Source of the DNA: Candidatus Bathyarchaeota archaeon
GTDB lineage: Archaea; Thermoproteota; Bathyarchaeia; TCS64
Reading direction: 5' to 3'
DNA length: 55,366 bases
NCBI GenBank assembly: GCA_020346605.1
Contig: CP070784.1
Coordinates: forward strand, 1,051,947 to 1,107,312
The notes below the pieces were generated by a model. That model made no database searches. It saw nothing but the letters and a program-made list of their open reading frames with translations, and was not told the DNA's origin. The translations under genes and the position numbers were made by a program. The number at the start of each line of letters is the position of its first letter. The first letter of the stretch is position 1. This document shows, one piece after another, positions 1 to 55,366 of this stretch.

Positions 1-77
1 CGCGCGCGTTTCCAAAATTAAGATTTAGTCCACAACAACCGTTTTACAGGTTATTTATATAACGAATTAACTTCTAA

Positions 78-794
78 ATGCGCAAGAAGCGAAAAACCAT
101 GAGAAAAGGGGTTAAAGAGCAAATTCAACCCATGCCGTTTTGGCAGTCTCTGATCTTCTTCGGGATACCGGCACTGGTAGCAGCAGTATGCCAATATGTG
201 CTCTGGCCGTTCTTCATGAGTGTCGGCATAACCGAGGAAACAGCGTATCATTACCAGGCTTTGATAGTTTTCACGTTATTATTGAGTGCAGCTCTCGTGG
301 CTAACGTGATCGAAGGGAATTCTCTCGATTGGTCATCATTTAGACGTCGTTTACGTCTCTTTGGATTAGATAGAAGAGGATGGAAGTGGACGTTTGGGGG
401 CCTTATTACACAGATCCTTCTATCTCTAGCAGCTACAGTTCTCGCGAGCCAAGTCTATAACATTCTGAAATTTACGCCTCCAGACATATCGCCATCTGGT
501 CCGATGCTAAACCTACCCTTGATGGCGTTCGTTCTGTTTATGAATAGCATGAGTGAGGAGCTGTGGTGGCGGGGATACATCCTTCCTCGGCAGGAGAAAC
601 AACACGGGCGATATGCTTGGGCCATTCACGGTGTGTTATGGGCCTTCTTCCATGCATTCAAGTGGTGGGCTGTTCCGTTCATGCTGTTTACCACCTGGAT
701 CATCCCATTCATTACTCAGCGAATGGGGAACACCACGCCTGGAGTTATCATCCATCTAGTTATCAACGGCCTGGGGATTCTTCTCATGGTTTAG
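78..794 (+). CDS. CPBP family (CAAX protease/Abi) intramembrane metalloprotease
   Basis: Multi-TM ORF with the SEELWWRG (EExxxR), FHAF and HxxxN motifs; visibly AT-richer codon usage than its neighbours; the start could be at 99. Confidence 0.85.
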   Translation: MRKKRKTMRKGVKEQIQPMPFWQSLIFFGIPALVAAVCQYVLWPFFMSVGITEETAYHYQALIVFTLLLSAALVANVIEGNSLDWSSFRRRLRLFGLDRRGWKWTFGGLITQILLSLAATVLASQVYNILKFTPPDISPSGPMLNLPLMAFVLFMNSMSEELWWRGYILPRQEKQHGRYAWAIHGVLWAFFHAFKWWAVPFMLFTTWIIPFITQRMGNTTPGVIIHLVINGLGILLMV

Positions 795-1038
795 ACTTTC
801 CTACAGTTTGGGTTTGGGTGTGTGGGGGGATAAAATTTAATCCCCAAAACTCAACTCGGGAAATTAGGTTTGAATTACGCATAGTAGTATCAAGTCGCGC
901 GCTTGTTCATTGCTGACAAAATCTTTGGAAAATTATAGAAGTAAAAGTTTTGTGTATGGGAGCACATTTTTATTCCAGACTTATAGCTAATTATTCCATA
1001 ACCTGAGCAGCTGATGGTAGCAATGTTCGCTGATTGAG

Positions 1039-2274
1039 ATGGCTGAAAACCCTGCGGGTAGATGGGACTTTCTGAAGGGTAACATCGGCGTCATGATTCT
1101 TAGCTCAGGTCTGTGGGACATCGCATTCGCCATGACATGGCCCTTCTACGCGCTCTACGTCCTAGAGCTGGGGGGGAGCTACATGGACATAGGCCTCATC
1201 TCCGCCCTGGGGGCGGTGGCAAAGATAGCCCCAACACTGTTCGGGGGCTACCTAACCGACGCCCTGGGGCGGAAGAGGATACTCTACACGCTGAGCTTCC
1301 TCTTGGCCGTCAACGAGTTGATCTACGCCTACGCCCCGGACTACAGGTACATCTACGTCGGTGCGGTCGTCGGCTCTCTCCTCCACGGGTTCAGGGAGCC
1401 AGCGTTCCAGTCAATCATCTTCGATTCCACGAAGCCGGAGAGTCGCGCCCTCTCCGTCGCCACGCTGCAGGTGACCTCCTCACTCTTCGGACTCCTTTCC
1501 CCCTACGCCGTGGGCCTGCTGATAGACGACAGGGGTATCCTGCCGGCCATGCGGTTCGCCTACGTCTTCACCTTCGCGATGGCCACTGTTGCCTCCCTCA
1601 TGAGGTACAGGTTCATCGAGGAGACCCTGGAGAACGGGCGGAGTGTGGAGAAAGACCCGAGGGCAGCGGTGAGGGAGATCCTCTCCGACTTCGTGGCGAC
1701 CTTCAGGGAGCTGCCAGTCCAGCTATGGACCTTCCTACTGATCGACTTCGTCATCACCTTCGCCTGGGCCGTTGGCGAACCCTACTTCGTCACATACGCC
1801 AAGGAGGTGGTGGGCCTCTCGGCGGCCCAATGGGGGCTCGCCACGATGCTCACCATGGCGCTCCCGATAGTCCTCAAGCTGCCACTTGCCAGGGCCTCTG
1901 ACCGCCACGGCAGGATCATGTTCATACTGCCCTGCATGTTCCTCTGGCCCATCGGCTTCCTGCTGTTCGCCTACAGCTGGGGATTCCAGGCCATCCTCGC
2001 CGCCAGGCTGCTGCTGACACTCGCAAGCAGCATCGGAGACCCTGCGTGGGAGGCGATGTTCTACGACTACTCGCCGAAGGAGTACCGCGGAAGGTTCGCA
2101 GCAATCGCCAGCGTCTCCTGGTCTCTGATCTGGGGGGCAGGGAACATCGTCGGCGGGGCGATCTACGGGGGGCACTCAAAGGCGCTCATCTTCTACATCA
2201 GCGCGGGGCTGCTGCTGTTGGGCGCGCTCGCCGCCTTCCTCAAGGTGAAGGAGCCTGAGAGACGCGCCGACTAA
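1039..2274 (+). CDS. MFS transporter
   Basis: 411 aa, about 12 TM segments, GYLTDALGRKR and ASDRHGR MFS motif-A loops. Confidence 0.9.
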   Translation: MAENPAGRWDFLKGNIGVMILSSGLWDIAFAMTWPFYALYVLELGGSYMDIGLISALGAVAKIAPTLFGGYLTDALGRKRILYTLSFLLAVNELIYAYAPDYRYIYVGAVVGSLLHGFREPAFQSIIFDSTKPESRALSVATLQVTSSLFGLLSPYAVGLLIDDRGILPAMRFAYVFTFAMATVASLMRYRFIEETLENGRSVEKDPRAAVREILSDFVATFRELPVQLWTFLLIDFVITFAWAVGEPYFVTYAKEVVGLSAAQWGLATMLTMALPIVLKLPLARASDRHGRIMFILPCMFLWPIGFLLFAYSWGFQAILAARLLLTLASSIGDPAWEAMFYDYSPKEYRGRFAAIASVSWSLIWGAGNIVGGAIYGGHSKALIFYISAGLLLLGALAAFLKVKEPERRAD

Positions 2275-2337
2275 GCAGCTCGCTACAGCCCTCACGAGGA
2301 AAACGACAATAGGTAGAACTCCAACTAAGACTCAGTT

Positions 2338-3582
2338 ATGAGGTTTGCCGTCCTCGCCGACGCCCACATCGGCCGCAGCATCCCCCTTGCCATAGCCGAG
2401 CACAGGCGCCGAGCCTTCTCCACCGCCTTCACCAAAGCGGTGGATGCCATCGTGGAAGCCGGTGTCGACTACGTCTTCATCTGCGGAGACCTCTTCGAGC
2501 GCCGCACCCTCCGCCCCTACCTCGTCCAGTTCACCCACGACGAGCTCTACAGGCTGTCGACGGAGACCGAGGAGAGGCACGGCAAGCCTACGAAGATCCT
2601 AATCATCCGGGGCAACCACGACGGCCGCTCCCAGTCCGATACCCTGGACTACATCAAGCACCCGCTGGCCGACTACCTCCACGTCTTCGAGGACGATAAC
2701 ATCACCTACAAGGACGAGAACCTCCACGTTGTAGGCCTCAACTACTACGACCAGGTCGACAGGGCCTTCGACCAGCTCGTCGTCCCCGCCTTCCAGGGGG
2801 CCGAAGGCACCAGGATACTTATGCTCCACGGCTTCGTCCAGGGCTACAACCAGGTCCCCCCCTACGAGAGCAGCGTCACACTGGACCAGCTAGCCTCCGT
2901 GGAGCCCGCCTTCGTTTTCACTGGCCACTACCACAGGCGCTGCCCCAGGAGGAGGTTGCCCAACGGCGGCTGGGCCCTCACTCCGGGCAGCCTGGAGATG
3001 TACGACTTCGCCGAGACCCCGGAGAAGGGCTTCTACATCGTGGACGCCAACGGCGAGGAGCCCCAGTTCACCTGGGTCCCCATCGAGCCCATGCACGCCA
3101 TGAAGCAGGTCAGAGTTGTGTCGGACCACAGCCGGGAGCCCCAATGGTACAGGGACAGGGTGGTGGAGAAGGTCGAGGCCTTCAGGGAAGAGCTCGTCGG
3201 GGCCGGGAAGGAGGGATACATCAGGGTACGGGTGCAGGGCGGCCTCAGGAACGGATACCCCGGTGACATCGACCTGTCCCCCGTCGATGAGATGGTCTCC
3301 TCAGACCCGCTCCTCCTCTGGGTTGACGTGGACACCCTCGGGATCGAGATGCCCCTGCTGGCCGGGGTCCCCGAGAGGGAGCTTGTGGACGTCAGGGCAT
3401 TCTTCTCCGCAATGGGGGAGTTCGCCGACGACATAGGGGAGATGCACGGCAGGATCCGTGAGACCCTGGAGGAGGAGGCGAGCCTGCAGACGGGGCTGCT
3501 CACACCCAGCCAGAGGATCCCCTTGGTCAAGGAGTGGGTTGAGCGCTTCGAGAAGCGGAGCTTCGGGGAGGACGAGCCATGA
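2338..3582 (+). CDS. mre11: Mre11/SbcD-family DNA repair nuclease
   Basis: Calcineurin-like phosphoesterase motifs DAH, GD, GNHD, LHG and GHYH; overlaps (ATGA) a Rad50-like gene. Confidence 0.88.
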   Translation: MRFAVLADAHIGRSIPLAIAEHRRRAFSTAFTKAVDAIVEAGVDYVFICGDLFERRTLRPYLVQFTHDELYRLSTETEERHGKPTKILIIRGNHDGRSQSDTLDYIKHPLADYLHVFEDDNITYKDENLHVVGLNYYDQVDRAFDQLVVPAFQGAEGTRILMLHGFVQGYNQVPPYESSVTLDQLASVEPAFVFTGHYHRRCPRRRLPNGGWALTPGSLEMYDFAETPEKGFYIVDANGEEPQFTWVPIEPMHAMKQVRVVSDHSREPQWYRDRVVEKVEAFREELVGAGKEGYIRVRVQGGLRNGYPGDIDLSPVDEMVSSDPLLLWVDVDTLGIEMPLLAGVPERELVDVRAFFSAMGEFADDIGEMHGRIRETLEEEASLQTGLLTPSQRIPLVKEWVERFEKRSFGEDEP

Positions 3583-5624
3583 TAGAGGAGCTCACCCTCC
3601 GGGGCTTCAAGTCCTACAGGAGCCGCCAGACCGTCAGGTTCACCCGGGGGGTCAACAAGATCTCGGGCCGAAACGCCTCTGGGAAGACCACCCTCCTCCA
3701 AGCGGTGCTCTTCGGCCTCTTCGGAGACGTCCCGGGCGTCAACAAGCAGGACCTGATCCCCCTCAACGGGGCAGACGTCGACGTCACCCTCGCCCTCCGC
3801 AGCCCCCTCAACGGGAAGAGGATCACCATCCACAGGGAGGGCGGCCAGACAAGGGATGGCGGGTTCCGCTCCTCCAAGAGCCTGCTCAAGGTCGAGGGGG
3901 AGGACGCCACGTACGCTCGTGAGCGGGAGATCCAGACCAAGCTAAGGGAGCTCATCGGCGTCGGCAGGAGCACCTTCTTCAACGTCGTCTACGCGCAGCA
4001 GAAGGAGTTCATTGAGATTCTCAAGCCCGATCGCCGGCGCATGGACGCTATACTGGGGCTCACCACTCCCGCCGAGATCAGGGAGCAGTTCCGAGAGGTG
4101 AGCAGGATGCTCAGGGATCGGGGGCGCATCGAGAAGCGCGGAGCCCTAGAGGAGAGGGTCAGGAACGCGGAGCAGGGAATCTCAGACCTGGATGGCCAGC
4201 TGGTGGAGGTCACCGAGCGCAGGCGCGATCTATCCGAGGGCCTCAACCAGATGAAGGTCCGACTCACCCTTGCCAACGGCCGGGTCGAGACCATGGACGG
4301 CATCCTCGCCGAGCTTAGGCGGGTGGAGATGTCACAGGCCGACTTGGAGCGCCTGCAGGAGCAGAGGGAGGACGTAGCCCGGGACCTGGAGGACATCTAC
4401 GTGGAGATGGGGGAGGATCCCGAGAAGACGCGCAGGGAGCTCCAGGAGCGGAGGAGCTCTGCGGAGACCACAGAGGAGGAGCTACGGCGCCTGCTCGACG
4501 GGAGGCTCGCCAGGGACAGGGCCGAAACAGTGGGCGCCGTCTCCCGATTGGAGCACCAAATCGGCGAGCACGTGGAGCTGAGGGAGCAGGGGGTCACCGT
4601 CTGCCCCAAGTGCGGCCAGGAGGTCAACTTCGACCTCTTGGAGAAGGACGTGAAGCAGTGGCAGGCTGAGCTCGAGCAGGAACGAGGCCGACTGAAGGCG
4701 CTGGAAAGGGAGATAAGCATGGTCCAGGAGCAGGCCAAGGCAGCCAGCCGCAGGTTCAGGGATGCCGACAGGGCAGTGATCAACTTCGTCAACCAGGAGA
4801 GGAGGATCAACGAGCTCAAGAAAACCATGCAGGACCTAGAGGCCAGGGGGGCCGACCTCCACGCCAGGATCGGCCGTGAGACCGAGGAGTTGCTGCTGAA
4901 GGCGGAGATGGAGCTCGCAACGGCCTTCGCCTCCCTCGAGGACGCCCAGGAGAAGATCGGCGAACAGCTCGACGGATCCCGCAGGGAGCAGAGGGAGCTC
5001 CAGGCCGAGGTCCGCTCGAGGGAGGACCGGCTCAAGGACGCTGACAGGGAAGAGGAGAGGATCCAGGGGCAGCAGGAGGGCCACCGTAAGGTCTTGGAGG
5101 AGTCGCTGGGGCTCCTAGACGGAATACGGGAGTACGAGGCCAAGATAAGGGCCGTCGACTCAATCCAGAGGCGCTACGGCGAGTACGAGCAGCAGTTGAG
5201 GGAGAACACGCTGAAGCTCCTGGAGTACCAGACCTATAACTACTTCCGCCGCCTCACAGACCAGCAGTCATACGCAGGGTGCCATATCGACAGGGAGCGC
5301 TACACGCTGGAGGTCCAGCCCCTCGGCGGAAACAGGATGATGCCCGCCTGGTTGGCAGGGGGAGGGCACGAGAGCCTTTTTGCCCTCGCGGAGCGCCTCG
5401 CCCTCCTCAGGGTAATGGGCTTTCCACACCTGTTGATTTTAGACGAGCCGACGGACGCTGTGGATTCGGAGAACGTCCCCCAGCTCCTGGAGTACGTAGC
5501 CCGGAGCAGCAGGGAGATCGGGCAGGTGTTGTTGGTGACCCACCACGGCCACGGCGAAGAGGAGGGCGTAAACTTGATAAGGGTGAGAAAGGTTGGCGAG
5601 GAGTCCAGAGTCTACCAAGAATAG
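3579..5624 (+). CDS. rad50: Rad50/SbcC-family SMC ATPase
   Basis: Walker A GRNASGKT, Q-loop YAQQ, coiled coils with a central CPKC zinc hook, Walker B LLILDEPT and H-loop VTHH. Confidence 0.88.
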   Translation: MIEELTLRGFKSYRSRQTVRFTRGVNKISGRNASGKTTLLQAVLFGLFGDVPGVNKQDLIPLNGADVDVTLALRSPLNGKRITIHREGGQTRDGGFRSSKSLLKVEGEDATYAREREIQTKLRELIGVGRSTFFNVVYAQQKEFIEILKPDRRRMDAILGLTTPAEIREQFREVSRMLRDRGRIEKRGALEERVRNAEQGISDLDGQLVEVTERRRDLSEGLNQMKVRLTLANGRVETMDGILAELRRVEMSQADLERLQEQREDVARDLEDIYVEMGEDPEKTRRELQERRSSAETTEEELRRLLDGRLARDRAETVGAVSRLEHQIGEHVELREQGVTVCPKCGQEVNFDLLEKDVKQWQAELEQERGRLKALEREISMVQEQAKAASRRFRDADRAVINFVNQERRINELKKTMQDLEARGADLHARIGRETEELLLKAEMELATAFASLEDAQEKIGEQLDGSRREQRELQAEVRSREDRLKDADREEERIQGQQEGHRKVLEESLGLLDGIREYEAKIRAVDSIQRRYGEYEQQLRENTLKLLEYQTYNYFRRLTDQQSYAGCHIDRERYTLEVQPLGGNRMMPAWLAGGGHESLFALAERLALLRVMGFPHLLILDEPTDAVDSENVPQLLEYVARSSREIGQVLLVTHHGHGEEEGVNLIRVRKVGEESRVYQE

Positions 5625-5652
5625 TACAAGGAACTTAAATGATCTCTTAAAA

Positions 5653-5773
5653 CTATCTGTTAGGGTTGGTGAGTGATATAATGGTCTTGGTGTTGGACAC
5701 TTCCTCGACGTCGTTGCGCGCGCATGTCCTTCATGCTATCAGGGGTCTCGGTGACCACCTTCAGCAGCGTATC
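5653..5773 (-). pseudogene. C-terminal remnant of an Lrp/AsnC ligand-binding domain gene
   Basis: Minus strand reads DTLLKVVTETPDSMKD, then after a GCGCGCGC tract (frame change) NDVEEVSNTKTIISLTNPNR*; matches the AsnC pattern D-x-LLKV...V-x-x-T-x-T-x-I-x-L; host-like codon usage. Confidence 0.7.
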
Positions 5774-5817
5774 GCGCGCGTACGCATTACAAATATATTT
5801 TGATGAAAAACTGTGAG

Positions 5818-6393
5818 TCATGATCGAATTGGATAAACTGTGCAATTTGAGCAGAACCAAGGAGAAGCCGAGAATACCCATTTCTCGGTCATCACGCCTT
5901 TAGAAGATATTTTTTTCTTTACATAAAGATAATTCATATCCAGATCGTCAACTATCTTGAAGAAGCCTGGCTTTTCCTTCCAGGTCCAATAGATGCAATG
6001 ACCTTCTCTATCCCTGTGGTGGCAGCTCGTCATCATGGTGCTACCTCTATTAATTGAGAGCGAATAATCCAGTTGTGTCATCAGTTCATTTCTCTTCCTC
6101 AGCCACTCCTCGGAATGCCTCGTGCGCGTGACCTCATCATATTCACGTACTGTCAACGAATTCTTCTCGGTCTTCGCCTGCTCCCGTAGGTTTGTGATCA
6201 GCTTCCAGAGTTCAGGGTCATATGGACCGACTCCTCGCTCCGTCTGCCCCTTTCTGCGGGTAATGTATCTGTGACCTTTTACAGTTTTAGCCCTGAAATT
6301 CCACCCATCCGATATGAGTCCCCGAATCTCATCCTCATCAATTTTCATAACCATGGGAAACTCAACCCACGTTGGAATGATGAAATTTCCCAT
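5818..6393 (-). CDS. Hypothetical mobile-element protein with a possible small N-terminal DNA-binding domain
   Basis: KTVKGHRYITRRKG..ERGVGPY resembles SSV1 D-335/integrase-N-type DNA-binding domains; C-terminal Cys cluster; the real start may be 6348 (MKIDE). Confidence 0.55.
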   Translation of the reverse strand: MGNFIIPTWVEFPMVMKIDEDEIRGLISDGWNFRAKTVKGHRYITRRKGQTERGVGPYDPELWKLITNLREQAKTEKNSLTVREYDEVTRTRHSEEWLRKRNELMTQLDYSLSINRGSTMMTSCHHRDREGHCIYWTWKEKPGFFKIVDDLDMNYLYVKKKISSKGVMTEKWVFSASPWFCSNCTVYPIRS

Positions 6394-6625
6394 ATTAATG
6401 TGTTTCCCATCGGTTTACCATGAAGGGGCTGCTTACTTTCGGTGTGACCTTCTCCCCTACCTGGTTATGCCGGTTTACCCTGTTTACCACCGAATATTTG
6501 AGGGGTAGGCTAGCCTACTTCCCATCAGAAGCTCTTGTATACGTTTGCATCAATACCTTCATCGTAGCCCTCATCTGTACCCAGTGTCCTTTACTACGGG
6601 GTTTGAGTCGACATGGTTTACCATG
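6351..6625. repeat. Iteron-like short repeats GGTTTACC(A) and TTTCCCAT
   Basis: GGTTTACCATG at 6412, GGTTTACCC at 6472, GTTTACCAC at 6482, palindromic CATGGTTTACCATG at 6612-6625; TTTCCCAT at 6386 and 6403, TTCCCAT at 6519, and an inverted copy in 6351-6360. Confidence 0.55.
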
Positions 6626-6699
6626 TAAGACCCGAGTATGGGCGCGCGCCGTTTAGAACTCGCGAGCACGCTTAAAAGAGGTGGGCTTTTTCGCTCACG

Positions 6700-7482
6700 G
6701 TGGTTAAACAAACGGAAATAAAGCTCGACGTCCTAATTTCTATGGGGGACTGGATGAGTCATCTACGATGCCCTCTCTGTGGCTTGAACGCCGCTGTTTC
6801 TAGGTTTGACCCTTCCGGACTCGATTTAGACTTGAGGGCGACGAGTTTCAGAGGGCTTGGCTATGGAAGAGGCTTCGCGCCAGTGGAGGAGCACTCGGTT
6901 CTGGGGGATGACGAATTTTCACCGCTGGTTGCAGAACGCGTCTTATCGCTCTGTATGATGTTCCTAGATGCGGGGGTTATCAACTCTGAGTACACGATAG
7001 ATAAGCTCGGACTGAAACCAAAATCATCAATGTCCATCGAGTCTCCTACGCGCCCTGAAATCCGAACCGTGCTTTTACCCTCAGAACTGAATAGTGTTGA
7101 ACTCACTCGTGCACGTGAAACCATAAAAGAGCAAGAAAAAGAGTTAGAGCGTGAGAGAATGATAGACAGAGAGCTGCTAAGATTCATCAGAGATTATCCG
7201 TATGTAGAAATAAATGAGGAGGAAGTACCATGGACAATAGATATAACCGATGTTGACACCGAAAGCCTTCAAACACTAATTTTACTTTACGGGTATTTAG
7301 ATATTGACACACAGAAACACCTCCTAAAAAGACTGAAGACCGAACACCCCTTAGTTGAATATTTTTTAGAACTATTTATGGTAAAACCTAAAAAAACAAT
7401 AGCCCAAAGGATAATGGAATTCGATGCAAACAAGGTTAGAACCAATATTAAAAGCGGTTTACAGGAACGCTGGTTCGAGTAA
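6700..7482 (+). CDS. Hypothetical protein with N-terminal CPLC motif and GLGxGRGF motif
   Basis: 260-aa ORF, AT-rich; likely start 6739 or 6751. Confidence 0.65.
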   Translation: MVKQTEIKLDVLISMGDWMSHLRCPLCGLNAAVSRFDPSGLDLDLRATSFRGLGYGRGFAPVEEHSVLGDDEFSPLVAERVLSLCMMFLDAGVINSEYTIDKLGLKPKSSMSIESPTRPEIRTVLLPSELNSVELTRARETIKEQEKELERERMIDRELLRFIRDYPYVEINEEEVPWTIDITDVDTESLQTLILLYGYLDIDTQKHLLKRLKTEHPLVEYFLELFMVKPKKTIAQRIMEFDANKVRTNIKSGLQERWFE

Positions 7483-7597
7483 ATTTGACAAATAAAATAA
7501 CTGGTGTGTGCACAATAAAATCACGTGTGAGTGCACACTCATGTATAATGTTGCGCGTAGCTGATCTAGTGTGCTAGGATCAAAGTTCGCAATAAAA

Positions 7598-7918
7598 TTA
7601 GGAGGTGAGGGATTCACTAACTTCCTTGATCAGCGGTATGCTCAGCTCCGCCGATGAGACCCCTGTGTTGAACGCCATCAGCGCAGCCGCCTGGATCTGC
7701 TCCTTGGACGCGCCGGCGTCGAACGCGAGCCTGGTGAAGTGCCTCAGCGCCACCGGGTCCCTCGTGGTCGAGTAGATGCCGACCAGTATCAGGTTCCTCG
7801 TCTTCTCGTCGAGCACTCCGTCCTTGTTTATCGCCGCGGAGAGCTTTATGTAGGCCTCCGCCGCCTCGGGGGTCTCCTCGTTGAAGATCTCCCAGACACT
7901 CTTGCTCAATTCTACCAC
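7598..7918 (-). CDS. Carboxymuconolactone decarboxylase/AhpD family protein
   Basis: GVLDEKTRNLILVG...H..LAFDAGASKEQI pattern; TATA-like TTTATA upstream; lacks CxxC. Confidence 0.85.
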   Translation of the reverse strand: MVELSKSVWEIFNEETPEAAEAYIKLSAAINKDGVLDEKTRNLILVGIYSTTRDPVALRHFTRLAFDAGASKEQIQAAALMAFNTGVSSAELSIPLIKEVSESLTS

Positions 7919-7996
7919 CGCATAAAGGAGCGTCCAGGGAAGTATAAACGTGCGCGCATGTCAGGTCATTTTTGGCGCGAAGAGGGGCTCAGGTGG

Positions 7997-9391
7997 TCAC
8001 TTCTTTCTCAGGAAGAAGAACGCCGCCGCCCCGACAACAGCCAGACCCACGACGGCTGCGATCATCACTATGCTGCCTGACCCTGGCTCAGACGACGTTA
8101 CGTCGAGGCTCACTTGGTCCAGGCTCTCGGCGTTGTCGAACTCCCACACTACCCTGTCGGCCTCCTCAGAGACTGGGTTGCTCCCCGCCGGGGAGGATAT
8201 GACTACGCTCTCGCCGCCGATGGAACCCCCCTCCAGGATGAGCATGAAGTCCTCCGGGGGGCTCTCCTCCGTTAGGTACTGGAGGAACTCCGTGAATGCG
8301 TTGAGGGAGGGGGGCACCATCCCCAGATCCCTCAGATCGAAGCCCGAGTTCACCGTGCCGTCTGTCGCCTCGTAGTCGGCCTCGAAGTGCAGGTCCCTGA
8401 CGCTGAAGACGGTGGGCCAGAGGAACTCGTTTATCATGGCGACGTCCTCGTCGTCCAGTGAGCCCTCCTGGAGCACCTCGGTGAGCATAGACTCCTTGAG
8501 CACGTTGAGCTGCTCGTCGACGTCGCCCACGACCGTCGCCTCGGAGCTCGCCTCGAAGGTGAAGCTATCCTTGACGTAGACCAGGCTCGAGGAGTAGGAC
8601 TCCACCTCGACGACGGAGATCTCCCCGAAGTCGTATCCCTCCTCGGTGTACACGAGGCCCATGTTGTCCATGGCTGCCCTGATCCCCTTCTGGAAGTCCC
8701 CTCCTATACTCGCCTCGATCGCGAAGGTGGTGGAGACGGGGCCCATCTCGCTGCTGACGAGCTCCAGCCTGCTTAAGCTCAGCTCCCCGTCAGAGTTCTC
8801 GGCTACCTGTGAGGCCAGCATAGTCTCCATCAGCGGGAACATCATGAGCATCTGCTCGATCTCCTCCTGGGGATAGATGACATAGTACAGTGTGGCGCTC
8901 ACGGAGAGGTCTATCGTGCCGGTGAAGGGCGGCTCGACGAGGTTGGACTCCAGGGTTCCGTCGAGGGCGATGTACCCGGGGTAGTCGACATGGATGTAGA
9001 CAACCTGGCTGGTGCTGTCTCCCTGACTCTCCACCTCCAGCTCAAGGTTCGCCAGCTCTGAGGCCTCTTCCGGTCTCATCTCCAAGGAGAGGTCGAAGGA
9101 GATGTCTGTTCTTCCCTCGGTGGCGGTCTCAAGGTCCAGCAACATCTGGTAGTTACGGACCAGGTCGCTGAACCCCCATTGATAGCGTTCTTGGGTGAAG
9201 CTGCCCTGGGCCCGTATCACGATGCTCTCGTCGGGCAGGATCTGGAATGTAATGTGATTGTCGTACTGGGAGTCCGCGGCCGATGCAAGCCCTAGCGGGT
9301 TCAGTCCGGCCGCCAACACCGCCGCCAACGTCAGTGGCACTAAAAATGCTTTCACTCTCTTGAACATCCCCAAATTTCTCCGGTTAGACAT
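7997..9391 (-). CDS. Secreted, C-terminally membrane-anchored acidic protein
   Basis: N-terminal signal peptide, acidic body, C-terminal TM helix followed by RKK. Confidence 0.8.
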   Translation of the reverse strand: MSNRRNLGMFKRVKAFLVPLTLAAVLAAGLNPLGLASAADSQYDNHITFQILPDESIVIRAQGSFTQERYQWGFSDLVRNYQMLLDLETATEGRTDISFDLSLEMRPEEASELANLELEVESQGDSTSQVVYIHVDYPGYIALDGTLESNLVEPPFTGTIDLSVSATLYYVIYPQEEIEQMLMMFPLMETMLASQVAENSDGELSLSRLELVSSEMGPVSTTFAIEASIGGDFQKGIRAAMDNMGLVYTEEGYDFGEISVVEVESYSSSLVYVKDSFTFEASSEATVVGDVDEQLNVLKESMLTEVLQEGSLDDEDVAMINEFLWPTVFSVRDLHFEADYEATDGTVNSGFDLRDLGMVPPSLNAFTEFLQYLTEESPPEDFMLILEGGSIGGESVVISSPAGSNPVSEEADRVVWEFDNAESLDQVSLDVTSSEPGSGSIVMIAAVVGLAVVGAAAFFFLRKK

Positions 9392-9547
9392 GGTTGTAAT
9401 GTACCTACTGGAAGATATTAACGTACTTATCCGACTGGCCGAGCAGAGAAACAGGAATACGGGTTAAACTTTTCCCTCAATGGCGTACGCTCGCTAATAC
9501 TCTTATATCTTCATTCATATGTCTGTTTTTCACAGGAGACGACCGTC

Positions 9548-9907
9548 ATGGTCTACTGCACAAAATGTGGGACTCAGAACGAGGATGGGGCCTCCAACTG
9601 CGTGAGCTGTGGGGCCTCCCTCAGGGTGTCCCGGCGAGTGAGGAGGGGCTGGGAGGAAGAGATCGAGGTGCGCGCGGAGGAGTTCGGGGAGAGGGCGGAG
9701 GAGTTCGGCAGACGAATGGAGGCCGAGTGCTTCGGCCTGCCCCGAGGGAACTCGATCATCGGGGTCCTCATAGGTCTCGCCATCATCCTCGTGGGAGTTC
9801 GCGAGCTCCTCGGCTGGAGCATCGACCTCGGGCCCTTCGCAGCCATTGTGGTGGGCGTCCTCATCATCGCAGGAGCCCTTTACAGGCAGAGTCAGGGGAG
9901 ACCCTGA
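9548..9907 (+). CDS. Zinc-ribbon domain membrane protein
   Basis: CTKCG...CVSCG zinc ribbon and two C-terminal TM helices. Confidence 0.85.
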   Translation: MVYCTKCGTQNEDGASNCVSCGASLRVSRRVRRGWEEEIEVRAEEFGERAEEFGRRMEAECFGLPRGNSIIGVLIGLAIILVGVRELLGWSIDLGPFAAIVVGVLIIAGALYRQSQGRP

Positions 9908-10255
9908 TCGCGCGCCCTCCTTTTTCAGGCGACCACACGTCGTCGATGGATTCCTAGGAAGGATGAGCTAGATTTTCTTCAATCTTAACGACGTTTTCGT
10001 ACCTGACGATGTAGTTTACATGGCTTTTTCGTCCTGGTTCATCTCCGCCTCTCATCGATTCATATCCTCAAAATCCGTATAAACTCCAAGGATGATTGCT
10101 CTGGATCCGTGTGAAGGTCAGCACCCCCATAGAGTTGGTCGCAGAAGCCTCCACAACGCGCACTGTGGGTAACCAAATTCTACTGTCGCCCCACATTGAT
10201 GTTTACTCAAAATCCGTGTTCGCGCTCTTTTCCCCGCATGCAACTCGCAAGGGTG

Positions 10256-11791
10256 CTATTTGTAAGGCGACATCGTGACTGGATTGAGGAGGGCCACGGT
10301 GGGCGCGTAGTCGTCCGTTAACAATGGTGAATCCGCCGTGTCGATCTCCCAGTCGACGAGGTTCCGTGTATAAGCCGCCAAGGTTTCACCCCTCAGAGGG
10401 GCCTCCTCGGCCATGGTTTGGAGATCTTCTTTCTCGAATCTGGTCTCTGTTTCGGTCGCGATCAGAATGATGTTCTGGACCCATGAAAGTGAGACGTCCC
10501 TGGTGGTGAACAGGTAGATCTGCGGGAACACCTCGCCGATGGTCTTGTATTCGGCCACGAGGAGGTTGGAGGTGTCTCCTATGAGCGACGAGATGAGGTT
10601 GGATATCACGACCCCGTTGGGGTTCAGGTGGTCGGCTAAGACCTCGAAGAACTCACGGGTCATGAGGTGAAACGGTACATAGGTCTTCGAGTACGCGTCA
10701 AGGACTATGAGGTCGTATCTGCCGGCTCTGACCAGGAACGCCCTCCCATCCCCCACGTAGACCCCTAGGCGCGGGTCGTCTGGCACCCCGAAGTACTTCC
10801 TGGCCGTGTTCACGACCTCAGGGTCTATCTCCACGACGTCGACGGTAATGTTGGGGTACTGCTCCAGAAACTGCTTGGGCCCCGAGAATCCTCCTCCGCC
10901 TACGAACAGCACACTCTCTATCTCAGGGTTCAAGACGAAGCCCAGGTTGAAGTAATCGGTGTACATGTAGACCGCTCTGTCAGATCCGTTGAGGTAATAG
11001 GCGCTGTGGGGCAGGTTGTTCAGGTAGAGGGTTCTGATGCCCCGGTTCCTGTTGTCGACGACGGTCAGGGAGCTGTAGGCCGTATCCTTCCGGTAGACAA
11101 CGGTCCCTGCGAAGATGGACAGGGATCCCCGAAGAAAGGGGGTCGAGGGGAGCAGCAGGACGACCACCATGAAGAGAACAGTGGAGAGCCTCTGATTCCA
11201 GGCCAGCCCTAGGAGAGCTGCGGCCATCAAGACTAGGCTAAGCGCGAACAGTATGGACTTGACGCCGAAACTGGGGATCAGGACGAAGACGGTGAAGAAA
11301 GTGCCGAATATGCTGCCCCCGGTCGACACGGAGTACAGGCTCCCTGAGACGCCGCCGATGTTCTTCAGGCTGCTTGCAGCGAGCCTCAGGGCGTATGGTG
11401 AGACCATGCCAAGTAGCGTAGTGGGAGCCGCTAGGAGTATCAGAGAAGCCAGCACCGGTCCGAATCGCTCACCGAGGCCCGAGTACAGCACAGTCTCCAG
11501 GACGGTGTTTGAGAACATGGAGATGGGAACAATAAACGCCCCCGCTGTGAGGATTATGAGCGAGAAGGTTCTGAAACTCGGCTCTTTATCGGCGAACCTT
11601 CCCCCGAGGTAGTATCCCAAGGCGAGTGAGGTCATTACGACTCCGATCAGACTGCCCCAGACGAAGACGCTGTCCCCGAAGAAGGGCGCAAGGAGCCTAC
11701 TACCTACCATCTCCAGCGCCATGACGACCGCACCCGATACGAACACGTCCAGTCTAATACTCCAGAGGGAGCCCTGATCGCGTAACCCCAT
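10256..11791 (-). CDS. Fused membrane domain/spermidine-synthase-like SAM-dependent protein
   Basis: N-terminal TM block (SGAVVMALEMVGSRLLAPFFG), then GGGG, VEIDP, GDGR, YDLIVLDAY and LTDDYAP motifs. Confidence 0.9.
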   Translation of the reverse strand: MGLRDQGSLWSIRLDVFVSGAVVMALEMVGSRLLAPFFGDSVFVWGSLIGVVMTSLALGYYLGGRFADKEPSFRTFSLIILTAGAFIVPISMFSNTVLETVLYSGLGERFGPVLASLILLAAPTTLLGMVSPYALRLAASSLKNIGGVSGSLYSVSTGGSIFGTFFTVFVLIPSFGVKSILFALSLVLMAAALLGLAWNQRLSTVLFMVVVLLLPSTPFLRGSLSIFAGTVVYRKDTAYSSLTVVDNRNRGIRTLYLNNLPHSAYYLNGSDRAVYMYTDYFNLGFVLNPEIESVLFVGGGGFSGPKQFLEQYPNITVDVVEIDPEVVNTARKYFGVPDDPRLGVYVGDGRAFLVRAGRYDLIVLDAYSKTYVPFHLMTREFFEVLADHLNPNGVVISNLISSLIGDTSNLLVAEYKTIGEVFPQIYLFTTRDVSLSWVQNIILIATETETRFEKEDLQTMAEEAPLRGETLAAYTRNLVDWEIDTADSPLLTDDYAPTVALLNPVTMSPYK

Positions 11792-11918
11792 TATGAGACC
11801 AGATCATGAATCGAGTCATTATTAGTTTTCTACGCGCGCCAGGTTTACAGTGGAACCTCGTCTCCGAGCGGGTATGTGTCAATACTTAAAAGGCCATTCG
11901 GACAAGTCGACTAACGCC

Positions 11919-12365
11919 ATGAAAGAAGGGGACTTCAATCAAGTCAAAGATCAGGCTGGCCCCTGCGGTATAGCGTGTGGAGCGTGTGTCCTGGGGAACG
12001 GTACCATTGCGGAAACGGCTGAGAAGACCAAGGAGCACATCACGGGGTACGGGATAAAGGAGTGGGCTCCTGCGACCCCTGGTGGCGGCGACCTCAACTG
12101 GGCTGAGACCGAGAGGACGCTGGATTGGATGATCCAGAACGCCAACTGTGCTGGCTGCGAGAGGGGAGGCGGCCCCCCTGACTGCGCTATCAGGACCTGC
12201 TCGGGTGACAAAGGCTTCGAGCTGTGCAGTCAGTGTGACGGACTGGACGACTGCTCCGAGTTCGACTGGCTGCAGGACTACGGTAAGACGCTCAAAGGGA
12301 TTCTAAGGGACAACAGAGGATTATCAAAAGAGGAATACGTGGAAAGACAATTAGCTAATTCGTAA
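11919..12365 (+). CDS. DUF3795-type cysteine-rich protein
   Basis: PCGIACGAC, CAGC, CAIRTC and CSQCxxxxxC; start taken at MKEGDF. Confidence 0.8.
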   Translation: MKEGDFNQVKDQAGPCGIACGACVLGNGTIAETAEKTKEHITGYGIKEWAPATPGGGDLNWAETERTLDWMIQNANCAGCERGGGPPDCAIRTCSGDKGFELCSQCDGLDDCSEFDWLQDYGKTLKGILRDNRGLSKEEYVERQLANS

Positions 12366-12431
12366 TAATCTATACCACCAAGCACGCAAGCCAAGAACAG
12401 GAAACATGCACCCGTGTGACTACGTTAAGGG

Positions 12432-12630
12432 ATGACTGAAAACGCCGTTAGGACCGCCTGCCCCAGGGACTGCTACGATCCCTGCTCCCTCAGGGTCACC
12501 GTTGAGGGCGGGAAGATCATCAGGGTCGAGGGAGGCCCAGAGCCTCATCATGTCGGGGGAAGCCCAGGCTATCGGCGGAGGCCCCTTCTTCAACTCGACA
12601 ATGGTCAAGCTGAGGTCTTCACGGGGTTAG
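12432..12630 (+). pseudogene. Molybdopterin oxidoreductase mini-gene (5' end fused to 3' end), copy A
   Basis: RTACPRDCYDPCSLRVTVEGGKIIRVEG (N-terminal 4Fe-4S domain) joined near 12540 to LIMSGEAQAIGGGPFFNSTMVKLRSSRG* (C-terminal motif) in another frame. Confidence 0.8.
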
Positions 12631-12670
12631 CCCCACTACGCCAACCTGATTGCGCGCGCACACTGATAAA

Positions 12671-13411
12671 TCATGGAAGCTCTTCTATCGGCTTCACGTT
12701 TCCCAACACCGGTCTCGACCTCTCAACCGGTGCAGCCCAGCGAGTCGCGTTCTCGATCACCCTCAGCACGTTGGTGTCATGGTAGATCGGGTAGGACTCA
12801 TGCCCGGGGCTGAAGTAGAAGATCTTCCCCATGCCCCGGTAGAAGCAGCATCCGCTCCTGAAAACTTCACCCCCTTTGAACCAGCTGATGAAGACGAGCT
12901 CGTCGGGGCTGGGTATGCCGAAGGGCTCCCCGTACATCTCCGCGTGCTCTAACTCGAAGTAGTCTCCGATCCCCTCGGCGATAGGGTGCCCCTCCGACAC
13001 CACCCACAGGCGCTCCCTCTCGCCAGCCTCACGCCACTTAAGGTTGCAGTGGGTCCCCATCAGGCGCTTGAAGATCCGGGAGAAGTGGGCCGAGTGGAGA
13101 ACGATCAGCCCCATGCCGTCGTAGATTACCCTCCGGTATACCCTGTCGACGACGGCGTCGCTCACCTCCTCGTGCCTCATGTGCCCCCACCAGGTGAGGA
13201 CATCGGTCTCCGAGAGCATATCGTCTGTCAGGCCGTGCTCCGGCTCGTCCATCGTGGCGGTCCGGACGTCGAGGCCGGGTCTGCCCCTGAGGTACCCAGC
13301 GATGGCTCCGTGTATCCCCTCCGGGTAGATCTCGGCGATCTCGGGGTCCTTCTTCTCGTGCATGAACTCGTTCCAGACCGTGACACGGGTCTTACTCCTC
13401 AATCTCATCAC
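12671..13411 (-). CDS. thuA: ThuA-like (trehalose utilisation) protein
   Basis: [38 protein letters not shown] and FSPGHE motifs. Confidence 0.92.
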
Positions 13412-13438
13412 CTTCGCATCTGATTATCGGCTTGGAGC

Positions 13439-14491
13439 CTACACCTCGTCCGAGGATACCACGCCGCCTTCCTGGCTCGACTTCAAGATCATGTCCAGGG
13501 CCCTCTGGAGGCCGAGCATCTCCTCCGGTCGGGTCAGGGGCTCCCCATCCTCCAGGATGCATTCGACGAAGTGGCTCATCGCCACGAGGTAGGGATCGAC
13601 CTCGTCGAAGTGGATCTTCTTATCGACGTGCCCCCCTTCTTCGGTCGTGTAGATCGTCATCGACTCGAGATCCAGGCCCGCCTTCTCTCCCATCAGCGTC
13701 ACGGTCCTCCTCGGCTCCTTGATGTGGGAGGCCCAGCTCACCTCGAAGGAGACGGAGGCCCCGTTCCCCATCTTCAGGAGTGCAGTGGCCAGGTCCTCCA
13801 CATCGAAGTACCCCTCGGGCTCGGGCTTCCCCCATCCGCTCAGGCCCCTCTTCTCCGGCCCGAACTTGGCGTAGCTCGTGGCGTAGGCCGCCGCCGGCTC
13901 GAAGTTTGACATGAGCCAGAGGGTGAGGTCCAGCACGTGGACGCCGATGTCGTAGATGGGGCCGGCCCCGGCGTCCTTCTTCCTCGTGAACCAGCTGCCC
14001 CACCCGGGGACCCCGCTCCTCCTGATCCACCCGCATTTAGCGTAGTAGACCTCACCGAGCTCGCCGTCGGCCGCGTGGCGCTTCAGGGCTTGGACGTCAC
14101 CGCGGAACCTGCTCTGGAGCCCGATGAGCAGCTTCCCCCCGCTCCTCTTGGCTGCCTCGACCATCCTCGTCGCCTCCGACAGGTTCACAGCCATCGGCTT
14201 CTCGCAGTAGATATGCTTCCCGGCCTCGAAAGCCTCGACCGTGACCGTCGAGTGGAGCCTGTTCGGGAGGCACACGACGACGGCCTCAACGTCATCCTGC
14301 CTCAGCAGCCGCCCGTACTCCCTGTGCAGGCTCTTCTTGGGCAGCCCCGCCTCGACACCAAAACTCTCAAGGGCTTGCGGGTTCACGTCGCAGCCAGCCA
14401 CGACCCTCGCTGAACTCAATTCAAGGAGCCGCTTCAGGTGGTGGAGGCCTATGCTACCACACCCGATCACCCCGACCCCGACCTCTCTCAA
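13439..14491 (-). CDS. Gfo/Idh/MocA family oxidoreductase
   Basis: GCGSIG Rossmann motif, CEKP, GAGPIYDIGVH. Confidence 0.92.
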   Translation of the reverse strand: MREVGVGVIGCGSIGLHHLKRLLELSSARVVAGCDVNPQALESFGVEAGLPKKSLHREYGRLLRQDDVEAVVVCLPNRLHSTVTVEAFEAGKHIYCEKPMAVNLSEATRMVEAAKRSGGKLLIGLQSRFRGDVQALKRHAADGELGEVYYAKCGWIRRSGVPGWGSWFTRKKDAGAGPIYDIGVHVLDLTLWLMSNFEPAAAYATSYAKFGPEKRGLSGWGKPEPEGYFDVEDLATALLKMGNGASVSFEVSWASHIKEPRRTVTLMGEKAGLDLESMTIYTTEEGGHVDKKIHFDEVDPYLVAMSHFVECILEDGEPLTRPEEMLGLQRALDMILKSSQEGGVVSSDEV

Positions 14492-14601
14492 AGATCAGAC
14501 CTCCAACGATTCAGTCTGAGCTTTAACTATAAAACAGTGATTTCAGAGAGACGGCGAAGATCGGAGAACTCCATTGCTGTAAAAAAGGTGATGAGTGGTG
14601 A

Positions 14602-15363
14602 CTAGCGCATCATCTCGTCGAGGTTCTCCTTGCAGCGCCTGGCGCTCTCGATAGGCGTCAGTGGGTACCTCTCCTGTTCGACGATGTACCACTCCGTGCC
14701 ACCCACGGCCTCGCAAAGCGAGAAGAACCGGCTCCAGTCCATCTCCCCCTCTCCGATCAGCGCCTTCTCGTTCACCGACGAGAACGCCTTGAGGTGCACC
14801 GTGGTCGCTCGGCCGGGATAGCGTTTCAGGATCTCCAGCACCCCCTCCACGCTGACCCCGCCGGACATCGCGTTCCCGGCGTCGAGCTGCATCACGACCT
14901 CAGAGTGGGCCGCCCCGAAGACCGTGTCCCAGGGCAGCTCCCCCTCCATTGGCTGGAACTCGATCGCGTGGTTATGGTAGCCCACCCTCATCCCTTCAGC
15001 CTTCAACCTCTCGGCGATGTCGTTCAGCAGCCTGGCAGCCTCGAGCCACGAGGCCCTGGACCCCCTCCTCTCCTCAGGCAGCGAGGGGACGACGAGGAAT
15101 CGGTTGCCCAGGGCGCGGTTGAACTCTATGGACCTATCCAGCTCTCTCCCGATGAGGGTGTCTATGCCGACGTGTGTCCCCGCGACCCTGAGCCCCAGTT
15201 CGTCGAGCATCCCCCTCAGCTCCTCCGCGCTCCTGCCGTGATACCCAGCGAACTCCACCCCATCGTATCCCATGTCCACCACGGCCTCGAGGGTCCCCTC
15301 CAGGTCGCGGGCGCAGTCCTCGCGAACAGAATAGAGCTGGAGGGCGATCGGTATGTCTACCAT
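14602..15363 (-). CDS. Sugar phosphate isomerase/epimerase (xylose-isomerase-like TIM barrel)
   Basis: IALQLYSVR, GVEFAG, YHNH, HLK and VEQE motifs. Confidence 0.9.
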   Translation of the reverse strand: MVDIPIALQLYSVREDCARDLEGTLEAVVDMGYDGVEFAGYHGRSAEELRGMLDELGLRVAGTHVGIDTLIGRELDRSIEFNRALGNRFLVVPSLPEERRGSRASWLEAARLLNDIAERLKAEGMRVGYHNHAIEFQPMEGELPWDTVFGAAHSEVVMQLDAGNAMSGGVSVEGVLEILKRYPGRATTVHLKAFSSVNEKALIGEGEMDWSRFFSLCEAVGGTEWYIVEQERYPLTPIESARRCKENLDEMMR

Positions 15364-15430
15364 CTTCCCTATCCCACCTATCGTGCAATTCTTTAATTGT
15401 CGTATGGAATTTAAGGTCGAGGGTCAAGCA

Positions 15431-16660
15431 TTGGACAAGCTGGGCGTCGGTTTTATTGGGTCGGGGTTCGTCGCTGGCTTCCACGCCGAGGCGTTTAAAG
15501 GCGTTAGAGACGCTGAGATAACGGCCGTCTACAACGTCAGAGAGGAGAGCGCTAGAGCTCTAACCTCAAAGATCGATGAGCTGGGCGTGGGTAAACCCGA
15601 GGTCTACACGGATCTCAGGGAGATGCTCTCGGAGGGGTCGGTCAACGCTGTCTGGATACTCAACCCCAACTTCGTGAGGCTGGAGGTCGTCGAGGTCATA
15701 GCGGAGGAGGCCGCCCAGGGGAGGAACGACCTGGTGGGGGTCTGCTGCGAGAAGCCCCTTGCCAGGACCGCCGAAGAGGCGGAGAAGATGGTCGAGCTGG
15801 TCGAGAAGGCTGGCCTCCTGCACGGGTACCTGGAGAATCAGGTCTTCGCCCCAGGCGTGGCCAGGGGGAAGGAGGCGGTCTGGAGGTACGGCGCCAGATA
15901 CGCCGGCAGGCCCTATCTCGCTAGGGCTGCCGAGGAGCACGGAGGCCCCCACAGGAATTGGTTCTGGGACCCGAGGCTCTCCGGGGGAGGGGTCCTGTTG
16001 GATATGGCCTGCCACAGCCTCGAGGCCGACCGGTACCTGCTGTCTGATCCCGACAAGCCGAAGGAGGCGCTGAAGCCTGTGTCGGTCCAGTCAACGATAG
16101 CTTCGCTGAAGTGGACCAGGGAGCCCTACGTTTCAAGGCTCAAAGCCGACTTCGGCGTGGACTACGGAGAGACCCCCGCGGAGGACTACGCCCTGACCCT
16201 GGTGTCGTACGAGGACGAGGATGGGGGTTTGGTCCTCTCCGAGGCCAGGACCTCTTGGAGCTTCATCGGTCCGGGGCTGAGGCTCACATTCGAGGTGCTG
16301 GGCCCGGAGTACTCGATATCGATAAACAGTCTGCAGCAGGAGCTCAACGTGTTCTTCAGCCGGGGTGTGGTGATGCCGCCCTCTGAGGAGTTTGTCGAGA
16401 AGCAGGCCGCGGAGCAGGGGCTGATGCCGATGGTGCCGAACGAGGCGATCGCTTACGGGTACCAGGACGAGGACCGTCACATGGTGGAGTCGTTCCTGAG
16501 GGGCGAGATGCCGGAGGAGGACTGGAGGGATGGGCTGCTGGTCGCCCGGCTGATGATGACGGCGTACAAGTCGGCTGAGGAGGGGAGTAAACTGAGCTTC
16601 GATCCCAAGGCTCTGAAAGGCTATAAGCCAAAAGTAGCCTCTGGCGATTGGAGACCCTAA
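15431..16660 (+). CDS. Gfo/Idh/MocA family oxidoreductase
   Basis: GFIGSGFV, CEKPLAR, GGGVLLDMACH; start placed at TTG 15431 after a TATA-like TTTAAG (the ORF track starts at 15353). Confidence 0.88.
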   Translation: MDKLGVGFIGSGFVAGFHAEAFKGVRDAEITAVYNVREESARALTSKIDELGVGKPEVYTDLREMLSEGSVNAVWILNPNFVRLEVVEVIAEEAAQGRNDLVGVCCEKPLARTAEEAEKMVELVEKAGLLHGYLENQVFAPGVARGKEAVWRYGARYAGRPYLARAAEEHGGPHRNWFWDPRLSGGGVLLDMACHSLEADRYLLSDPDKPKEALKPVSVQSTIASLKWTREPYVSRLKADFGVDYGETPAEDYALTLVSYEDEDGGLVLSEARTSWSFIGPGLRLTFEVLGPEYSISINSLQQELNVFFSRGVVMPPSEEFVEKQAAEQGLMPMVPNEAIAYGYQDEDRHMVESFLRGEMPEEDWRDGLLVARLMMTAYKSAEEGSKLSFDPKALKGYKPKVASGDWRP

Positions 16661-16663
16661 TCT

Positions 16664-16840
16664 CTACCGCGCGCGGCGTGACGACGCCTGTGCAAGTTCC
16701 GGGTCTGCTTCTTCCTCCTTGGCGAGGTATGGGGCGGTCCGCGTGGCCTTGTGAACGTGCTCGAAGTCGTAGGCGGAGTCCTCTACAAAGTCAAGGGAGA
16801 CCTTGATCACACGCTCACATCGATTTGTCCAGTGGCTACA
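16664..16840 (-). pseudogene. N-terminal remnant of an HD-domain hydrolase
   Basis: DSAYDFEHV...YLAKEEEADPELAQAS matches the helices preceding the HD motif; ends at CCGCGCGCGG just before LLHD would be expected. Confidence 0.65.
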
Positions 16841-16857
16841 TATTGGGGAAAGGTTCC

Positions 16858-17244
16858 TTAGATCCATCCCCTCTGCTTGTACAGCTGGTATCCTATCTCA
16901 AGGGCTTCCTCGATCTGGGCAACGAGCTCGTCGTCGAGTTCCTTGATGCGGAAACAGGACTTCCCCTTCAGGAGCTTCAGCAGCTCCGGCTTGAACACCT
17001 CCTCCAGCCGGGTGTCCACGTATATGGGCATGTAGTACAGCCCCACCCACTTGCTCTGGATGATGATCCCCGCGAAGTAGACCTCCTTTCTCTTCCTGCC
17101 ATCGATGACGATCTCCTTGACGGACCAGAGGTCGTACTTACTGTCGAGGTCGAACTTCGGCTTCAGGGCGTTCTCGTATCTCTTGAGGATCTCCTTTAGC
17201 CTGATGAATACAGCAACGAGTTCCTCCTGCACGCCTGTCCCCAC
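16858..17244 (-). CDS. DUF1801/YdhG-like protein
   Basis: VGLYYMPIY...LLKLLKGKSCFRIK pattern. Confidence 0.7.
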   Translation of the reverse strand: MGTGVQEELVAVFIRLKEILKRYENALKPKFDLDSKYDLWSVKEIVIDGRKRKEVYFAGIIIQSKWVGLYYMPIYVDTRLEEVFKPELLKLLKGKSCFRIKELDDELVAQIEEALEIGYQLYKQRGWI

Positions 17245-17282
17245 ATCGATCTTGGGCGTCGTTTAATATAACTCGCTTGAAT

Positions 17283-17502
17283 TCCCAGAACAGGCGAATT
17301 GAGACCGTACCTCTGGCTCAGGAATTACCTATAAACCCTTTGGACCGCCTGCACTAAGGTTTGGTACAACACTTGCTTTCTCAAGGTCACACTTGAGGAC
17401 GAGAAGATAGTTAGAATCAGGGGAGACCTAGAACCTCATCACGTCGGCGGAGGTCTAGGTCATCGGAGGTCCTTTCTTTAACCTGAAAAAAGGTCTAGGT
17501 GA
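17283..17502 (+). pseudogene. Degenerate copy B of the molybdopterin oxidoreductase mini-gene
   Basis: 17342-17466 aligns without gaps to 12451-12575 (91/125 nt by hand count), including the fusion junction; reads TACTKVWYNTCFLKVTLEDEKIVRIRGDLE. Confidence 0.8.
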
Positions 17503-17515
17503 AATATTTGAAGAA

Positions 17516-19279
17516 TTAGCCCGTCAGAGTGACCGTCTCCCTGTCCACGCCGCCCTTCTCGGACGAGGCGACGACGGTCACCTCTGCTTCTCCGCCGTCC
17601 TTGACCCTGAGCAGCCACTCTGCTGCCTTTGAGGAGCTGTCGCCCCCCCTCCCCCACATCCCGCCGAAGTAGCGCCCCGGGGGGGCCTTCTTCGGCCCGA
17701 GGGGAGTGTAGAACCTTCCGGGCAGCTTATCGCTCCTTCCCTCCACGTGGCCCACCTCGAGCTTCTCGGCGTTTATCAACACTTCCACGTCGCTCCCGTG
17801 CATCAGCTCCAGCGTCACGGGCTTCGCGATGTTCGCCTTCTTCGCCTGCTCTGTGATGTTTGTGGGCAGGAACCCCCGGTTCTTGACGACGACAGACAGC
17901 TTGTGTAGCCCCGCGCCCAGGGACTCGGCCTTGACCTCCACGATCTCCGTCAGTGGCGATAGGGCCGCGTAGGCTATCATGAAGGTGCCGGCCCTAGCGC
18001 ACTCCTCAGCGAGGAACTTGGTCGGCGGGTTCCTCCATGTAAACTTGTCTTTCCAACCTCCGATCTCCACGGGTCCGAGTTGTAGGTGGTCGAAGGGCGT
18101 CCACTCCGAGAAGCCCTCGCCGCCCAGCGCCTCGTCGTTCCACGCGAGCAGCTTGAGGTTTTCCTCCAGGCTCCTATTGTCTTCCCTGCCGAACCTAATG
18201 CCGCCGCGCTCCCTGAAGTTGCCTAGGCCGGCGTGCCCCGCCATGTCCCATAGCTCGTAGGTCCACGCGTAGACCCCCATAATGTCGAAAAAGAAGTCCT
18301 TGGCGGTCCCGACCCTGGGTCTCTTCGGGTCGAGGGTGAAGAGGGCGCTGTTGCCCCCTACGCTGGGGTACTCCGAATCGCCGGTGAGCTCGGTGCCCAG
18401 CTCCCCTATGAACTCGTACGTGGCGATGTCCCTGATGTCCAGCTCGTTATCACTCACCGCGCTGGAGGAGCGGACAATGATGCCGCCGTGGGTATGGAAG
18501 GCAAGGCCGCCGCAGATGTTCTTGTGTTTCCGCCAGAAGTCGGCTTGGGCTCTGGCCTCGGGCTCGTCCAGCGGCAAGTCGGCGCCGTAGGCTCTGCTCT
18601 CGGGCTTCCAGCGCTCGGGCCAGTTCCTGTTGGTGCCCCCGATCCAGCGGGTGGGCGCCATCTTGATCTCGCCACCGTCGTAGCCCCTGATGAAACCCTC
18701 TCCGTAGACCCTGTAGTAGCTGCCGCCGAACTCGTCGGGCCGCCTCTTCACCATGATCCTCAGGTCCTCCTCGCTAACCCTCCAGTCCCCGTTTGGATCC
18801 TGCACCCTCATCTGGGTGATGAAGCCGTCTCCGTCGACGTCCTCCTCGTACAGCCCCTGCTTCCACTCGAACTCGGGGTTGGGTATCCCTCCGCCCGTTC
18901 TCTTGTAGGGCGTCGTAAGGTAGAGCTCTGAGCCGTCCGGGTTCAGGCACGGCAGGATGTAGAAGCACCTGGTGTTCAGCAGCCCCGTGATCTCGTCGTC
19001 CTCCCCGTATCCCTTGAGGAGGCGGTCGATCATCCAGAGGCAGACCTCCTTCCCCGTCACCTCTCCGGCGTGGGTGTTTCCATCAACGTACACCGCGGGC
19101 TTCTCCTCCGCCTCGCCGGTGGACTTGTTGGTCAGCTCCACGAGCCAGAGCTCCCGGCCCGCGCTGCTCCAGCCAATCGAGTAGAGCTCGCATAGCCCGG
19201 GGTACTCAGCGGCGAAGCCTTCCAGGATCTCCGTCATCTCGTCGAAGCCGTGGTAGCGGTCGAAAGTGAGTTCAACCAA
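17516..19279 (-). CDS. M14 family zinc carboxypeptidase
   Basis: FDRYH, GNTHAGE (HxxE), LNPDG, NRNW, EPE and FHTHG motifs. Confidence 0.9.
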   Translation of the reverse strand: MVELTFDRYHGFDEMTEILEGFAAEYPGLCELYSIGWSSAGRELWLVELTNKSTGEAEEKPAVYVDGNTHAGEVTGKEVCLWMIDRLLKGYGEDDEITGLLNTRCFYILPCLNPDGSELYLTTPYKRTGGGIPNPEFEWKQGLYEEDVDGDGFITQMRVQDPNGDWRVSEEDLRIMVKRRPDEFGGSYYRVYGEGFIRGYDGGEIKMAPTRWIGGTNRNWPERWKPESRAYGADLPLDEPEARAQADFWRKHKNICGGLAFHTHGGIIVRSSSAVSDNELDIRDIATYEFIGELGTELTGDSEYPSVGGNSALFTLDPKRPRVGTAKDFFFDIMGVYAWTYELWDMAGHAGLGNFRERGGIRFGREDNRSLEENLKLLAWNDEALGGEGFSEWTPFDHLQLGPVEIGGWKDKFTWRNPPTKFLAEECARAGTFMIAYAALSPLTEIVEVKAESLGAGLHKLSVVVKNRGFLPTNITEQAKKANIAKPVTLELMHGSDVEVLINAEKLEVGHVEGRSDKLPGRFYTPLGPKKAPPGRYFGGMWGRGGDSSSKAAEWLLRVKDGGEAEVTVVASSEKGGVDRETVTLTG

Positions 19280-19330
19280 TTGGAATCAGAGAAATATGCC
19301 TTGAGTTGTTTAAGATGGTTGCGCGGGTTT

Positions 19331-19639
19331 CTAAGCGCGCTCAGTCCTTCTACTCCGTCTCCCAGTCTCCTGTGCCTCGATGAAACTGTTCATCCAATCG
19401 AGGGCTCCGGAGAGCACATCGGTCAGGGATTCGATGATCTTCCGCTGTAGGTTGTACCGTGTTTTAGGGATCCTTTGGGTGGAGAACTCGTTTATCCATC
19501 CGAGAGCCCTCTGAAGCTGATAGGCCGTCCAGCCTCCGAGCCTAGTCTCGAAAACAATGTACTCGGGCGCTGAAAAAAGGATCTTCTCGGTTGTGGACCT
19601 CTTCTTCCTGTACCCTTTTGGTCTGTAAGAGGCCGTCAT
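19331..19639 (-). CDS. Hypothetical protein
   Basis: 102-aa ORF directly downstream of the antiporter; its last codons run through a GCGCGC tract. Confidence 0.55.
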   Translation of the reverse strand: MTASYRPKGYRKKRSTTEKILFSAPEYIVFETRLGGWTAYQLQRALGWINEFSTQRIPKTRYNLQRKIIESLTDVLSGALDWMNSFIEAQETGRRSRRTERA

Positions 19640-19642
19640 ACA

Positions 19643-20902
19643 TCACACCCCGTCCTCAGATGGCCCACCGTCGGGTTGCCCTGCTTCGGCTTCTATCTTC
19701 GCTTCCGAAAGGTTCAGGAGGTTTATGATTCTGGACATCGAAAGGCCCTGGACTATGTTGCTCGTCAGTACTACGCCGAATGTCAGGGCAAGGATCTCCT
19801 CGCTATGGTGCAGGTTCAGGCTCGCTGCCCCGAGGGCTAGGACCACGGAGACGCCCCCCCTTAGCCCCGACCAGGTCAGACCGATCGTCCAATTGTTGGG
19901 TATGAACTTGTCGCGGGTGATCATAAGGATCTCACCGACGACCAGCACCATGATGTATCTGGCGAGAAGGGTGAAGACCACAATGACGAAGACGGGCGCA
20001 ATGTACCGGTATAGGACGGCTGTGTCCGTGTTCATGCCTATGAATATGAACGCCATGCTCTGGGCTATGAAACCCACGAACTCCCACAGGGTGTCCAACA
20101 TGTCGATGGATTGGCGCCCCAGCCCTCCGTAGTTCTTGCACCTGTAGTTGATTATGAGCCCTGAGACCACCGTCGCAAGGACGCCGCTGGCTCCGAGCTC
20201 CTCCGCCAGCCTGAAACCGCCAAAGGCTATTAGAAAGGATATGAGGACCTCGACGTACTTGTCGTCGGTCCAGCAGAACAGGAGGTGGGCCACGTAGCCG
20301 CTCAGTATGCCCAGTAAGAGCCCGCCTAGGACGGAGATGACGCTCAACCTCGCGATGTCGAGCACCGTGATGGCGCCCAAGGTCGCCACTGACATCAAGA
20401 TGGAGTAGATGACGATGGCCACACCGTCGTTGAAGAGGGACTCCCCCGTGACCAGCATCTGGAACCGCTTAACCACCCCCATGCTGTTGAACGTGCCGAT
20501 CACCGAGACGGGGTCGGTGGGGGCTATTATGATCCCCAGAAGCAGCGACTCTATAACCCCAAATCCGAGAACGAAAAAGCTGAAGGTGGAGATGGAGATG
20601 ACCATGCTCAACGTCCCGAGGACGGCGTAGCTCAGCACCATGTCCGCGTCTTCGATGAGCTCGTGGACGTCCCGGTGGAGGGTTTCCTGGAACAGGATAG
20701 GCGGTAGCAGGATCGAGACGAAGATCTCCGACTCCAAGTAGGGCAGGCTGAAGCGTGTGAAAACCGTCGAGTATATGCCGGCGATGATGAGGGCAATGGT
20801 CTGCGGGAAATTGAACCTCCTGGTGATGAGGCTGATTACTGTGACGACGATTAAGATGTTGAAGACGGCGTCGAATTGGGCAAGTAGAATGGACATTTTC
20901 AC
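19643..20902 (-). CDS. CPA1/NhaP-type Na+/H+ antiporter
   Basis: LLPPILF, APTDPVSV, GESLFNDG and GLRGGVS motifs. Confidence 0.92.
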   Translation of the reverse strand: MKMSILLAQFDAVFNILIVVTVISLITRRFNFPQTIALIIAGIYSTVFTRFSLPYLESEIFVSILLPPILFQETLHRDVHELIEDADMVLSYAVLGTLSMVISISTFSFFVLGFGVIESLLLGIIIAPTDPVSVIGTFNSMGVVKRFQMLVTGESLFNDGVAIVIYSILMSVATLGAITVLDIARLSVISVLGGLLLGILSGYVAHLLFCWTDDKYVEVLISFLIAFGGFRLAEELGASGVLATVVSGLIINYRCKNYGGLGRQSIDMLDTLWEFVGFIAQSMAFIFIGMNTDTAVLYRYIAPVFVIVVFTLLARYIMVLVVGEILMITRDKFIPNNWTIGLTWSGLRGGVSVVLALGAASLNLHHSEEILALTFGVVLTSNIVQGLSMSRIINLLNLSEAKIEAEAGQPDGGPSEDGV

Positions 20903-21244
20903 AGAATTTTCTCGGTTTTATTATACTTTGGACGTCCCAGAGTTCTCATGAACTACCCCTCAGCACGATTCCGAAAAAGACTGCTGCTCGATTCTCCAAC
21001 GCTTTCTGGACATGGTATATAATCCTTCTGTTTACACTAACAAATTAAAAGTTAAAAAAAATTCTGCTCCACATTAATTTTTTCCCATAATTTCTTTAAA
21101 TACTAAGATCAGAAGTCGAACAAATAAACTAAATTCGTATTTTATTTATTTTCAATCAGGGTTACACTTTTTTTTTACCTTTTCCACGTAACACAGTGAT
21201 TTTTTATCGGTGTTTTTGTTGCTCATGTACTTGGTGAATCCACC

Positions 21245-21289
21245 ATGGCTAAGAAGAAACAGAAGAAGGGCAAGAAGACCAAGAAGTGA
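21245..21289 (+). CDS. Putative 14-aa lysine-rich micropeptide MAKKKQKKGKKTKK
   Basis: ATG preceded by a GGTGA SD-like sequence and an AT-rich promoter region; host-like AAG codons; 6 nt before the next ORF. Confidence 0.5.
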   Translation: MAKKKQKKGKKTKK

Positions 21290-21295
21290 TGCCAG

Positions 21296-21493
21296 ATGCC
21301 TGAGTGCTTTTTGTGTGGCATGGAAACAGACGCTCTCTACACCTGCAAGCGATGCGGTGAACGCTTCTGCGAGGAATGCGGTGACGTTGAAGAGCACTTG
21401 TGTCTCTTTTGCCTTGACGACGAAGCCGTCGACGACGAATACGACGACGAAGAACACGACGACGAAGACGAAACCGATCCAGATTGGGGATAG
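21296..21493 (+). CDS. Small zinc-finger protein with an acidic tail
   Basis: CFLC, CKRC, CEEC and CLFC, followed by a D/E-rich tail. Confidence 0.8.
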   Translation: MPECFLCGMETDALYTCKRCGERFCEECGDVEEHLCLFCLDDEAVDDEYDDEEHDDEDETDPDWG

Positions 21494-21619
21494 GCCGTCT
21501 CTAGCAAGGTTCTTCTAGCCTGTTCAAGGTTTTTTAATCTTTATTGTAAATTGGAGTCCTAAAAACCTAGCCCGCACGATGAAGAATGAGCTGTGCGGGT
21601 TCACGTGATCCGAGGTACC

Positions 21620-21808
21620 CTAGATGCGTCTGGGCTTGTATTTCTTCTCCTTGTACTTGCCTGTTATGCGGACGTGTGTGCCCTTCCGGGTGACGGCGGA
21701 GTCGATGCTCTCAGTCATGTCCTGGCACTCTCTCTCCCACTCGCATTCTAGGCATTCGTCCTCCGTCCCGTACATGCCGATGCAGACGGGGCGTTTCCCT
21801 CGGCTCAT
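21620..21808 (-). CDS. Small Cys-containing protein with a basic tail
   Basis: PVCIG...CLECEWEREC pattern; host-like codon usage. Confidence 0.7.
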   Translation of the reverse strand: MSRGKRPVCIGMYGTEDECLECEWERECQDMTESIDSAVTRKGTHVRITGKYKEKKYKPRRI

Positions 21809-21923
21809 CCCATCAGAACCCGGGCGTCAACGACCTAAAAACGTTATCATCCCGGCTTCGAGGACAGTCCCGCTTTCCCCTGTCTCGTAAACGCTTATCT
21901 TTGCCCGAACAGGAGTATCAAAC

Positions 21924-22199
21924 ATGACTGGCAAGAAGGTCTTCACAGCCGAGAAGGCGAAGGAGATCGGGGAGAAGCTGGGCATCGACTGGAGCGAGTA
22001 CGACGTTGAGCAGTTCAGGATGGGGATGGACGTGGAGCTAGAGCACGGCACGGAGAACTCTGTCACCAACGTCACCGACGACGACCCACTGCTCACGGGC
22101 AAGATCGCACTGGCCCACCTCAACGAGTTCCCCGACTACTACACACGGCTCCACGAGATGGAAGAGGAAGCCAAGGCGTACCACAAGACCGAGGATTAG
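21924..22199 (+). CDS. DUF5661-like protein
   Basis: GMDVELEHG...KIALAHLNEFPDYYTRL motif. Confidence 0.85.
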   Translation: MTGKKVFTAEKAKEIGEKLGIDWSEYDVEQFRMGMDVELEHGTENSVTNVTDDDPLLTGKIALAHLNEFPDYYTRLHEMEEEAKAYHKTED

Positions 22200-22325
22200 T
22201 CCGGGTACACGCCGAACGTCATATCAGACCTTTTTTTCGCATCCCGAATGAGAGGCCCGAGCCGTCGTGGGGCTTCGGACGCAGTTTGAACAATATTTAA
22301 ATCTTCTCCGATAATTAGCGAACTC

Positions 22326-23090
22326 ATGGCGCTCCACCCCCTGACCCTAGTGATCTGCTCCATACTCTCCTTCGTGGCGGGGCTGGCCGACATCAGCCTC
22401 GGCATGGGGTACGGTTTCACTGTCACGCCGATCCTGCTCCTGCTCGGCTTCGTACCGCGCCAGGCAGTTCCCAGCGTGCTCTTCTCCTCCTTCGTGGGCG
22501 CGCTGATGAGCTCTTACTTCCACCACAGGTTCAGGAACGTGGACTTCGCCGTCGGGGGCGACTCCTTCAAGATTTCTGCCCTCATTGGCGTCCTCGGGAC
22601 CCTCGGCGGCCTCTTCGGGGCCCTCATCGCCCTCGGCATCTCCAGCTTCCACCTGAGCCTCTACATCGGCTCCATCGTCACGGTCTCCGGCGTCTTCGTC
22701 CTGCTGAGCAGGGGGATCAGGTCGACGTTCTCCTGGTACAAGATAACCGCCATCAGCTTCCTGGGGGCCTTCAACAAGGGGCTGAGCGGCAGCGGCTTCG
22801 GCCCCATCGTTACCACCGGCGGGCTCCTCTCCGGCCTAGACGAGAAGGCCTCCGTCTCCATCCAGTCGCTCTCGGAGTTCCCGGTGAGCTTGGTCGGATT
22901 CCTAACCTTCGCCCTCTCCGGGGCCCCCACGAGCTGGGAGCTGATAGCGGCGCTGACCCTCGGCGTGTCCCTGGCGTCGCCGCTGGCTGCCATGATCGTC
23001 CAGAGGCTCGACCGCGAGAGGCTGAGGCTGATGATCGGCGTCGCGGCCATCGTCGTGGGGGGCTCCACGCTCCTCAGGACTCTCCTCTGA
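22326..23090 (+). CDS. Sulfite exporter TauE/SafE family protein
   Basis: About 8 TM segments, LGMGYG and SGSGFGP motifs. Confidence 0.85.
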   Translation: MALHPLTLVICSILSFVAGLADISLGMGYGFTVTPILLLLGFVPRQAVPSVLFSSFVGALMSSYFHHRFRNVDFAVGGDSFKISALIGVLGTLGGLFGALIALGISSFHLSLYIGSIVTVSGVFVLLSRGIRSTFSWYKITAISFLGAFNKGLSGSGFGPIVTTGGLLSGLDEKASVSIQSLSEFPVSLVGFLTFALSGAPTSWELIAALTLGVSLASPLAAMIVQRLDRERLRLMIGVAAIVVGGSTLLRTLL

Positions 23091-23157
23091 CCGAGGGCCA
23101 CCGTTGAGCCCGACTCGACCAAGATGGTTTATATCCAGTGGAAATCAACTCTAAACC

Positions 23158-23622
23158 ATGTCGAAGATAGTCGACTTGCTGAAGGAGCAGAAGGCCCTGG
23201 AGCTGGGCCACGTGGAGAGGCTCCAGCCGACCATTGACGGGGTGGGCCACCGCCTCATAGCGGCCCTCCTTGAGACCGTCGTCCACGACAGCAGGAAGCA
23301 CGCCGCCCTCTGCCAGGCCCTCATCGACGTCGAGGCTGGGGTTGCCCCAGCGACCCTGGACACGGACATGGCAACCGCCGTCGACCTCCACCAGAGGATC
23401 AAGCAGCATACACGGGTGGAGGAGGAGATGATCGGTAGGATCGGGGCCATCGTCGCGGAGGTGGAGGACGACAGAGTCAAGGAGATACTGGGCTACATCC
23501 TCAGTGACGAGAGGCGACACCACGACGCCCTCAGGCAGCTCTCCAACCTCTTGGACAGGGACACCGCCGCCTTCGACGAGTACCTGGACCTGTTCCAGAA
23601 GTACATGATCGTCCCTCCCTGA
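23158..23622 (+). CDS. Ferritin-like (rubrerythrin-type) diiron protein
   Basis: DSRKH and DERRHH ExxH-type motifs in a four-helix bundle. Confidence 0.8.
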   Translation: MSKIVDLLKEQKALELGHVERLQPTIDGVGHRLIAALLETVVHDSRKHAALCQALIDVEAGVAPATLDTDMATAVDLHQRIKQHTRVEEEMIGRIGAIVAEVEDDRVKEILGYILSDERRHHDALRQLSNLLDRDTAAFDEYLDLFQKYMIVPP

Positions 23623-23717
23623 GACCGACCTCTTCTTTACTACGGGGCCCGAGATATCCTCTTTTAACTCAAACAAACTCGTTCGTCTGTCCTCGGGGAG
23701 CTCACCGGCTCTGGTGT

Positions 23718-23744
23718 TGCACGAGTCTATCATGGATTCGTGCA
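23718..23744. terminator. 12-bp hairpin between convergent genes
   Basis: TGCACGAGTCTA-TCA-TGGATTCGTGCA (two G-T pairs). Confidence 0.35.
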
Positions 23745-23796
23745 GAATGGTTTCTGGTGGACGACTTTACTGCAGCTGGTGATGGCAAAAAGTGAT

Positions 23797-24369
23797 TTAG
23801 GTCCCGAGTTCTGGGTGCTGTTCTTCTGCGATTGGCTTAATCTGGTTGTATAGGTACTCGACCCACTCGCAGGTTTGAGGAGCGTCGTAGTATTTCCTCA
23901 ATTCATCTATGATCTGGCTATATTTTTTCCTGAGTATGAGCGTACCCGCTGACATGAAGTCATATATTAGCGAGGCTTTAATGAGTCCCTTGGACAAGAA
24001 TTCCTATTCCCTCGTAAAACATCATGATAGTGTTGAATTTGGTATAACGATCTGTGTCGGGTCCAAATTTCTCCATGAAGTCTTCATAGTCACGCCACTC
24101 CCAATTGAAAAGGACGTCATTGATTGTCCTCATGAAATTCTCATCAAGCATTCTGTTGTACACAGTGAGAAACATCTGTGCCTGCCTTGTCTCCAGTGCC
24201 TGTTCCTGTGCTTTTAATGCCAGCTCCCTTGTCCTCTGTGCATTCCTCAGCGTGCTTATGTAGTAGAACGCCGCAAGGCTGACGCTCAGCCCAGTGCGCG
24301 CGCGGCTACAAGAATTACTACTACCTGTATCAACATGATAAGAGTCTGAAGGGTCAATTTCTCAATCAT
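23797..24369 (-). pseudogene. DUF4760-like membrane-anchored protein, chimeric and frameshifted
   Basis: MIEKLTLQ...ILVA | GC tract | TGLSVSLAAFYYISTLRNAQ...LETRQAQMF...FYEGIGILV, frameshift near 23990, then GLIKASLIY...EWVEYLYNQIK. Confidence 0.75.
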
Positions 24370-24386
24370 TCTAATCTCAATAATGG

Positions 24387-24416
24387 ATTGTGGTGAAATG
24401 AAGAAAAGAGTATGGG
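24387..24416. repeat. 30-bp direct repeat, copy 1
   Basis: ATTGTGGTGAAATGAAGAAAAGAGTATGGG; 27/30 identical to 25255-25284. Confidence 0.9.
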
Positions 24417-24439
24417 CGCAGCGCATCGCGTGTACGATC

Positions 24440-25195
24440 TTATCTTTTTATCGTCGCTAAACCGTCTTTTATGCCAGCAGCTGCCCATCGACTCCATGGA
24501 CGGGTGAAGAACCTGAACCCCCTCTCCACTAATTCACTGGGATCTAGACCTCTCGGGATGAAATACATGCCGGGGACGACTCCGGCCTCCTCACAGGCCT
24601 CCGCAATCCTGTCCAACGTCCCTTGGTACTTGGGGTTTAGATAGTCCAACGCGATACCCAATGCGATGGAAAGGTCCGAAGGGCCCACCAGGAGAACGTC
24701 GATCCCGGGGACCGAGAGGATCTCCTCTAGGTTACCCAGCGCCTTCAGCGTCTCCACCATGGGGATAATCAGCAGCTCCTCGTTGACCGCGGACATATAC
24801 TCCGTGAAGTTCTCGAACTCCCCCCATTCGCCCCTCATTCCGGCGGCGCTCCTGATCCCCTCGGGCGGATACTTGCAGCAGCGGACCATATGGACGGCCT
24901 CCTCCTTCGAGTTGACCATGGGCACGATGATGCCCTTGGCGCCGATGTCGAGGGCGTAGCAGATCTGATCCTGGTAGTTATCCCCCACCCGGATGATTGG
25001 GATGGCCTTCTTCCCCTTCATGTCTTGGAGTTGATGCCGCAACTCCTTGATCTCCACGGCCGAGTGCTGCGTGTCGAAGAGGAGGAAATCGAATCCCGCA
25101 TCCGCCAAGAACCCCGCAGGGCTCGTCAGGGAAGCGGTCGTCCCGATAGCGGTCTTACCTACTCTCAACATGTCCTTAACGATGTTCATTTTCAC
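24440..25195 (-). CDS. HpcH/HpaI aldolase family protein
   Basis: GFDFLLFDTQH, LDIGAKGIIVPMV, YPPEGIR, MVET and GPSDLS motifs. Confidence 0.92.
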   Translation of the reverse strand: MKMNIVKDMLRVGKTAIGTTASLTSPAGFLADAGFDFLLFDTQHSAVEIKELRHQLQDMKGKKAIPIIRVGDNYQDQICYALDIGAKGIIVPMVNSKEEAVHMVRCCKYPPEGIRSAAGMRGEWGEFENFTEYMSAVNEELLIIPMVETLKALGNLEEILSVPGIDVLLVGPSDLSIALGIALDYLNPKYQGTLDRIAEACEEAGVVPGMYFIPRGLDPSELVERGFRFFTRPWSRWAAAGIKDGLATIKR

Positions 25196-25254
25196 TGAAC
25201 CTCAGAAGACTAATCATCAACTAATATTTAATACAGTTATTCTTGCGCGTGCCA

Positions 25255-25284
25255 ATTGGGGCGAAGTGAAGAAAAGAGTATGGG
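25255..25284. repeat. 30-bp direct repeat, copy 2
   Basis: ATTGGGGCGAAGTGAAGAAAAGAGTATGGG. Confidence 0.9.
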
Positions 25285-25310
25285 GGAAAACATGAGCTGC
25301 AGTTGTTTTA

Positions 25311-25888
25311 TCATTGAATGGAATCGATTTGACGCCTCATGTCGCCGACTACTTTTTCATTGAACTGTGTTTCGAGATGCTCCTTTATTCGATGAGCCAA
25401 GTACTCCCAAGAAATCCAAGCACCCTCCCAGCCGTATGACGCTCTCAACTCTCGTTTTATTGGCTTCCATTTTTCCCAAGTCCTCAGTGGTAGTTCTCCC
25501 AGAAACAACACCACATAGTCTAGATCCAGTTTTTCTCGGTATACGAGAGAACCTATAGCGACAAAGGTATACCAGATTGTCGATGTCTCTGCATATCTTT
25601 CAGGATTCGCTAAGGGACCGCAGTTCTCCATGAACTCAAAGCTCTCATAACTTGGTCCATATCTGACGCTGGTGTGTCTCTCCCAGTACTCTGGAGACCC
25701 AGTTCTAGGAATATCTGCATCATAAGGGCTGTCTGTCTTGTCTCAAGGGCTTCCTCCTGTGATTTCAAAGTCAGAGCCTGGTTTCTCTATGCGTTTCTCA
25801 CGGTCATGACGTAGTACGTGAAGCCCGCTATCACCCCCACTATCGTAACAACCTCTCTCATCGCTTGAAGAGTAGACAACTCAATCAT
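25311..25888 (-). pseudogene. DUF4760-like membrane-anchored protein, disrupted paralog
   Basis: MIELSTLQ...VIAGFTYYVMTVRNA* (in-frame TAG at 25787-25789), LETRQTALMMQIF, frameshift(s), then ...WEKWKPI...WEYLAHRIK. Confidence 0.75.
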
Positions 25889-26084
25889 CTGGATCGTACT
25901 AAATTATGGTAATCTGTGGGCGCGCGCGTGCGATCGATTCTAGCAGAGCCTCGTGCATATTTTTCTAGCGGAGCGCACTGGAGCCTCCGGCTAGCATCTG
26001 GGAGGTCCTCAAACTGGTAAACGAGGTCGTCGACCAGTGTCCCGACAACTGACTGCATACCGCCTTGGGGCGATGCTGAGCTCC

Positions 26085-26354
26085 CTAGACGAGTTCCAGC
26101 TCGTAAATCACCGGGTTGTATCCATCGGGGCAGGCGTGGCGCGCCACGCTGGCACCCTCGTCGTTCACAGCGAAGGCGACGTCGGCCCCGTGGGCGAGGG
26201 CGTAGATCTTGGGCATCATCGAATAAAGCGCGTGGAGGCAGATCCTCCCCTCGATCTCGTGGGTGCTCCAGTCGAAGACCGCCTCGTCGCCAACCCTCTG
26301 CCCCGCAGAGCAGTGCCCCTCCTGGCTGATGACCCTGACTCGCACCTTGGACAT
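26085..26354 (-). CDS. TIGR04076-like small Cys protein
   Basis: GHCSAGQRVGD, ICLHALYSMMP and ACPD...VIYEL motifs; start at MSKVRV. Confidence 0.8.
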   Translation of the reverse strand: MSKVRVRVISQEGHCSAGQRVGDEAVFDWSTHEIEGRICLHALYSMMPKIYALAHGADVAFAVNDEGASVARHACPDGYNPVIYELELV

Positions 26355-26438
26355 GGTATGAAGGTGCCACTTGGCCGTGAAAATCCTTTCGGCCAGGCTG
26401 GTACAAGGGGGAACCGACGACCCCGGCACAGCCCATTT

Positions 26439-26591
26439 CTACTTGCTGTGATTTCCTCTTTTTTCCACACTGACCTCTAACTTGTCCACGGCGTCCTCGA
26501 GTTTTGTGGTCAGATCGCTTATCCTTTTCTCGTGTTCAATTAGTACGTTTATGATAAAATCCAATACATCTAATTTCCTGCTTTGTTCCAT
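26439..26591 (-). CDS. 50-aa coiled-coil hypothetical protein (not in the ORF track)
   Basis: MEQSRKLDVLDFIINVLIEHEKRISDLTTKLEDAVDKLEVSVEKRGNHSK*, downstream of an AT-rich promoter region. Confidence 0.6.
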   Translation of the reverse strand: MEQSRKLDVLDFIINVLIEHEKRISDLTTKLEDAVDKLEVSVEKRGNHSK

Positions 26592-26887
26592 GGCATTATC
26601 AATTGTGTATTTCTATACGCATTATTAAGATGTGTGTTGTCGTAATTATATTAAAAATAAATATGTTAAGAGTTATTTCAAAACACCTTCTATGAATACG
26701 ATTTTAGCTGATTCATGATATTAATACATAAAAACACTACAGAATAATTCATCACTGAATCATTATACTTTTTTTTATTTAAACATCTGTCGTTAGCCTT
26801 GTAATGCATTTTAAACGTGGCAAGATATCTACCAACTGAGCGACTAGATTGCCTTACCCGTAGGCTCATGAAAAAAGGGGGAAGGGG

Positions 26888-27529
26888 TCATTCCTTCCTT
26901 GGGACCCTCTTCGTGCTCGTCTTAGCCAGGATCTCGCCGACGTCGAGGTCGAAGAAGCTTGTGCTGTTCGCTGACTTCACCACGATGGCCGTGTCGGCCC
27001 ACCGCCCCTGCCCTCCGACCGCGATGACGTTCTCGCCGATGGGGATCGCCCCCGCGTCGGCCGCCATCACAGTGATCTCGAAGCAGACCTTCATCCCCTG
27101 GGAGAAGAGCCGCAGTACGTTGGCGATGAGGTCACCCGTCGACGGCACGTACGCCGGCCAGTAGGGCTGGGGCCTCTGCTCCCCCGGCTCGGTCCGTGGG
27201 ATCCTCCTCAGGCTGCTGTTGACGCCTCCGAAGGCATGGGTGCACGTGACGATCTCGCCGCCGAGGGCCTTGATCTTCTCCTCGTTCTCCGGTAGGAGCT
27301 CGGGGCCCCTGGGGCCGATCTGGTGGGTCACCACCACGACCTTAATCCCGGTGCCCTTGAAGGCTTCGACGGCCTTGAAGCCGGTATTGCCCCGTGTGGA
27401 GGCGACGACGACGTGCTTGATGCCCTTGCTCACCGCCGTCTGCTTGACGAGGTTCAGAACGACGTCCATGTTCTCAGGCTTGGACTCCTCGAAGTAGAGA
27501 ATACTGCCTTTCAAACTGTATCCCCTCAA
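26888..27529 (-). CDS. Stand-alone pyruvate kinase C-terminal (alpha/beta) domain protein, MTH1675-like
   Basis: VVVASTRG, VVVTH, LRLFSQGMKVCFEITVMAADAG motifs. Confidence 0.85.
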   Translation of the reverse strand: MRGYSLKGSILYFEESKPENMDVVLNLVKQTAVSKGIKHVVVASTRGNTGFKAVEAFKGTGIKVVVVTHQIGPRGPELLPENEEKIKALGGEIVTCTHAFGGVNSSLRRIPRTEPGEQRPQPYWPAYVPSTGDLIANVLRLFSQGMKVCFEITVMAADAGAIPIGENVIAVGGQGRWADTAIVVKSANSTSFFDLDVGEILAKTSTKRVPRKE

Positions 27530-27700
27530 AGAAGGGACATACTAGCATAAAAAACAGAGACACACCAGCCCGATCGCCACTGGCCCGGTCGAGAGAGGAG
27601 CGGCTTCGCACCTGAAGGCCGTAAAGGGGTTTTTACTAAAGCCCGGTCCACTGGGGAGGTTAAATCTTGGTTCCGTGATTGTTTCACCTGGGGTTGAGGA

Positions 27701-28153
27701 TTGACGGAGTCCAAGGACGCCCAGATGGAGAGCCTTGAGGAGGAGGTCTTCAGGGCGCTGGACCACCAGAAGAGGAGGGACATACTCAGGTTCGTCGGCG
27801 AGGGGAGGGGCGCCACGTTCACCGAGGTGCTCAACGCCACCGGGATGCCGGACAGCCCCACTCTCTCCTACCACCTGAGGAGCCTGGCGCCTTTCATGGA
27901 GCAGAGGGAGGGGCGGTACGGACTGACGCCCATCGGCAGGGCCGCATACTCCCTCCTGCTCAAGACCGCCGACTACAGCAGGCTCGCATTGATCCATAAG
28001 AAGAAAACGGGGGCCATCATAGGGCACATAGTGCTCTGGACAAGCGGCATCGCCGCGGCCCTCGTGATGGAGGTCGACACCTTCCTCTCCGCCATAATCC
28101 TCCCCAGCCTGGCAGGCGTCAGCCTGATGGTGATCTATGAGCTCTTCGAGTAG
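27701..28153 (+). CDS. ArsR-type winged-helix regulator with two C-terminal TM helices
   Basis: FRALDHQKRRDIL...LSYHLRSL...YGLTPIG, then hydrophobic helices. Confidence 0.8.
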   Translation: MTESKDAQMESLEEEVFRALDHQKRRDILRFVGEGRGATFTEVLNATGMPDSPTLSYHLRSLAPFMEQREGRYGLTPIGRAAYSLLLKTADYSRLALIHKKKTGAIIGHIVLWTSGIAAALVMEVDTFLSAIILPSLAGVSLMVIYELFE

Positions 28154-28285
28154 TCCGGGGGCTCTCCTCTTCGCGAAACTTGCGCGGTGGCTTTTCGACA
28201 TGGAAGCCCCCATCGGCTTCTCATCGAACTGCTCGCCTTAAATAAACCCCCGCCGGATGAAGCACATTGGAGGCCCTAGGAGAAC

Positions 28286-29167
28286 ATGAGCAAACTACGA
28301 AGCTGGGTCGAAGGCCTGGTCAAGGCTTTCGTAGACTCCCCCGAGAACACCATGCAGAACCAGGAGAACGAGAGGGCCTGGGGAGAGCCACTGGTGGGCT
28401 TCTCCAGCGGCGCCGATCCCTTGTACCTGTTTTACAAGGAGGACATCGGCTCCTTCTTCATGACGCCCCTCGAGTGGTTCACAGAGACGTTCCCCGGTGT
28501 CGAGGTCGAGGCCAAGGAGCTGACGGTGATAAGCTGGATCCTCCCCCAGACCGAGGTCACCAAGACTGAGCACCGCAAACAGATCAGGTGGCCCACCGAC
28601 CGGTGGGCGAGGGCCCGCATCTACGGGGAGGAGGTAAACGCCAAGCTCCGAAAACACGTCATGGAGTCCCTCAAGGACGCCGGCTACGAGGCGGTCTCAC
28701 CACAGCTCTCCCCCCTATGGAAGGGGAGCATCTCAGAGAAGTACGGCCGCGCATCCTCCTGGTCCGAGAGGCACGCCGCCTACACAGCAGGCCTTGGCAC
28801 CTTCGGACTCTGCGACGGCCTCATTACCCCCGTCGGGAAGGCGATGCGCACCGGCTCCGTTGTGGCCCGCATCGAATTACCGCCGACGCCCAGGCCCTAC
28901 GAGGACCACCACGCCTACTGCCTGCTCTACATGAGGGGGACCTGCGGGATTTGTATCGACAGATGCCCAGCAGGCGCCATCTCGGAGGAGGGCCACGACA
29001 AGGAGAAGTGCAGCTCCTACCTCGACCTCACTAGGGAGTACGTGCGCGAGAACTTCGGCTTCAAGGGCTATGGCTGCGGGCTCTGCCAGACAGGCGTCCC
29101 CTGCGAGTCGCTGATACCCCCCGAACTGGCAATGGACTTAAACCTGCCAGCATCGTCAACTTCCTAG
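28286..29167 (+). CDS. QueG/reductive-dehalogenase-like 4Fe-4S protein
   Basis: WSERHAAYTAGLGTFG, CGICIDRCP and CGLCQTGVPC motifs. Confidence 0.85.
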   Translation: MSKLRSWVEGLVKAFVDSPENTMQNQENERAWGEPLVGFSSGADPLYLFYKEDIGSFFMTPLEWFTETFPGVEVEAKELTVISWILPQTEVTKTEHRKQIRWPTDRWARARIYGEEVNAKLRKHVMESLKDAGYEAVSPQLSPLWKGSISEKYGRASSWSERHAAYTAGLGTFGLCDGLITPVGKAMRTGSVVARIELPPTPRPYEDHHAYCLLYMRGTCGICIDRCPAGAISEEGHDKEKCSSYLDLTREYVRENFGFKGYGCGLCQTGVPCESLIPPELAMDLNLPASSTS

Positions 29168-29176
29168 GGGACTCTG

Positions 29177-29983
29177 ATGAAGGTCTACATAGTGTGCGAC
29201 CTCGAGGGCGTCGCCGGGGTGGTCGACTTCAAGAAGCAGTGCATGGAGGACGGGCCCTACTACGGGCAGGCGACAAGGATGGCCACGCATGAGCTCAACG
29301 CCCTCGTCGACGGGGCCATGGAGGGAGGGGCTGATGAGGTGTACGCCTGGCCCGGGCACGGGGAGTTCCCGGGTGGGATCGATTTCGAGCTGCTCCATCC
29401 CGACTGCAGGTTGGTGATGCACGCCGGAGATGGAGGGCCCGCCGGGTTCGACGAGTCTTTCGACGCCATGTTCCTGTGCGGGCTCCACGGTATGGCAGGC
29501 GCCGAGGGCGGAGTGCTTTCCCACTCCTTCACGCCCCTCCTAAAGAACGTCTGGCTTAACGACCTCAAGATCGGTGAGATAGGGATGAACATGGTCTCCT
29601 TCGGCGTCCTCGGCGTACCCTCAGTGTTCATCAGCGGTGACCAGGCTGCAATTGACGAAGCAAAGGCCCTAGTGCCGGGCATCCAGGGAGCCGCCGTCAA
29701 ATGGGGTCTAGAGGAGAAGCACAAACTGGGCGCACTCTCGATACGGAAGGCGGTGTCCCTGTCCCCCTCTAGGGCTCAGGAGGTTATACGGGTGGGGGCC
29801 AAGGCTGCGATGTCCAAGATAGATACCATTGAGCCCTTCAACCTTGACCCGCCTTACAGGATGAAGGTCCAGTACACCGATTCGAAGTACGCTGACAGTG
29901 CCATGCAGCAAGAGGGCATGGTGAGAGTCGACGAGACGATTGTGGAACAGGTCCGAGATAGGCTGTCAGAGCTGACATTCTAA
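29177..29983 (+). CDS. M55 family D-aminopeptidase (DppA-type)
   Basis: MKVYIVCDLEGVAGV, GLHG, LSHS, GEIG, SGD and VKWG motifs. Confidence 0.9.
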   Translation: MKVYIVCDLEGVAGVVDFKKQCMEDGPYYGQATRMATHELNALVDGAMEGGADEVYAWPGHGEFPGGIDFELLHPDCRLVMHAGDGGPAGFDESFDAMFLCGLHGMAGAEGGVLSHSFTPLLKNVWLNDLKIGEIGMNMVSFGVLGVPSVFISGDQAAIDEAKALVPGIQGAAVKWGLEEKHKLGALSIRKAVSLSPSRAQEVIRVGAKAAMSKIDTIEPFNLDPPYRMKVQYTDSKYADSAMQQEGMVRVDETIVEQVRDRLSELTF

Positions 29984-30384
29984 CAACTCGGAGCCCCGTT
30001 ACCCCTCCTTGGTCAAAGCGCATCCCGCAGAGCCGCATCTCCTTTTATTCGTTGACCAACCAGTTGATGGCCAGCGCGCGCTGATGACCAACGCGAGTTT
30101 ATCAAACAATCGGCCCCTTTTTTTGGGGCTACTTCTCCCACAGGATACCCCGCAGGCCCCTCATCGTCGGGGCATCACTGGTCTCGATAATCCCCGCCCT
30201 CTTCATAAGAGAGAATTAACCCCGCTATCGTTGATGCAGGAGTTCAGTGGCTGGAGGACGATACCGGCGTATCTCTTGGTGCATAAATATGTACATGGTA
30301 ACCACAACTTAGCACGTTTTTGAAACGAAAATGTTAATATACCTCGCGGGCGAAGATTCGTTTTAAAATTGAAGTGTGTTAGAG

Positions 30385-31836
30385 ATGGGCTTTCGTGACA
30401 AGTTCAAGAACGCAGATCACGCCCTCACCTTCAACGATGTTCTCCTTCTGCCCGGCTGGACCACCATCGAGCCGTCCGAGGCCGACGTCCGCAGCAGGGT
30501 GACCAGGAGCGTCGAGCTCGACGTCCCCTTCGTTTCCTCCCCCATGGACACGGTCACCGAGAGCGAGATGGCGATCGCCCTAGCCCGGCACGGTGGCCTA
30601 GGCGTCCTCCACAGGAACTGCACCGTCAAGGAGGAGGTGGAGATGGCGAGGATGGTTAAGAGGGCCGAAGCCCTCATCATCAGGGACGTCGTCACAGTCA
30701 GGCCCGACGCCACCATCGACGACCTGCTGGGGCTCATGGAGACTAAGAACATCCACGGCTTCCCCGTCGTCGACGGCGACGGCGGCATAGTGGGCATCGT
30801 CACCTGGAGGGACTTCCGCCTTGCGGACCGCACTCTCAAGGTCGAGGACGTCATGACCAAGGATGTGATCACCTCCGGGGAGAACACCACCCTGGAGGAG
30901 GCCAAGGCGATCCTCCACGAGCACCGCATCGAGAAGCTCCCCATCGTCGACGACGCCAACAAGGTGCGAGGCCTCATCACCATGAAAGACATCACCCTGA
31001 AGGGCACGTACCCCCACGCCATAAGAGATGAGCTGGGACGGTTGATCTGCGCGGCAGCGATCAGCCCTTTCGACATAGAGCGGGCCGTCGCCCTGGACGA
31101 GTACGTTGACATACTGGTCACCGACGTCGCCCACTTCCACAACAAGAACTGCTTCGACGCTGTCAAGAAGGTGCTGGACAAAGTCGACGCCGAGGTCATC
31201 GTCGGCAACATTGGAACTTACGAGGCCGCCGAGGACTGCCTCACCAAGCTGGAGGGAGTAGCGGGTCTCAGGGTCGGCATCGGCAGCGGCTCTATATGCA
31301 GTACTAGCGTCGTCACCAGGGCGGGCTCCCCCACTCTCTACGCCACCACCCAGGTAGCGGACGCGGTGAATGACTACGGCTCCGACGCCACCATCATTTC
31401 CGACGGAGGCATCAGGAACCCAGGCGACATCGCCGTCGCCCTCGCCGTCGGCGCCGACTGCGCCATGATGGGGAACGTCTTCGCTGGCACCAGCGAGAGC
31501 CCGGGGAGGCTCGTCGCGCTGGAGGGCAGGTACTACAAGGAGTACTATGGAATGGGGAGCGCAGCCGCCCGGCAGAAGCGTTTTGCCCAGGACAGGTACA
31601 GCCAGCCGTCAAAGACCATCAGCGAGGGGGTCGAGGGCTGGGTCCCTTACAGGGGCGGGGTCACGGACATCGTCTCGGAGTTCGTCGGCGGTCTCAAGGC
31701 CGCGATGGGTTACGTCGGCGCCAAGACCATACCCGAGATGGCGGAGAAGGCGAAGCTAGCGCTGGTCACCGAGAGGGGGGTACAGGAGATCAACCCCCAC
31801 GACATCCTGCTCCCCGGACCCAACAGGAAGACATAA
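30385..31836 (+). CDS. guaB: IMP dehydrogenase with CBS pair
   Basis: [33 protein letters not shown] and YYGMGS motifs. Confidence 0.97.
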
Positions 31837-31961
31837 GCTACTATTTTTAAAATCAGACCTTTTCATTGTCTGGTTGGATGCAACTTTTAACCTTCCGCTA
31901 AATCCCAACCAGATAATTTCTTAGATGCAGTCCGGCACTCTAACTGAGAGGTAGTTGGGGG

Positions 31962-32561
31962 ATGATCGAGAGGGTGCTGATCAGCGTCTACGATAAGAGC
32001 GGGCTGGAGCAACTTGTGGAGGCGCTTGACGGGTACGGCGTCGAGATCGTGAGTTCCGGCGGCACCGCGAGGAGGATCAGGGAGCTGGGGTATGCCGGGC
32101 TCGTGGAGGTGTCGGAGTACACGGGGCACCCCGAGAGCCCGGCTGGGCTCGTGAAGACCCTCCACCCCAGGGTCCACGGAGGCCTCCTCATGGACCGGGG
32201 GGACCCTGACCACAGGAGGTGGATGGATGAGAACGGGGTCAAGCCCATCGACGTGGTCGTCAGCAACCTGTACCCCTTCGAGAAGGTCACCGAGGAGGGA
32301 GCCGACCTCGAGACCGCGGCCGAGAACATCGACATCGGAGGACCGTCAATGGTACGATCCGCGGCGAAGGCGGCCCTGCTCTACGACAGCGTCCTCATCG
32401 TTACCGAGCCAGCCCAGTACGCTGAGGTCATCGGGACTCTGAGTGAGAACGACGGCGAGCCGACCACTGAGCTCCGGAGGAGGTACGCACTGAAGGCCTT
32501 TAAGCGCACCGCGGGATATGATTCAGCTATAGTGTCCTACCTAGAAGGATCGGAGGAGTAG
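31962..32561 (+). CDS. purH: IMP cyclohydrolase (PurH N-terminal MGS domain, stand-alone)
   Basis: LISVYDKSG, SGGT, VKTLHP, NLYPF and IDIGGPSMVRSAAK motifs. Confidence 0.92.
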   Translation: MIERVLISVYDKSGLEQLVEALDGYGVEIVSSGGTARRIRELGYAGLVEVSEYTGHPESPAGLVKTLHPRVHGGLLMDRGDPDHRRWMDENGVKPIDVVVSNLYPFEKVTEEGADLETAAENIDIGGPSMVRSAAKAALLYDSVLIVTEPAQYAEVIGTLSENDGEPTTELRRRYALKAFKRTAGYDSAIVSYLEGSEE

Positions 32562-32564
32562 AGA

Positions 32565-33638
32565 GTGTCAAAGTCGCTACGTAGGATGTACCGTATCAAG
32601 CTCGAAGAGGAGCTGCCGGACCAGATCAAGATCGTCATAGGCGGGGACGAGGTCGTCTATGAGAAGAGCATGAGTCTCAGGTACGGGGAGAACCCCCACC
32701 AGCCCGCCGCGTTCTACAGCCCGGTGGGGGGAGAACTCACCGTAGGTGCCCTCGACGTCCTTAAGACGGGGAAGGGCGGCCTCAGCCAGACCAACGTGGA
32801 GGACATCAACAACAGCCTCAGCATCGTCCGCTACTTCGAAGAGCACGCCTGCGCCGTAATGAAGCACGTCAACCCCTCGGGCGTCGCCGCGTCCAGGAGG
32901 CCGGAGGACAAGCTGAAGGACGTCTACGCCAGGGCCCGGGACTGCGACAGCCTCGCCGCCTTCGGCAGCGTCGTCGGCTTCAACGCTACCGTGGACGAGG
33001 AGACGGCGGAGGAGATCCTGTCGTCCTACGTCGAGGTGGTCGTCGCCCCCAACTACGATGAGGGAGCTCTAGCCGTCTTCGACCGAAAGAAGGACCTGAG
33101 GGTCATCCGGGCTGGGAACCTGGACAAGATCAACCGCTTCGTAGGCGAGGACCCAGGGGCCCTGACCCTCTCAACACTGATGGACGGCTCCATCGTCCTC
33201 TCCGTGCCCCTCCTGACCAAGATCAGGAAGCCCAACGACATCGACTGGGTCACCGAGAGGCAGGCGACGGTCAACGAGGTCGCCGACCTCATATTCTCGT
33301 GGTACGTCTGCATGAACATCAGGTCCAATAAGGCGGTCCTCTCCAAGGACCGTGCCACCATCGGTATAGGAACGGGACAGCAGGACCGGGTGATGGCCGT
33401 CAAACTGGCTCTCGATAAGGCCGTCGAGCGGGGCAACAAGGACAAACTCCCTGGCTCAGTCCTAGCAACCGGGGGCTTCTTCCCCTTCAGGGACTCCATC
33501 GACCTCCTAGCGGAGCACGGCGTCACCGCCTGCATCCAGCCCGGCGGCTCAATGAGGGACAAGCAGGTCATCAAGGCATGCAACGAGCACGGCATCGCGA
33601 TGGGCTTCACCGGGGAGAGGTGCTTCAGGCACTTCTAG
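32565..33638 (+). CDS. purH: AICAR transformylase (PurH C-terminal domain, stand-alone)
   Basis: LRYGENPHQ, KHVNPSG, GQQDR, FFPF, QPGGS and RCFRH motifs. Confidence 0.92.
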   Translation: MSKSLRRMYRIKLEEELPDQIKIVIGGDEVVYEKSMSLRYGENPHQPAAFYSPVGGELTVGALDVLKTGKGGLSQTNVEDINNSLSIVRYFEEHACAVMKHVNPSGVAASRRPEDKLKDVYARARDCDSLAAFGSVVGFNATVDEETAEEILSSYVEVVVAPNYDEGALAVFDRKKDLRVIRAGNLDKINRFVGEDPGALTLSTLMDGSIVLSVPLLTKIRKPNDIDWVTERQATVNEVADLIFSWYVCMNIRSNKAVLSKDRATIGIGTGQQDRVMAVKLALDKAVERGNKDKLPGSVLATGGFFPFRDSIDLLAEHGVTACIQPGGSMRDKQVIKACNEHGIAMGFTGERCFRHF

Positions 33639-33954
33639 AACCCCTTTTTTTCAGGGGCTGCAGGTTTCGACGAGAACCTTCCCTCCATTCATGCGCGCGT
33701 ACGCAGCCCGTGGGGTCCATGACCTTTATGTCTGTGGCTCGAATCTACTCCCCGCAATAAACGTTCTCGTGGGGCGCATCACCGCTTAAGACTTATTGCT
33801 GATATTTGCGCGCGCAGTTTCAGGAGATCCCAACTCTTTGATGAGAAATGGACCATTGTCCATTTTCTTTTTGGTAGATGAGGTAGATCAAGCTGAGCAA
33901 ACTATAGCGATAACCGCCATTCGGCGACAGTACTTCGCCGTATGGATTTACGGA

Positions 33955-34292
33955 TCATAGTTGAAGTTTAATGTGCGCTATGCCAGGTCTCCTAAATTCC
34001 AACTTGTTGAACGCCAAGAACATTAACTGCCTGGAACTCCTTTCTCTCACGTTCTCGGACTCCACGAGGATCTTAATTGGCTCTACGAACTTGGTCTCAT
34101 AGACTCCGATTCTGGGTATCAACTCTATCCCGAGGTTCTCGGTTGAGACCACGATCGGTTCGCCTTGAAACTCTAGGAGGTTATCCAAGTCAGGCAGAGC
34201 GTTCTCAGAATAAACGTGCTCGATTGTTTTAAGAATCAGTCTTGCCTTGTCACGATCCGTCTCATTGAGCGTTGGGAATATGCCGAACCCGG
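33955..34292 (-). pseudogene. 5'-truncated AT-richer ORF fragment
   Basis: Frame open from the GC tract at 34293 (PGFGIFPTLNETDRDK...) to the stop at 33955, with no upstream start codon. Confidence 0.6.
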
Positions 34293-34430
34293 GCGCGCGC
34301 AGGCGCGCTAGGTTTAGGGTCCTTTAATCCTGAAAAACTCGGCGAACGCGCAAGGCACGTACGAAGGGAACAACATCGTTGCTTCGTGAAAAAGTTTTAT
34401 TGTTCGCCGATGAAGGTTCAAAGGACCGAT

Positions 34431-34784
34431 ATGGACGAGAAGCTGATATCCGTCTGCGGTATCGACTGCGGCGAGTGCCCCGCCTACATAGCCACAAAGG
34501 AGGACGACGTCGCTAAGCTGGCAGAGGTCGCCAAGCAGTGGGCGTCCGACGACATGCCACTAGATGCGGAGGACGTCGTCTGCGACAGCTGCCACGGCCC
34601 CAGACTCTTCAAGTGGTGCACCCAGTGCCCCACCAGGGCGTGCGCCGTGGAGAAGAGTAACCACACCTGCGCCGACTGCGGAGATTACCTCTGCGACAAG
34701 TTGAACGAATCCTGGAAAATGATGGGGGAATCCGCGGAGACCTTCAAGGCCAACCTGGACGAGATCAGGAGCCAACGCGCCTAG
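34431..34784 (+). CDS. DUF3795-type cysteine-rich protein
   Basis: CGIDCGECPAY, CDSC, CTQCPTRAC and CADCGDYLC motifs. Confidence 0.85.
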   Translation: MDEKLISVCGIDCGECPAYIATKEDDVAKLAEVAKQWASDDMPLDAEDVVCDSCHGPRLFKWCTQCPTRACAVEKSNHTCADCGDYLCDKLNESWKMMGESAETFKANLDEIRSQRA

Positions 34785-36127
34785 GCAGGATCCCTGGACA
34801 GAGGGCTCGTGCTGCAGTGGGGGCCCCCCAGCATGTCCAGATAGCTGTCCTTCCACTCCTTTACTCTTATCCCGTTTTCCCTTAGCTCGTCGTTCGTGGC
34901 ATGGTTCCTCTCATAGGCGATCACGACGCCAGGCTTGACTGTGACGACGTTGGTGGCCCCCCTCGCCTGCTCCATCAAAGCCAGCATGAGATGCTCCACG
35001 TCGTTCTCTTTCTCGGGGCGTCCACCGACGTAGATCAAACCGTCGGGCTCCAGCTTCTCCTCCTCGATCAGGAAGTTTACGAGGCTTGACCAGCGACCTA
35101 CAAGCTTAGGTCCATCATCGCCGCGCCCGTAGACCGAGCACGCCCCAGCCTCTTTGAAGGCGTCTGGATGGACCAGAGGACCCAGTGGCCTCCCATCCCT
35201 CTCCCCCTGTGCCCTCAGCGCCTCCAGCGCCTTCAGCAGTAGCCTCTTCGGTACGTCCTCCATCTCCCCGCAGTCGAAGACGTAGGGCATCACCAGCGCC
35301 CTCCCCCTGTCGGGATAGTTGATCACGACGTCCAGGTGCATGTAATCCAGCGCCGGAAGGTCGGGGAGGCGGACCGCACAGATGTACCTGAGCCCGCCAT
35401 CAGCGTCTCGCTCGAAAAGCTTCTTCGCCGCTTCCATGAAGCCCGTGTGGGTAGACCTCTGCCCGATCCCCACGGCGGTCGTCTCCTCGTCCACGATCTG
35501 AGTGTCTCCCCCCTCGATGCAGGGGGGCTCCGAGAGCCCATCACTCGCCTCGTTGGCGTCATAGACGATTTCGGTCTTCTCGCTTAGGACGGGATCGTAC
35601 TCATAGGCTATCTTCACGACGCGTGGCTCGAACCGTCTGCTGTACCTCCTCATATTGCAGATCACGGTGCCTACTTGTGTCGTGAACGATGTGTCCCTCG
35701 GGTACGGCCAGCCCACCCTCTGGAAGTCGGGGAGCACCACCCGGTCCAACGCCTCGTCGAAGAAGGGCGTGGAAGGGAAGCCGCGGAACAGATGCCCAAC
35801 GGTGAGCTCCTCCGGTGCAGGCGCCGCCGGCATCCCCTCCCAGACCTCGCCCACTATGCTCCTCCGCTCCCCGACGGTCGCCCCGTCGAGCACCTTCTCC
35901 AGGACTTCCGCCAGCTCGAAGACCCTGACCCCCTCCTCCTCCAGCATCCTGGGGAGCCGCCCCCACTGCTCCCTCCCGCCGTCGATGTCCGAGTGGGGGC
36001 ACCTGGCAAGCAGATGCGTGTTCGACTCGATGCCAGCGAAAGGGAACTTTTTCTCCCAGAACTCCTCGATGGACTCCTGCACGAGGACGGCGCGAAGGGT
36101 CCCCGACTCCGAGCTGACGGTCCACAT
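34781..36127 (-). CDS. Arginine deiminase/amidinotransferase family protein
   Basis: SESGTLRAV, PRD, IEGGD, MHLD and GGPHCST catalytic motifs. Confidence 0.88.
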   Translation of the reverse strand: MWTVSSESGTLRAVLVQESIEEFWEKKFPFAGIESNTHLLARCPHSDIDGGREQWGRLPRMLEEEGVRVFELAEVLEKVLDGATVGERRSIVGEVWEGMPAAPAPEELTVGHLFRGFPSTPFFDEALDRVVLPDFQRVGWPYPRDTSFTTQVGTVICNMRRYSRRFEPRVVKIAYEYDPVLSEKTEIVYDANEASDGLSEPPCIEGGDTQIVDEETTAVGIGQRSTHTGFMEAAKKLFERDADGGLRYICAVRLPDLPALDYMHLDVVINYPDRGRALVMPYVFDCGEMEDVPKRLLLKALEALRAQGERDGRPLGPLVHPDAFKEAGACSVYGRGDDGPKLVGRWSSLVNFLIEEEKLEPDGLIYVGGRPEKENDVEHLMLALMEQARGATNVVTVKPGVVIAYERNHATNDELRENGIRVKEWKDSYLDMLGGPHCSTSPLSRDPA

Positions 36128-36374
36128 GCGTCAAAATCGGGGTGGAGCCCTAATAGAGTTTGCTGCACTTAAAAAGGGGTTTTTACTGAACGGGGCGAAC
36201 ATGGCGTGCCACAGCACATACAAATAACACGTCACCCTAAACTTCGGTCCGCGTTCACGCTTCTTTATTAGCTGAACGTTGAAAGATCAGTGTTCCATAT
36301 CATTGAAAGGGGGAATCTAACTATGTTTTAGCACGTAAAGAGATAAAACGACGCGAGAGAGAGTAAGAGGAAGG

Positions 36375-38462
36375 ATGAGAGAATACGCCAAACTACTCGC
36401 CTTCATAGCTGTGCTCCTCCTCTCAGTGAGCATGATGTCGGTCGCCATCAACTACCTCGGCGACATTACCGACATCGACCTCGACCTGGAGCAAAGGGGG
36501 ACCTCGAAATCGGTGGTCGGTCAGAAGGTGCCCAGCAAGAAGGAGAGGACAGGCGCCATGCTCGTGGAGGCCGCACCGTTGGGGTCAGCTGTGCCTCTGT
36601 TTGAGATATTCTACCCTCCGAGGGTCAACCACCTCCGCTGGAAGGTGGGGGAGTTCTACGGAAACGGAGAGTGGACGACCTCCCAGAAGCACGAGTCGGA
36701 AACCTACGCCGGCGGGTCGCTTGATCCCGGGGTCACTGTCGCCGCCCCATCGAGGCCGGTAAACTTCGGTGTACGCCCCCTCTTCAACCTCACTGAGTTT
36801 ATCCCAGCCACGCTGAGGATCACCCACCTCCAGTTCCGTGGCACACTCCAGCGCTACCCCTCCCTGGAGCTCTTTTATACCGAGGAGAAGACCCGATCTA
36901 TTTATAACGTGACCTACGCCCAGTACGACTTCCCCCGAGAGACCCTCCTGCGGGCGGAGACCCAGTTCTCGATCGACTACTTGGATATCCCGGAGGAACT
37001 TGTGTCGGACATGAGGAACCTCGCCTCATCCATTGTGGGGGAGGGCCTCACGACGTCCTACGAGAAGATGGAGGCAATCCAGGACTACCTGAGGGAGAAC
37101 TACAAGTACGACAAGCAGTTCACCCCTGCCCCAAATGGCACGGATCCGGTGGAGTGGTTCCTGTTCACAGAGAGAAGGGGGGCCTGTGGCCAGTTCAACT
37201 CGGCCCTCGTGCTCCTCGCCCGTTCTGTGGGGGTCCCTGCCAGGACTGTCTCGGGCTTCCTTCTCGCTCCTGATAACGAATACCAGCTAGTCCTCCCCAA
37301 GATGGCCCACATGTGGGTGGAGGTCCCCTTCGAGGGCATTGGTTGGATCACGTTCGACGCCACCCCCCCGGAAGTCCAGGACGTCACGGCGGAGGACCAG
37401 AGGATCCCTACCATCACCACCATAATGAACAGCGACGACATCGCATTGAAGGGGGGCACCTTCAGCGTCATGGGCATGGTTACCACGCTCGAGGGGGAGG
37501 TAGTCTCCAATCTCACCGTCGAGATCTACCTTAATGAAGAGAAGAACGTGACGGGCATCCGCTGCGGTGTCGACACAGTCGACGCCGGCGTCTACGACAT
37601 AACCTGCGACGCCGACCCGAGCATCGAAGTAGGGGACTACCACCTCGTAGCCCACGCCGTGGAGAACGAGTTCTACCAGGAGTCTTGGAGCGACCCGCCA
37701 ATCACCATTATGTCCGAGACCGACGTCACCATAAATGCGCCCGTCGAGGCATACATCGGCGAGCCCGTGACCATCGAGGGGGTGCTTCTCGACAAGTCCG
37801 ACGGACAGCCCATACCCAACGCCACGGTGATCGTGACGATCAACAACAGGGCCATGAACCTCACCACCGATGAGCTTGGCTCAGTGACGTTGACCAGGAC
37901 ATTCGACGAGGAGGGCAACGAGACAGTCGAGATGGTCTTAGGGGACTCCAGGTACTACGTCGGCTCCAACACCACTTTCGGCATCTCCGTCACGCTTCGA
38001 CCACCACAAGAGCCCAACATCCTCCAGATGCTTATAATGTACCCATACAACATGATGCTCGCCGCCGGTATCCTCGTCGTCATGGGCGCCGTCGTCCTGT
38101 CCCGAAGGGGCAAGCCTCCGATCATTCCTAAAACCTCCTCTGAGACCCCAGTCGTGGAGCCGGAGGTCGAGGAGGAGCTTCCGAGCCACTTCGATGACTA
38201 CAAGGAGGGGGTGGTGAAGGTGTTCAACCACTTCTTCAGGAGGTGCGCCAGAAGGTTCGAAGAAGTGGACGAGAGCATGACGCCTAGAGAGTTCCAGAGG
38301 GCTATCGCCGGCAAGATACCCGCGTCGGGGACCTCCGCTCTCGACTACCTAGTGACCTCCTTCGAGATTGCAGACTACAGCACCTTCAAGCCCACGAAGG
38401 AGATGTTCGACAAGACGATGGAAGCCTACGAGCTATTGAACGGACTGATTGAATATGGCTAG
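36375..38462 (+). CDS. Membrane-anchored transglutaminase-like protein with Ig-like domains
   Basis: GACGQF, AHMWVEV and FDATP catalytic triad motifs; TM segments; C-terminal TPREF (DUF4129-like). Confidence 0.88.
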   Translation: MREYAKLLAFIAVLLLSVSMMSVAINYLGDITDIDLDLEQRGTSKSVVGQKVPSKKERTGAMLVEAAPLGSAVPLFEIFYPPRVNHLRWKVGEFYGNGEWTTSQKHESETYAGGSLDPGVTVAAPSRPVNFGVRPLFNLTEFIPATLRITHLQFRGTLQRYPSLELFYTEEKTRSIYNVTYAQYDFPRETLLRAETQFSIDYLDIPEELVSDMRNLASSIVGEGLTTSYEKMEAIQDYLRENYKYDKQFTPAPNGTDPVEWFLFTERRGACGQFNSALVLLARSVGVPARTVSGFLLAPDNEYQLVLPKMAHMWVEVPFEGIGWITFDATPPEVQDVTAEDQRIPTITTIMNSDDIALKGGTFSVMGMVTTLEGEVVSNLTVEIYLNEEKNVTGIRCGVDTVDAGVYDITCDADPSIEVGDYHLVAHAVENEFYQESWSDPPITIMSETDVTINAPVEAYIGEPVTIEGVLLDKSDGQPIPNATVIVTINNRAMNLTTDELGSVTLTRTFDEEGNETVEMVLGDSRYYVGSNTTFGISVTLRPPQEPNILQMLIMYPYNMMLAAGILVVMGAVVLSRRGKPPIIPKTSSETPVVEPEVEEELPSHFDDYKEGVVKVFNHFFRRCARRFEEVDESMTPREFQRAIAGKIPASGTSALDYLVTSFEIADYSTFKPTKEMFDKTMEAYELLNGLIEYG

Positions 38463-39693
38463 CGCGGTAAGAAGGTCCTTCATACGCAGCACCCTCCTCT
38501 ACGGGTTCTTCCTAGCCGTCATGATGTGGCTCATATTCTACAACGACTACAAGCTCGGGGACCTGGGCAGTTTCCTCCCTATGTCGGAGCAGATGGCGCC
38601 GCTTAGCATCGACCTCCTCTTAATCCCCTTGGTGGTCTCTATGACCATCTTCTACATCGCCTCCCTCGTAGGCCTCTTCCTCGAGGGCCCCCTGGCGGAG
38701 GTCACCGTCGGCACCCTCTACGCCGGGGGCTTCGCCGCGTTCTTCTCTCTGTTCCTGATCCTCAACCCGAGCCCCCAGATAGGACAGGCCGGGTACTACC
38801 TCCTCTACGCGTTCGCCGTGGTCCTGATCTACAACATAGTCTCCACGATCTCCCGCCTCAGGAAGGCGCCTAGGATCCGGGCCTTCGCGATCAGCGCCAC
38901 CGTTTTCCTGGAGGGCCAGATCGCGATCAGGCTCATCTCCCTCCTCATTGACTCCAGCGGGGCGACGATGCCCCCTGAGATAGCCTCGGCGGTCGGCGAC
39001 TTCATAGGGCTCGGAGTCTCCATCGCCGCCGTCTTCACCCTGTTCGCCGTGTTCAAGACTTCCAGGAACTCCTACCTAGCCGCCCTAGGAGGTATAGCCG
39101 GGAACTACATGTTCTCTGTTTCGCTGAGCGTCATTGGTGCCCTGTACTACGGCTTCTTTTTCGGAGGGCTCTCGGCGTACGCGCCGAGTATCGTCAACCT
39201 CTCCCCCTACGTGGAGTGGACTGGGATCTGCGTCTTCGCCGCGCTGATCTTCACGGTGATGAGGCGGGGGATGCAGGGTAGCATCGTGGTCCGGGACACG
39301 CTCGGGGAGTGGAAGAGGCACGTGCAGCAGGTGATAACGTTCAAGGGGGACAGGTTCGTCAACTTCGTCGACATGGTGGACGACTTCGTGGAGCGGGGCA
39401 ACAGGGAGCTGCTCATCGTCAACCTCGCCCTGTTCCTCCACGAGAACCACGTCAGGGACGAAGAGGTCTCGGCACTCCTCGGGGACCTCATAAACTACGA
39501 GGACCAGAAGAAGCCCTCGATCTCGCGCCTAGGCGTGTATCAGGTGGTGGAAGAGGAGAACAAGATCAATCGCCTCAGAGTGCTGCAAAACACGATAAGT
39601 AGGATCGTTCCCAGCGCCGGGGTCACAGCCATCCCGTCACCGGCGTTTGGAGAGGGCATCGACCAGACGGTCGCGGAGAATAATGTGAATTAG
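38449..39693 (+). CDS. Multi-pass membrane protein
   Basis: About 8 TM segments; within the MoxR operon. Confidence 0.8.
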   Translation: MNMASAVRRSFIRSTLLYGFFLAVMMWLIFYNDYKLGDLGSFLPMSEQMAPLSIDLLLIPLVVSMTIFYIASLVGLFLEGPLAEVTVGTLYAGGFAAFFSLFLILNPSPQIGQAGYYLLYAFAVVLIYNIVSTISRLRKAPRIRAFAISATVFLEGQIAIRLISLLIDSSGATMPPEIASAVGDFIGLGVSIAAVFTLFAVFKTSRNSYLAALGGIAGNYMFSVSLSVIGALYYGFFFGGLSAYAPSIVNLSPYVEWTGICVFAALIFTVMRRGMQGSIVVRDTLGEWKRHVQQVITFKGDRFVNFVDMVDDFVERGNRELLIVNLALFLHENHVRDEEVSALLGDLINYEDQKKPSISRLGVYQVVEEENKINRLRVLQNTISRIVPSAGVTAIPSPAFGEGIDQTVAENNVN

Positions 39694-39702
39694 AAGGGAA
39701 GA

Positions 39703-40683
39703 ATGAACATGAACGTTTGGGAAGTAAAGGAGATCTGCGCGAAGATACTGGACGGCGTCGGCGAATACTTCGTCGGCGACCAGTACCTGCTAAGGAAGAT
39801 GCTCGCGGCGAGTCTCGCCAACGGCCACTTGCTGTTCGAGGACTTCCCGGGCCTCGGGAAGACCTTCTTGGCCAAGACCTTTGCCAAGGTGACGGGGTGC
39901 GTCTGGAGGAGGATCCAGTTCACCCCCGACCTGATGGCCTCGGACATCCTGGGGACTCGGGTCTGGCGCCTCGCAGAGTCCAAGTTCGTACTGGAGAGGG
40001 GGCCCATCTTCACCAACGTCCTGCTGGCCGACGAGATCAACAGGTCGCCACCGAAGACTCAGTCCGCCCTACTGGAGGCGATGGAGGAGAGGCAGGTCAC
40101 CATCGAGGGCGAGACCCATAGGCTCACAGCTCCCTTCTTCGTCATCGCCACACAGAACCCCATCGAGCTGGAGGGCACGTACCCCCTGCCCGAGGCCCAG
40201 ATGGACAGGTTCCTGCTGAAGCTCAGCATGGGCTACGTCCAGACCAAGGAGCAGGAGAGCCTCATCCTTAAGCGGAGGATCAGCTGGAGGAGGGACGACC
40301 CCACAGACCTGATCCAGCCTGTCACGACCCAGGCGACCTTCGTCGAGATGCAGCAGTTCATCGAGAGGGACATCTACGTCGACGACCAGATCATCGACTA
40401 CATCAGCGACATCGTCCGCTCCACCAGGAGGCATCCTATGATAGAGGTCGGCGCCAGCCCCAGGGGCGGACTTAGCCTGCTCAAGGTCGCCAGGAGCCAC
40501 GCCGCCATCAACGGAAGGAACTTCGTCACACCCGACGACATCAAGATGTTCGTCGCCGACGCGCTCGGCCACAGGATGATCATGAAGATGGAGTACGCCA
40601 TCGAGGGGGCCTTCAGCATCTCCTCCGTCCTGGACGAGATCTTAGGCGGGATAGAGGTCCCCAAGCAGTACGTGGAAGGGTGA
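39703..40683 (+). CDS. moxR: MoxR family AAA+ ATPase
   Basis: PGLGKT, RIQFTPDL, DEINR and ATQNPIE.EGTYPLPEAQMDRF motifs. Confidence 0.95.
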   Translation: MNMNVWEVKEICAKILDGVGEYFVGDQYLLRKMLAASLANGHLLFEDFPGLGKTFLAKTFAKVTGCVWRRIQFTPDLMASDILGTRVWRLAESKFVLERGPIFTNVLLADEINRSPPKTQSALLEAMEERQVTIEGETHRLTAPFFVIATQNPIELEGTYPLPEAQMDRFLLKLSMGYVQTKEQESLILKRRISWRRDDPTDLIQPVTTQATFVEMQQFIERDIYVDDQIIDYISDIVRSTRRHPMIEVGASPRGGLSLLKVARSHAAINGRNFVTPDDIKMFVADALGHRMIMKMEYAIEGAFSISSVLDEILGGIEVPKQYVEG

Positions 40684-42131
40684 ATGAGCGGTTGATCACC
40701 AGGGACACCCAGGAGCTCGTGGTAAGCGGGGTCACCTTCATAGTCATGGGCATGTTCCTGGGCAACCTGATCCTCATCGTCCTCGGTCTCTTCCCCGTCG
40801 TCTTCCTCAGCCTCGGCCTCCTCATAGGCCAGCCCCAGGAGGTGACGGTCGAGAGGGGAGGGGAGGACCAGAAGATCTGGGTCGACAACCAGGTCGTCGA
40901 CACTGTGAACGCCACGGTGAGGGGCGGCGTCGGGATGGTCACCTTCAGCGACGTGCTCCCCGACAGCTTCAAGCTCGACGATGGGACCAACTTCAAGCTC
41001 CTCTGGAAGGGCCCCCGTGAGAGAAAGGCGACCATAACCTACCGGGCCACCTGCGCCAAGCGGGGGCGCTACGAGCTCGAAGGGATCTCCTGGGAGGCGC
41101 GCCACCCGCTGCAGATTTCGGGTAACAGGCTGGGGAACGCCCCGGAGCCGAGGACGTACATCGTCCAGCCGAAGCCGCTCTTCGTCAAGAGGGTGAGGGA
41201 GAGGAAGGCCATCACTCGGATACCGATGCCGATGGAGGCGAGGATCAAGTGGGGCTTCCCCACCACGGACTTCATGGAGGTGAGGGACTACAAGCCGGGG
41301 GACCCCTACAGGAGTATCAACTGGAAGGTCACCGCACGCAGGCTCTCGGCCAATCCCTCCGCCTACCAGGTAAACGAGTACGAGAAGGAGGGAAAGAAGG
41401 TGGTCTGGATCTTCCTCGACACCGCCTCCCACATGGCCCTTGGCACCACGGTGAAGAGCACCCTGGAGTACGCCGTCAGGGCAGCCCTAGGGTTCACCAA
41501 CTTCTACCTGAGCAGGGAGTGCCAGGTCGGCCTCAGCATCTACGACTACGACGCCCACGAGTGGGAGGGAACGTACATGCCCACGGCCGTGTCGCCCGGC
41601 CTGGACGTCGTGCTCTCCGTCGTGGACCAGATGGAGGCGACCATCGATCTGAAGGAGATAGAGTCCAAAGCGTCCGGCTCCCGTCATCCGCTGAGCCGTG
41701 TGCTGTTCCCTGACCTCGGGAAGAAGCAGCAGTTCAGGATTATGAGGGAGATGCTCAACGTCGACATCAGGTACGGTGGCGAGTCCCTCAAGGCGGCGAT
41801 CCACAGCTGTAGGGGGCACATCATCGGTACGCTGCCCCTGTTCATCATAATCACGATGATCGACGCCCAGAAGACCCGAGGGCTCCTCGAGGGGATCAGG
41901 GAGCTGTACAAGTACACGGGGGGGCTGAGGAGGCTCCCCAACATCATCGTGTTCAACGTCCAGGGGTACAACGTGGCGGCCCAGACGGACAAGGAGCAGA
42001 TGGCAGCGGACCTGCTCCAGTACAGGAACCGCCCTGTCTACGCCACACTGAGGGCGATGGGGGCCACCGTGGTGAACTGGAACCCGCACGGACAGAGCTT
42101 CGCGGAGGCGCTGATACAGCAGAGGGCTTGA
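40680..42131 (+). CDS. DUF58 (VWA-like) protein
   Basis: VRDYKPGDPYRSINWKVTAR and LDTASHM motifs. Confidence 0.9.
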   Translation: MNERLITRDTQELVVSGVTFIVMGMFLGNLILIVLGLFPVVFLSLGLLIGQPQEVTVERGGEDQKIWVDNQVVDTVNATVRGGVGMVTFSDVLPDSFKLDDGTNFKLLWKGPRERKATITYRATCAKRGRYELEGISWEARHPLQISGNRLGNAPEPRTYIVQPKPLFVKRVRERKAITRIPMPMEARIKWGFPTTDFMEVRDYKPGDPYRSINWKVTARRLSANPSAYQVNEYEKEGKKVVWIFLDTASHMALGTTVKSTLEYAVRAALGFTNFYLSRECQVGLSIYDYDAHEWEGTYMPTAVSPGLDVVLSVVDQMEATIDLKEIESKASGSRHPLSRVLFPDLGKKQQFRIMREMLNVDIRYGGESLKAAIHSCRGHIIGTLPLFIIITMIDAQKTRGLLEGIRELYKYTGGLRRLPNIIVFNVQGYNVAAQTDKEQMAADLLQYRNRPVYATLRAMGATVVNWNPHGQSFAEALIQQRA

Positions 42132-42132
42132 G

Positions 42133-42846
42133 ATGAGGGTAGTAACGTTCATAAGGGGCTCGGAGCTGGGCGTCGCTATCGCCTCCACCTACATGGTCGC
42201 GGTGACCATGATCCAGACCTCCATCTACGCGATGCTCAAGCCCTACCTGCTGACAGTGCTCGGTCCCATCATGATGGTGCTGGGGACCGACGTCCAGTAC
42301 GTGGACATAGTCGTGCTGGGATTGGCGATGGGCCTCTCCTTCAGCTTCTGGCGTAGGGGCGACGAGGCCGGCTTCGGTCGGCTCTTCAGCCTCAACATGC
42401 TGATGTTCTTTCCGTCGGTGCTGGACTTCTCTACCTTCAACTGGGTGAACCTCATCCTGCCCTACGAGCCGTCCCCAGCCGTCGGCTCCCTCTGGGTTTT
42501 CGGCGTAGGCCTCCTCCTCCAGGCTACTTATCTCGCCCTCAGGTATACAGTGCGGTTCCGCATGGCGAGGAACGAGTTCTTCGAACGGGGCGCCGATCCG
42601 GAGGACATCGACGATGTCTCCAGGGGCCAGATGGGCTACCTCGCAGCCCTGGTACTTGGGACAGTCGTCGTCTCCGTCACCGTCTACTACCTTGCTCCCA
42701 TCGTGACCGACATGGTCAGCACCGAGGTCCTCGGTATCCCCTACCTCCACGTCGTGGTCGGGGCGGTCTGTACGCTGCTAATCGCAGGAGCCACCGTCTT
42801 CTACCTCAGGGACGGAGGGGTACAAACGGCTTCCACGGTGCAATGA
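42133..42846 (+). CDS. Membrane protein
   Basis: Hydrophobic ORF, last gene of the MoxR operon. Confidence 0.75.
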   Translation: MRVVTFIRGSELGVAIASTYMVAVTMIQTSIYAMLKPYLLTVLGPIMMVLGTDVQYVDIVVLGLAMGLSFSFWRRGDEAGFGRLFSLNMLMFFPSVLDFSTFNWVNLILPYEPSPAVGSLWVFGVGLLLQATYLALRYTVRFRMARNEFFERGADPEDIDDVSRGQMGYLAALVLGTVVVSVTVYYLAPIVTDMVSTEVLGIPYLHVVVGAVCTLLIAGATVFYLRDGGVQTASTVQ

Positions 42847-42865
42847 GCCTTATTCTTGCGCGCGC

Positions 42866-43094
42866 AGGGTCGTCAACGCCTCCCTCGGCGAGTATGGGTA
42901 CTTGAGCAGGGAGGACTCGGCATCTCTGGTCATCGTGCGCGCGGCGAGGTGACCCCCCGGATCTAGCCTCCCTGGGGAGGGCCGTCGAGACTCTCCTGCT
43001 GGCGGTGGCCGCGGCGATCACCAAAACGATGCTCCGCATCAGGGCTCGGCCCGATCCAGTCGTAGGCTCAGACGGGGGTATCAATATTTATTAA
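42866..43094 (+). pseudogene. Broken C-terminal remnant of a probable membrane-anchored protein
   Basis: RVVNASLGEYGYLSREDSASLVIV | GC tract and frame change | PPDLASLGRAVETLLLAVAAAI...; host-like codon usage; begins at a GC tract. Confidence 0.45.
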
Positions 43095-43119
43095 GTCAAG
43101 TCCCAAAGCACATCCCTCG

Positions 43120-43728
43120 ATGAAGCTAGACAGCAAGACGCTTGTAGTGTTGCTGATCATAATCCTCTTCCTAGGCAGCGGTGTCATAATTGTCATCAAC
43201 TCCTTCTGGGGAGAAGAGGAGGAGGTACAGGAGGAAGCGAGCGAGATAGCGGTCCTTGAGACGAGCATGGGCGTGATAGAGATCGAGCTAGACTGGGAGA
43301 GGGCTCGCGTCACCGTCAGGAACTTCGTCAGGTACGTTGAGAGCGGCTTCTTCGACGGTACGGTGTTCCACAGAGTCATATCGGGCTTCATGATCCAGGG
43401 CGGTGGGTTCCTGCCTGACGGGACGCAGAAGGAGACCAGAAACCCCATCAAGCTGGAGGCCGACAACGGTCTGAAGAACGTGAGGGGAATGGTCGCCATG
43501 GCAAGGACGAGCGACCCGAACAGCGCGACGAGCCAGTTCTTCATCAACCTCGCGGACAATGACTTCCTGGACAGCGCTCCGGGCAATCTAGGGTACGCCG
43601 TCTTCGGGGAAGTCGTCTCCGGAATGGACGTCATCGACGAGATAGCGGCCGTGAGTACGGAGAGCCGTGGCCGATACGATGACTGGCCCGTTGAGGACGT
43701 CGTCATCGAGAGGGCGTACATGAAGTAG
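43120..43728 (+). CDS. Cyclophilin-type peptidyl-prolyl isomerase with an N-terminal anchor
   Basis: [30 protein letters not shown] and YAVFG motifs. Confidence 0.95.
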
Positions 43729-43770
43729 TCCATCTACTCCAGAGTTTCGAACGAAAACCTAGATGTCTGG

Positions 43771-44700
43771 CTAACCCTTCCTTATGTACTCACTCAACTC
43801 GTCGAAGCACGGCGTCGGTTTGGAGGTCGAGCCCAGGACCTTTCGGAACTCCTCGGTAAGCATCTTCATCTCGCCGAGGGCAGTGGGCCCTCGTGTGAAG
43901 ATGTACTCCAGATCTCTCCTGCCGAGCATCCTGCGGGCGTAGATGCCCATTACAGGGGCAGGCACCCACTCGATCCTTCCCAGGTTGTCCAGCACGATCG
44001 GTAGGCCCAGCTCCTTGAGCGCGCCGATACCCTCCCGCATCGCCTTCAGCATCAGGACCAGCCCCTCGCCGTCCTGCTCCAGCCTCTTTCTATCCCACTC
44101 GGCCCTGACGAAGGCGCCCATCAGGGGCAGTATCAGCGCCGCGTGGTACCTTAGTATGGACTCCATGTTAGAGGAAACGTTAACATCGAAGCCGGCGCCC
44201 TCGAATAAATCCTTGATCCAGGCCGTCCTCTCCGACTCGCTGCCGTCCAGCTCCCCGAAGGTTAGGGATGGCCTTTCGTCGATCGAATAGCGGACCACGC
44301 GGCTGTCGACCATCCCGCTTACACCCGGGAACCCGAGGAGCACGCGCTCCTGACCGAGAAGCCGCACCATCTCGCGGGGGCCCTCGACGTTGTTCCCCAG
44401 GAAAAGGACGTTGGGCGTCGAGATGTTCGCGGCGAGGAAGGGCAGAACTCCCGGATAGTGGTTCTTCCCCACGGCGACCAGCACCAGGTCGTAGGCGTCC
44501 ACCGGGGAGAGCCTCACCAGGACGGGGACCTTGACCCTGGCGGTCTCCACCCCATCCTGGTTCTCCAGCACGATCAAGTACCTGCTGAGGGTGCTGAGGC
44601 GCCTCTCCCTGGCCAGGATGGTGACGTCCTGATCTGAGTCGCCGAGCTTTGCGGCGAAGTAGCTACCCATGGGACCGGCGCCGTAAACAAGTATTCTCAT
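43771..44700 (-). CDS. Ketopantoate reductase (PanE/ApbA) family protein
   Basis: MRILVYGAGPMG Rossmann motif, DLVLVAV, GELDG. Confidence 0.8.
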   Translation of the reverse strand: MRILVYGAGPMGSYFAAKLGDSDQDVTILARERRLSTLSRYLIVLENQDGVETARVKVPVLVRLSPVDAYDLVLVAVGKNHYPGVLPFLAANISTPNVLFLGNNVEGPREMVRLLGQERVLLGFPGVSGMVDSRVVRYSIDERPSLTFGELDGSESERTAWIKDLFEGAGFDVNVSSNMESILRYHAALILPLMGAFVRAEWDRKRLEQDGEGLVLMLKAMREGIGALKELGLPIVLDNLGRIEWVPAPVMGIYARRMLGRRDLEYIFTRGPTALGEMKMLTEEFRKVLGSTSKPTPCFDELSEYIRKG

Positions 44701-44849
44701 ATCCGATGCTCCCCACCATCAGCCATCACAGGAGGGTCCTTGACGACGGGTCAGTTAGCAACGATAATACATCGCTGAAGGTATAATAAAATTACAGGTA
44801 TCCCGTTTGACGACGATCTACTACTGTGGACTGCAGCCCCTGTGGGATG

Positions 44850-46151
44850 TTATATTTTAAGGGGGTTGAGGCTCCCGTCGATGACCTCGATGCCGTTCAT
44901 GTACTTCCTCAGGACCTCCGGGACGACGACGCTCCCGTCCTCCCTCTGGTTCTGCTCCAGTATCGCCACCATGGTCCTGCTCGTGGCGAGGGCCGTGTTG
45001 TTCAGTGTGTGCACGGGGCCGACGGGGGCCTGCCCCTCCTTCATCCTGTACCTGACGTTGAGCCTGCGGGCTTGGTAGTCGGTGCAATTGCTGTTGCTCC
45101 CCACCTCACGGAAATCGCCGTCGGCCATCCAGACCTCGGTGTCGTACTTCTTCGCTGCGATGCTGCCGATGTCGCCTGTGCAGACGTTCACCACCCTGTA
45201 GTGGATCCCCAGCCCCTCGTAGAGCTCCTCGCAGTTCCGTTGCAGTTCCTCGTGGAGCCCCCAGCTCTGCTCTGGCAGGGAGAAGACGAACTGCTCCACC
45301 TTGTTAAACTGGTGCACCCTAAACAGCCCCTTCGTGTACTTCCCGTGGGCCCCTACCTCCTTCCGGAAGCAGGGGCTGACGCCGCAGAACTTTACGGGTA
45401 GGTCATTGGCGTTGAAAACCTCGTCCTTGAACATCGCGCCCATAGCGTGCTCGCTGGTGGCGATGAGGTAGAGGTCCTCCCCCTCGATCTTGTACATGAC
45501 GCTCTCGAAGTCGGCGAGGTCGGTGACCCCCTCGTAGGGCTCTCGCCTTATCATGTACGGGGGCTCGATGAGCGTGAAGCCCTTGGCCAGAAGGTGGTCG
45601 ACGGCGTACCTCATGATCGAGTAGTCCAGGAGGGCCAACTCATTCCTAAGGTAATAGAAGCCAGAGCCGGAGACCTTCGCCCCCCTCTCAAGGTCGATTA
45701 TCCCCAGCTTGGAGGCGATCTCGGCGTGGCTCTGGGCCTCATAGGGGAACCTCGGGGGCTCCCCCCAACGCTTGATCTCGACGTTCTCGGTGTCGTCGAC
45801 GCCGTAGGGAACGGACTCGTGGAGCATGTTGGGCAGGCGCATCAGCGCGTCCCGGACCTTACCCGCGTAGAGATCCCTCTCTGTCTCCGCGTTGACGATG
45901 AGCTCGGGGATCTCGGAGGCCTCCTCCCTGAGGGACGACGCGTCGCCACCGGAGCTCATCAGCCTGCCTATCTCGGAGGAGATCTCGTTCCTCCTTCTCC
46001 TGAGCTTGTTAACCTCGGTGGTTATTTCCCTCCACCGTGCGTCGTCCCCGATCAGCCCGTCCAGTAGGGCCAGCTTCTCGGGGTCATGCCTACGCTCAAG
46101 GTTCGCCCTCACCAGTCCCGGGCTCTCCCTGACGAGCTTTATGTCCAACAT
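44850..46151 (-). CDS. serS: Seryl-tRNA synthetase
   Basis: MLDIKLVRE, LIATSE, FRKE.G, RVHQFNKVE, YQARRL and HTLNNT motifs. Confidence 0.97.
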   Translation of the reverse strand: MLDIKLVRESPGLVRANLERRHDPEKLALLDGLIGDDARWREITTEVNKLRRRRNEISSEIGRLMSSGGDASSLREEASEIPELIVNAETERDLYAGKVRDALMRLPNMLHESVPYGVDDTENVEIKRWGEPPRFPYEAQSHAEIASKLGIIDLERGAKVSGSGFYYLRNELALLDYSIMRYAVDHLLAKGFTLIEPPYMIRREPYEGVTDLADFESVMYKIEGEDLYLIATSEHAMGAMFKDEVFNANDLPVKFCGVSPCFRKEVGAHGKYTKGLFRVHQFNKVEQFVFSLPEQSWGLHEELQRNCEELYEGLGIHYRVVNVCTGDIGSIAAKKYDTEVWMADGDFREVGSNSNCTDYQARRLNVRYRMKEGQAPVGPVHTLNNTALATSRTMVAILEQNQREDGSVVVPEVLRKYMNGIEVIDGSLNPLKI

Positions 46152-46284
46152 CGCTCGGCACTACCATAAACCCTGTGCGGGAACATATTTTTAGAGGTTG
46201 CTCATCCACTTTCACCGGTCTCCCCGCCCCTGGAAGCTGCGCACCCCTTTTAATCGGAGGGGCGGAGGGCGAACCAGTGGTGGG

Positions 46285-46548
46285 ATGTCCGGTTACGAGA
46301 TGGGGGCTTTCGAGGCCTTGGAGTGGGCTTGGCACATGCTCCGCAGCTGCAAAGACCGCCCGGAGGGCGTGGAGTACGCCAGACGGGTCATCCATGGAGT
46401 CCTCGCCGACTTGGGTAGGGGCGACGAGGTGAACTTCAGGGAGCTCCAGTGCCGGACCCCCACCACAAGACAAGTAGCGGGGGATCCAGGTCTCGCATTG
46501 GGCGTGAGCGGCGTCGTTCCCGCTGTATTCGGGGCTCGTCAGGAATAG
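46285..46548 (+). CDS. Small hypothetical protein
   Basis: MSGYEMGAFEALEWAWHML... with host-like codon usage; the 3' end is uncertain. Confidence 0.5.
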   Translation: MSGYEMGAFEALEWAWHMLRSCKDRPEGVEYARRVIHGVLADLGRGDEVNFRELQCRTPTTRQVAGDPGLALGVSGVVPAVFGARQE

Positions 46549-46693
46549 CAGAAGGCGTCGCGCTGTGCCCGTATAAACATCCTAGTTCTTGATCGCATAT
46601 GTGGCCCAGTCGAGGCGTTGAATGGATTCCCAGGGATCCGTGAAGCTTTTCATTGAGATGGGCGTAGGTTGCCGTGTCCACGAGGTGCACGGC

Positions 46694-47392
46694 ATGGAGA
46701 TACGGCGGTTCAGCCTGATATCCGGGGCCAGGGAGGCTACGGGGTTGGCAGTAATCATAGACGTCTTGAGGGCCTTCACCACCGACGCCTACGTGATGGC
46801 CAACGGGGCTGTGGGGATCTACCCCGTCGCCACCGTGGAGGAGGCACTGGATCTCAGAAAGCTGCACCCGGACTGGCTGCTCATTGGTGAGCGGGGGGGA
46901 ATTAAGGTCGAGGGATTCGACTTCGGCAGCTCACCCGATGAGGTCATGGGCGTCGACTTCTCGGGGAGGACTGTGATCCAGACCACAGGAGCCGGAACCC
47001 AGGGGATCGTGAACGCGGGGGACGCCGACGAGGTCGTGCTGGGGAGCTTCGTCATGGCGGAGGCCATAGTCGACTTCATTAGGAGGAGGGAGCCGGAGGT
47101 CGTCTCCCTCGTGGCGATGGGCTGGAACGGCAGGGAGCCGACGCTGGAGGACGAACTCTGCGCCGAGTACCTTGAGGGCAGGCTAGAGGGTCGAACCCCC
47201 GACTTCCATGGGATGCGGAGCCGGATCAGGGAGACGGCACAGGGGGCAAAGTTCTTCGACCCCGCTCAGCCCCAGTACCATGAGGGGGACTTCTACGCCG
47301 CGATGGACTTGGACAGGTTTCCCTTCGTGCTAGTGGTGGACGAGGTAGACGGTCTCTCCGTCGTGAAAAAGGCGTTCTTACGTCTCCGATGA
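46694..47392 (+). CDS. comB: 2-phosphosulfolactate phosphatase family protein
   Basis: IIDVLRAFTT, LIGERGG, FGSSP, TTGAGT and EDELCA motifs; start at MEIRRF. Confidence 0.88.
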   Translation: MEIRRFSLISGAREATGLAVIIDVLRAFTTDAYVMANGAVGIYPVATVEEALDLRKLHPDWLLIGERGGIKVEGFDFGSSPDEVMGVDFSGRTVIQTTGAGTQGIVNAGDADEVVLGSFVMAEAIVDFIRRREPEVVSLVAMGWNGREPTLEDELCAEYLEGRLEGRTPDFHGMRSRIRETAQGAKFFDPAQPQYHEGDFYAAMDLDRFPFVLVVDEVDGLSVVKKAFLRLR

Positions 47393-47394
47393 AA

Positions 47395-47425
47395 TGGCGC
47401 CGGGAAAGGGATCTTGGCCCTTGCG
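47395..47425 (-). repeat. Degenerate copy of the tRNA-Ser 3' end (att-like)
   Basis: TGGCGCCGGGAAAGGGATcttggCCCTTGCG versus 47989-48019 TGGCGCCGGGAAAGGGATttgaaCCCTTGCG (27/31). Confidence 0.85.
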
Positions 47426-47501
47426 CAACTACGTGTGCGAGTCGATTGCAGGTTAACGCTCCTTGTGAGCTCAGCTTCATCTCGTACGTATCGAGTGGGG
47501 T

Positions 47502-47921
47502 CTATTCTTCTTCGTCGGGATCCTTTTTGGGCCGCGACATCTCCGCTTTGATGTCTTGCAGTTTCGCGCGGAGGTCCGTCTCTGTTTTTTTTAGCTGGTC
47601 CATGAGCCTTCCGCCCCAGGTCTTCATCTCGCTCTGCATTGTCTGCAGGAAGTCCTTCGACTTGACTACAAAACCGTTCAGGGCGTCCTTGGACCATGAC
47701 GAGTATTCAGAGAATTTCTCCTTCATCAGATCGGCGGCGCGGTCTAGTGATTCTCTCGGCGTGGGTCGCCTGTCTCTGTGCTCTCTCAGCAGCTGCAGTA
47801 TGAGGTGGCTCTGGCTCTTCCCCTCGTTCTCCTTGGACCACTCCACTAGGAGGGGGTTTATCCACTCCATTTCCTCCTCTTGGAAGCTGAAGCTCTTCTT
47901 TCTCATCTGTGACATTCCCAA
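47502..47921 (-). CDS. Ribbon-helix-helix-like protein with a coiled-coil tail
   Basis: RKKSFSF strand followed by two helices (..SQSHLILQLLREH). Confidence 0.6.
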   Translation of the reverse strand: MGMSQMRKKSFSFQEEEMEWINPLLVEWSKENEGKSQSHLILQLLREHRDRRPTPRESLDRAADLMKEKFSEYSSWSKDALNGFVVKSKDFLQTMQSEMKTWGGRLMDQLKKTETDLRAKLQDIKAEMSRPKKDPDEEE

Positions 47922-47988
47922 GCTCTAAGTGTCGATTTAGCTTCGTAAAACTGTTATGAACTCCTGATATCTAGTTGGAGTAAGTTTT

Positions 47989-48094
47989 TGGCGCCGGGAA
48001 AGGGATTTGAACCCTTGCGTCCGTACGGACACTAGCTTTCCAGGCCTGAGCCACCCGAAGGCGTTAGCTCCCTTCCAGGCTAGGAGACCCCGGC
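47989..48094 (-). tRNA. tRNA-Ser(GGA), CCA encoded, with a 19-nt intron at position 29/30 (48046-48064)
   Basis: Acceptor GCCGGGG/TCCCGGC, T-arm AAGGG-TTCAAAT-CCCTT, long variable arm GTCCG/CGGAC; the anticodon stem CTAGC/GCTAG forms only after intron removal; strict BHB motif. Confidence 0.93.
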
Positions 48095-48242
48095 TCAGAA
48101 TATACCCAACACCCCCCCAATTTAGGCGTTACCCTGCCTGGGGGAGAGGGTGCAAGAGCCCCTGGTGCCAAGATTAACACGAGCGCAGGAGTTTTAAGCC
48201 TTTAATTCAGATTAAATAACCGGATAACAGGAGGAAAACATT

Positions 48243-50114
48243 GTGATAAACATTAAAAAAGCTTCGACACTGTTCCTATCTCTGCTTCTGGTGATGAGCC
48301 TCTTCACCCTCCCGGCGTACGCCGAGGAGAGGGAAGAGCTCTCCTTCGAGATGTGGACCCTCGACTGGGACACCATCTCCGTGGACGCGGGCGACGTGAT
48401 CGAGCAGATGCTCAGGGACATCGGCATCAGGATGAAGGCGATCCCCCTGAGCGACGAGGTGCTCTACGACAATCTCGACCTCGAGCACACCTACGAGGTT
48501 TACGAGATGAGCCACGGTTACGCCCCCTACCCGGCGCATCTGTACAGCAGGTTCCACTCCGACGAGATCCTCGACTACGGGGGTAACTACCCGGGGTACA
48601 GCAACTCCCAGTTCGACTCCCTCATCGACCAGTCCAACACCGAGCTGGACTTCGACGACAGGAAGGAGCTGCTGTGGCAGGCCCAGGAGCTTCTGGCCGA
48701 GGACCTACCCTATATTCCGCTGTTTACGTCCGACGACGTCCACGCTATCAGGAAGGAGTGGAAGGGCTACCACTGCATGCCCGGAGGCATCTTCAACTGG
48801 TTCAACAGGCTGACAACCATCGACCTCTACCACGAGGACCAGGAGTACGGCGCCGACTTCGTAATGGCCTACCCCTCGTTCATCAGGGACTACAACCCCA
48901 TAATGGCGGGTGACGGCCGTTCGCTGCTGGTGATGTCGATGGTCTTCGACCCCCTCGTCTCCTACGACGACGACTTGAACATCATACCCTGGCTCGCCAC
49001 CGACTGGGATGTTTCTGAGGATGGGCTCACCCTGACCTTCAACATAGTTGACGACGCTAAGTGGCACGACGGCGAGGACCTGACTGCCGAGGACGTCAAG
49101 TTCACCATCGACTTCTACAAGGAGCAGGAGGCCCCGTACGACCTAGCCCTCATAAACCGCATCGACTCCGTCGAGACCGACGGCGACTACACTGTGATAC
49201 TCCACATGACGGAGCCCTACGCCTGGGTCCTGTACGACCTGGAGGACGTCCCCATAATCCCCAAGCACGTCTGGGAGGACAAAACCTGGGACTGGGTCGT
49301 CCACCCCGACGCGATGCCAGTGGGATCCGGGCCCTTCATGTGGGACTCCTACGTCGACGGCGAGTGGATCAAGCTCGTGGCGAACCCCGACTACTGGATG
49401 GAGGGGAAGCCCCACCTGGGCTCCTTCACCGTCAGGGTGATCTCGGAGTCCTCGGCGCGCTTCCTAGCGATAAAGACCGGTGAGGTCCACTCGGAAAGAT
49501 ACGAGCTGGACGTGGGCTTCATAGACGCCGCCGAGAGGGAGGCCAACTTGGCGCCCCTCGAGGACACCTGGTGCGTCGGTATGTGGGACTACGTCATCAG
49601 CTTCAACCAGAGGACCGATCCCGCCCTGCAGGACCCCGTCGTGAAGAAGGCCATCGCCCACGCCATCGACAGGCAGAGGTTGGTCGACATCGCCAGGCTT
49701 GGATACGGGACAGCCACGGCGACCTTCATACCGCCCGCCTTCTTCGGACCCGCCTACGACAACCCCGACGCGACCCTCTACGAGTTCAACGTCTTCCTCG
49801 CCAACAAGATGCTGGACGCCGCCGGATACCTAGACACTGACGCCGACGGCATAAGGGAGATGCCCGTGGAGGTCGTCGAGGAGGAGGAAGAGGAGGAGCC
49901 CGCGGTCGAGCTCGAGAAGATAGAGGAGCTGGAGCAGTCCGTCGAGACACTCACCGCAAGTGTGACAGATGCGCTCGGCCTTGTGACTTCGCTGGAGGAC
50001 GATCTTGGGTCTCTGAGGACCCAGCTGAACAGCTCCCTCAACATGTCCTACGGCCTCGGAGCCCTTGCCCTATTGGTGGCCATCGTCGCAGTCTACTACG
50101 CGATGCGGAAGTAG
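48243..50114 (+). CDS. Family 5 (oligopeptide/dipeptide) ABC substrate-binding protein, circularly permuted, C-terminally anchored
   Basis: Signal peptide; the LATDWDVSEDG...KWHDG..TAEDVKFT signature is in mid-protein; C-terminal coiled coil and TM helix. Confidence 0.9.
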   Translation: MINIKKASTLFLSLLLVMSLFTLPAYAEEREELSFEMWTLDWDTISVDAGDVIEQMLRDIGIRMKAIPLSDEVLYDNLDLEHTYEVYEMSHGYAPYPAHLYSRFHSDEILDYGGNYPGYSNSQFDSLIDQSNTELDFDDRKELLWQAQELLAEDLPYIPLFTSDDVHAIRKEWKGYHCMPGGIFNWFNRLTTIDLYHEDQEYGADFVMAYPSFIRDYNPIMAGDGRSLLVMSMVFDPLVSYDDDLNIIPWLATDWDVSEDGLTLTFNIVDDAKWHDGEDLTAEDVKFTIDFYKEQEAPYDLALINRIDSVETDGDYTVILHMTEPYAWVLYDLEDVPIIPKHVWEDKTWDWVVHPDAMPVGSGPFMWDSYVDGEWIKLVANPDYWMEGKPHLGSFTVRVISESSARFLAIKTGEVHSERYELDVGFIDAAEREANLAPLEDTWCVGMWDYVISFNQRTDPALQDPVVKKAIAHAIDRQRLVDIARLGYGTATATFIPPAFFGPAYDNPDATLYEFNVFLANKMLDAAGYLDTDADGIREMPVEVVEEEEEEEPAVELEKIEELEQSVETLTASVTDALGLVTSLEDDLGSLRTQLNSSLNMSYGLGALALLVAIVAVYYAMRK

Positions 50115-50195
50115 CCCCAACCCCCTTTTATTTTGCCAAAAACCTTTTTGTTGACAAACCGGAGTATTAAACAGCAATTCTAACGGTAGATCCGG

Positions 50196-51182
50196 ATGGG
50201 CTTCAAGGAGTACGTGGGCAGGAGGACCCTCCAGGGGATCGTCACTGTGGCGCTCGCCGTGACGATGAACTTCCTCCTCTTCAGGATCATGCCGGGCGAC
50301 CCCACACGCTCCATCGTGGGGGACCCCCGGATAGAGACCGCGACGAGGCTCGCCCTTATCGCCAAGTTCGGCCTCGACAGGCCCCTCTTCGAGCAGTTCT
50401 TCCTCTACCTGTACAACCTGGCCCAGGGAGAGCTCGGGGTTTCCTTCGTGCTGAAGGGCAGGCCTGTGGTCGGGATCATCCTCGGGAGGAAACTGGTCAA
50501 CACCGTGGTCCTCATGGGATCGTCGATGTCCCTCGCCTTCGTTCTCGGCATCGTGGCTGGTGTCGTGGCGGCTTGGAGGAGGGGGTCGAAGATGGATATC
50601 TCCGCGGTCATTGTCTCCTTGGCAACGTACTCGATGCCCGTCTTCTGGTTCGGCATGCTCATGCTCCTATACCTCAGCTACTACCTGAACATCTTCCCCA
50701 TCGCGGGCACCATCACCCCAGGGCTAGTCCACGCCAATTTCTTCGAGTACATCAAGGACTACATCCGCCATCTGGTGACCCCCATGGTCACCCTCGCCGT
50801 CTCCTTCTTCGGCGGTTACTTCCTCTTCATGAGGGACACGATCCTTGACGTCTTCACCGAGGACTACATGCTCACTGCTAGGGCGAAGGGCCTCTCGGAC
50901 CGCAAGATCCTGTTCAAGCACGCTATGAGGAACGCACTGCTGCCCATGGTCTCGCTGATGGGGGTGCACGTCACCTTCCTGATCAGCGGGGCCACGTTGA
51001 CCGAGACAGTCTTCTCCTGGGACGGCCTTGGCAGGCTGATCTACGACTCCGTCAGGAACAACGACTACCCCGTGCTCCAAGGCCTGTTCCTGATCATGGC
51101 CGTGCTGGTGGTGACAGCCAGCATCATCGCAGACATCACGAATGCGTACCTCGACCCGAGGATAAGGCAAGCGGTGGAATGA
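50196..51182 (+). CDS. Peptide ABC transporter permease (OppB/DppB)
   Basis: MPGDP, TARAKGL..HAMRNA and DYPVLQG motifs. Confidence 0.93.
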   Translation: MGFKEYVGRRTLQGIVTVALAVTMNFLLFRIMPGDPTRSIVGDPRIETATRLALIAKFGLDRPLFEQFFLYLYNLAQGELGVSFVLKGRPVVGIILGRKLVNTVVLMGSSMSLAFVLGIVAGVVAAWRRGSKMDISAVIVSLATYSMPVFWFGMLMLLYLSYYLNIFPIAGTITPGLVHANFFEYIKDYIRHLVTPMVTLAVSFFGGYFLFMRDTILDVFTEDYMLTARAKGLSDRKILFKHAMRNALLPMVSLMGVHVTFLISGATLTETVFSWDGLGRLIYDSVRNNDYPVLQGLFLIMAVLVVTASIIADITNAYLDPRIRQAVE

Positions 51183-52093
51183 GTATGGCCGTAGGGGAGA
51201 AGCTGACGACGGGGTCCCTGATGAGGGAGCGGCTGTCCACACACCTGAGGAGGTTCGATAGCTTCTGGGAGCTCTACACTGCTAGCAGGATCGGCATGGT
51301 CGGCCTCGCAGTGATACTCGTCGTCATAATAGTGGCCATCCTGGCGCCGTACATCGCGCCCTACGATCCTAGGGCATTAGTCGGGGATCCCTTCCTACAC
51401 CCCAGCGTCGAGTACCTTCTGGGGACCGACCAGATCGGGAGGGACATCTTCAGCCAGCTGATCTGGGGGAGCAGGGTCTCCCTCATGGTGGGGCTGCTCG
51501 CCAGCGCCACGGGGGTCGCGATCGGCACATTCATTGGGCTGACATCGGGCTACTTCAGGGGGCCCCCGGACTCGATCCTCATGAGGATCACCGACCTCTT
51601 CATCACTCTGCCGAACCTTCCGCTGATGCTCATCCTGGCCGCTCTGATCGGTAGGAGTATGTGGAACATCATCCTCGTCATCGGCGTCACTGGCTGGACT
51701 GGCACGGCCAAGATGGTCCGCTCCCAGACCCTGTCCATCAAGGAGAGGCCATACGTAGAGGCCGCCAGGTCAGTTGGAGCCAGGGACCGCCACATCTTGA
51801 TCCGCCATATCATGCCTAACGTCCTGCCCCTGGTCTTCGCGAACGCGATCGTGGGTATCGTCGACGCGATCCTCGCTGAGTCGGGGCTCAGCTTCCTCGG
51901 CCTGGGGGATCCGACGAAGCCCAGCTGGGGCCTAATACTCCGCTACGCCAACGAAGCCGGCGCTCTCGCCACGGGCAGATGGTGGTTCATCATCCCACCG
52001 GGTGTCTGTATCATGCTCGTGGCCATTGGGTTCGCCTTCTCCAGCTACAGCTTGGACCAGATACTGAACCCTAGACTGAGGAAGAGGAGGTAG
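51179..52093 (+). CDS. Peptide ABC transporter permease (OppC/DppC)
   Basis: LGTDQIGRD, YVEAARSVGA and LSFLGLG motifs. Confidence 0.93.
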   Translation: MSMAVGEKLTTGSLMRERLSTHLRRFDSFWELYTASRIGMVGLAVILVVIIVAILAPYIAPYDPRALVGDPFLHPSVEYLLGTDQIGRDIFSQLIWGSRVSLMVGLLASATGVAIGTFIGLTSGYFRGPPDSILMRITDLFITLPNLPLMLILAALIGRSMWNIILVIGVTGWTGTAKMVRSQTLSIKERPYVEAARSVGARDRHILIRHIMPNVLPLVFANAIVGIVDAILAESGLSFLGLGDPTKPSWGLILRYANEAGALATGRWWFIIPPGVCIMLVAIGFAFSSYSLDQILNPRLRKRR

Positions 52094-52097
52094 ACAG

Positions 52098-53084
52098 GTG
52101 CCCATCCTGGAAGTCAGAGGTCTTGTGACCCACTACCTCACAATGCAGGGACCCGTCGAGGCGGTGAGCGGCGTCAGCTTCACTGTGGACGAGGGGCAGA
52201 CCCTGGGGCTGGCGGGAGAGTCGGGGTGCGGCAAGACGACCGCCGCCCTCTCGATCATGGGGCTGCTTCCCTCCAATGGCAGGATCATCGGAGGGGAGAT
52301 AATACTCGACGGTGAGGACCTGCTCAAGAAAGACGAGAGCGAGCTGAGGGAGACCCGGTGGAGGAAGGTGTCCATCGTCTTCCAAGGGGCGATGAACGCC
52401 CTCAACCCCGTCATCAACGTAGGCGAGCAGATAGCGGAGGCCATCCTCGAGAAGGAAGAGGTCACCCGTGACGAGGCATGGGAAAGGGTGAGGGAGCTCT
52501 TCGACCTGGTGGAGCTGGAGCCCGGTAGGGTGAAGGAGTTCCCACACGAGTTCAGCGGCGGTATGAGGCAGCGGGTGATGATCGCCATGGCCCTCGCCTG
52601 CAACCCCAAGCTGGTGATCGCCGACGAGCCGATAACGGCGCTCGACGTCATCGTCCAGAACCAGATAATGGAGCTGATGAAGAGCCTGCAGAGCAGGATG
52701 AATCTCTCCCAGATGCTGATAACCCACGACCTCTCGGTGATAGCGGAGACGTGCGACAGGGTGGGGATCATGTACGCGGGCAAGCTCATGGAGTACGCCG
52801 ACGTTGGGCCCATCTTCAAGCGCCCACTCCACCCCTACACCAGCCTGCTCATCGGCGCATACCCGAGCATTGTCGGAGAGAAGAGGCCCCTAAAATTCAT
52901 CCCAGGGGCCCCGCCGAACCTCATCGACCCGCCGAAGGGGTGCAGGTTCCATCCCAGATGCCCGTACGCCCAGGAGATATGCGGCAGGGAGGAGCCCAGC
53001 TTCCTTGAGGAGGAGCCAGGGCACCACGCTGCATGCCACTTCGTCGACGAACTCAGGGGCACTCTCAGTATCGGTGATGGCTAA
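52098..53084 (+). CDS. Peptide ABC transporter ATPase (OppD/DppD)
   Basis: GESGCGKT, FSGGMRQR, HPYT and CRFHPRC motifs. Confidence 0.93.
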   Translation: MPILEVRGLVTHYLTMQGPVEAVSGVSFTVDEGQTLGLAGESGCGKTTAALSIMGLLPSNGRIIGGEIILDGEDLLKKDESELRETRWRKVSIVFQGAMNALNPVINVGEQIAEAILEKEEVTRDEAWERVRELFDLVELEPGRVKEFPHEFSGGMRQRVMIAMALACNPKLVIADEPITALDVIVQNQIMELMKSLQSRMNLSQMLITHDLSVIAETCDRVGIMYAGKLMEYADVGPIFKRPLHPYTSLLIGAYPSIVGEKRPLKFIPGAPPNLIDPPKGCRFHPRCPYAQEICGREEPSFLEEEPGHHAACHFVDELRGTLSIGDG

Positions 53085-54052
53085 TGTCAGAGGAGCTTAT
53101 AGTCAGGGACCTGAAAAAGTGGTTCCCGAGGAGAAGTAGCTTCTTCTCCAAGACCGAGTACGTCAGGGCGGTCGACGGCGTGAGCTTCGAGATAGAGAAG
53201 GGCGATGTGCTCTGCCTCGCCGGTGAGAGCGGATGCGGAAAGACGACGACTGGCAGGGTGGTCCTCAGGCTCATCGAGCCGACCGAGGGCCACGTCTTCC
53301 TCCACGGCGTCGACATCTTCTCCCTCGGCAAGAACGAGCTGAGGAGGATGCGCCCAGAAATGCAGATGATCTTCCAGGACCCGTACGAGTCGCTGGACCC
53401 CCGGATGGATGTCTTCAGCATCCTCGCCGAGCCCTTGGAGGTCAACAGGGCTGTCACTGGGTACGCGAACATCAGGGACAGGGTCCACAAGGTCCTGGAG
53501 GACGTCAGGCTGGTCCCCATCGAGGAGTTCAATAGGAGGTTCCCCCACGAGCTCAGCGGAGGCCAGAGGCAGAGGGTCGCTATAGCTAGGGCGCTGATGC
53601 TCAACCCGAGGTTCATGGTAGCGGACGAGCCCGTCTCCATGCTCGACGCCTCGATCAGGACCGAGATACTGAACCTCCTCACCGACCTTCGCGAGAAGTA
53701 CAACCTGACTTTCCTCTACATCACCCACGACATCGCCCAAGCCCGGTACGTGGGCGACCAGCTCATGATCATGTACCTGGGTAAGGTCGTGGAGAGGGGG
53801 CCCATGGAGGACGTTATCCAAGAACCGATCCACCCCTACACGAAGGCCCTCATCAGCAACGTCCCGGTACCGGACCCCGCAGCAGAGAGGGAGAGGATCT
53901 TAATAGAAGGGGAAACCCCGACACCGATAGACCTTCCAGAGGGATGCAGGTTCTGCCCGCGCTGCACCGAGGGCGAGGCCCTGTGTGAAGCCGAGGAACC
54001 CGAGCTCCGAAAGGTGGGAGAGGATCGATGGGTCGCCTGCTGCCTCGCTTAG
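53084..54052 (+). CDS. Peptide ABC transporter ATPase (OppF/DppF)
   Basis: GESGCGKT, LSGGQRQR, DEPVSMLD and HPYT motifs. Confidence 0.93.
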   Translation: MSEELIVRDLKKWFPRRSSFFSKTEYVRAVDGVSFEIEKGDVLCLAGESGCGKTTTGRVVLRLIEPTEGHVFLHGVDIFSLGKNELRRMRPEMQMIFQDPYESLDPRMDVFSILAEPLEVNRAVTGYANIRDRVHKVLEDVRLVPIEEFNRRFPHELSGGQRQRVAIARALMLNPRFMVADEPVSMLDASIRTEILNLLTDLREKYNLTFLYITHDIAQARYVGDQLMIMYLGKVVERGPMEDVIQEPIHPYTKALISNVPVPDPAAERERILIEGETPTPIDLPEGCRFCPRCTEGEALCEAEEPELRKVGEDRWVACCLA

Positions 54053-54163
54053 GTTCCGAAGAATGTGAGAAATTAAATTATCCCGTTTAGAAAATCCTTC
54101 GAGGGATGAATGCTTCCAAGACGTTTAAGAGGTACCGAGCCCAAGATACCCCGGTGAACCGGA

Positions 54164-54499
54164 ATGCACATGGACTGGATTCAACGTAGCGAGAAGACAC
54201 TGGAGCAGATACAGAAACTCATGGAGAGCCCCGACCAGGACAGGCTGGAGCTCGTGCGCGTCATGAGGGTGGCCTTCGGAGCTCTCGGCAACAGCCTCGG
54301 CGGCTGGATGCAGTGGGTCAACAGCCCAGAGATCATGTCCAACTTCACGCAGGAGGAGCTTCAGGAGATGGCCACCAAGATCACAGACATGGTGACCGCG
54401 TTTGTCTCCTTCGACATCGAGATGACCAACAGGGGAATGCAGAAAGGACTGGCGAAGCAGAGGGCAGCAAACCAGCAGCAGGTCCGCTTCGTCATCTAG
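54164..54499 (+). CDS. DUF2153-like archaeal protein
   Basis: DRLELV...SLGGWMQWV..PEIM..F..EEL pattern. Confidence 0.75.
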   Translation: MHMDWIQRSEKTLEQIQKLMESPDQDRLELVRVMRVAFGALGNSLGGWMQWVNSPEIMSNFTQEELQEMATKITDMVTAFVSFDIEMTNRGMQKGLAKQRAANQQQVRFVI

Positions 54500-54900
54500 A
54501 GAACCCTTTCGCCTGCGCCGGGACCCCCCCGAGCCTGGTAGACCTCCTCGACTTTTACGACGACGACCGCTCTCCCTAGTAGCGGACGCTCCTTGTTCGT
54601 AGCCTTTTCATGGCCCTTCTCATAGAGGGGCCCCTCCAACTGGACCTCCATTCGCCCCTTGAACTGGAAGGACTTCCGGGCGTCTCTGTCCCATCCGACG
54701 AACGCCACTCGCGGGTTCGCCTTGAGGTTCCTCATCGTCTTGTTCAGGAATTTGTCGACGACCACCAGGGTCTCGTCGTCCTCTCACCACCAAATCCCAA
54801 CCAGGGTCACATTCGGCTTCCCGGAAGCGTCCGCCGTGGCCATGGGTGTGATTCTCTGCTTTTCAAGGACGACTTTCATTTCTTGGGATACCTTGACCAT
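54496..54900 (-). pseudogene. Pyridoxamine 5'-phosphate oxidase family protein with one in-frame TGA
   Basis: 135 codons from ATG 54900: MATADASGKPNV...IWW*EDDETLVVVD...KTMRNLKANPRV...SFQFKG; TGA at 54784-54786. Confidence 0.8.
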
Positions 54901-54988
54901 GTCAATCACTCAGCCCTCTGACGCTAGCGGCGCATATGAAACCTTCGCCCATATCTCCAAGGGGTGATGGATGATCGAAAGGTTCACT

Positions 54989-55366
54989 TTAAAGCGGTTC
55001 CCACCAGTGGGGAAAGTCCACCTCCATCCTCCCCTCCTTGGAGTAGACCGTCATACCCTCGTCGCTGAACTGCACAATGAAGCCGTCGAGGAACTTCACC
55101 CATTCCCGGCTGGGGAGGAGACCGAACCAGTGGAACATGAACGCGGCGACCCACGTGTCGTGGCTCGCGTAGACGTCGAAGGAGTCAGAGCCGCCCGAAC
55201 GCAGGTTCCCCATCATGATCTCGGCGCCCTTCTTGGCGAACTCCATCGAGGGCATCAACACCTCTGGGGGGAAGTGGCCCGACACCCACCTGTAAAAGTA
55301 GCCCTGGGCGTGGTATTCGGTGTCGGAGAATCTGGATAGGTGCCTGTAGTACGCCTCGTGATTGAG
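54989..55366 (-). CDS. Histidine phosphatase family protein, C-terminal part (runs off the window)
   Basis: Frame open to the window end; YASHD second catalytic-His motif. Confidence 0.6.
   Translation of the reverse strand, partial: LNHEAYYRHLSRFSDTEYHAQGYFYRWVSGHFPPEVLMPSMEFAKKGAEIMMGNLRSGGSDSFDVYASHDTWVAAFMFHWFGLLPSREWVKFLDGFIVQFSDEGMTVYSKEGRMEVDFPHWWEPL

Follow-up and report, generated by a model that had tools for sequence, protein, structure and literature searches.

What are the short alternating G/C tracts scattered over this piece of archaeal DNA, and why do they stand where reading frames and gene neighbourhoods change? The window, that is the whole stretch of 55,366 nt analysed here, belongs to the draft genome of a Candidatus Bathyarchaeota archaeon, a member of a group of sediment archaea without cultures. 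A sequence-only reading had taken the tracts for scars of an end-joining system that gives broken ends self-complementary (GC)n tails. A maximal-run scan of the window recovered 12 pure alternating G/C runs of 8-9 nt, bearing out all 12 positions given in that reading, and likewise its 7-mers at 896, 9670, 9909, 11833, 33693 and 42937. The scan also returned 6-mers at 7952, 19335 and 34303, among others, and imperfect tracts lie at 7552, 24416 and 25244. The octamer GCGCGCGC occurs nine times in the window against 0.90 ± 0.93 expected, and 0 of 100 dinucleotide-preserving shuffles reached nine. The tracts and the features around them are as follows (strand where one applies):

1-8: CGCGCGCG, at the very start of the contig, directly after a 100-N spacer
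896-902: 7-mer CGCGCGC, in a 990-nt AT-rich stretch (GC 0.45) unaligned to relatives
5625-7590: window-specific AT-rich insert of about 1.97 kb, between two convergent genes
5716-5723: GCGCGCGC
5773-5780: CGCGCGCG, 49 nt after the 5716 tract; ORF 5818-6393 (minus) stops 38 nt away
6642-6649: GCGCGCGC, between the divergent ORFs of the 5625-7590 insert
9909-9915: CGCGCGC; the zinc-ribbon gene 9548-9907 stops 2 nt before it
11833-11839: 7-mer, in the divergent spacer before the DUF3795 gene 11850-12365
12432-12651, plus: decayed 5′ remnant of a molybdopterin oxidoreductase gene, with nothing but the Fe4S4 domain, extending to the tract
12652-12659: GCGCGCGC, synteny break; the ThuA gene (12671-13411, minus) stops 12 nt away
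16668-16675: CGCGCGCG, 8 nt past the stop of gene 15353-16660
23981-24295, minus: body of the DUF4760-like gene; up to the tract it shares 93.5% identity with a paralogue (genome 85998-86059)
24296-24304: GCGCGCGCG, at the break in the DUF4760-like gene
24440-25195, minus: HpcH/HpaI aldolase gene unit, flanked by the imperfect tracts 24416 and 25244
25920-25928: GCGCGCGCG, within unaligned DNA; the conserved small gene 26085-26429 (minus) ends about 165 nt away
30074-30081: GCGCGCGC, 90 nt past the stop of gene 29177-29983
33649-34431: extra DNA of about 700 nt, between gene 32565-33638 and a DUF3795 gene (start 34432)
33693-33699: GCGCGCG
33808-33815: GCGCGCGC, 108 nt after the 33693 tract
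33958-34290, minus: open frame of 111 codons without start codon, beginning at the 34293 tract
34293-34308: GCGCGCGC-AG-GCGCGC
42858-42865: GCGCGCGC, 12 nt past the stop of gene 42133-42846
42937-42943: GCGCGCG, 71 nt after the 42858 tract

The whole draft genome, a MAG of 103 contigs joined by runs of N with an estimated contamination of 6%, holds 239 alternating G/C runs of at least 8 nt. Counts for run lengths from 6 to 13 nt are 325, 130, 120, 77, 28, 9, 3 and 2. The hump at 8-9 nt is absent for every other dinucleotide repeat; AT, AC, GT, AG and CT run lengths decay geometrically in the same genome. GCGCGCGC is found 250 times (17-38 expected under Markov models of order 1-3) and is the most over-represented 8-mer of non-genic DNA (192 against 16 expected). 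The GCGCGCGC phase is used by 72 of the 92 non-genic 8-mers, and the 9-mers consist of the GCGCGCGC core plus one base. Among the 188 non-genic tracts the base before the tract is T in 82 and the base after it is A in 88; beyond this T and A no conserved position and no wider palindrome was found in the flanks. The element has a constant core, an 8-bp palindrome with a preference for T-GCGCGCGC-A, plus chance extension, and the idea of a variable (GC)n tail was not upheld. GC content changes only modestly across the tracts (mean |dGC| 0.086; shifted positions give 0.057-0.076). A run of (GC)3 or longer lies within 30 nt of 4 of 206 contig ends.

Genome-wide, 188 of the 239 runs lie outside gene calls, which are crude and cover 83% of the genome. 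The other 51 include 30 in the terminal 15% or less of a called ORF, and many of these ORFs are short and low-scoring. All 12 window runs of 8 nt or more fall in the 27% of the window without alignment to five related genomes, and the longest run in conserved coding DNA of the window is the 7-mer at 9670. Tracts tend to follow genes: 24 of the 108 tracts with an adjoining gene 3′ end stand no more than 20 nt past the stop, a start is that close for only 5 of 117, and five tRNA genes have a tract 3-46 nt past them. None of the 12 window tracts is present at the syntenic loci of relatives, all of them draft MAGs, and most tracts are species-specific; that at 42858, for instance, is missing from G002, G003, G004 and G005. 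The 9909 tract stands at the same place in G000, G001 and G004 (the G002 row of this alignment, in the wrong orientation, was left out), and the DNA beyond it differs between G000 and G001/G004. This tract, common to three species, could have a function.

Comparison with related copies supports the view that tracts mark joints, namely homology break points, deletion joints and the edges of captured or foreign DNA, as had been proposed. In at least eight inspected cases homology to a paralogue breaks off at a tract that the paralogue itself lacks, which speaks for non-templated origin; the "parents" compared are paralogues of 69-99% identity and not true ancestors. For 26 of the 272 distinct intra-genome homology end points a tract is no more than 5 nt away, where a flat background would give about 6. 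At 24296 in the window the paralogue of the DUF4760-like gene runs on into unrelated sequence, and the 9-nt tract puts the upstream ATG out of frame with the gene body. Paralogues likewise run on unrelated past genome positions 646684, 485413, 1527337, 2264008, 508691 and 506037, and at 2293915 the tract stands in place of about 750 nt between two colinear gene parts. The paralogues of a tRNA-Pro piece and a tRNA-Met piece also go on into unrelated sequence, with no tract at the break. Against copies of 93-99% identity, the tract takes the place of unrelated sequence in one step. Of the gene labels given earlier, DUF4760-like has a clear paralogue alignment and a weak Pfam match (E 0.049), and AsnC and HD found no Pfam match on the open frames abutting tracts.

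Two loci give the direction of change. The place of the extra DNA at 33.6-34.4 kb is a compact, tract-free spacer of roughly 50-110 nt in 7/7 relatives. The 5625-7590 insert, which contains the tracts 5716, 5773 and 6642, the imperfect tract 7552 and two ORFs without family match (5818-6393, minus; 6700-7482, plus), is missing from four genomes of the genus, where the bordering genes are only about 10-30 nt apart. Together these comparisons support the tract-bearing form as the derived state. The frame 33958-34290, also without family match, reads as a putative 5′-truncated gene fragment, and the molybdopterin oxidoreductase fragment had no match among solved structures. Elsewhere whole genes appear in new company: the left and right neighbours of the 16668 tract have orthologues on different contigs or genomes, the orthologues of gene 29177-29983 in G002 and G004 do not share contigs with its present neighbours, and the HpcH/HpaI aldolase gene lies on other contigs in G002 and G004, with perfect tracts of 8-10 nt on either side. 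Some joints are tract-free. The 5625-7590 insert has no tract at either outer border, an insert at a tRNA-Ile locus has none on its left, and a 478-nt AT-rich insert at 26391-26868 is likewise without one.

Tracts also bracket gene and tRNA fragments of 40-600 nt. One such filler is an internal tRNA-Cys piece, and one of 135 nt reads as a probable fragment of a substrate-binding-protein gene. Among 52 tract pairs no more than 160 nt apart, gaps of 26-39 nt were not seen and gaps of 40-58 nt were seen 21 times. Of 87 fillers 26-600 nt long, 22 matched DNA elsewhere in the genome; for 13 of these the alignment extends to within 6 nt of a tract. The filler side shows the flanking preference as well: of 42 pairs, 26 have A as the first base after the left tract and 22 have T as the last base before the right one, which fits a rule acting on every joined end. 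The tract-filler-tract architecture recurs in G002, G004, G009 and G015 (5-11 matches per strand), and once in the tract-poor G005. In a block with four copies, all four stop at the same tract and then differ; copies A and B of one block have nested deletions, each with a tract. Two loci have X-tract-53 nt-tract in common and then differ over more than 2 kb, and at the tRNA-Ile locus a 1.35-kb insert abuts a 10-mer in G000, where G004 has CGCGCGC. The same tract with different partners indicates that it is also a site of further breakage or joining, beyond a passive scar. Of the scar reading, the place of tracts at joints was sustained; tract-free joints and re-use with new partners do not agree with it, and the first interpretation as a whole is partly supported.

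Our leading, if tentative, explanation, to which we give a little less than even probability, is that GCGCGCGC is the joint element of a lineage-specific break-and-join process. In this illegitimate end joining one 8-bp unit would be written between two ends, with a template in neither partner, and a partner's terminal G/C bases, 0-3 nt, would provide microhomology. The process would act at deletions, when fragments of genes, tRNAs or foreign DNA are captured, and when units the size of a gene are swapped. We infer that the joint is where the unit is made or attached and that the tract is cleaved again. The unit may come from a polymerase that needs no nucleic acid as template, from reiterative copying, or from a self-complementary oligonucleotide that is ligated in. 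The finished tract would stay the preferred site of the next break, so that scars would be re-cut, shift towards gene ends and gain new partners or fragments; repeated re-cutting would give rise to tract-filler-tract arrays. The fixed length of 8 is unlike free tailing and annealing and is better matched by target-site duplication, which counts against this explanation. The "empty" site in one sister-species comparison already has a 7-mer tract, which also speaks against it, as do the tract-free joints and the 9909 tract with its three-species distribution.

In fragment capture with target-site duplication, which we consider rather unlikely, a transposase- or integrase-like enzyme would cut GCGCGCGC with an 8-bp stagger, DNA at hand would be ligated between the ends and fill-in would restore the palindrome at both. 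Each event would add one tract and one filler, and separated tract-bearing ends would reach new partners. The unit fixed at 8 bp, the arrays of unrelated fillers with a minimum of about 40 nt (in G002, G004, G009 and G015, and once in tract-poor G005), the arbitrary nature of fillers whose parents have no tract, the repeated use of one tract and the 7-mer at the "empty" tRNA-Ile site of the sister species are all as this model would have them, and DDE transposase genes are present. However, DDE_Tnp_1 is also found in tract-poor G005, Cas1 was not found in G000, G001, G002 or G004, and no tyrosine recombinase was found in G000. The empty 33.6-kb site is without tract in 7/7 relatives, and the tract at genome 2293915, between colinear parts of one locus, marks a deletion and not an insertion. 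Many tracts stand singly at synteny breaks, some inserts have a tract at one edge only, and the A/T rule is at least equally strong on the filler side, where arbitrary ends would be expected. We regard it as improbable that the tract came first, as a protein-binding, termination, boundary or Z-DNA-prone motif at the ends of gene units, on which rearrangements concentrate by site-specific or breakage-driven recombination. Such a site would suit the 9909 tract 2 nt past the stop in G000, G001 and G004, the tracts just beyond stops and tRNA 3′ ends, those flanking the aldolase gene in G002 and G004, and the re-use of tracts. It is at odds with tracts that are mostly species-specific (0 of the window's 12 at syntenic loci of relatives), with parents having none at the break and with the bracketing of junk such as the internal tRNA-Cys piece. 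Nor do the flanks, unconserved beyond T and A and without wider palindrome, the search for a tyrosine recombinase in G000 or the Rfam search of the window, which gave 0 matches, point to a functional site.

Mutational or repair drive, such as a HIP1-like methyltransferase-linked bias, or slippage of a GC microsatellite tolerated outside genes seems very improbable. Strong over-representation of an 8-bp palindrome would suit this reading, as would enrichment outside genes, which is expected if 2-nt slippage is selected against in coding DNA. But the length distribution has a hump at 8-9 nt and no tail, unique among dinucleotide repeats, unrelated sequence is replaced in one step, and the C5-methyltransferase family PF00145 was found in none of the tract-rich genomes; the clustering of homology end points at tracts largely refutes such a drive. 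Least credible of all is an artefact of chimeric joining at GC-rich words, whether in assembly, binning or library. In its favour are the draft state of the MAG, with the contig number and contamination given above, a tract at the first position of the window, and a tract density 2.3 times higher in contigs shorter than 10 kb. Against chimeras, an 8-nt word is far shorter than assembler word sizes, and per-run contigs from two studies contain tract-bearing junctions again, unchanged, so that the junctions are not private to one library. Five window tracts are unchanged in independent per-run contigs of two samples. X1 contigs carry 25920 and 30074 unchanged, and a contig of run X5, from the second study, spans 33680-33831 with 0 differences, including the tracts 33693 and 33808. 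One X1 contig connects 33645 to 34408, and in runs X1, X4 and X5 loose ends at 24296 go on as in the DUF4760-like paralogue. G002 and G004 have tracts in common at orthologous places. Among GCSSSSGC words, the share of GCGCGCGC is 9-22% across five genomes of the genus, 29% and 13% in two other genera, and 0-2% in most relatives; the tract excess is lineage-specific and genome-wide, and is shared by four other species of the genus and two other genera.

The enzymes expected for the end joining first proposed were not recovered, which counts against our leading explanation too: Ku was found in 0/5 tract-rich genomes, Prim-Pol (PF09250) was not found in G000, and the reverse transcriptase family RVT_1 was found in 0/5 genomes of the genus. 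PolX does not discriminate, being present in 23 of 31 relatives, tract-poor ones included, and two ATP ligases are equally present in tract-poor relatives. Restriction and religation at a pre-existing GCGCGC is disfavoured because the parents do not have the site.

Several known systems resemble the tracts in part. Filler or N nucleotides are added in non-homologous end joining (NHEJ) by TdT/Pol mu in vertebrates and by Ku-LigD in bacteria and Methanocella. NHEJ and the tracts have in common untemplated nucleotides at illegitimate joints, 0-3 nt of microhomology and the capture of stray fragments. NHEJ filler, however, consists of random or G/C-biased bases instead of one fixed 8-bp palindrome, Ku (0/5 genomes) and LigD-type Prim-Pol (G000) were not found, and PolX is present but does not track the trait. 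Short interstitial telomeric repeats in vertebrate genomes, inserted where double-strand breaks were repaired, come from a dedicated enzyme, telomerase, which copies an RNA template. They too are a defined sequence at repaired breaks with unrelated flanks and empty sites elsewhere, whereas the tracts are a palindrome of fixed length and RVT_1 was found in 0/5 genomes of the genus. CRISPR adaptation and casposon integration likewise place unrelated fragments between constant palindromic units, with a lower bound on fragment length and related loci that share units and then diverge. In contrast to CRISPR, the "repeat" here is 8 bp and not 24-48 bp, fillers range from 40 to more than 600 nt, and short arrays are spread over about 190 scattered sites; Cas1 was not found in G000, G001, G002 or G004. 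HIP1 (GCGATCGC), the highly iterated octamer palindrome of cyanobacteria, occurs in genes and spacers; we know of no function for it and of no marking of break points. It is also a lineage-specific, strongly over-represented, G+C-rich 8-bp palindrome, but about four fifths of the tracts lie outside gene calls, they stand at homology breaks, and the C5-methyltransferase was not found. Yeast mitochondrial GC clusters, 30-50 bp long, form sequence families and are thought to be mobile; they are comparable as G+C-rich palindromic islands in A+T-rich spacers and as deletion end points, and differ from the tracts, which are 8 bp long with unconserved flanks.

Defence-associated reverse transcriptases are reported to make protein-templated repeat DNA, poly(GT/AC) in DRT3 and poly(T)/poly(A) in DRT7 (10.64898/2026.04.18.719102). 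As described there, these are bacterial reverse transcriptases producing long polymers in phage defence, and that account gives neither a GC product nor genomic insertion; RVT_1, as noted, was not found in the genus here. On the same account, enzymes can write defined repeats, even an alternating dinucleotide, without a nucleic-acid template, which is the activity needed here. The octamer at joins of unrelated DNA points to a mode of cutting and joining DNA not described before.

Here we call an alternating G/C run, mostly of at least 8 nt, a tract (for example TGCGCGCGCA or CGCGCGCGC), its core GCGCGCGC, the DNA between two neighbouring tracts a filler, and a paralogous copy of a joined sequence a parent. 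The window comes from G000, a 2.30-Mb draft genome of 103 contigs joined via 100-N spacers (completeness 92.8%, contamination 6%, G+C 58%), and its position 1 is the start of a contig. For one of its genes, every closest match in public records came from a Bathyarchaeia/Bathyarchaeota MAG. The 12 runs of at least 8 nt that a sequence-only reading had reported, together with its 7-mers and shorter tracts, were all recovered at their positions. Exact copies of the core numbered 9 vs an expectation of 0.90; among 100 dinucleotide-preserving shuffles, 0 had as many, confirming the excess. All 12 long runs lay within the 27% of the window not aligning to five related genomes; in the aligned part, the only runs of at least 7 nt were the coding 7-mer at 9670 and a 7-mer at 9909. 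The gene labels 'AsnC' and 'HD' were not reproduced with Pfam. A molybdopterin-oxidoreductase fragment (12432-12651), the interruption of a DUF4760-like gene at 24296 and an open frame without start codon beginning at 34293 were supported. No Pfam or PHROG family was found for the inserted ORFs at 5818-6393, 6700-7482 and 33961-34290, and no tRNA gene was found in the window.

In the whole of G000, alternating G/C runs of 4 to 13 nt numbered 9852, 1793, 325, 130, 120, 77, 28, 9, 3 and 2, respectively. The other five dinucleotide repeats decayed geometrically in genes and spacers alike. Non-genic G/C runs of 6 to 10 nt numbered 93, 67, 92, 69 and 20, and the hump at 8-9 nt was seen for G/C only; this hump, unparalleled in other repeats, argues against a slippage microsatellite. 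The core occurred 250 times vs 17-38 expected, and it was the top over-represented 8-mer outside genes (192 vs 16 expected). By our own crude gene calls, on which all genic and non-genic counts are based, 188 of the 239 runs of at least 8 nt lay outside genes. Among the other 51, 30 were confined to the last 15% or less at an end of the called ORF, and only ~10, encoding Ala-Arg, lay within genes that are long and score highly.

The unit has a fixed phase: 72 of 92 non-genic 8-mers were GCGCGCGC, and the 9-mers were this core plus G or C. T preceded 82 of 188 tracts and A followed 88 of 188. On the filler side of paired tracts the same T/A rule was followed in 26 and 22 of 42 cases, vs 17 and 20 of 42 on the outer side, so it is at least as strong on the filler side. 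No palindromy of the flanks beyond T/A and no other conserved base next to the tracts was found. A hairpin, P-nucleotide or dimer origin was ruled out because the flanks had no complementarity beyond position 1. Filler length varied between 2 and 600 nt, most often being 40-58 nt; between close tracts, none of 52 measured 26-39 nt and 21 fell in the 40-58 nt peak. The fillers were unrelated to one another. A small RNA family was rejected, as no C/D-box pattern common to fillers was seen by eye and no Rfam match was found anywhere in the window.

Gene 3' ends were favoured, with 24 of 108 tracts no more than 20 nt from a stop codon vs 5 of 117 no more than 20 nt from a start, and five tRNA genes had a tract 3-46 nt past them. 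The median length was 666 nt for spacers with tracts and 94 nt for all spacers. Tract density was 2.1 per 10 kb in contigs below 10 kb vs 0.8-0.9 in larger ones, and the compositional step at tracts was modest. Several AATGGTACCATT-type palindromes per repeated block were observed beside tract-filler-tract ends, in the following blocks, two copies of which begin at contig ends.

Blocks with AATGGTACCATT-type palindromes (genome positions)
646.6 kb, repeated block
437.8-438.5 kb, repeated block
1774.1 kb, repeated block
1835.6 kb, repeated block
12.2 kb, repeated block
1615.1 kb, repeated block

The sequence ATGGTACCAT had 5 copies in the whole genome, 4 of them no more than 100 nt from a tract. 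A link of the tracts to GGTACC palindromes was rejected, these palindromes being confined to few loci.

Tracts coincided with break points, as the sequence-only reading had proposed: 26 of 272 distinct homology end points were no more than 5 nt from a tract vs ~6 from a flat background (~3.3 per 10 nt), repeat-family members being counted more than once. At 24296, a 93.5%-identical copy runs on from ...CCCAGT to GAACAC... where the window has a 9-mer. At genome 2293915, a tract separates two locus parts that are colinear with a paralogous locus, where they lie ~750 nt apart, and the left part is bounded by another tract. Two 98%-identical block copies carry nested deletions, each sealed by CGCGCGCGC. 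The same break pattern was found at genome 485413, 1527337, 2264008, 508691 and 506037. Pieces of tRNA genes were joined likewise: a tRNA-Pro 3' part with its trailer starts at a tract, a tRNA-Met 3' part terminates in a tract with CGC common to both, and an internal 53-nt tRNA-Cys piece has a tract on either side. The tRNA-Met, tRNA-Pro, 485413 and 24296 joints showed G/C microhomology of 1-3 nt, and in the inspected cases, including these four, the parents, which are paralogues and not ancestors, had no tract at the break. Nor did the paralogous parents inspected carry a GCGC-type word there, which disfavours restriction and religation, offered earlier as an alternative. Among 87 fillers of 26-600 nt, 22 matched elsewhere in the genome (12 in called genes), and 13 of these 22 alignments extended to within 6 nt of a tract.

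ARAGORN also called tRNAs with 'introns' of 900-2900 nt (genome 119667-121112, 1418340-1420977, 2071293-2074281 and others). At least that at 119667 stems from a stray tRNA-Pro 3' part rather than from a gene, so the long-'intron' calls probably result from tRNA fragments being wrongly joined.

We compared the loci with those of G001-G004, the other four species of the genus, and of further relatives. The genes at 3579-5624 and 7598-7918 are ~10-30 nt apart in four genomes of the genus and 1.97 kb apart in the window, where the insert contains three tracts and two orphan ORFs. A spacer with four tracts, ~790 nt in the window, is tract-free and roughly 50-110 nt long in 7 of 7 relatives. The tracts at 12652, 16668 and 30074 mark sites where the neighbours' orthologues sit on different contigs in relatives. 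The same tract was also found with different partners. That at 9909 has the same place in G000, G001 and G004, and is followed in G000 by other DNA than in G001/G004 (the G002 row, in the wrong orientation, was left out). A four-copy block ends at the same GCGCGCGC, beyond which all 4 copies differ, each starting with A; for a 42-aa gene remnant beside this block no full-length relative was found in G000. Two loci have X-tract-53 nt-tract in common, after which their sequences differ over more than 2 kb. Perfect tracts flank the aldolase gene at 24440-25195 in G002 and G004, whereas those in the window are decayed. In G004, 95% identical to G002 there, the tRNA-Ile locus reads ...TCCTCGA-CGCGCGC-CCC... 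within a 78-nt spacer; in G000, this place is taken by the 10-mer tract that ends a 1.35-kb A+T-rich insert, whose other edge is tract-free.

Several further features were observed at these loci. The 681-aa protein of 3579-5624, which directly adjoins the 1.97-kb insert, is SMC/Rad50-like; its partial matches, to Rad50, arcadin-4 and the SMC-related protein specific to archaea, score far under the family cut-offs. The tRNA-Ile insert (genome 2136563-2137958; locus L205, 1616-3010) codes for a repeat protein in which W-x-W-D/N-G-x-x-W motifs recur; the protein looks Kelch-like and the insert foreign. About 120 nt from tRNA-Ile, a tract-bounded filler is kept with both tracts in G002 (50 nt) and G004 (48 nt). 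G001, G002 and G004 lack the window stretch 26391-26868 (478 nt, G+C 0.37) and have just 40-63 nt between the genes that flank it; the stretch is tract-free and thus an insertion without the signature. A ~30-nt conserved motif, CCCATACTCTTTTCTTCAC(T)TCGACCTAAT, precedes the start codons of ~19 small genes, among them DUF4760-like genes and the aldolase, at a distance of 40-60 nt. Its copies often form clusters of 3-4 on the same strand. The motif may be a promoter or leader common to these genes, or may mark boundaries within arrays of gene cassettes.

Shared filler and copies of the motif
G002:C58:11509-11566, filler common to G002 and G004 (genomes 95% identical at the locus)
G004:C79:3971-4026, the same filler in G004
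Window 24395-24414, minus strand, motif CCCATACTCTTTTCTTCAC(T)TCGACCTAAT
Window 25265-25285, minus strand, motif
Genome 86135, 87051, 87435 and 88298, motif
Genome 1608439-1610388, motif
Genome 1913402-1914875, motif

One 11.5-kb stretch was compared with contigs assembled per run, rather than with raw reads. Contigs of two samples from one study covered 25224-26199, 28435-30443 and 33609-35000 with 0-2 differences and therefore carry the tracts at 25920, 30074, 33693, 33808 and 34293; the MAG may itself derive from one of the two samples. From a second study, a 152-nt contig matched 33680-33831 with 0 differences. One contig joined 33645 to 34408, which would be an allele without the 762-nt tract-bearing insert. 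Window parts uncovered by the contigs of runs X4 and X5 were not counted as evidence.

The frequency of the unit among relatives was expressed as the share of GCGCGCGC among GCSSSSGC words, which is 1/16 (6%) if the sixteen words are equal. This share was 20.5% in G000, 22% in G001, 13% in G002, 9% in G003 and 15% in G004. Outside the genus it was 29% in G009, which belongs to another genus, 13% in G015 and 10% in G014, and it was 0-2% in G005, G006, G008, G011-G013 and G017-G026. Tract pairs 38-62 nt apart gave ~5-11 matches per strand in each of G002, G004, G009 and G015 and one in G005. The presence of the trait across species and across studies speaks against a library or assembly artefact. 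Since it is patchy among genera (0 to 29%), the responsible gene should be findable by phylogenetic profiling.

Candidate enzymes were sought in these genomes; the relatives are all draft MAGs, so 'not found' there is not 'absent'. Ku (PF02735) was found in 0 of 5 tract-rich genomes (G000, G001, G003, G004 and G009; 58-93% complete), the B. subtilis control being positive. The LigD-type primase suggested earlier as a tailing enzyme (Prim-Pol, PF09250) had 0 matches in G000, the sole genome searched. Tract joints resemble Ku/LigD end joining in their short microhomology and untemplated bases, but differ in that neither Ku (5 genomes) nor Prim-Pol (G000) was found. A PolX gene (572 aa) was present in 23 of 31 genomes, including the tract-poor G005, G011, G013 and G017-G026, and was not found in the tract-rich G009. 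PolX or a terminal transferase as the writer was rejected, because its presence does not follow the trait and it is ubiquitous in the order. ATP ligases had no extra copies, their numbers being alike in tract-rich and tract-poor genomes; neither PolX nor the ligases discriminate between the two groups. DDE_Tnp_1 occurred in 5 of 5 genomes tested, the tract-poor G005 included, and TnpB was found in none of G000, G002 and G004. Two transposase remnants lie close to tracts: that of DDE_Tnp_1 at genome 1835925-1836689 (minus strand) has its 3' end cut at a 10-nt tract, just behind an array of three tracts, and in G009 another DDE remnant is ~600 nt from a three-tract array.

CRISPR arrays have repeats of 24-48 nt and spacers of uniform length. 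The unit here is 8 nt with fillers of 2 to 600 nt, and Cas1 was found in none of G000, G001, G002 and G004, that is, 4 of 5 genomes of the genus, G003 having a 127-aa fragment. Integron arrays depend on the tyrosine recombinase IntI and on attC sites of 57-141 nt with a conserved core and a folded structure. In contrast, the tracts have no conserved flank beyond T/A, and no tyrosine recombinase (PF00589), even of Xer type, was found in G000, the control being positive in 14 of 14 reference genomes. HIP1 is, like the tract core, one octamer palindrome strongly over-represented, but it is spread over coding and non-coding DNA and linked to a cytosine methyltransferase, whereas here most runs lie outside gene calls and no C5 methyltransferase (PF00145) was found in tract-rich genomes. 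A HIP1-like drive was rejected on the latter ground and because it leaves the break points unexplained. Among the open-access papers listed by our searches, we found no relevant report on GCGCGCGC in archaea or on palindromes in Bathyarchaeia spacers or pseudogenes, and no matching description of filler DNA or non-templated end joining in archaea. The bacterial enzymes DRT3 and DRT7 are reported to make repeat DNA of defined sequence with no nucleic acid as template (10.64898/2026.04.18.719102). They show that such chemistry exists, but both are reverse transcriptases, which the genus of G000-G004 seems to lack. In our search, reverse transcriptase RVT_1 was found only in G009 and not in the genus.

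We favour the reading that DNA ends are joined by a process which places one fixed 8-bp unit between them and later uses the finished mark again. It would explain why deletions and captures bear untemplated tracts, why the T/A rule is symmetric, and how nested deletions and the same tract with new partners arise. Scars would come to rest against stop codons and tRNA ends because selection would halt further loss there. This reading does not account for the fixed length of the unit, nor for the tract-free joints. The fixed length is explained by the main rival, in which GCGCGCGC is cut with an 8-bp stagger, the ends are filled in and stray DNA is ligated to them; the tract-filler arrays are explained as well. 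However, three observations agree poorly with such a cut: the empty site has no tract in 7 relatives, the deletion at 2293915 is colinear, and the T/A rule holds on the filler side. We consider it possible, though rather unlikely, that a dedicated DNA-joining machine of this Bathyarchaeia lineage writes the exact 8-bp GCGCGCGC, with no nucleic acid as template, at every joint it makes and re-opens its marks to delete DNA or stack fragments. Its writing would be protein-templated or would proceed via a self-complementary oligonucleotide adapter, and the captured pieces (genes, tRNAs and foreign DNA) would be stacked into small arrays. If so, the lineage would have a universal sticky end by which its genome is reshaped; this might even be a primitive way of capturing fragments that has no relation to Cas1.

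Classical end joining is not known from archaea other than Methanocella. A constant mark at illegitimate joints would mean a new DNA-writing or DNA-joining activity, whose fixed palindromic adapter could serve as a tool. Such a mark would give a natural record of each deletion or capture event and would offer a test bed for genome remodelling in uncultured sediment archaea.

Follow-up and report, generated by a model that had tools for sequence, protein, structure and literature searches.

Short runs of alternating G and C, most commonly the exact octamer GCGCGCGC, appear to be scars of DNA joining that are frequent in the genome of this sediment archaeon, and in the window (the whole stretch of DNA analysed, 55,366 nt) they accompany an insert that separates a Rad50-like gene from a CMD-family gene. 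As the best explanation, to which we would nevertheless give slightly less than an even chance, we propose that the octamers are joint scars common in the genome, that the insert was joined in between the two native genes, and that the tract was laid down or regenerated at joining. The insertion, the surplus and placement of the tracts, their coincidence with breakpoints, the breaks inside genes and a coding signature in the insert draw direct support from the sequence comparisons described below; de novo synthesis of the tract at a joint is what we infer.

The features concerned are collected in Table 1. In all four same-genus relatives used for comparison (G001–G004), blastn matches run up to position 5621 and resume, no more than about 10 nt later, at position 7591 or 7607 onward. 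Hence, the insert is missing from 4/4 same-genus genomes, and no RAM gene or tract occurs at their empty site. Since the Rad50-like gene abuts the CMD-family gene in these relatives, the insert is extra DNA in this genome. It is unique within the genome except for positions 6742–6939, and inspection of its termini for repeats revealed no convincing target duplication or inverted ends. Judged by their sequences, the Mre11-like and Rad50-like genes are ordinary orthologues (82% amino acid identity for the Rad50-like protein in G001, G002 and G004), and their position carries no inference.

Table 1. Features of the insert and of its native neighbours (positions in the window)
Feature	Position	Strand	Remarks
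Mre11-like phosphoesterase gene	2338–3582		Precedes the Rad50-like gene; Pfam Metallophos for 2338–3579
Rad50-like SMC ATPase gene	3579–5624	+	Pfam AAA_23 9.9e-19, SMC_N 9.6e-18; left neighbour of the insert
Insert	5625–7590		1.97 kb, GC 0.45; between convergent native genes; only in this genome among those compared
Segment A	5653–5715	-	20 codons plus stop at 5653–5655; matches the last strands of the RAM domain
Tract 1, GCGCGCGC	5716–5723		With 5724–5725, forms 10 nt in place of an expected 18 nt of the domain
Segment B	5724–5772	-	49 nt, 15–16 codons; mid-RAM domain, in a frame that differs from segment A
Tract 2, CGCGCGCG	5773–5780		Cuts the RAM-like fragment mid-domain; joins the ORF191 3' flank, 38 nt past the ORF191 stop
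ORF191	5818–6393	-	Conserved hypothetical; motif GWNFRxKTVKGxRYITRRKGQ, long helix, four-Cys C-terminal part
12-nt repeat, three copies (CGGTTTACCATG type)	6411–6625		Between the divergent genes of the module; candidate operator sites
Tract 3, GCGCGCGC	6642–6649		Divergent spacer between ORF191 and ORF260
ORF260	6700–7482	+	N-terminal CPLCG motif; homologues begin at MSHL, about 6754
CMD-family gene	7598–7918	-	Pfam CMD 1.3e-9; right neighbour of the insert; directly abuts the Rad50-like gene in relatives

The genome of the window is a metagenome-assembled genome (MAG) of 2.30 Mb, consisting of 103 contigs joined by 100-N runs, with a completeness of 92.8% and an estimated contamination of 6%; the window takes up the initial 55 kb of a 71.5-kb contig that begins with a tract. 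All genomes compared are metagenome-assembled as well, and the relatives share about 80% DNA identity with this one, close enough to give the ancestral state at a minority of joints. The DNA of the insert with its tracts is nonetheless real. Logan contig X1 covers positions 5468–6833 with one difference, and contigs of X2 cover 5468–6518 and 6619–8400. Together, these two samples of one study, which may be the source samples of the genome, span all three tracts and both insert borders, tract 6642–6649 being bridged by X1 record 2 and X2 record 15. From a second study, X4 covers 5408–5744 and 7114–7503 with no difference; it stops 21 nt past tract 1 and, under a 31-nt rule, bridges the left border and not the tract. 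X5, from a third study, covers 7309–7459 and 7572–7863. No contig linking 5624 directly to 7591 was seen in the four Logan runs. The earlier claim that the tracts are neither chance nor one-off chimeras is thus borne out by contigs of a separate assembly that run through them. A scan of the window with Rfam and for tRNAs found nothing.

At its left end, the insert holds two octamers with 49 nt between them and, on either side of tract 1, two stretches that resemble a RAM domain. The minus strand reads GATAGCATGAAGGAC, ATGCGCGCGC and AACGACGTCGAGGAA in this order (GAT AGC ATG AAG GAC ... AAC GAC GTC GAG GAA); in translation, one frame ends in DTLLKVVTETPDSMKD and the next reads NDVEEVSNTKTIISLTNPNR, followed by the stop. 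Against our own profile, built from ten RAM domains of this genome (76 positions), the piece of segment A at 5656–5715 scores 2.9 bits over profile positions 61–73, and the piece of segment B at 5726–5785 scores 0.3 bits, starting at position 36. When both pieces are joined through six X, they align ungapped over positions 36–73 with 3.6 bits; among 20000 random constructs, non-coding and likewise made of two pieces in this geometry, 0.04% attain that score. By this family alignment six residues are absent between the pieces, i.e. 18 nt are expected where 10 nt are present.

The composition of the pieces points in the same direction. GC at the three codon positions amounts to 0.35/0.35/0.70 in segment A and 0.53/0.33/0.87 in segment B, to be compared with about 0.5/0.27/0.8 in the RAM genes of the genome and 0.57/0.41/0.79 in native genes overall; GC at third positions in the two neighbouring genes is 0.52 and 0.43. 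The contrast between codon positions was equalled by 0.11% of 20000 random constructs, yet this value and the 0.04% above are nominal, since place and family had been freely picked in the sequence-only reading. Among the 23 inter-tract segments of 40–62 nt, segment B has the highest third-position GC contrast in its open frame (0.43). Furthermore, the fragment ends six residues past the last strand, as do stand-alone RAM proteins of this genome, the genes of which encode 75–83 residues. Given the two null distributions and the host-like codon-position GC, the two pieces are probably what remains of the coding sequence of a small RAM gene of host type. Some 36 residues of the RAM-like domain are left, split over two frames, and at best they would be a piece of a stand-alone RAM gene. 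We think that the fragment is dead and that the tracts here have no role beyond that of scars. RAM genes are not generally bracketed by tracts, a possibility that we rejected because none of the ten in the genome has an alternating-GC run of at least 6 nt within 400 nt, apart from one GCGCGC at +207.

In the light of these data, several claims of the sequence-only reading can be judged. Its two alternating-GC octamers about 50 bp apart are confirmed, and so is its estimate of about six codons in place of which 10 nt are found. Its assignment of the pieces to one AsnC domain is sustained as far as they are colinear on the RAM profile with a score above chance; nothing beyond the RAM half is present, and Pfam is blind to the pieces, with no family for either of them at E ≤ 10, the 25-bit cut-off of PF01037 not reached, and none of the 15 matches of a six-frame PF01037 scan of the genome at 5653–5772. 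No HTH part was found, the sequence 5' of segment B being tract 2 and the ORF191 3' flank. The reading had further suggested searching for an intact gene and aligning it across 5716–5723. Among the DNA of 41 genomes, region 5630–5800 matches only itself, the next-best matches (E 0.006 and up, 18–29 nt) lying in unrelated genes, and none of 5.8 billion proteins (40–128 residues only) shares three 5-residue words with the 73-residue ORF over segment B. These searches returned no intact gene, and the loss of 18 nt is read from the family alignment only. Finally, the view of a resident Lrp/AsnC gene broken in place has to be given up, because the fragment sits inside an insert that is missing from G001–G004.

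The remainder of the insert is occupied by ORF191 and ORF260, which by sequence we describe as a sporadic, AT-richer and putatively foreign two-gene module. The protein collection contains six relatives of ORF191, at 37–80% identity, and ORF191-like genes occur at 12 metagenome loci; across the 401 genomes of the class, 9 carry the family, this one included, and 0/4 same-genus genomes do. In seven loci studied in detail (L022–L028), an ORF191-like gene adjoins an ORF260-like gene amid varied neighbours, ORF260 being 27–53% identical to the neighbours of ORF191-like genes in L022, L023, L025, L026 and L027. Pfam holds no family for either protein, viral contigs contain no relatives of either, and alignment of ORF191 against the collection of genome contigs added no further relatives. 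For the predicted fold of ORF191, Foldseek returned nothing from the PDB at E ≤ 0.001 (best 0.12), and the wide VIA-align search reached a best Z of 5.4, below its stated noise of 7–8; the structure model of ORF260 is poor (pLDDT 58.5). In most of eight ORF191/ORF260 loci from different metagenomes, tracts lie within about 250 nt of gene 3' ends. The module as the cause of the tracts was rejected, as G001–G004 are tract-rich yet without ORF191 (with this query), and a second ORF260-like copy (about genome position 1960309) has no tract of at least 7 nt nearby.

The octamers of the insert belong to a class that is found genome-wide. In the window, GCGCGCG occurs 32 times on both strands as compared to 7.6 ± 3.7 in dinucleotide-preserving shuffles, 0/100 of which attain 32. 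In the genome, maximal alternating-GC runs of lengths 3 to 13 number 48371, 9852, 1793, 325, 130, 120, 77, 28, 9, 3 and 2, while the five other dinucleotide alternations show geometric decay with length. Runs of at least 7 nt thus amount to 369 versus about 72 expected (a factor of 0.18 per base from lengths 4–6), and runs of exactly 8 nt to 120 versus about 11 expected from the 4-5-6 decay, 93 of these 8-mers starting with G and 27 with C. The counts of 9-mers and of C-starting 10-mers agree with a GCGCGCGC core flanked by random bases, and the length spectrum is better fitted by a defined 8-nt core with random flanks than by filler of free length. Around 211 tract copies there is no motif except T at -1 (40%), and no palindrome of 20–40 nt of the REP type is seen.

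In their placement, the tracts avoid genes. Of those of at least 8 nt, 62/239 (26%) lie in native genes and 74% outside, although native genes make up 84.7% of the genome according to a crude caller (2275 genes) that misses atypical genes; per kb, there are 0.032 tracts in native genes and 0.24–0.75 in spacers of all orientations. The share of runs in native coding sequences drops from 89% for runs of 4 nt to 26% for 8 nt and 21% for 9 nt, and local GC falls from 0.59 at length 4 to 0.50 at lengths 8–9. Local GC is 0.514 round tracts, 0.579 at random positions and about 0.60 round control GC-only 8-mers, 83–98% of which lie inside long ORFs. The spacers at contig ends hold 39/239 tracts of at least 8 nt, and 1/206 contig ends is itself a tract. 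A search of this 93%-complete genome for two families, C5-methyltransferase (PF00145) and Vsr (PF03852), found neither, and gave no support to methylation and short-patch repair as the source of the surplus. A search for Ku (PF02735) in the same 93%-complete genome was also negative; two histone-fold genes are present.

Several comparisons support the view that tracts mark joints throughout the genome. Of the window, 69.3% can be aligned to one or more of G001–G004; this part holds 2/18 tracts (P = 4.9e-7), and the remaining 16 lie in unaligned stretches between synteny blocks. When the 400-nt flanks of all 369 tracts, left and right, were aligned against the genome, 32 of 349 internal ends of paralogue alignments fell within ±5 nt of the tract, compared with 1–11 in other 10-nt bins up to 85 nt; at an identity of at least 95%, the count was 17 on the tract and 0–4 per other bin. 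This pile-up was unchanged with the low-complexity filter off. In the window, a 62-nt copy of genome positions 85998–86059 stops at tract 24296, and the other copy (genome 85915 onward) continues without a tract past that point.

Tracts also occur at breaks inside genes. For 31 tracts both flanks match one paralogue, 29 in frame and two frameshifted; among these tracts with paralogue information, the frameshifts belong to 2/8 tracts of at least 8 nt and to 0/23 7-mers. At genome position 90909, a small Cys-rich gene has lost about 23 codons, in place of which stand about 10 nt of alternating GC, with a frameshift, and at 847704 a few codons are replaced in a similar manner, again with a frameshift. 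In metagenome locus L028 an ORF260-like gene is broken relative to the 69%-identical L027, about 39 nt of AT-rich sequence being exchanged for 25 nt with GCGGCGCGCGCGCG, a net change of -14 nt. The tract at genome 124788, at a shorter in-frame stretch relative to paralogues, is ambiguous and was left uncounted. Extra bases at the joint, together with an uninterrupted form elsewhere, as in end-joining filler, are thus seen in L028/L027, at 90909, at 847704 and at 24296. By these alignments, the RAM-like fragment would be one of at least four genes broken alike at a tract.

Some tracts are older than the joint on which they lie. The CGCGCGC at 9909–9915, directly past the stop of gene 9548–9907, is kept in G000, G002 and G004, and homology or synteny ends exactly on it; a synteny break on this conserved tract indicates that the tract predates that joint. 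In G002 and G004, the conserved tract is followed by a small RAM gene, and in G002 GCGCGCGCG follows 26 nt past the RAM stop. In a repeat family (genome 646684–646973, 437859–438145, 1774086–1774240 and 1835616–1835770), every copy has a tract at the shared boundary, and where one copy has an internal GCGCGCGC another reads GCGCGTGC, which suggests that tracts can arise or decay by point change, too. The relatives also lack tracts that are present here: a 99-nt spacer of G002 and G004, which corresponds to 33649–34453 in this genome, has 0 tracts there versus four here, and along 60 kb of contig G002:C17 there are three tracts, none of which corresponds in position to a window tract, and none lies at the ends of its blocks that match window joints.

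The distribution among genomes is patchy. The ratio of GCGCGCGC occurrences to isolated GCGCGC runs, determined for 41 genomes, lies at 0.62–1.49 in each of the five members of the genus as well as in G009, G019, G020 and G024, at 0.53–0.58 in G015 and G039, and at or below 0.30 in the other 30/41. It is thus at least 0.5 in 11/41 genomes and, within genus g4, takes the values 1.49, 0.78, 0.26 and 0.09, which points to a determinant that is gained and lost rather than to a conserved signal.

Neighbouring tracts often lie close together, with 47 gaps below 100 nt versus 4.6 expected. In this genome, gaps of 40–62 nt comprise 23 pairs and gaps of 26–39 nt none (P = 6.7e-7), and the 49-nt gap of our locus falls in the peak; counted by pattern, gaps of 14–38 nt number 13 and gaps of 40–64 nt 43. 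An at least two-fold excess of 40–64-nt gaps recurs in 3/10 tract-rich relatives (G003, G015, G019), while short gaps are as frequent in the other seven. A ruler of about 50 nt, or the capture of histone-sized fragments, was dropped on account of this restriction to 3/10. Close pairing of tracts is therefore general, and a preference for 50 nt is not established. Among 44 segments between closely paired tracts, 33 lie wholly outside native genes; 39/44 have no second copy and the other five belong to known repeat families, no donor being found beyond these 5/44 repeat-family copies.

Altogether, we arrive at the following putative course of events. A 1.97-kb stretch would have been joined in between the Rad50-like and CMD-family genes. 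Its left 150 nt would be the 3' half of a small RAM gene on the minus strand, with host-type codon usage, and its rest the foreign, AT-richer ORF191/ORF260 module. Tract 5773–5780 would represent the joint of the truncated RAM gene to the 3' flank of the module, and tract 5716–5723 plus two bases would replace 18 nt of the gene, a net change of -8 nt that shifts the frame. Alternating G-C, mostly four GC units, would be laid down or regenerated when this lineage joins DNA ends, and the self-complementary tract might then be reused as strong microhomology, or act as a fragile point, for later joints. An 8-nt all-GC palindrome offers the strongest microhomology that so short a sequence can have, and as it pairs with itself on either strand, it would let any two ends carrying it anneal. 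The tract may be laid down by a polymerase, or be regenerated by a nuclease and a ligase. In our reading, tracts arise at joints and are later reused, and they are best read as a lineage-specific joint signature. In its widest form, which we regard as unlikely, ends would be tailed or bridged with self-complementary alternating G-C, usually four GC units, which would allow any pair of ends to anneal and be sealed, and GCGCGCGC would be a 'solder' at deletions, borders of captured DNA and rearrangements that then becomes a preferred breakpoint, in this lineage and patchily in others of the class. That the tract was added at a repaired break, as the sequence-only reading had stated, is unproven, because the conserved 9909–9915 tract and the shared boundary tracts indicate that tracts can pre-exist joints.

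Pure recombination at existing sites is accordingly a serious rival, although we place it on the less probable side. Here, GCGCGCGC would be a dispersed palindrome delimiting exchangeable modules, with recombination or template switching between tracts on both partners; nothing would be made de novo, and AT-rich islands would bring their own tracts, as at the boundaries of mosaic mobile elements. The synteny break on 9909–9915, the small RAM gene between two tracts in G002 and the boundary tracts common to all repeat copies are what such exchange predicts, and it is also compatible with the sharp 8-nt length of the core, the nearness of tracts to gene 3' ends at most of the eight module loci, their clustering (47 pairs below 100 nt) and the patchy ratio that varies within genera. 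It fits less well that the empty insertion site has no tract in four relatives, that the 99-nt spacer of G002/G004 is tract-free where this genome has four, and that the block ends of G002:C17 matching window joints lack a tract. Moreover, to account for the micro-replacements inside genes, the intact gene would have to carry a pair of tracts separated by a few codons, none of which is seen in the intact paralogues or in L027, and there are no conserved flanks to which a site-specific recombinase could bind.

Quite improbable in our view is a functional intergenic motif, such as a protein-binding or structure signal with paired tracts closing a hairpin; the AsnC-like peptides would then be due to chance, and the link to joints incidental, as homology breaks in spacers anyway. 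The 8- to 24-fold higher density in spacers than in genes, the post-stop tract kept in three species, the short-distance pairs common in tract-rich relatives and the blindness of Pfam to the RAM domain would all suit this view. However, tract positions are mostly not kept (0 matching among the three in 60 kb of G002:C17), alignments end on the tract itself and not merely in spacers, tracts occur inside broken genes, relatives with a similar content of 6-nt runs have almost no tracts, and the coding signature (P ~1e-3) comes on top of the profile match (P ~4e-4). Least credible, with a very small probability, are chimeras from library preparation or assembly of MAGs. It is true that every genome here is a MAG, this one with 6% estimated contamination, that the contig of the window opens with a tract, and that 39/239 tracts sit in contig-end spacers. 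Yet a tract forms only 1/206 contig ends, and an overlap of 8 nt is far below assembler word sizes. Logan contigs from two samples of one study cross the borders on either side as well as the three tracts, a second study covers the left border over 337 nt without a difference, and the same surplus recurs in four same-genus MAGs and in contigs of several JGI metagenomes.

If the reading as joint scars is true, the signature would pinpoint deletions, gene capture and rearrangements in uncultured Bathyarchaeia genomes, and insertion borders and the origins of pseudogenes could be read straight from sequence. An activity for joining or recombining DNA would also be indicated, in a lineage that yielded no match to Ku. 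Given the patchiness among close relatives (11/41), phylogenetic profiling should be able to find the gene responsible. In terms of annotation the locus holds nothing unusual: a dead gene fragment beside a small foreign two-gene module. Searches of openly available full texts brought up no report of a GCGCGCGC surplus or of GC filler in archaeal genomes.

Known systems share some of these features. With the Lrp/AsnC RAM domain (PF01037), the pieces have in common their colinearity at profile positions 36–73, an end near the natural C-terminus and the codon-position composition of RAM genes; they differ from it by the lack of a significant Pfam match and of an HTH, and by having about 36 residues in two frames. 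End-joining fillers, i.e. N-nucleotides and the templated insertions of microhomology-mediated joining, likewise leave a few extra bases at a joint. The tracts resemble them in placing extra bases exactly at the joint, here 7–13 nt, and in breaking genes with a frameshift. To our knowledge, however, end-joining fillers have no fixed sequence, whereas the tracts are always alternating G-C and mostly exactly 8 nt, occur where Ku was not found and in some cases predate the joint. REP/BIME and REPIN elements form hundreds of short intergenic palindromes, often paired and often just past gene ends, that are 20–40 nt long and conserved. The tracts, too, are short, palindromic and intergenic and occur in close pairs and at gene 3' ends, but nothing is kept beyond the 8-nt core, and 39/44 inter-tract segments are unique. 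(CG)n fragile sites share single features with the tracts.

The nearest described system is HIP1 of cyanobacteria, which was first noticed at deletion borders. HIP1 is a highly iterated octameric palindrome, GCGATCGC, tied to cognate methyltransferases (PMC5861425, PMC4390886, PMC13756078), with about one copy per gene and a largely intragenic location (PMC5861425). Like the tracts, HIP1 is an 8-nt GC-rich palindrome that is far over-represented in some lineages, at background in close relatives and of unexplained origin. HIP1 is dense in genes, whereas the tracts reach 0.032 per kb in genes and 0.24–0.75 in spacers; and HIP1 goes along with methyltransferases, whereas PF00145 and PF03852 were not found in this genome. 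Unlike HIP1, the tracts coincide with homology breakpoints.

Alternating-GC tracts, mostly octamers that we read as scars of DNA joints, were also found within genes. When two metagenome loci were compared (L028:1532-2396 vs L027:2848-3717), the gene of the former that resembles ORF260, one half of the divergent ORF191/ORF260 module, proved to be divided into two ORFs, the split lying at an 11-nt GC run with a net loss of 14 nt. Outside the window, a family of small Cys-rich genes (~105 aa) forms tandem arrays at genome positions 89429-91230, 847704 and 1288101-1290394, and two of its members are pseudogenes, each broken at a 9-nt GC run.

Elsewhere, identical tracts enclose whole segments. 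Two GCGCGCGC octamers bound a 477-nt segment (window 33808-34300) within an 805-nt spacer, where the congeneric genomes G002 and G004 have a 99-nt promoter spacer instead. The 9-mer GCGCGCGCG occurs as two identical copies 1.6 kb apart (window 24296-25928), between which positions 24438-25246 align to the same two relatives, on other contigs there. The contig itself starts with CGCGCGCG (window 1-8), the only such end among 206 contig ends; the first 990 nt are AT-rich, lack alignment to relatives and contain an Rce1-like protease gene flanked by two tracts.

Where the 1.97-kb insertion begins on the left, alignment read by eye places the end of the Rad50-like gene (window 5610-5640) a few codons short of its ends in G001-G004, the early stop being a TAG created next to that left border. 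The N-terminal motif of ORF191 also lies within open frames of 842-886 aa at three loci (L040, L042 and L046, in G117 and G110) of another family of the class, suggesting that a fused form may exist.

Window 47989-48124 is conserved over 122-136 nt at 92-95% identity in G002, G003 and G004, whereas the adjoining genes reach only 70-83% in the same relatives. An Rfam scan of this stretch returned no family and a tRNA scan no call; it is a candidate structured RNA.

Locations of recurrent ATGGTACCAT-type palindromes
Coordinates	Position	Detail
Window	6411-6625	ORF191/ORF260 divergent spacer; three 12-nt copies
Genome	12176-12260	
Genome	437800-438569	
Genome	646555-647100	
Genome	1614995-1615221	

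ATGGTACCAT-type palindromes turn up repeatedly, in the window and in several genome regions (see table). Besides the three 12-nt copies of the spacer, they comprise many AATGGTACCATT-like sites in repeated, tract-rich regions at contig ends, and all of these may serve a single element family as operators.
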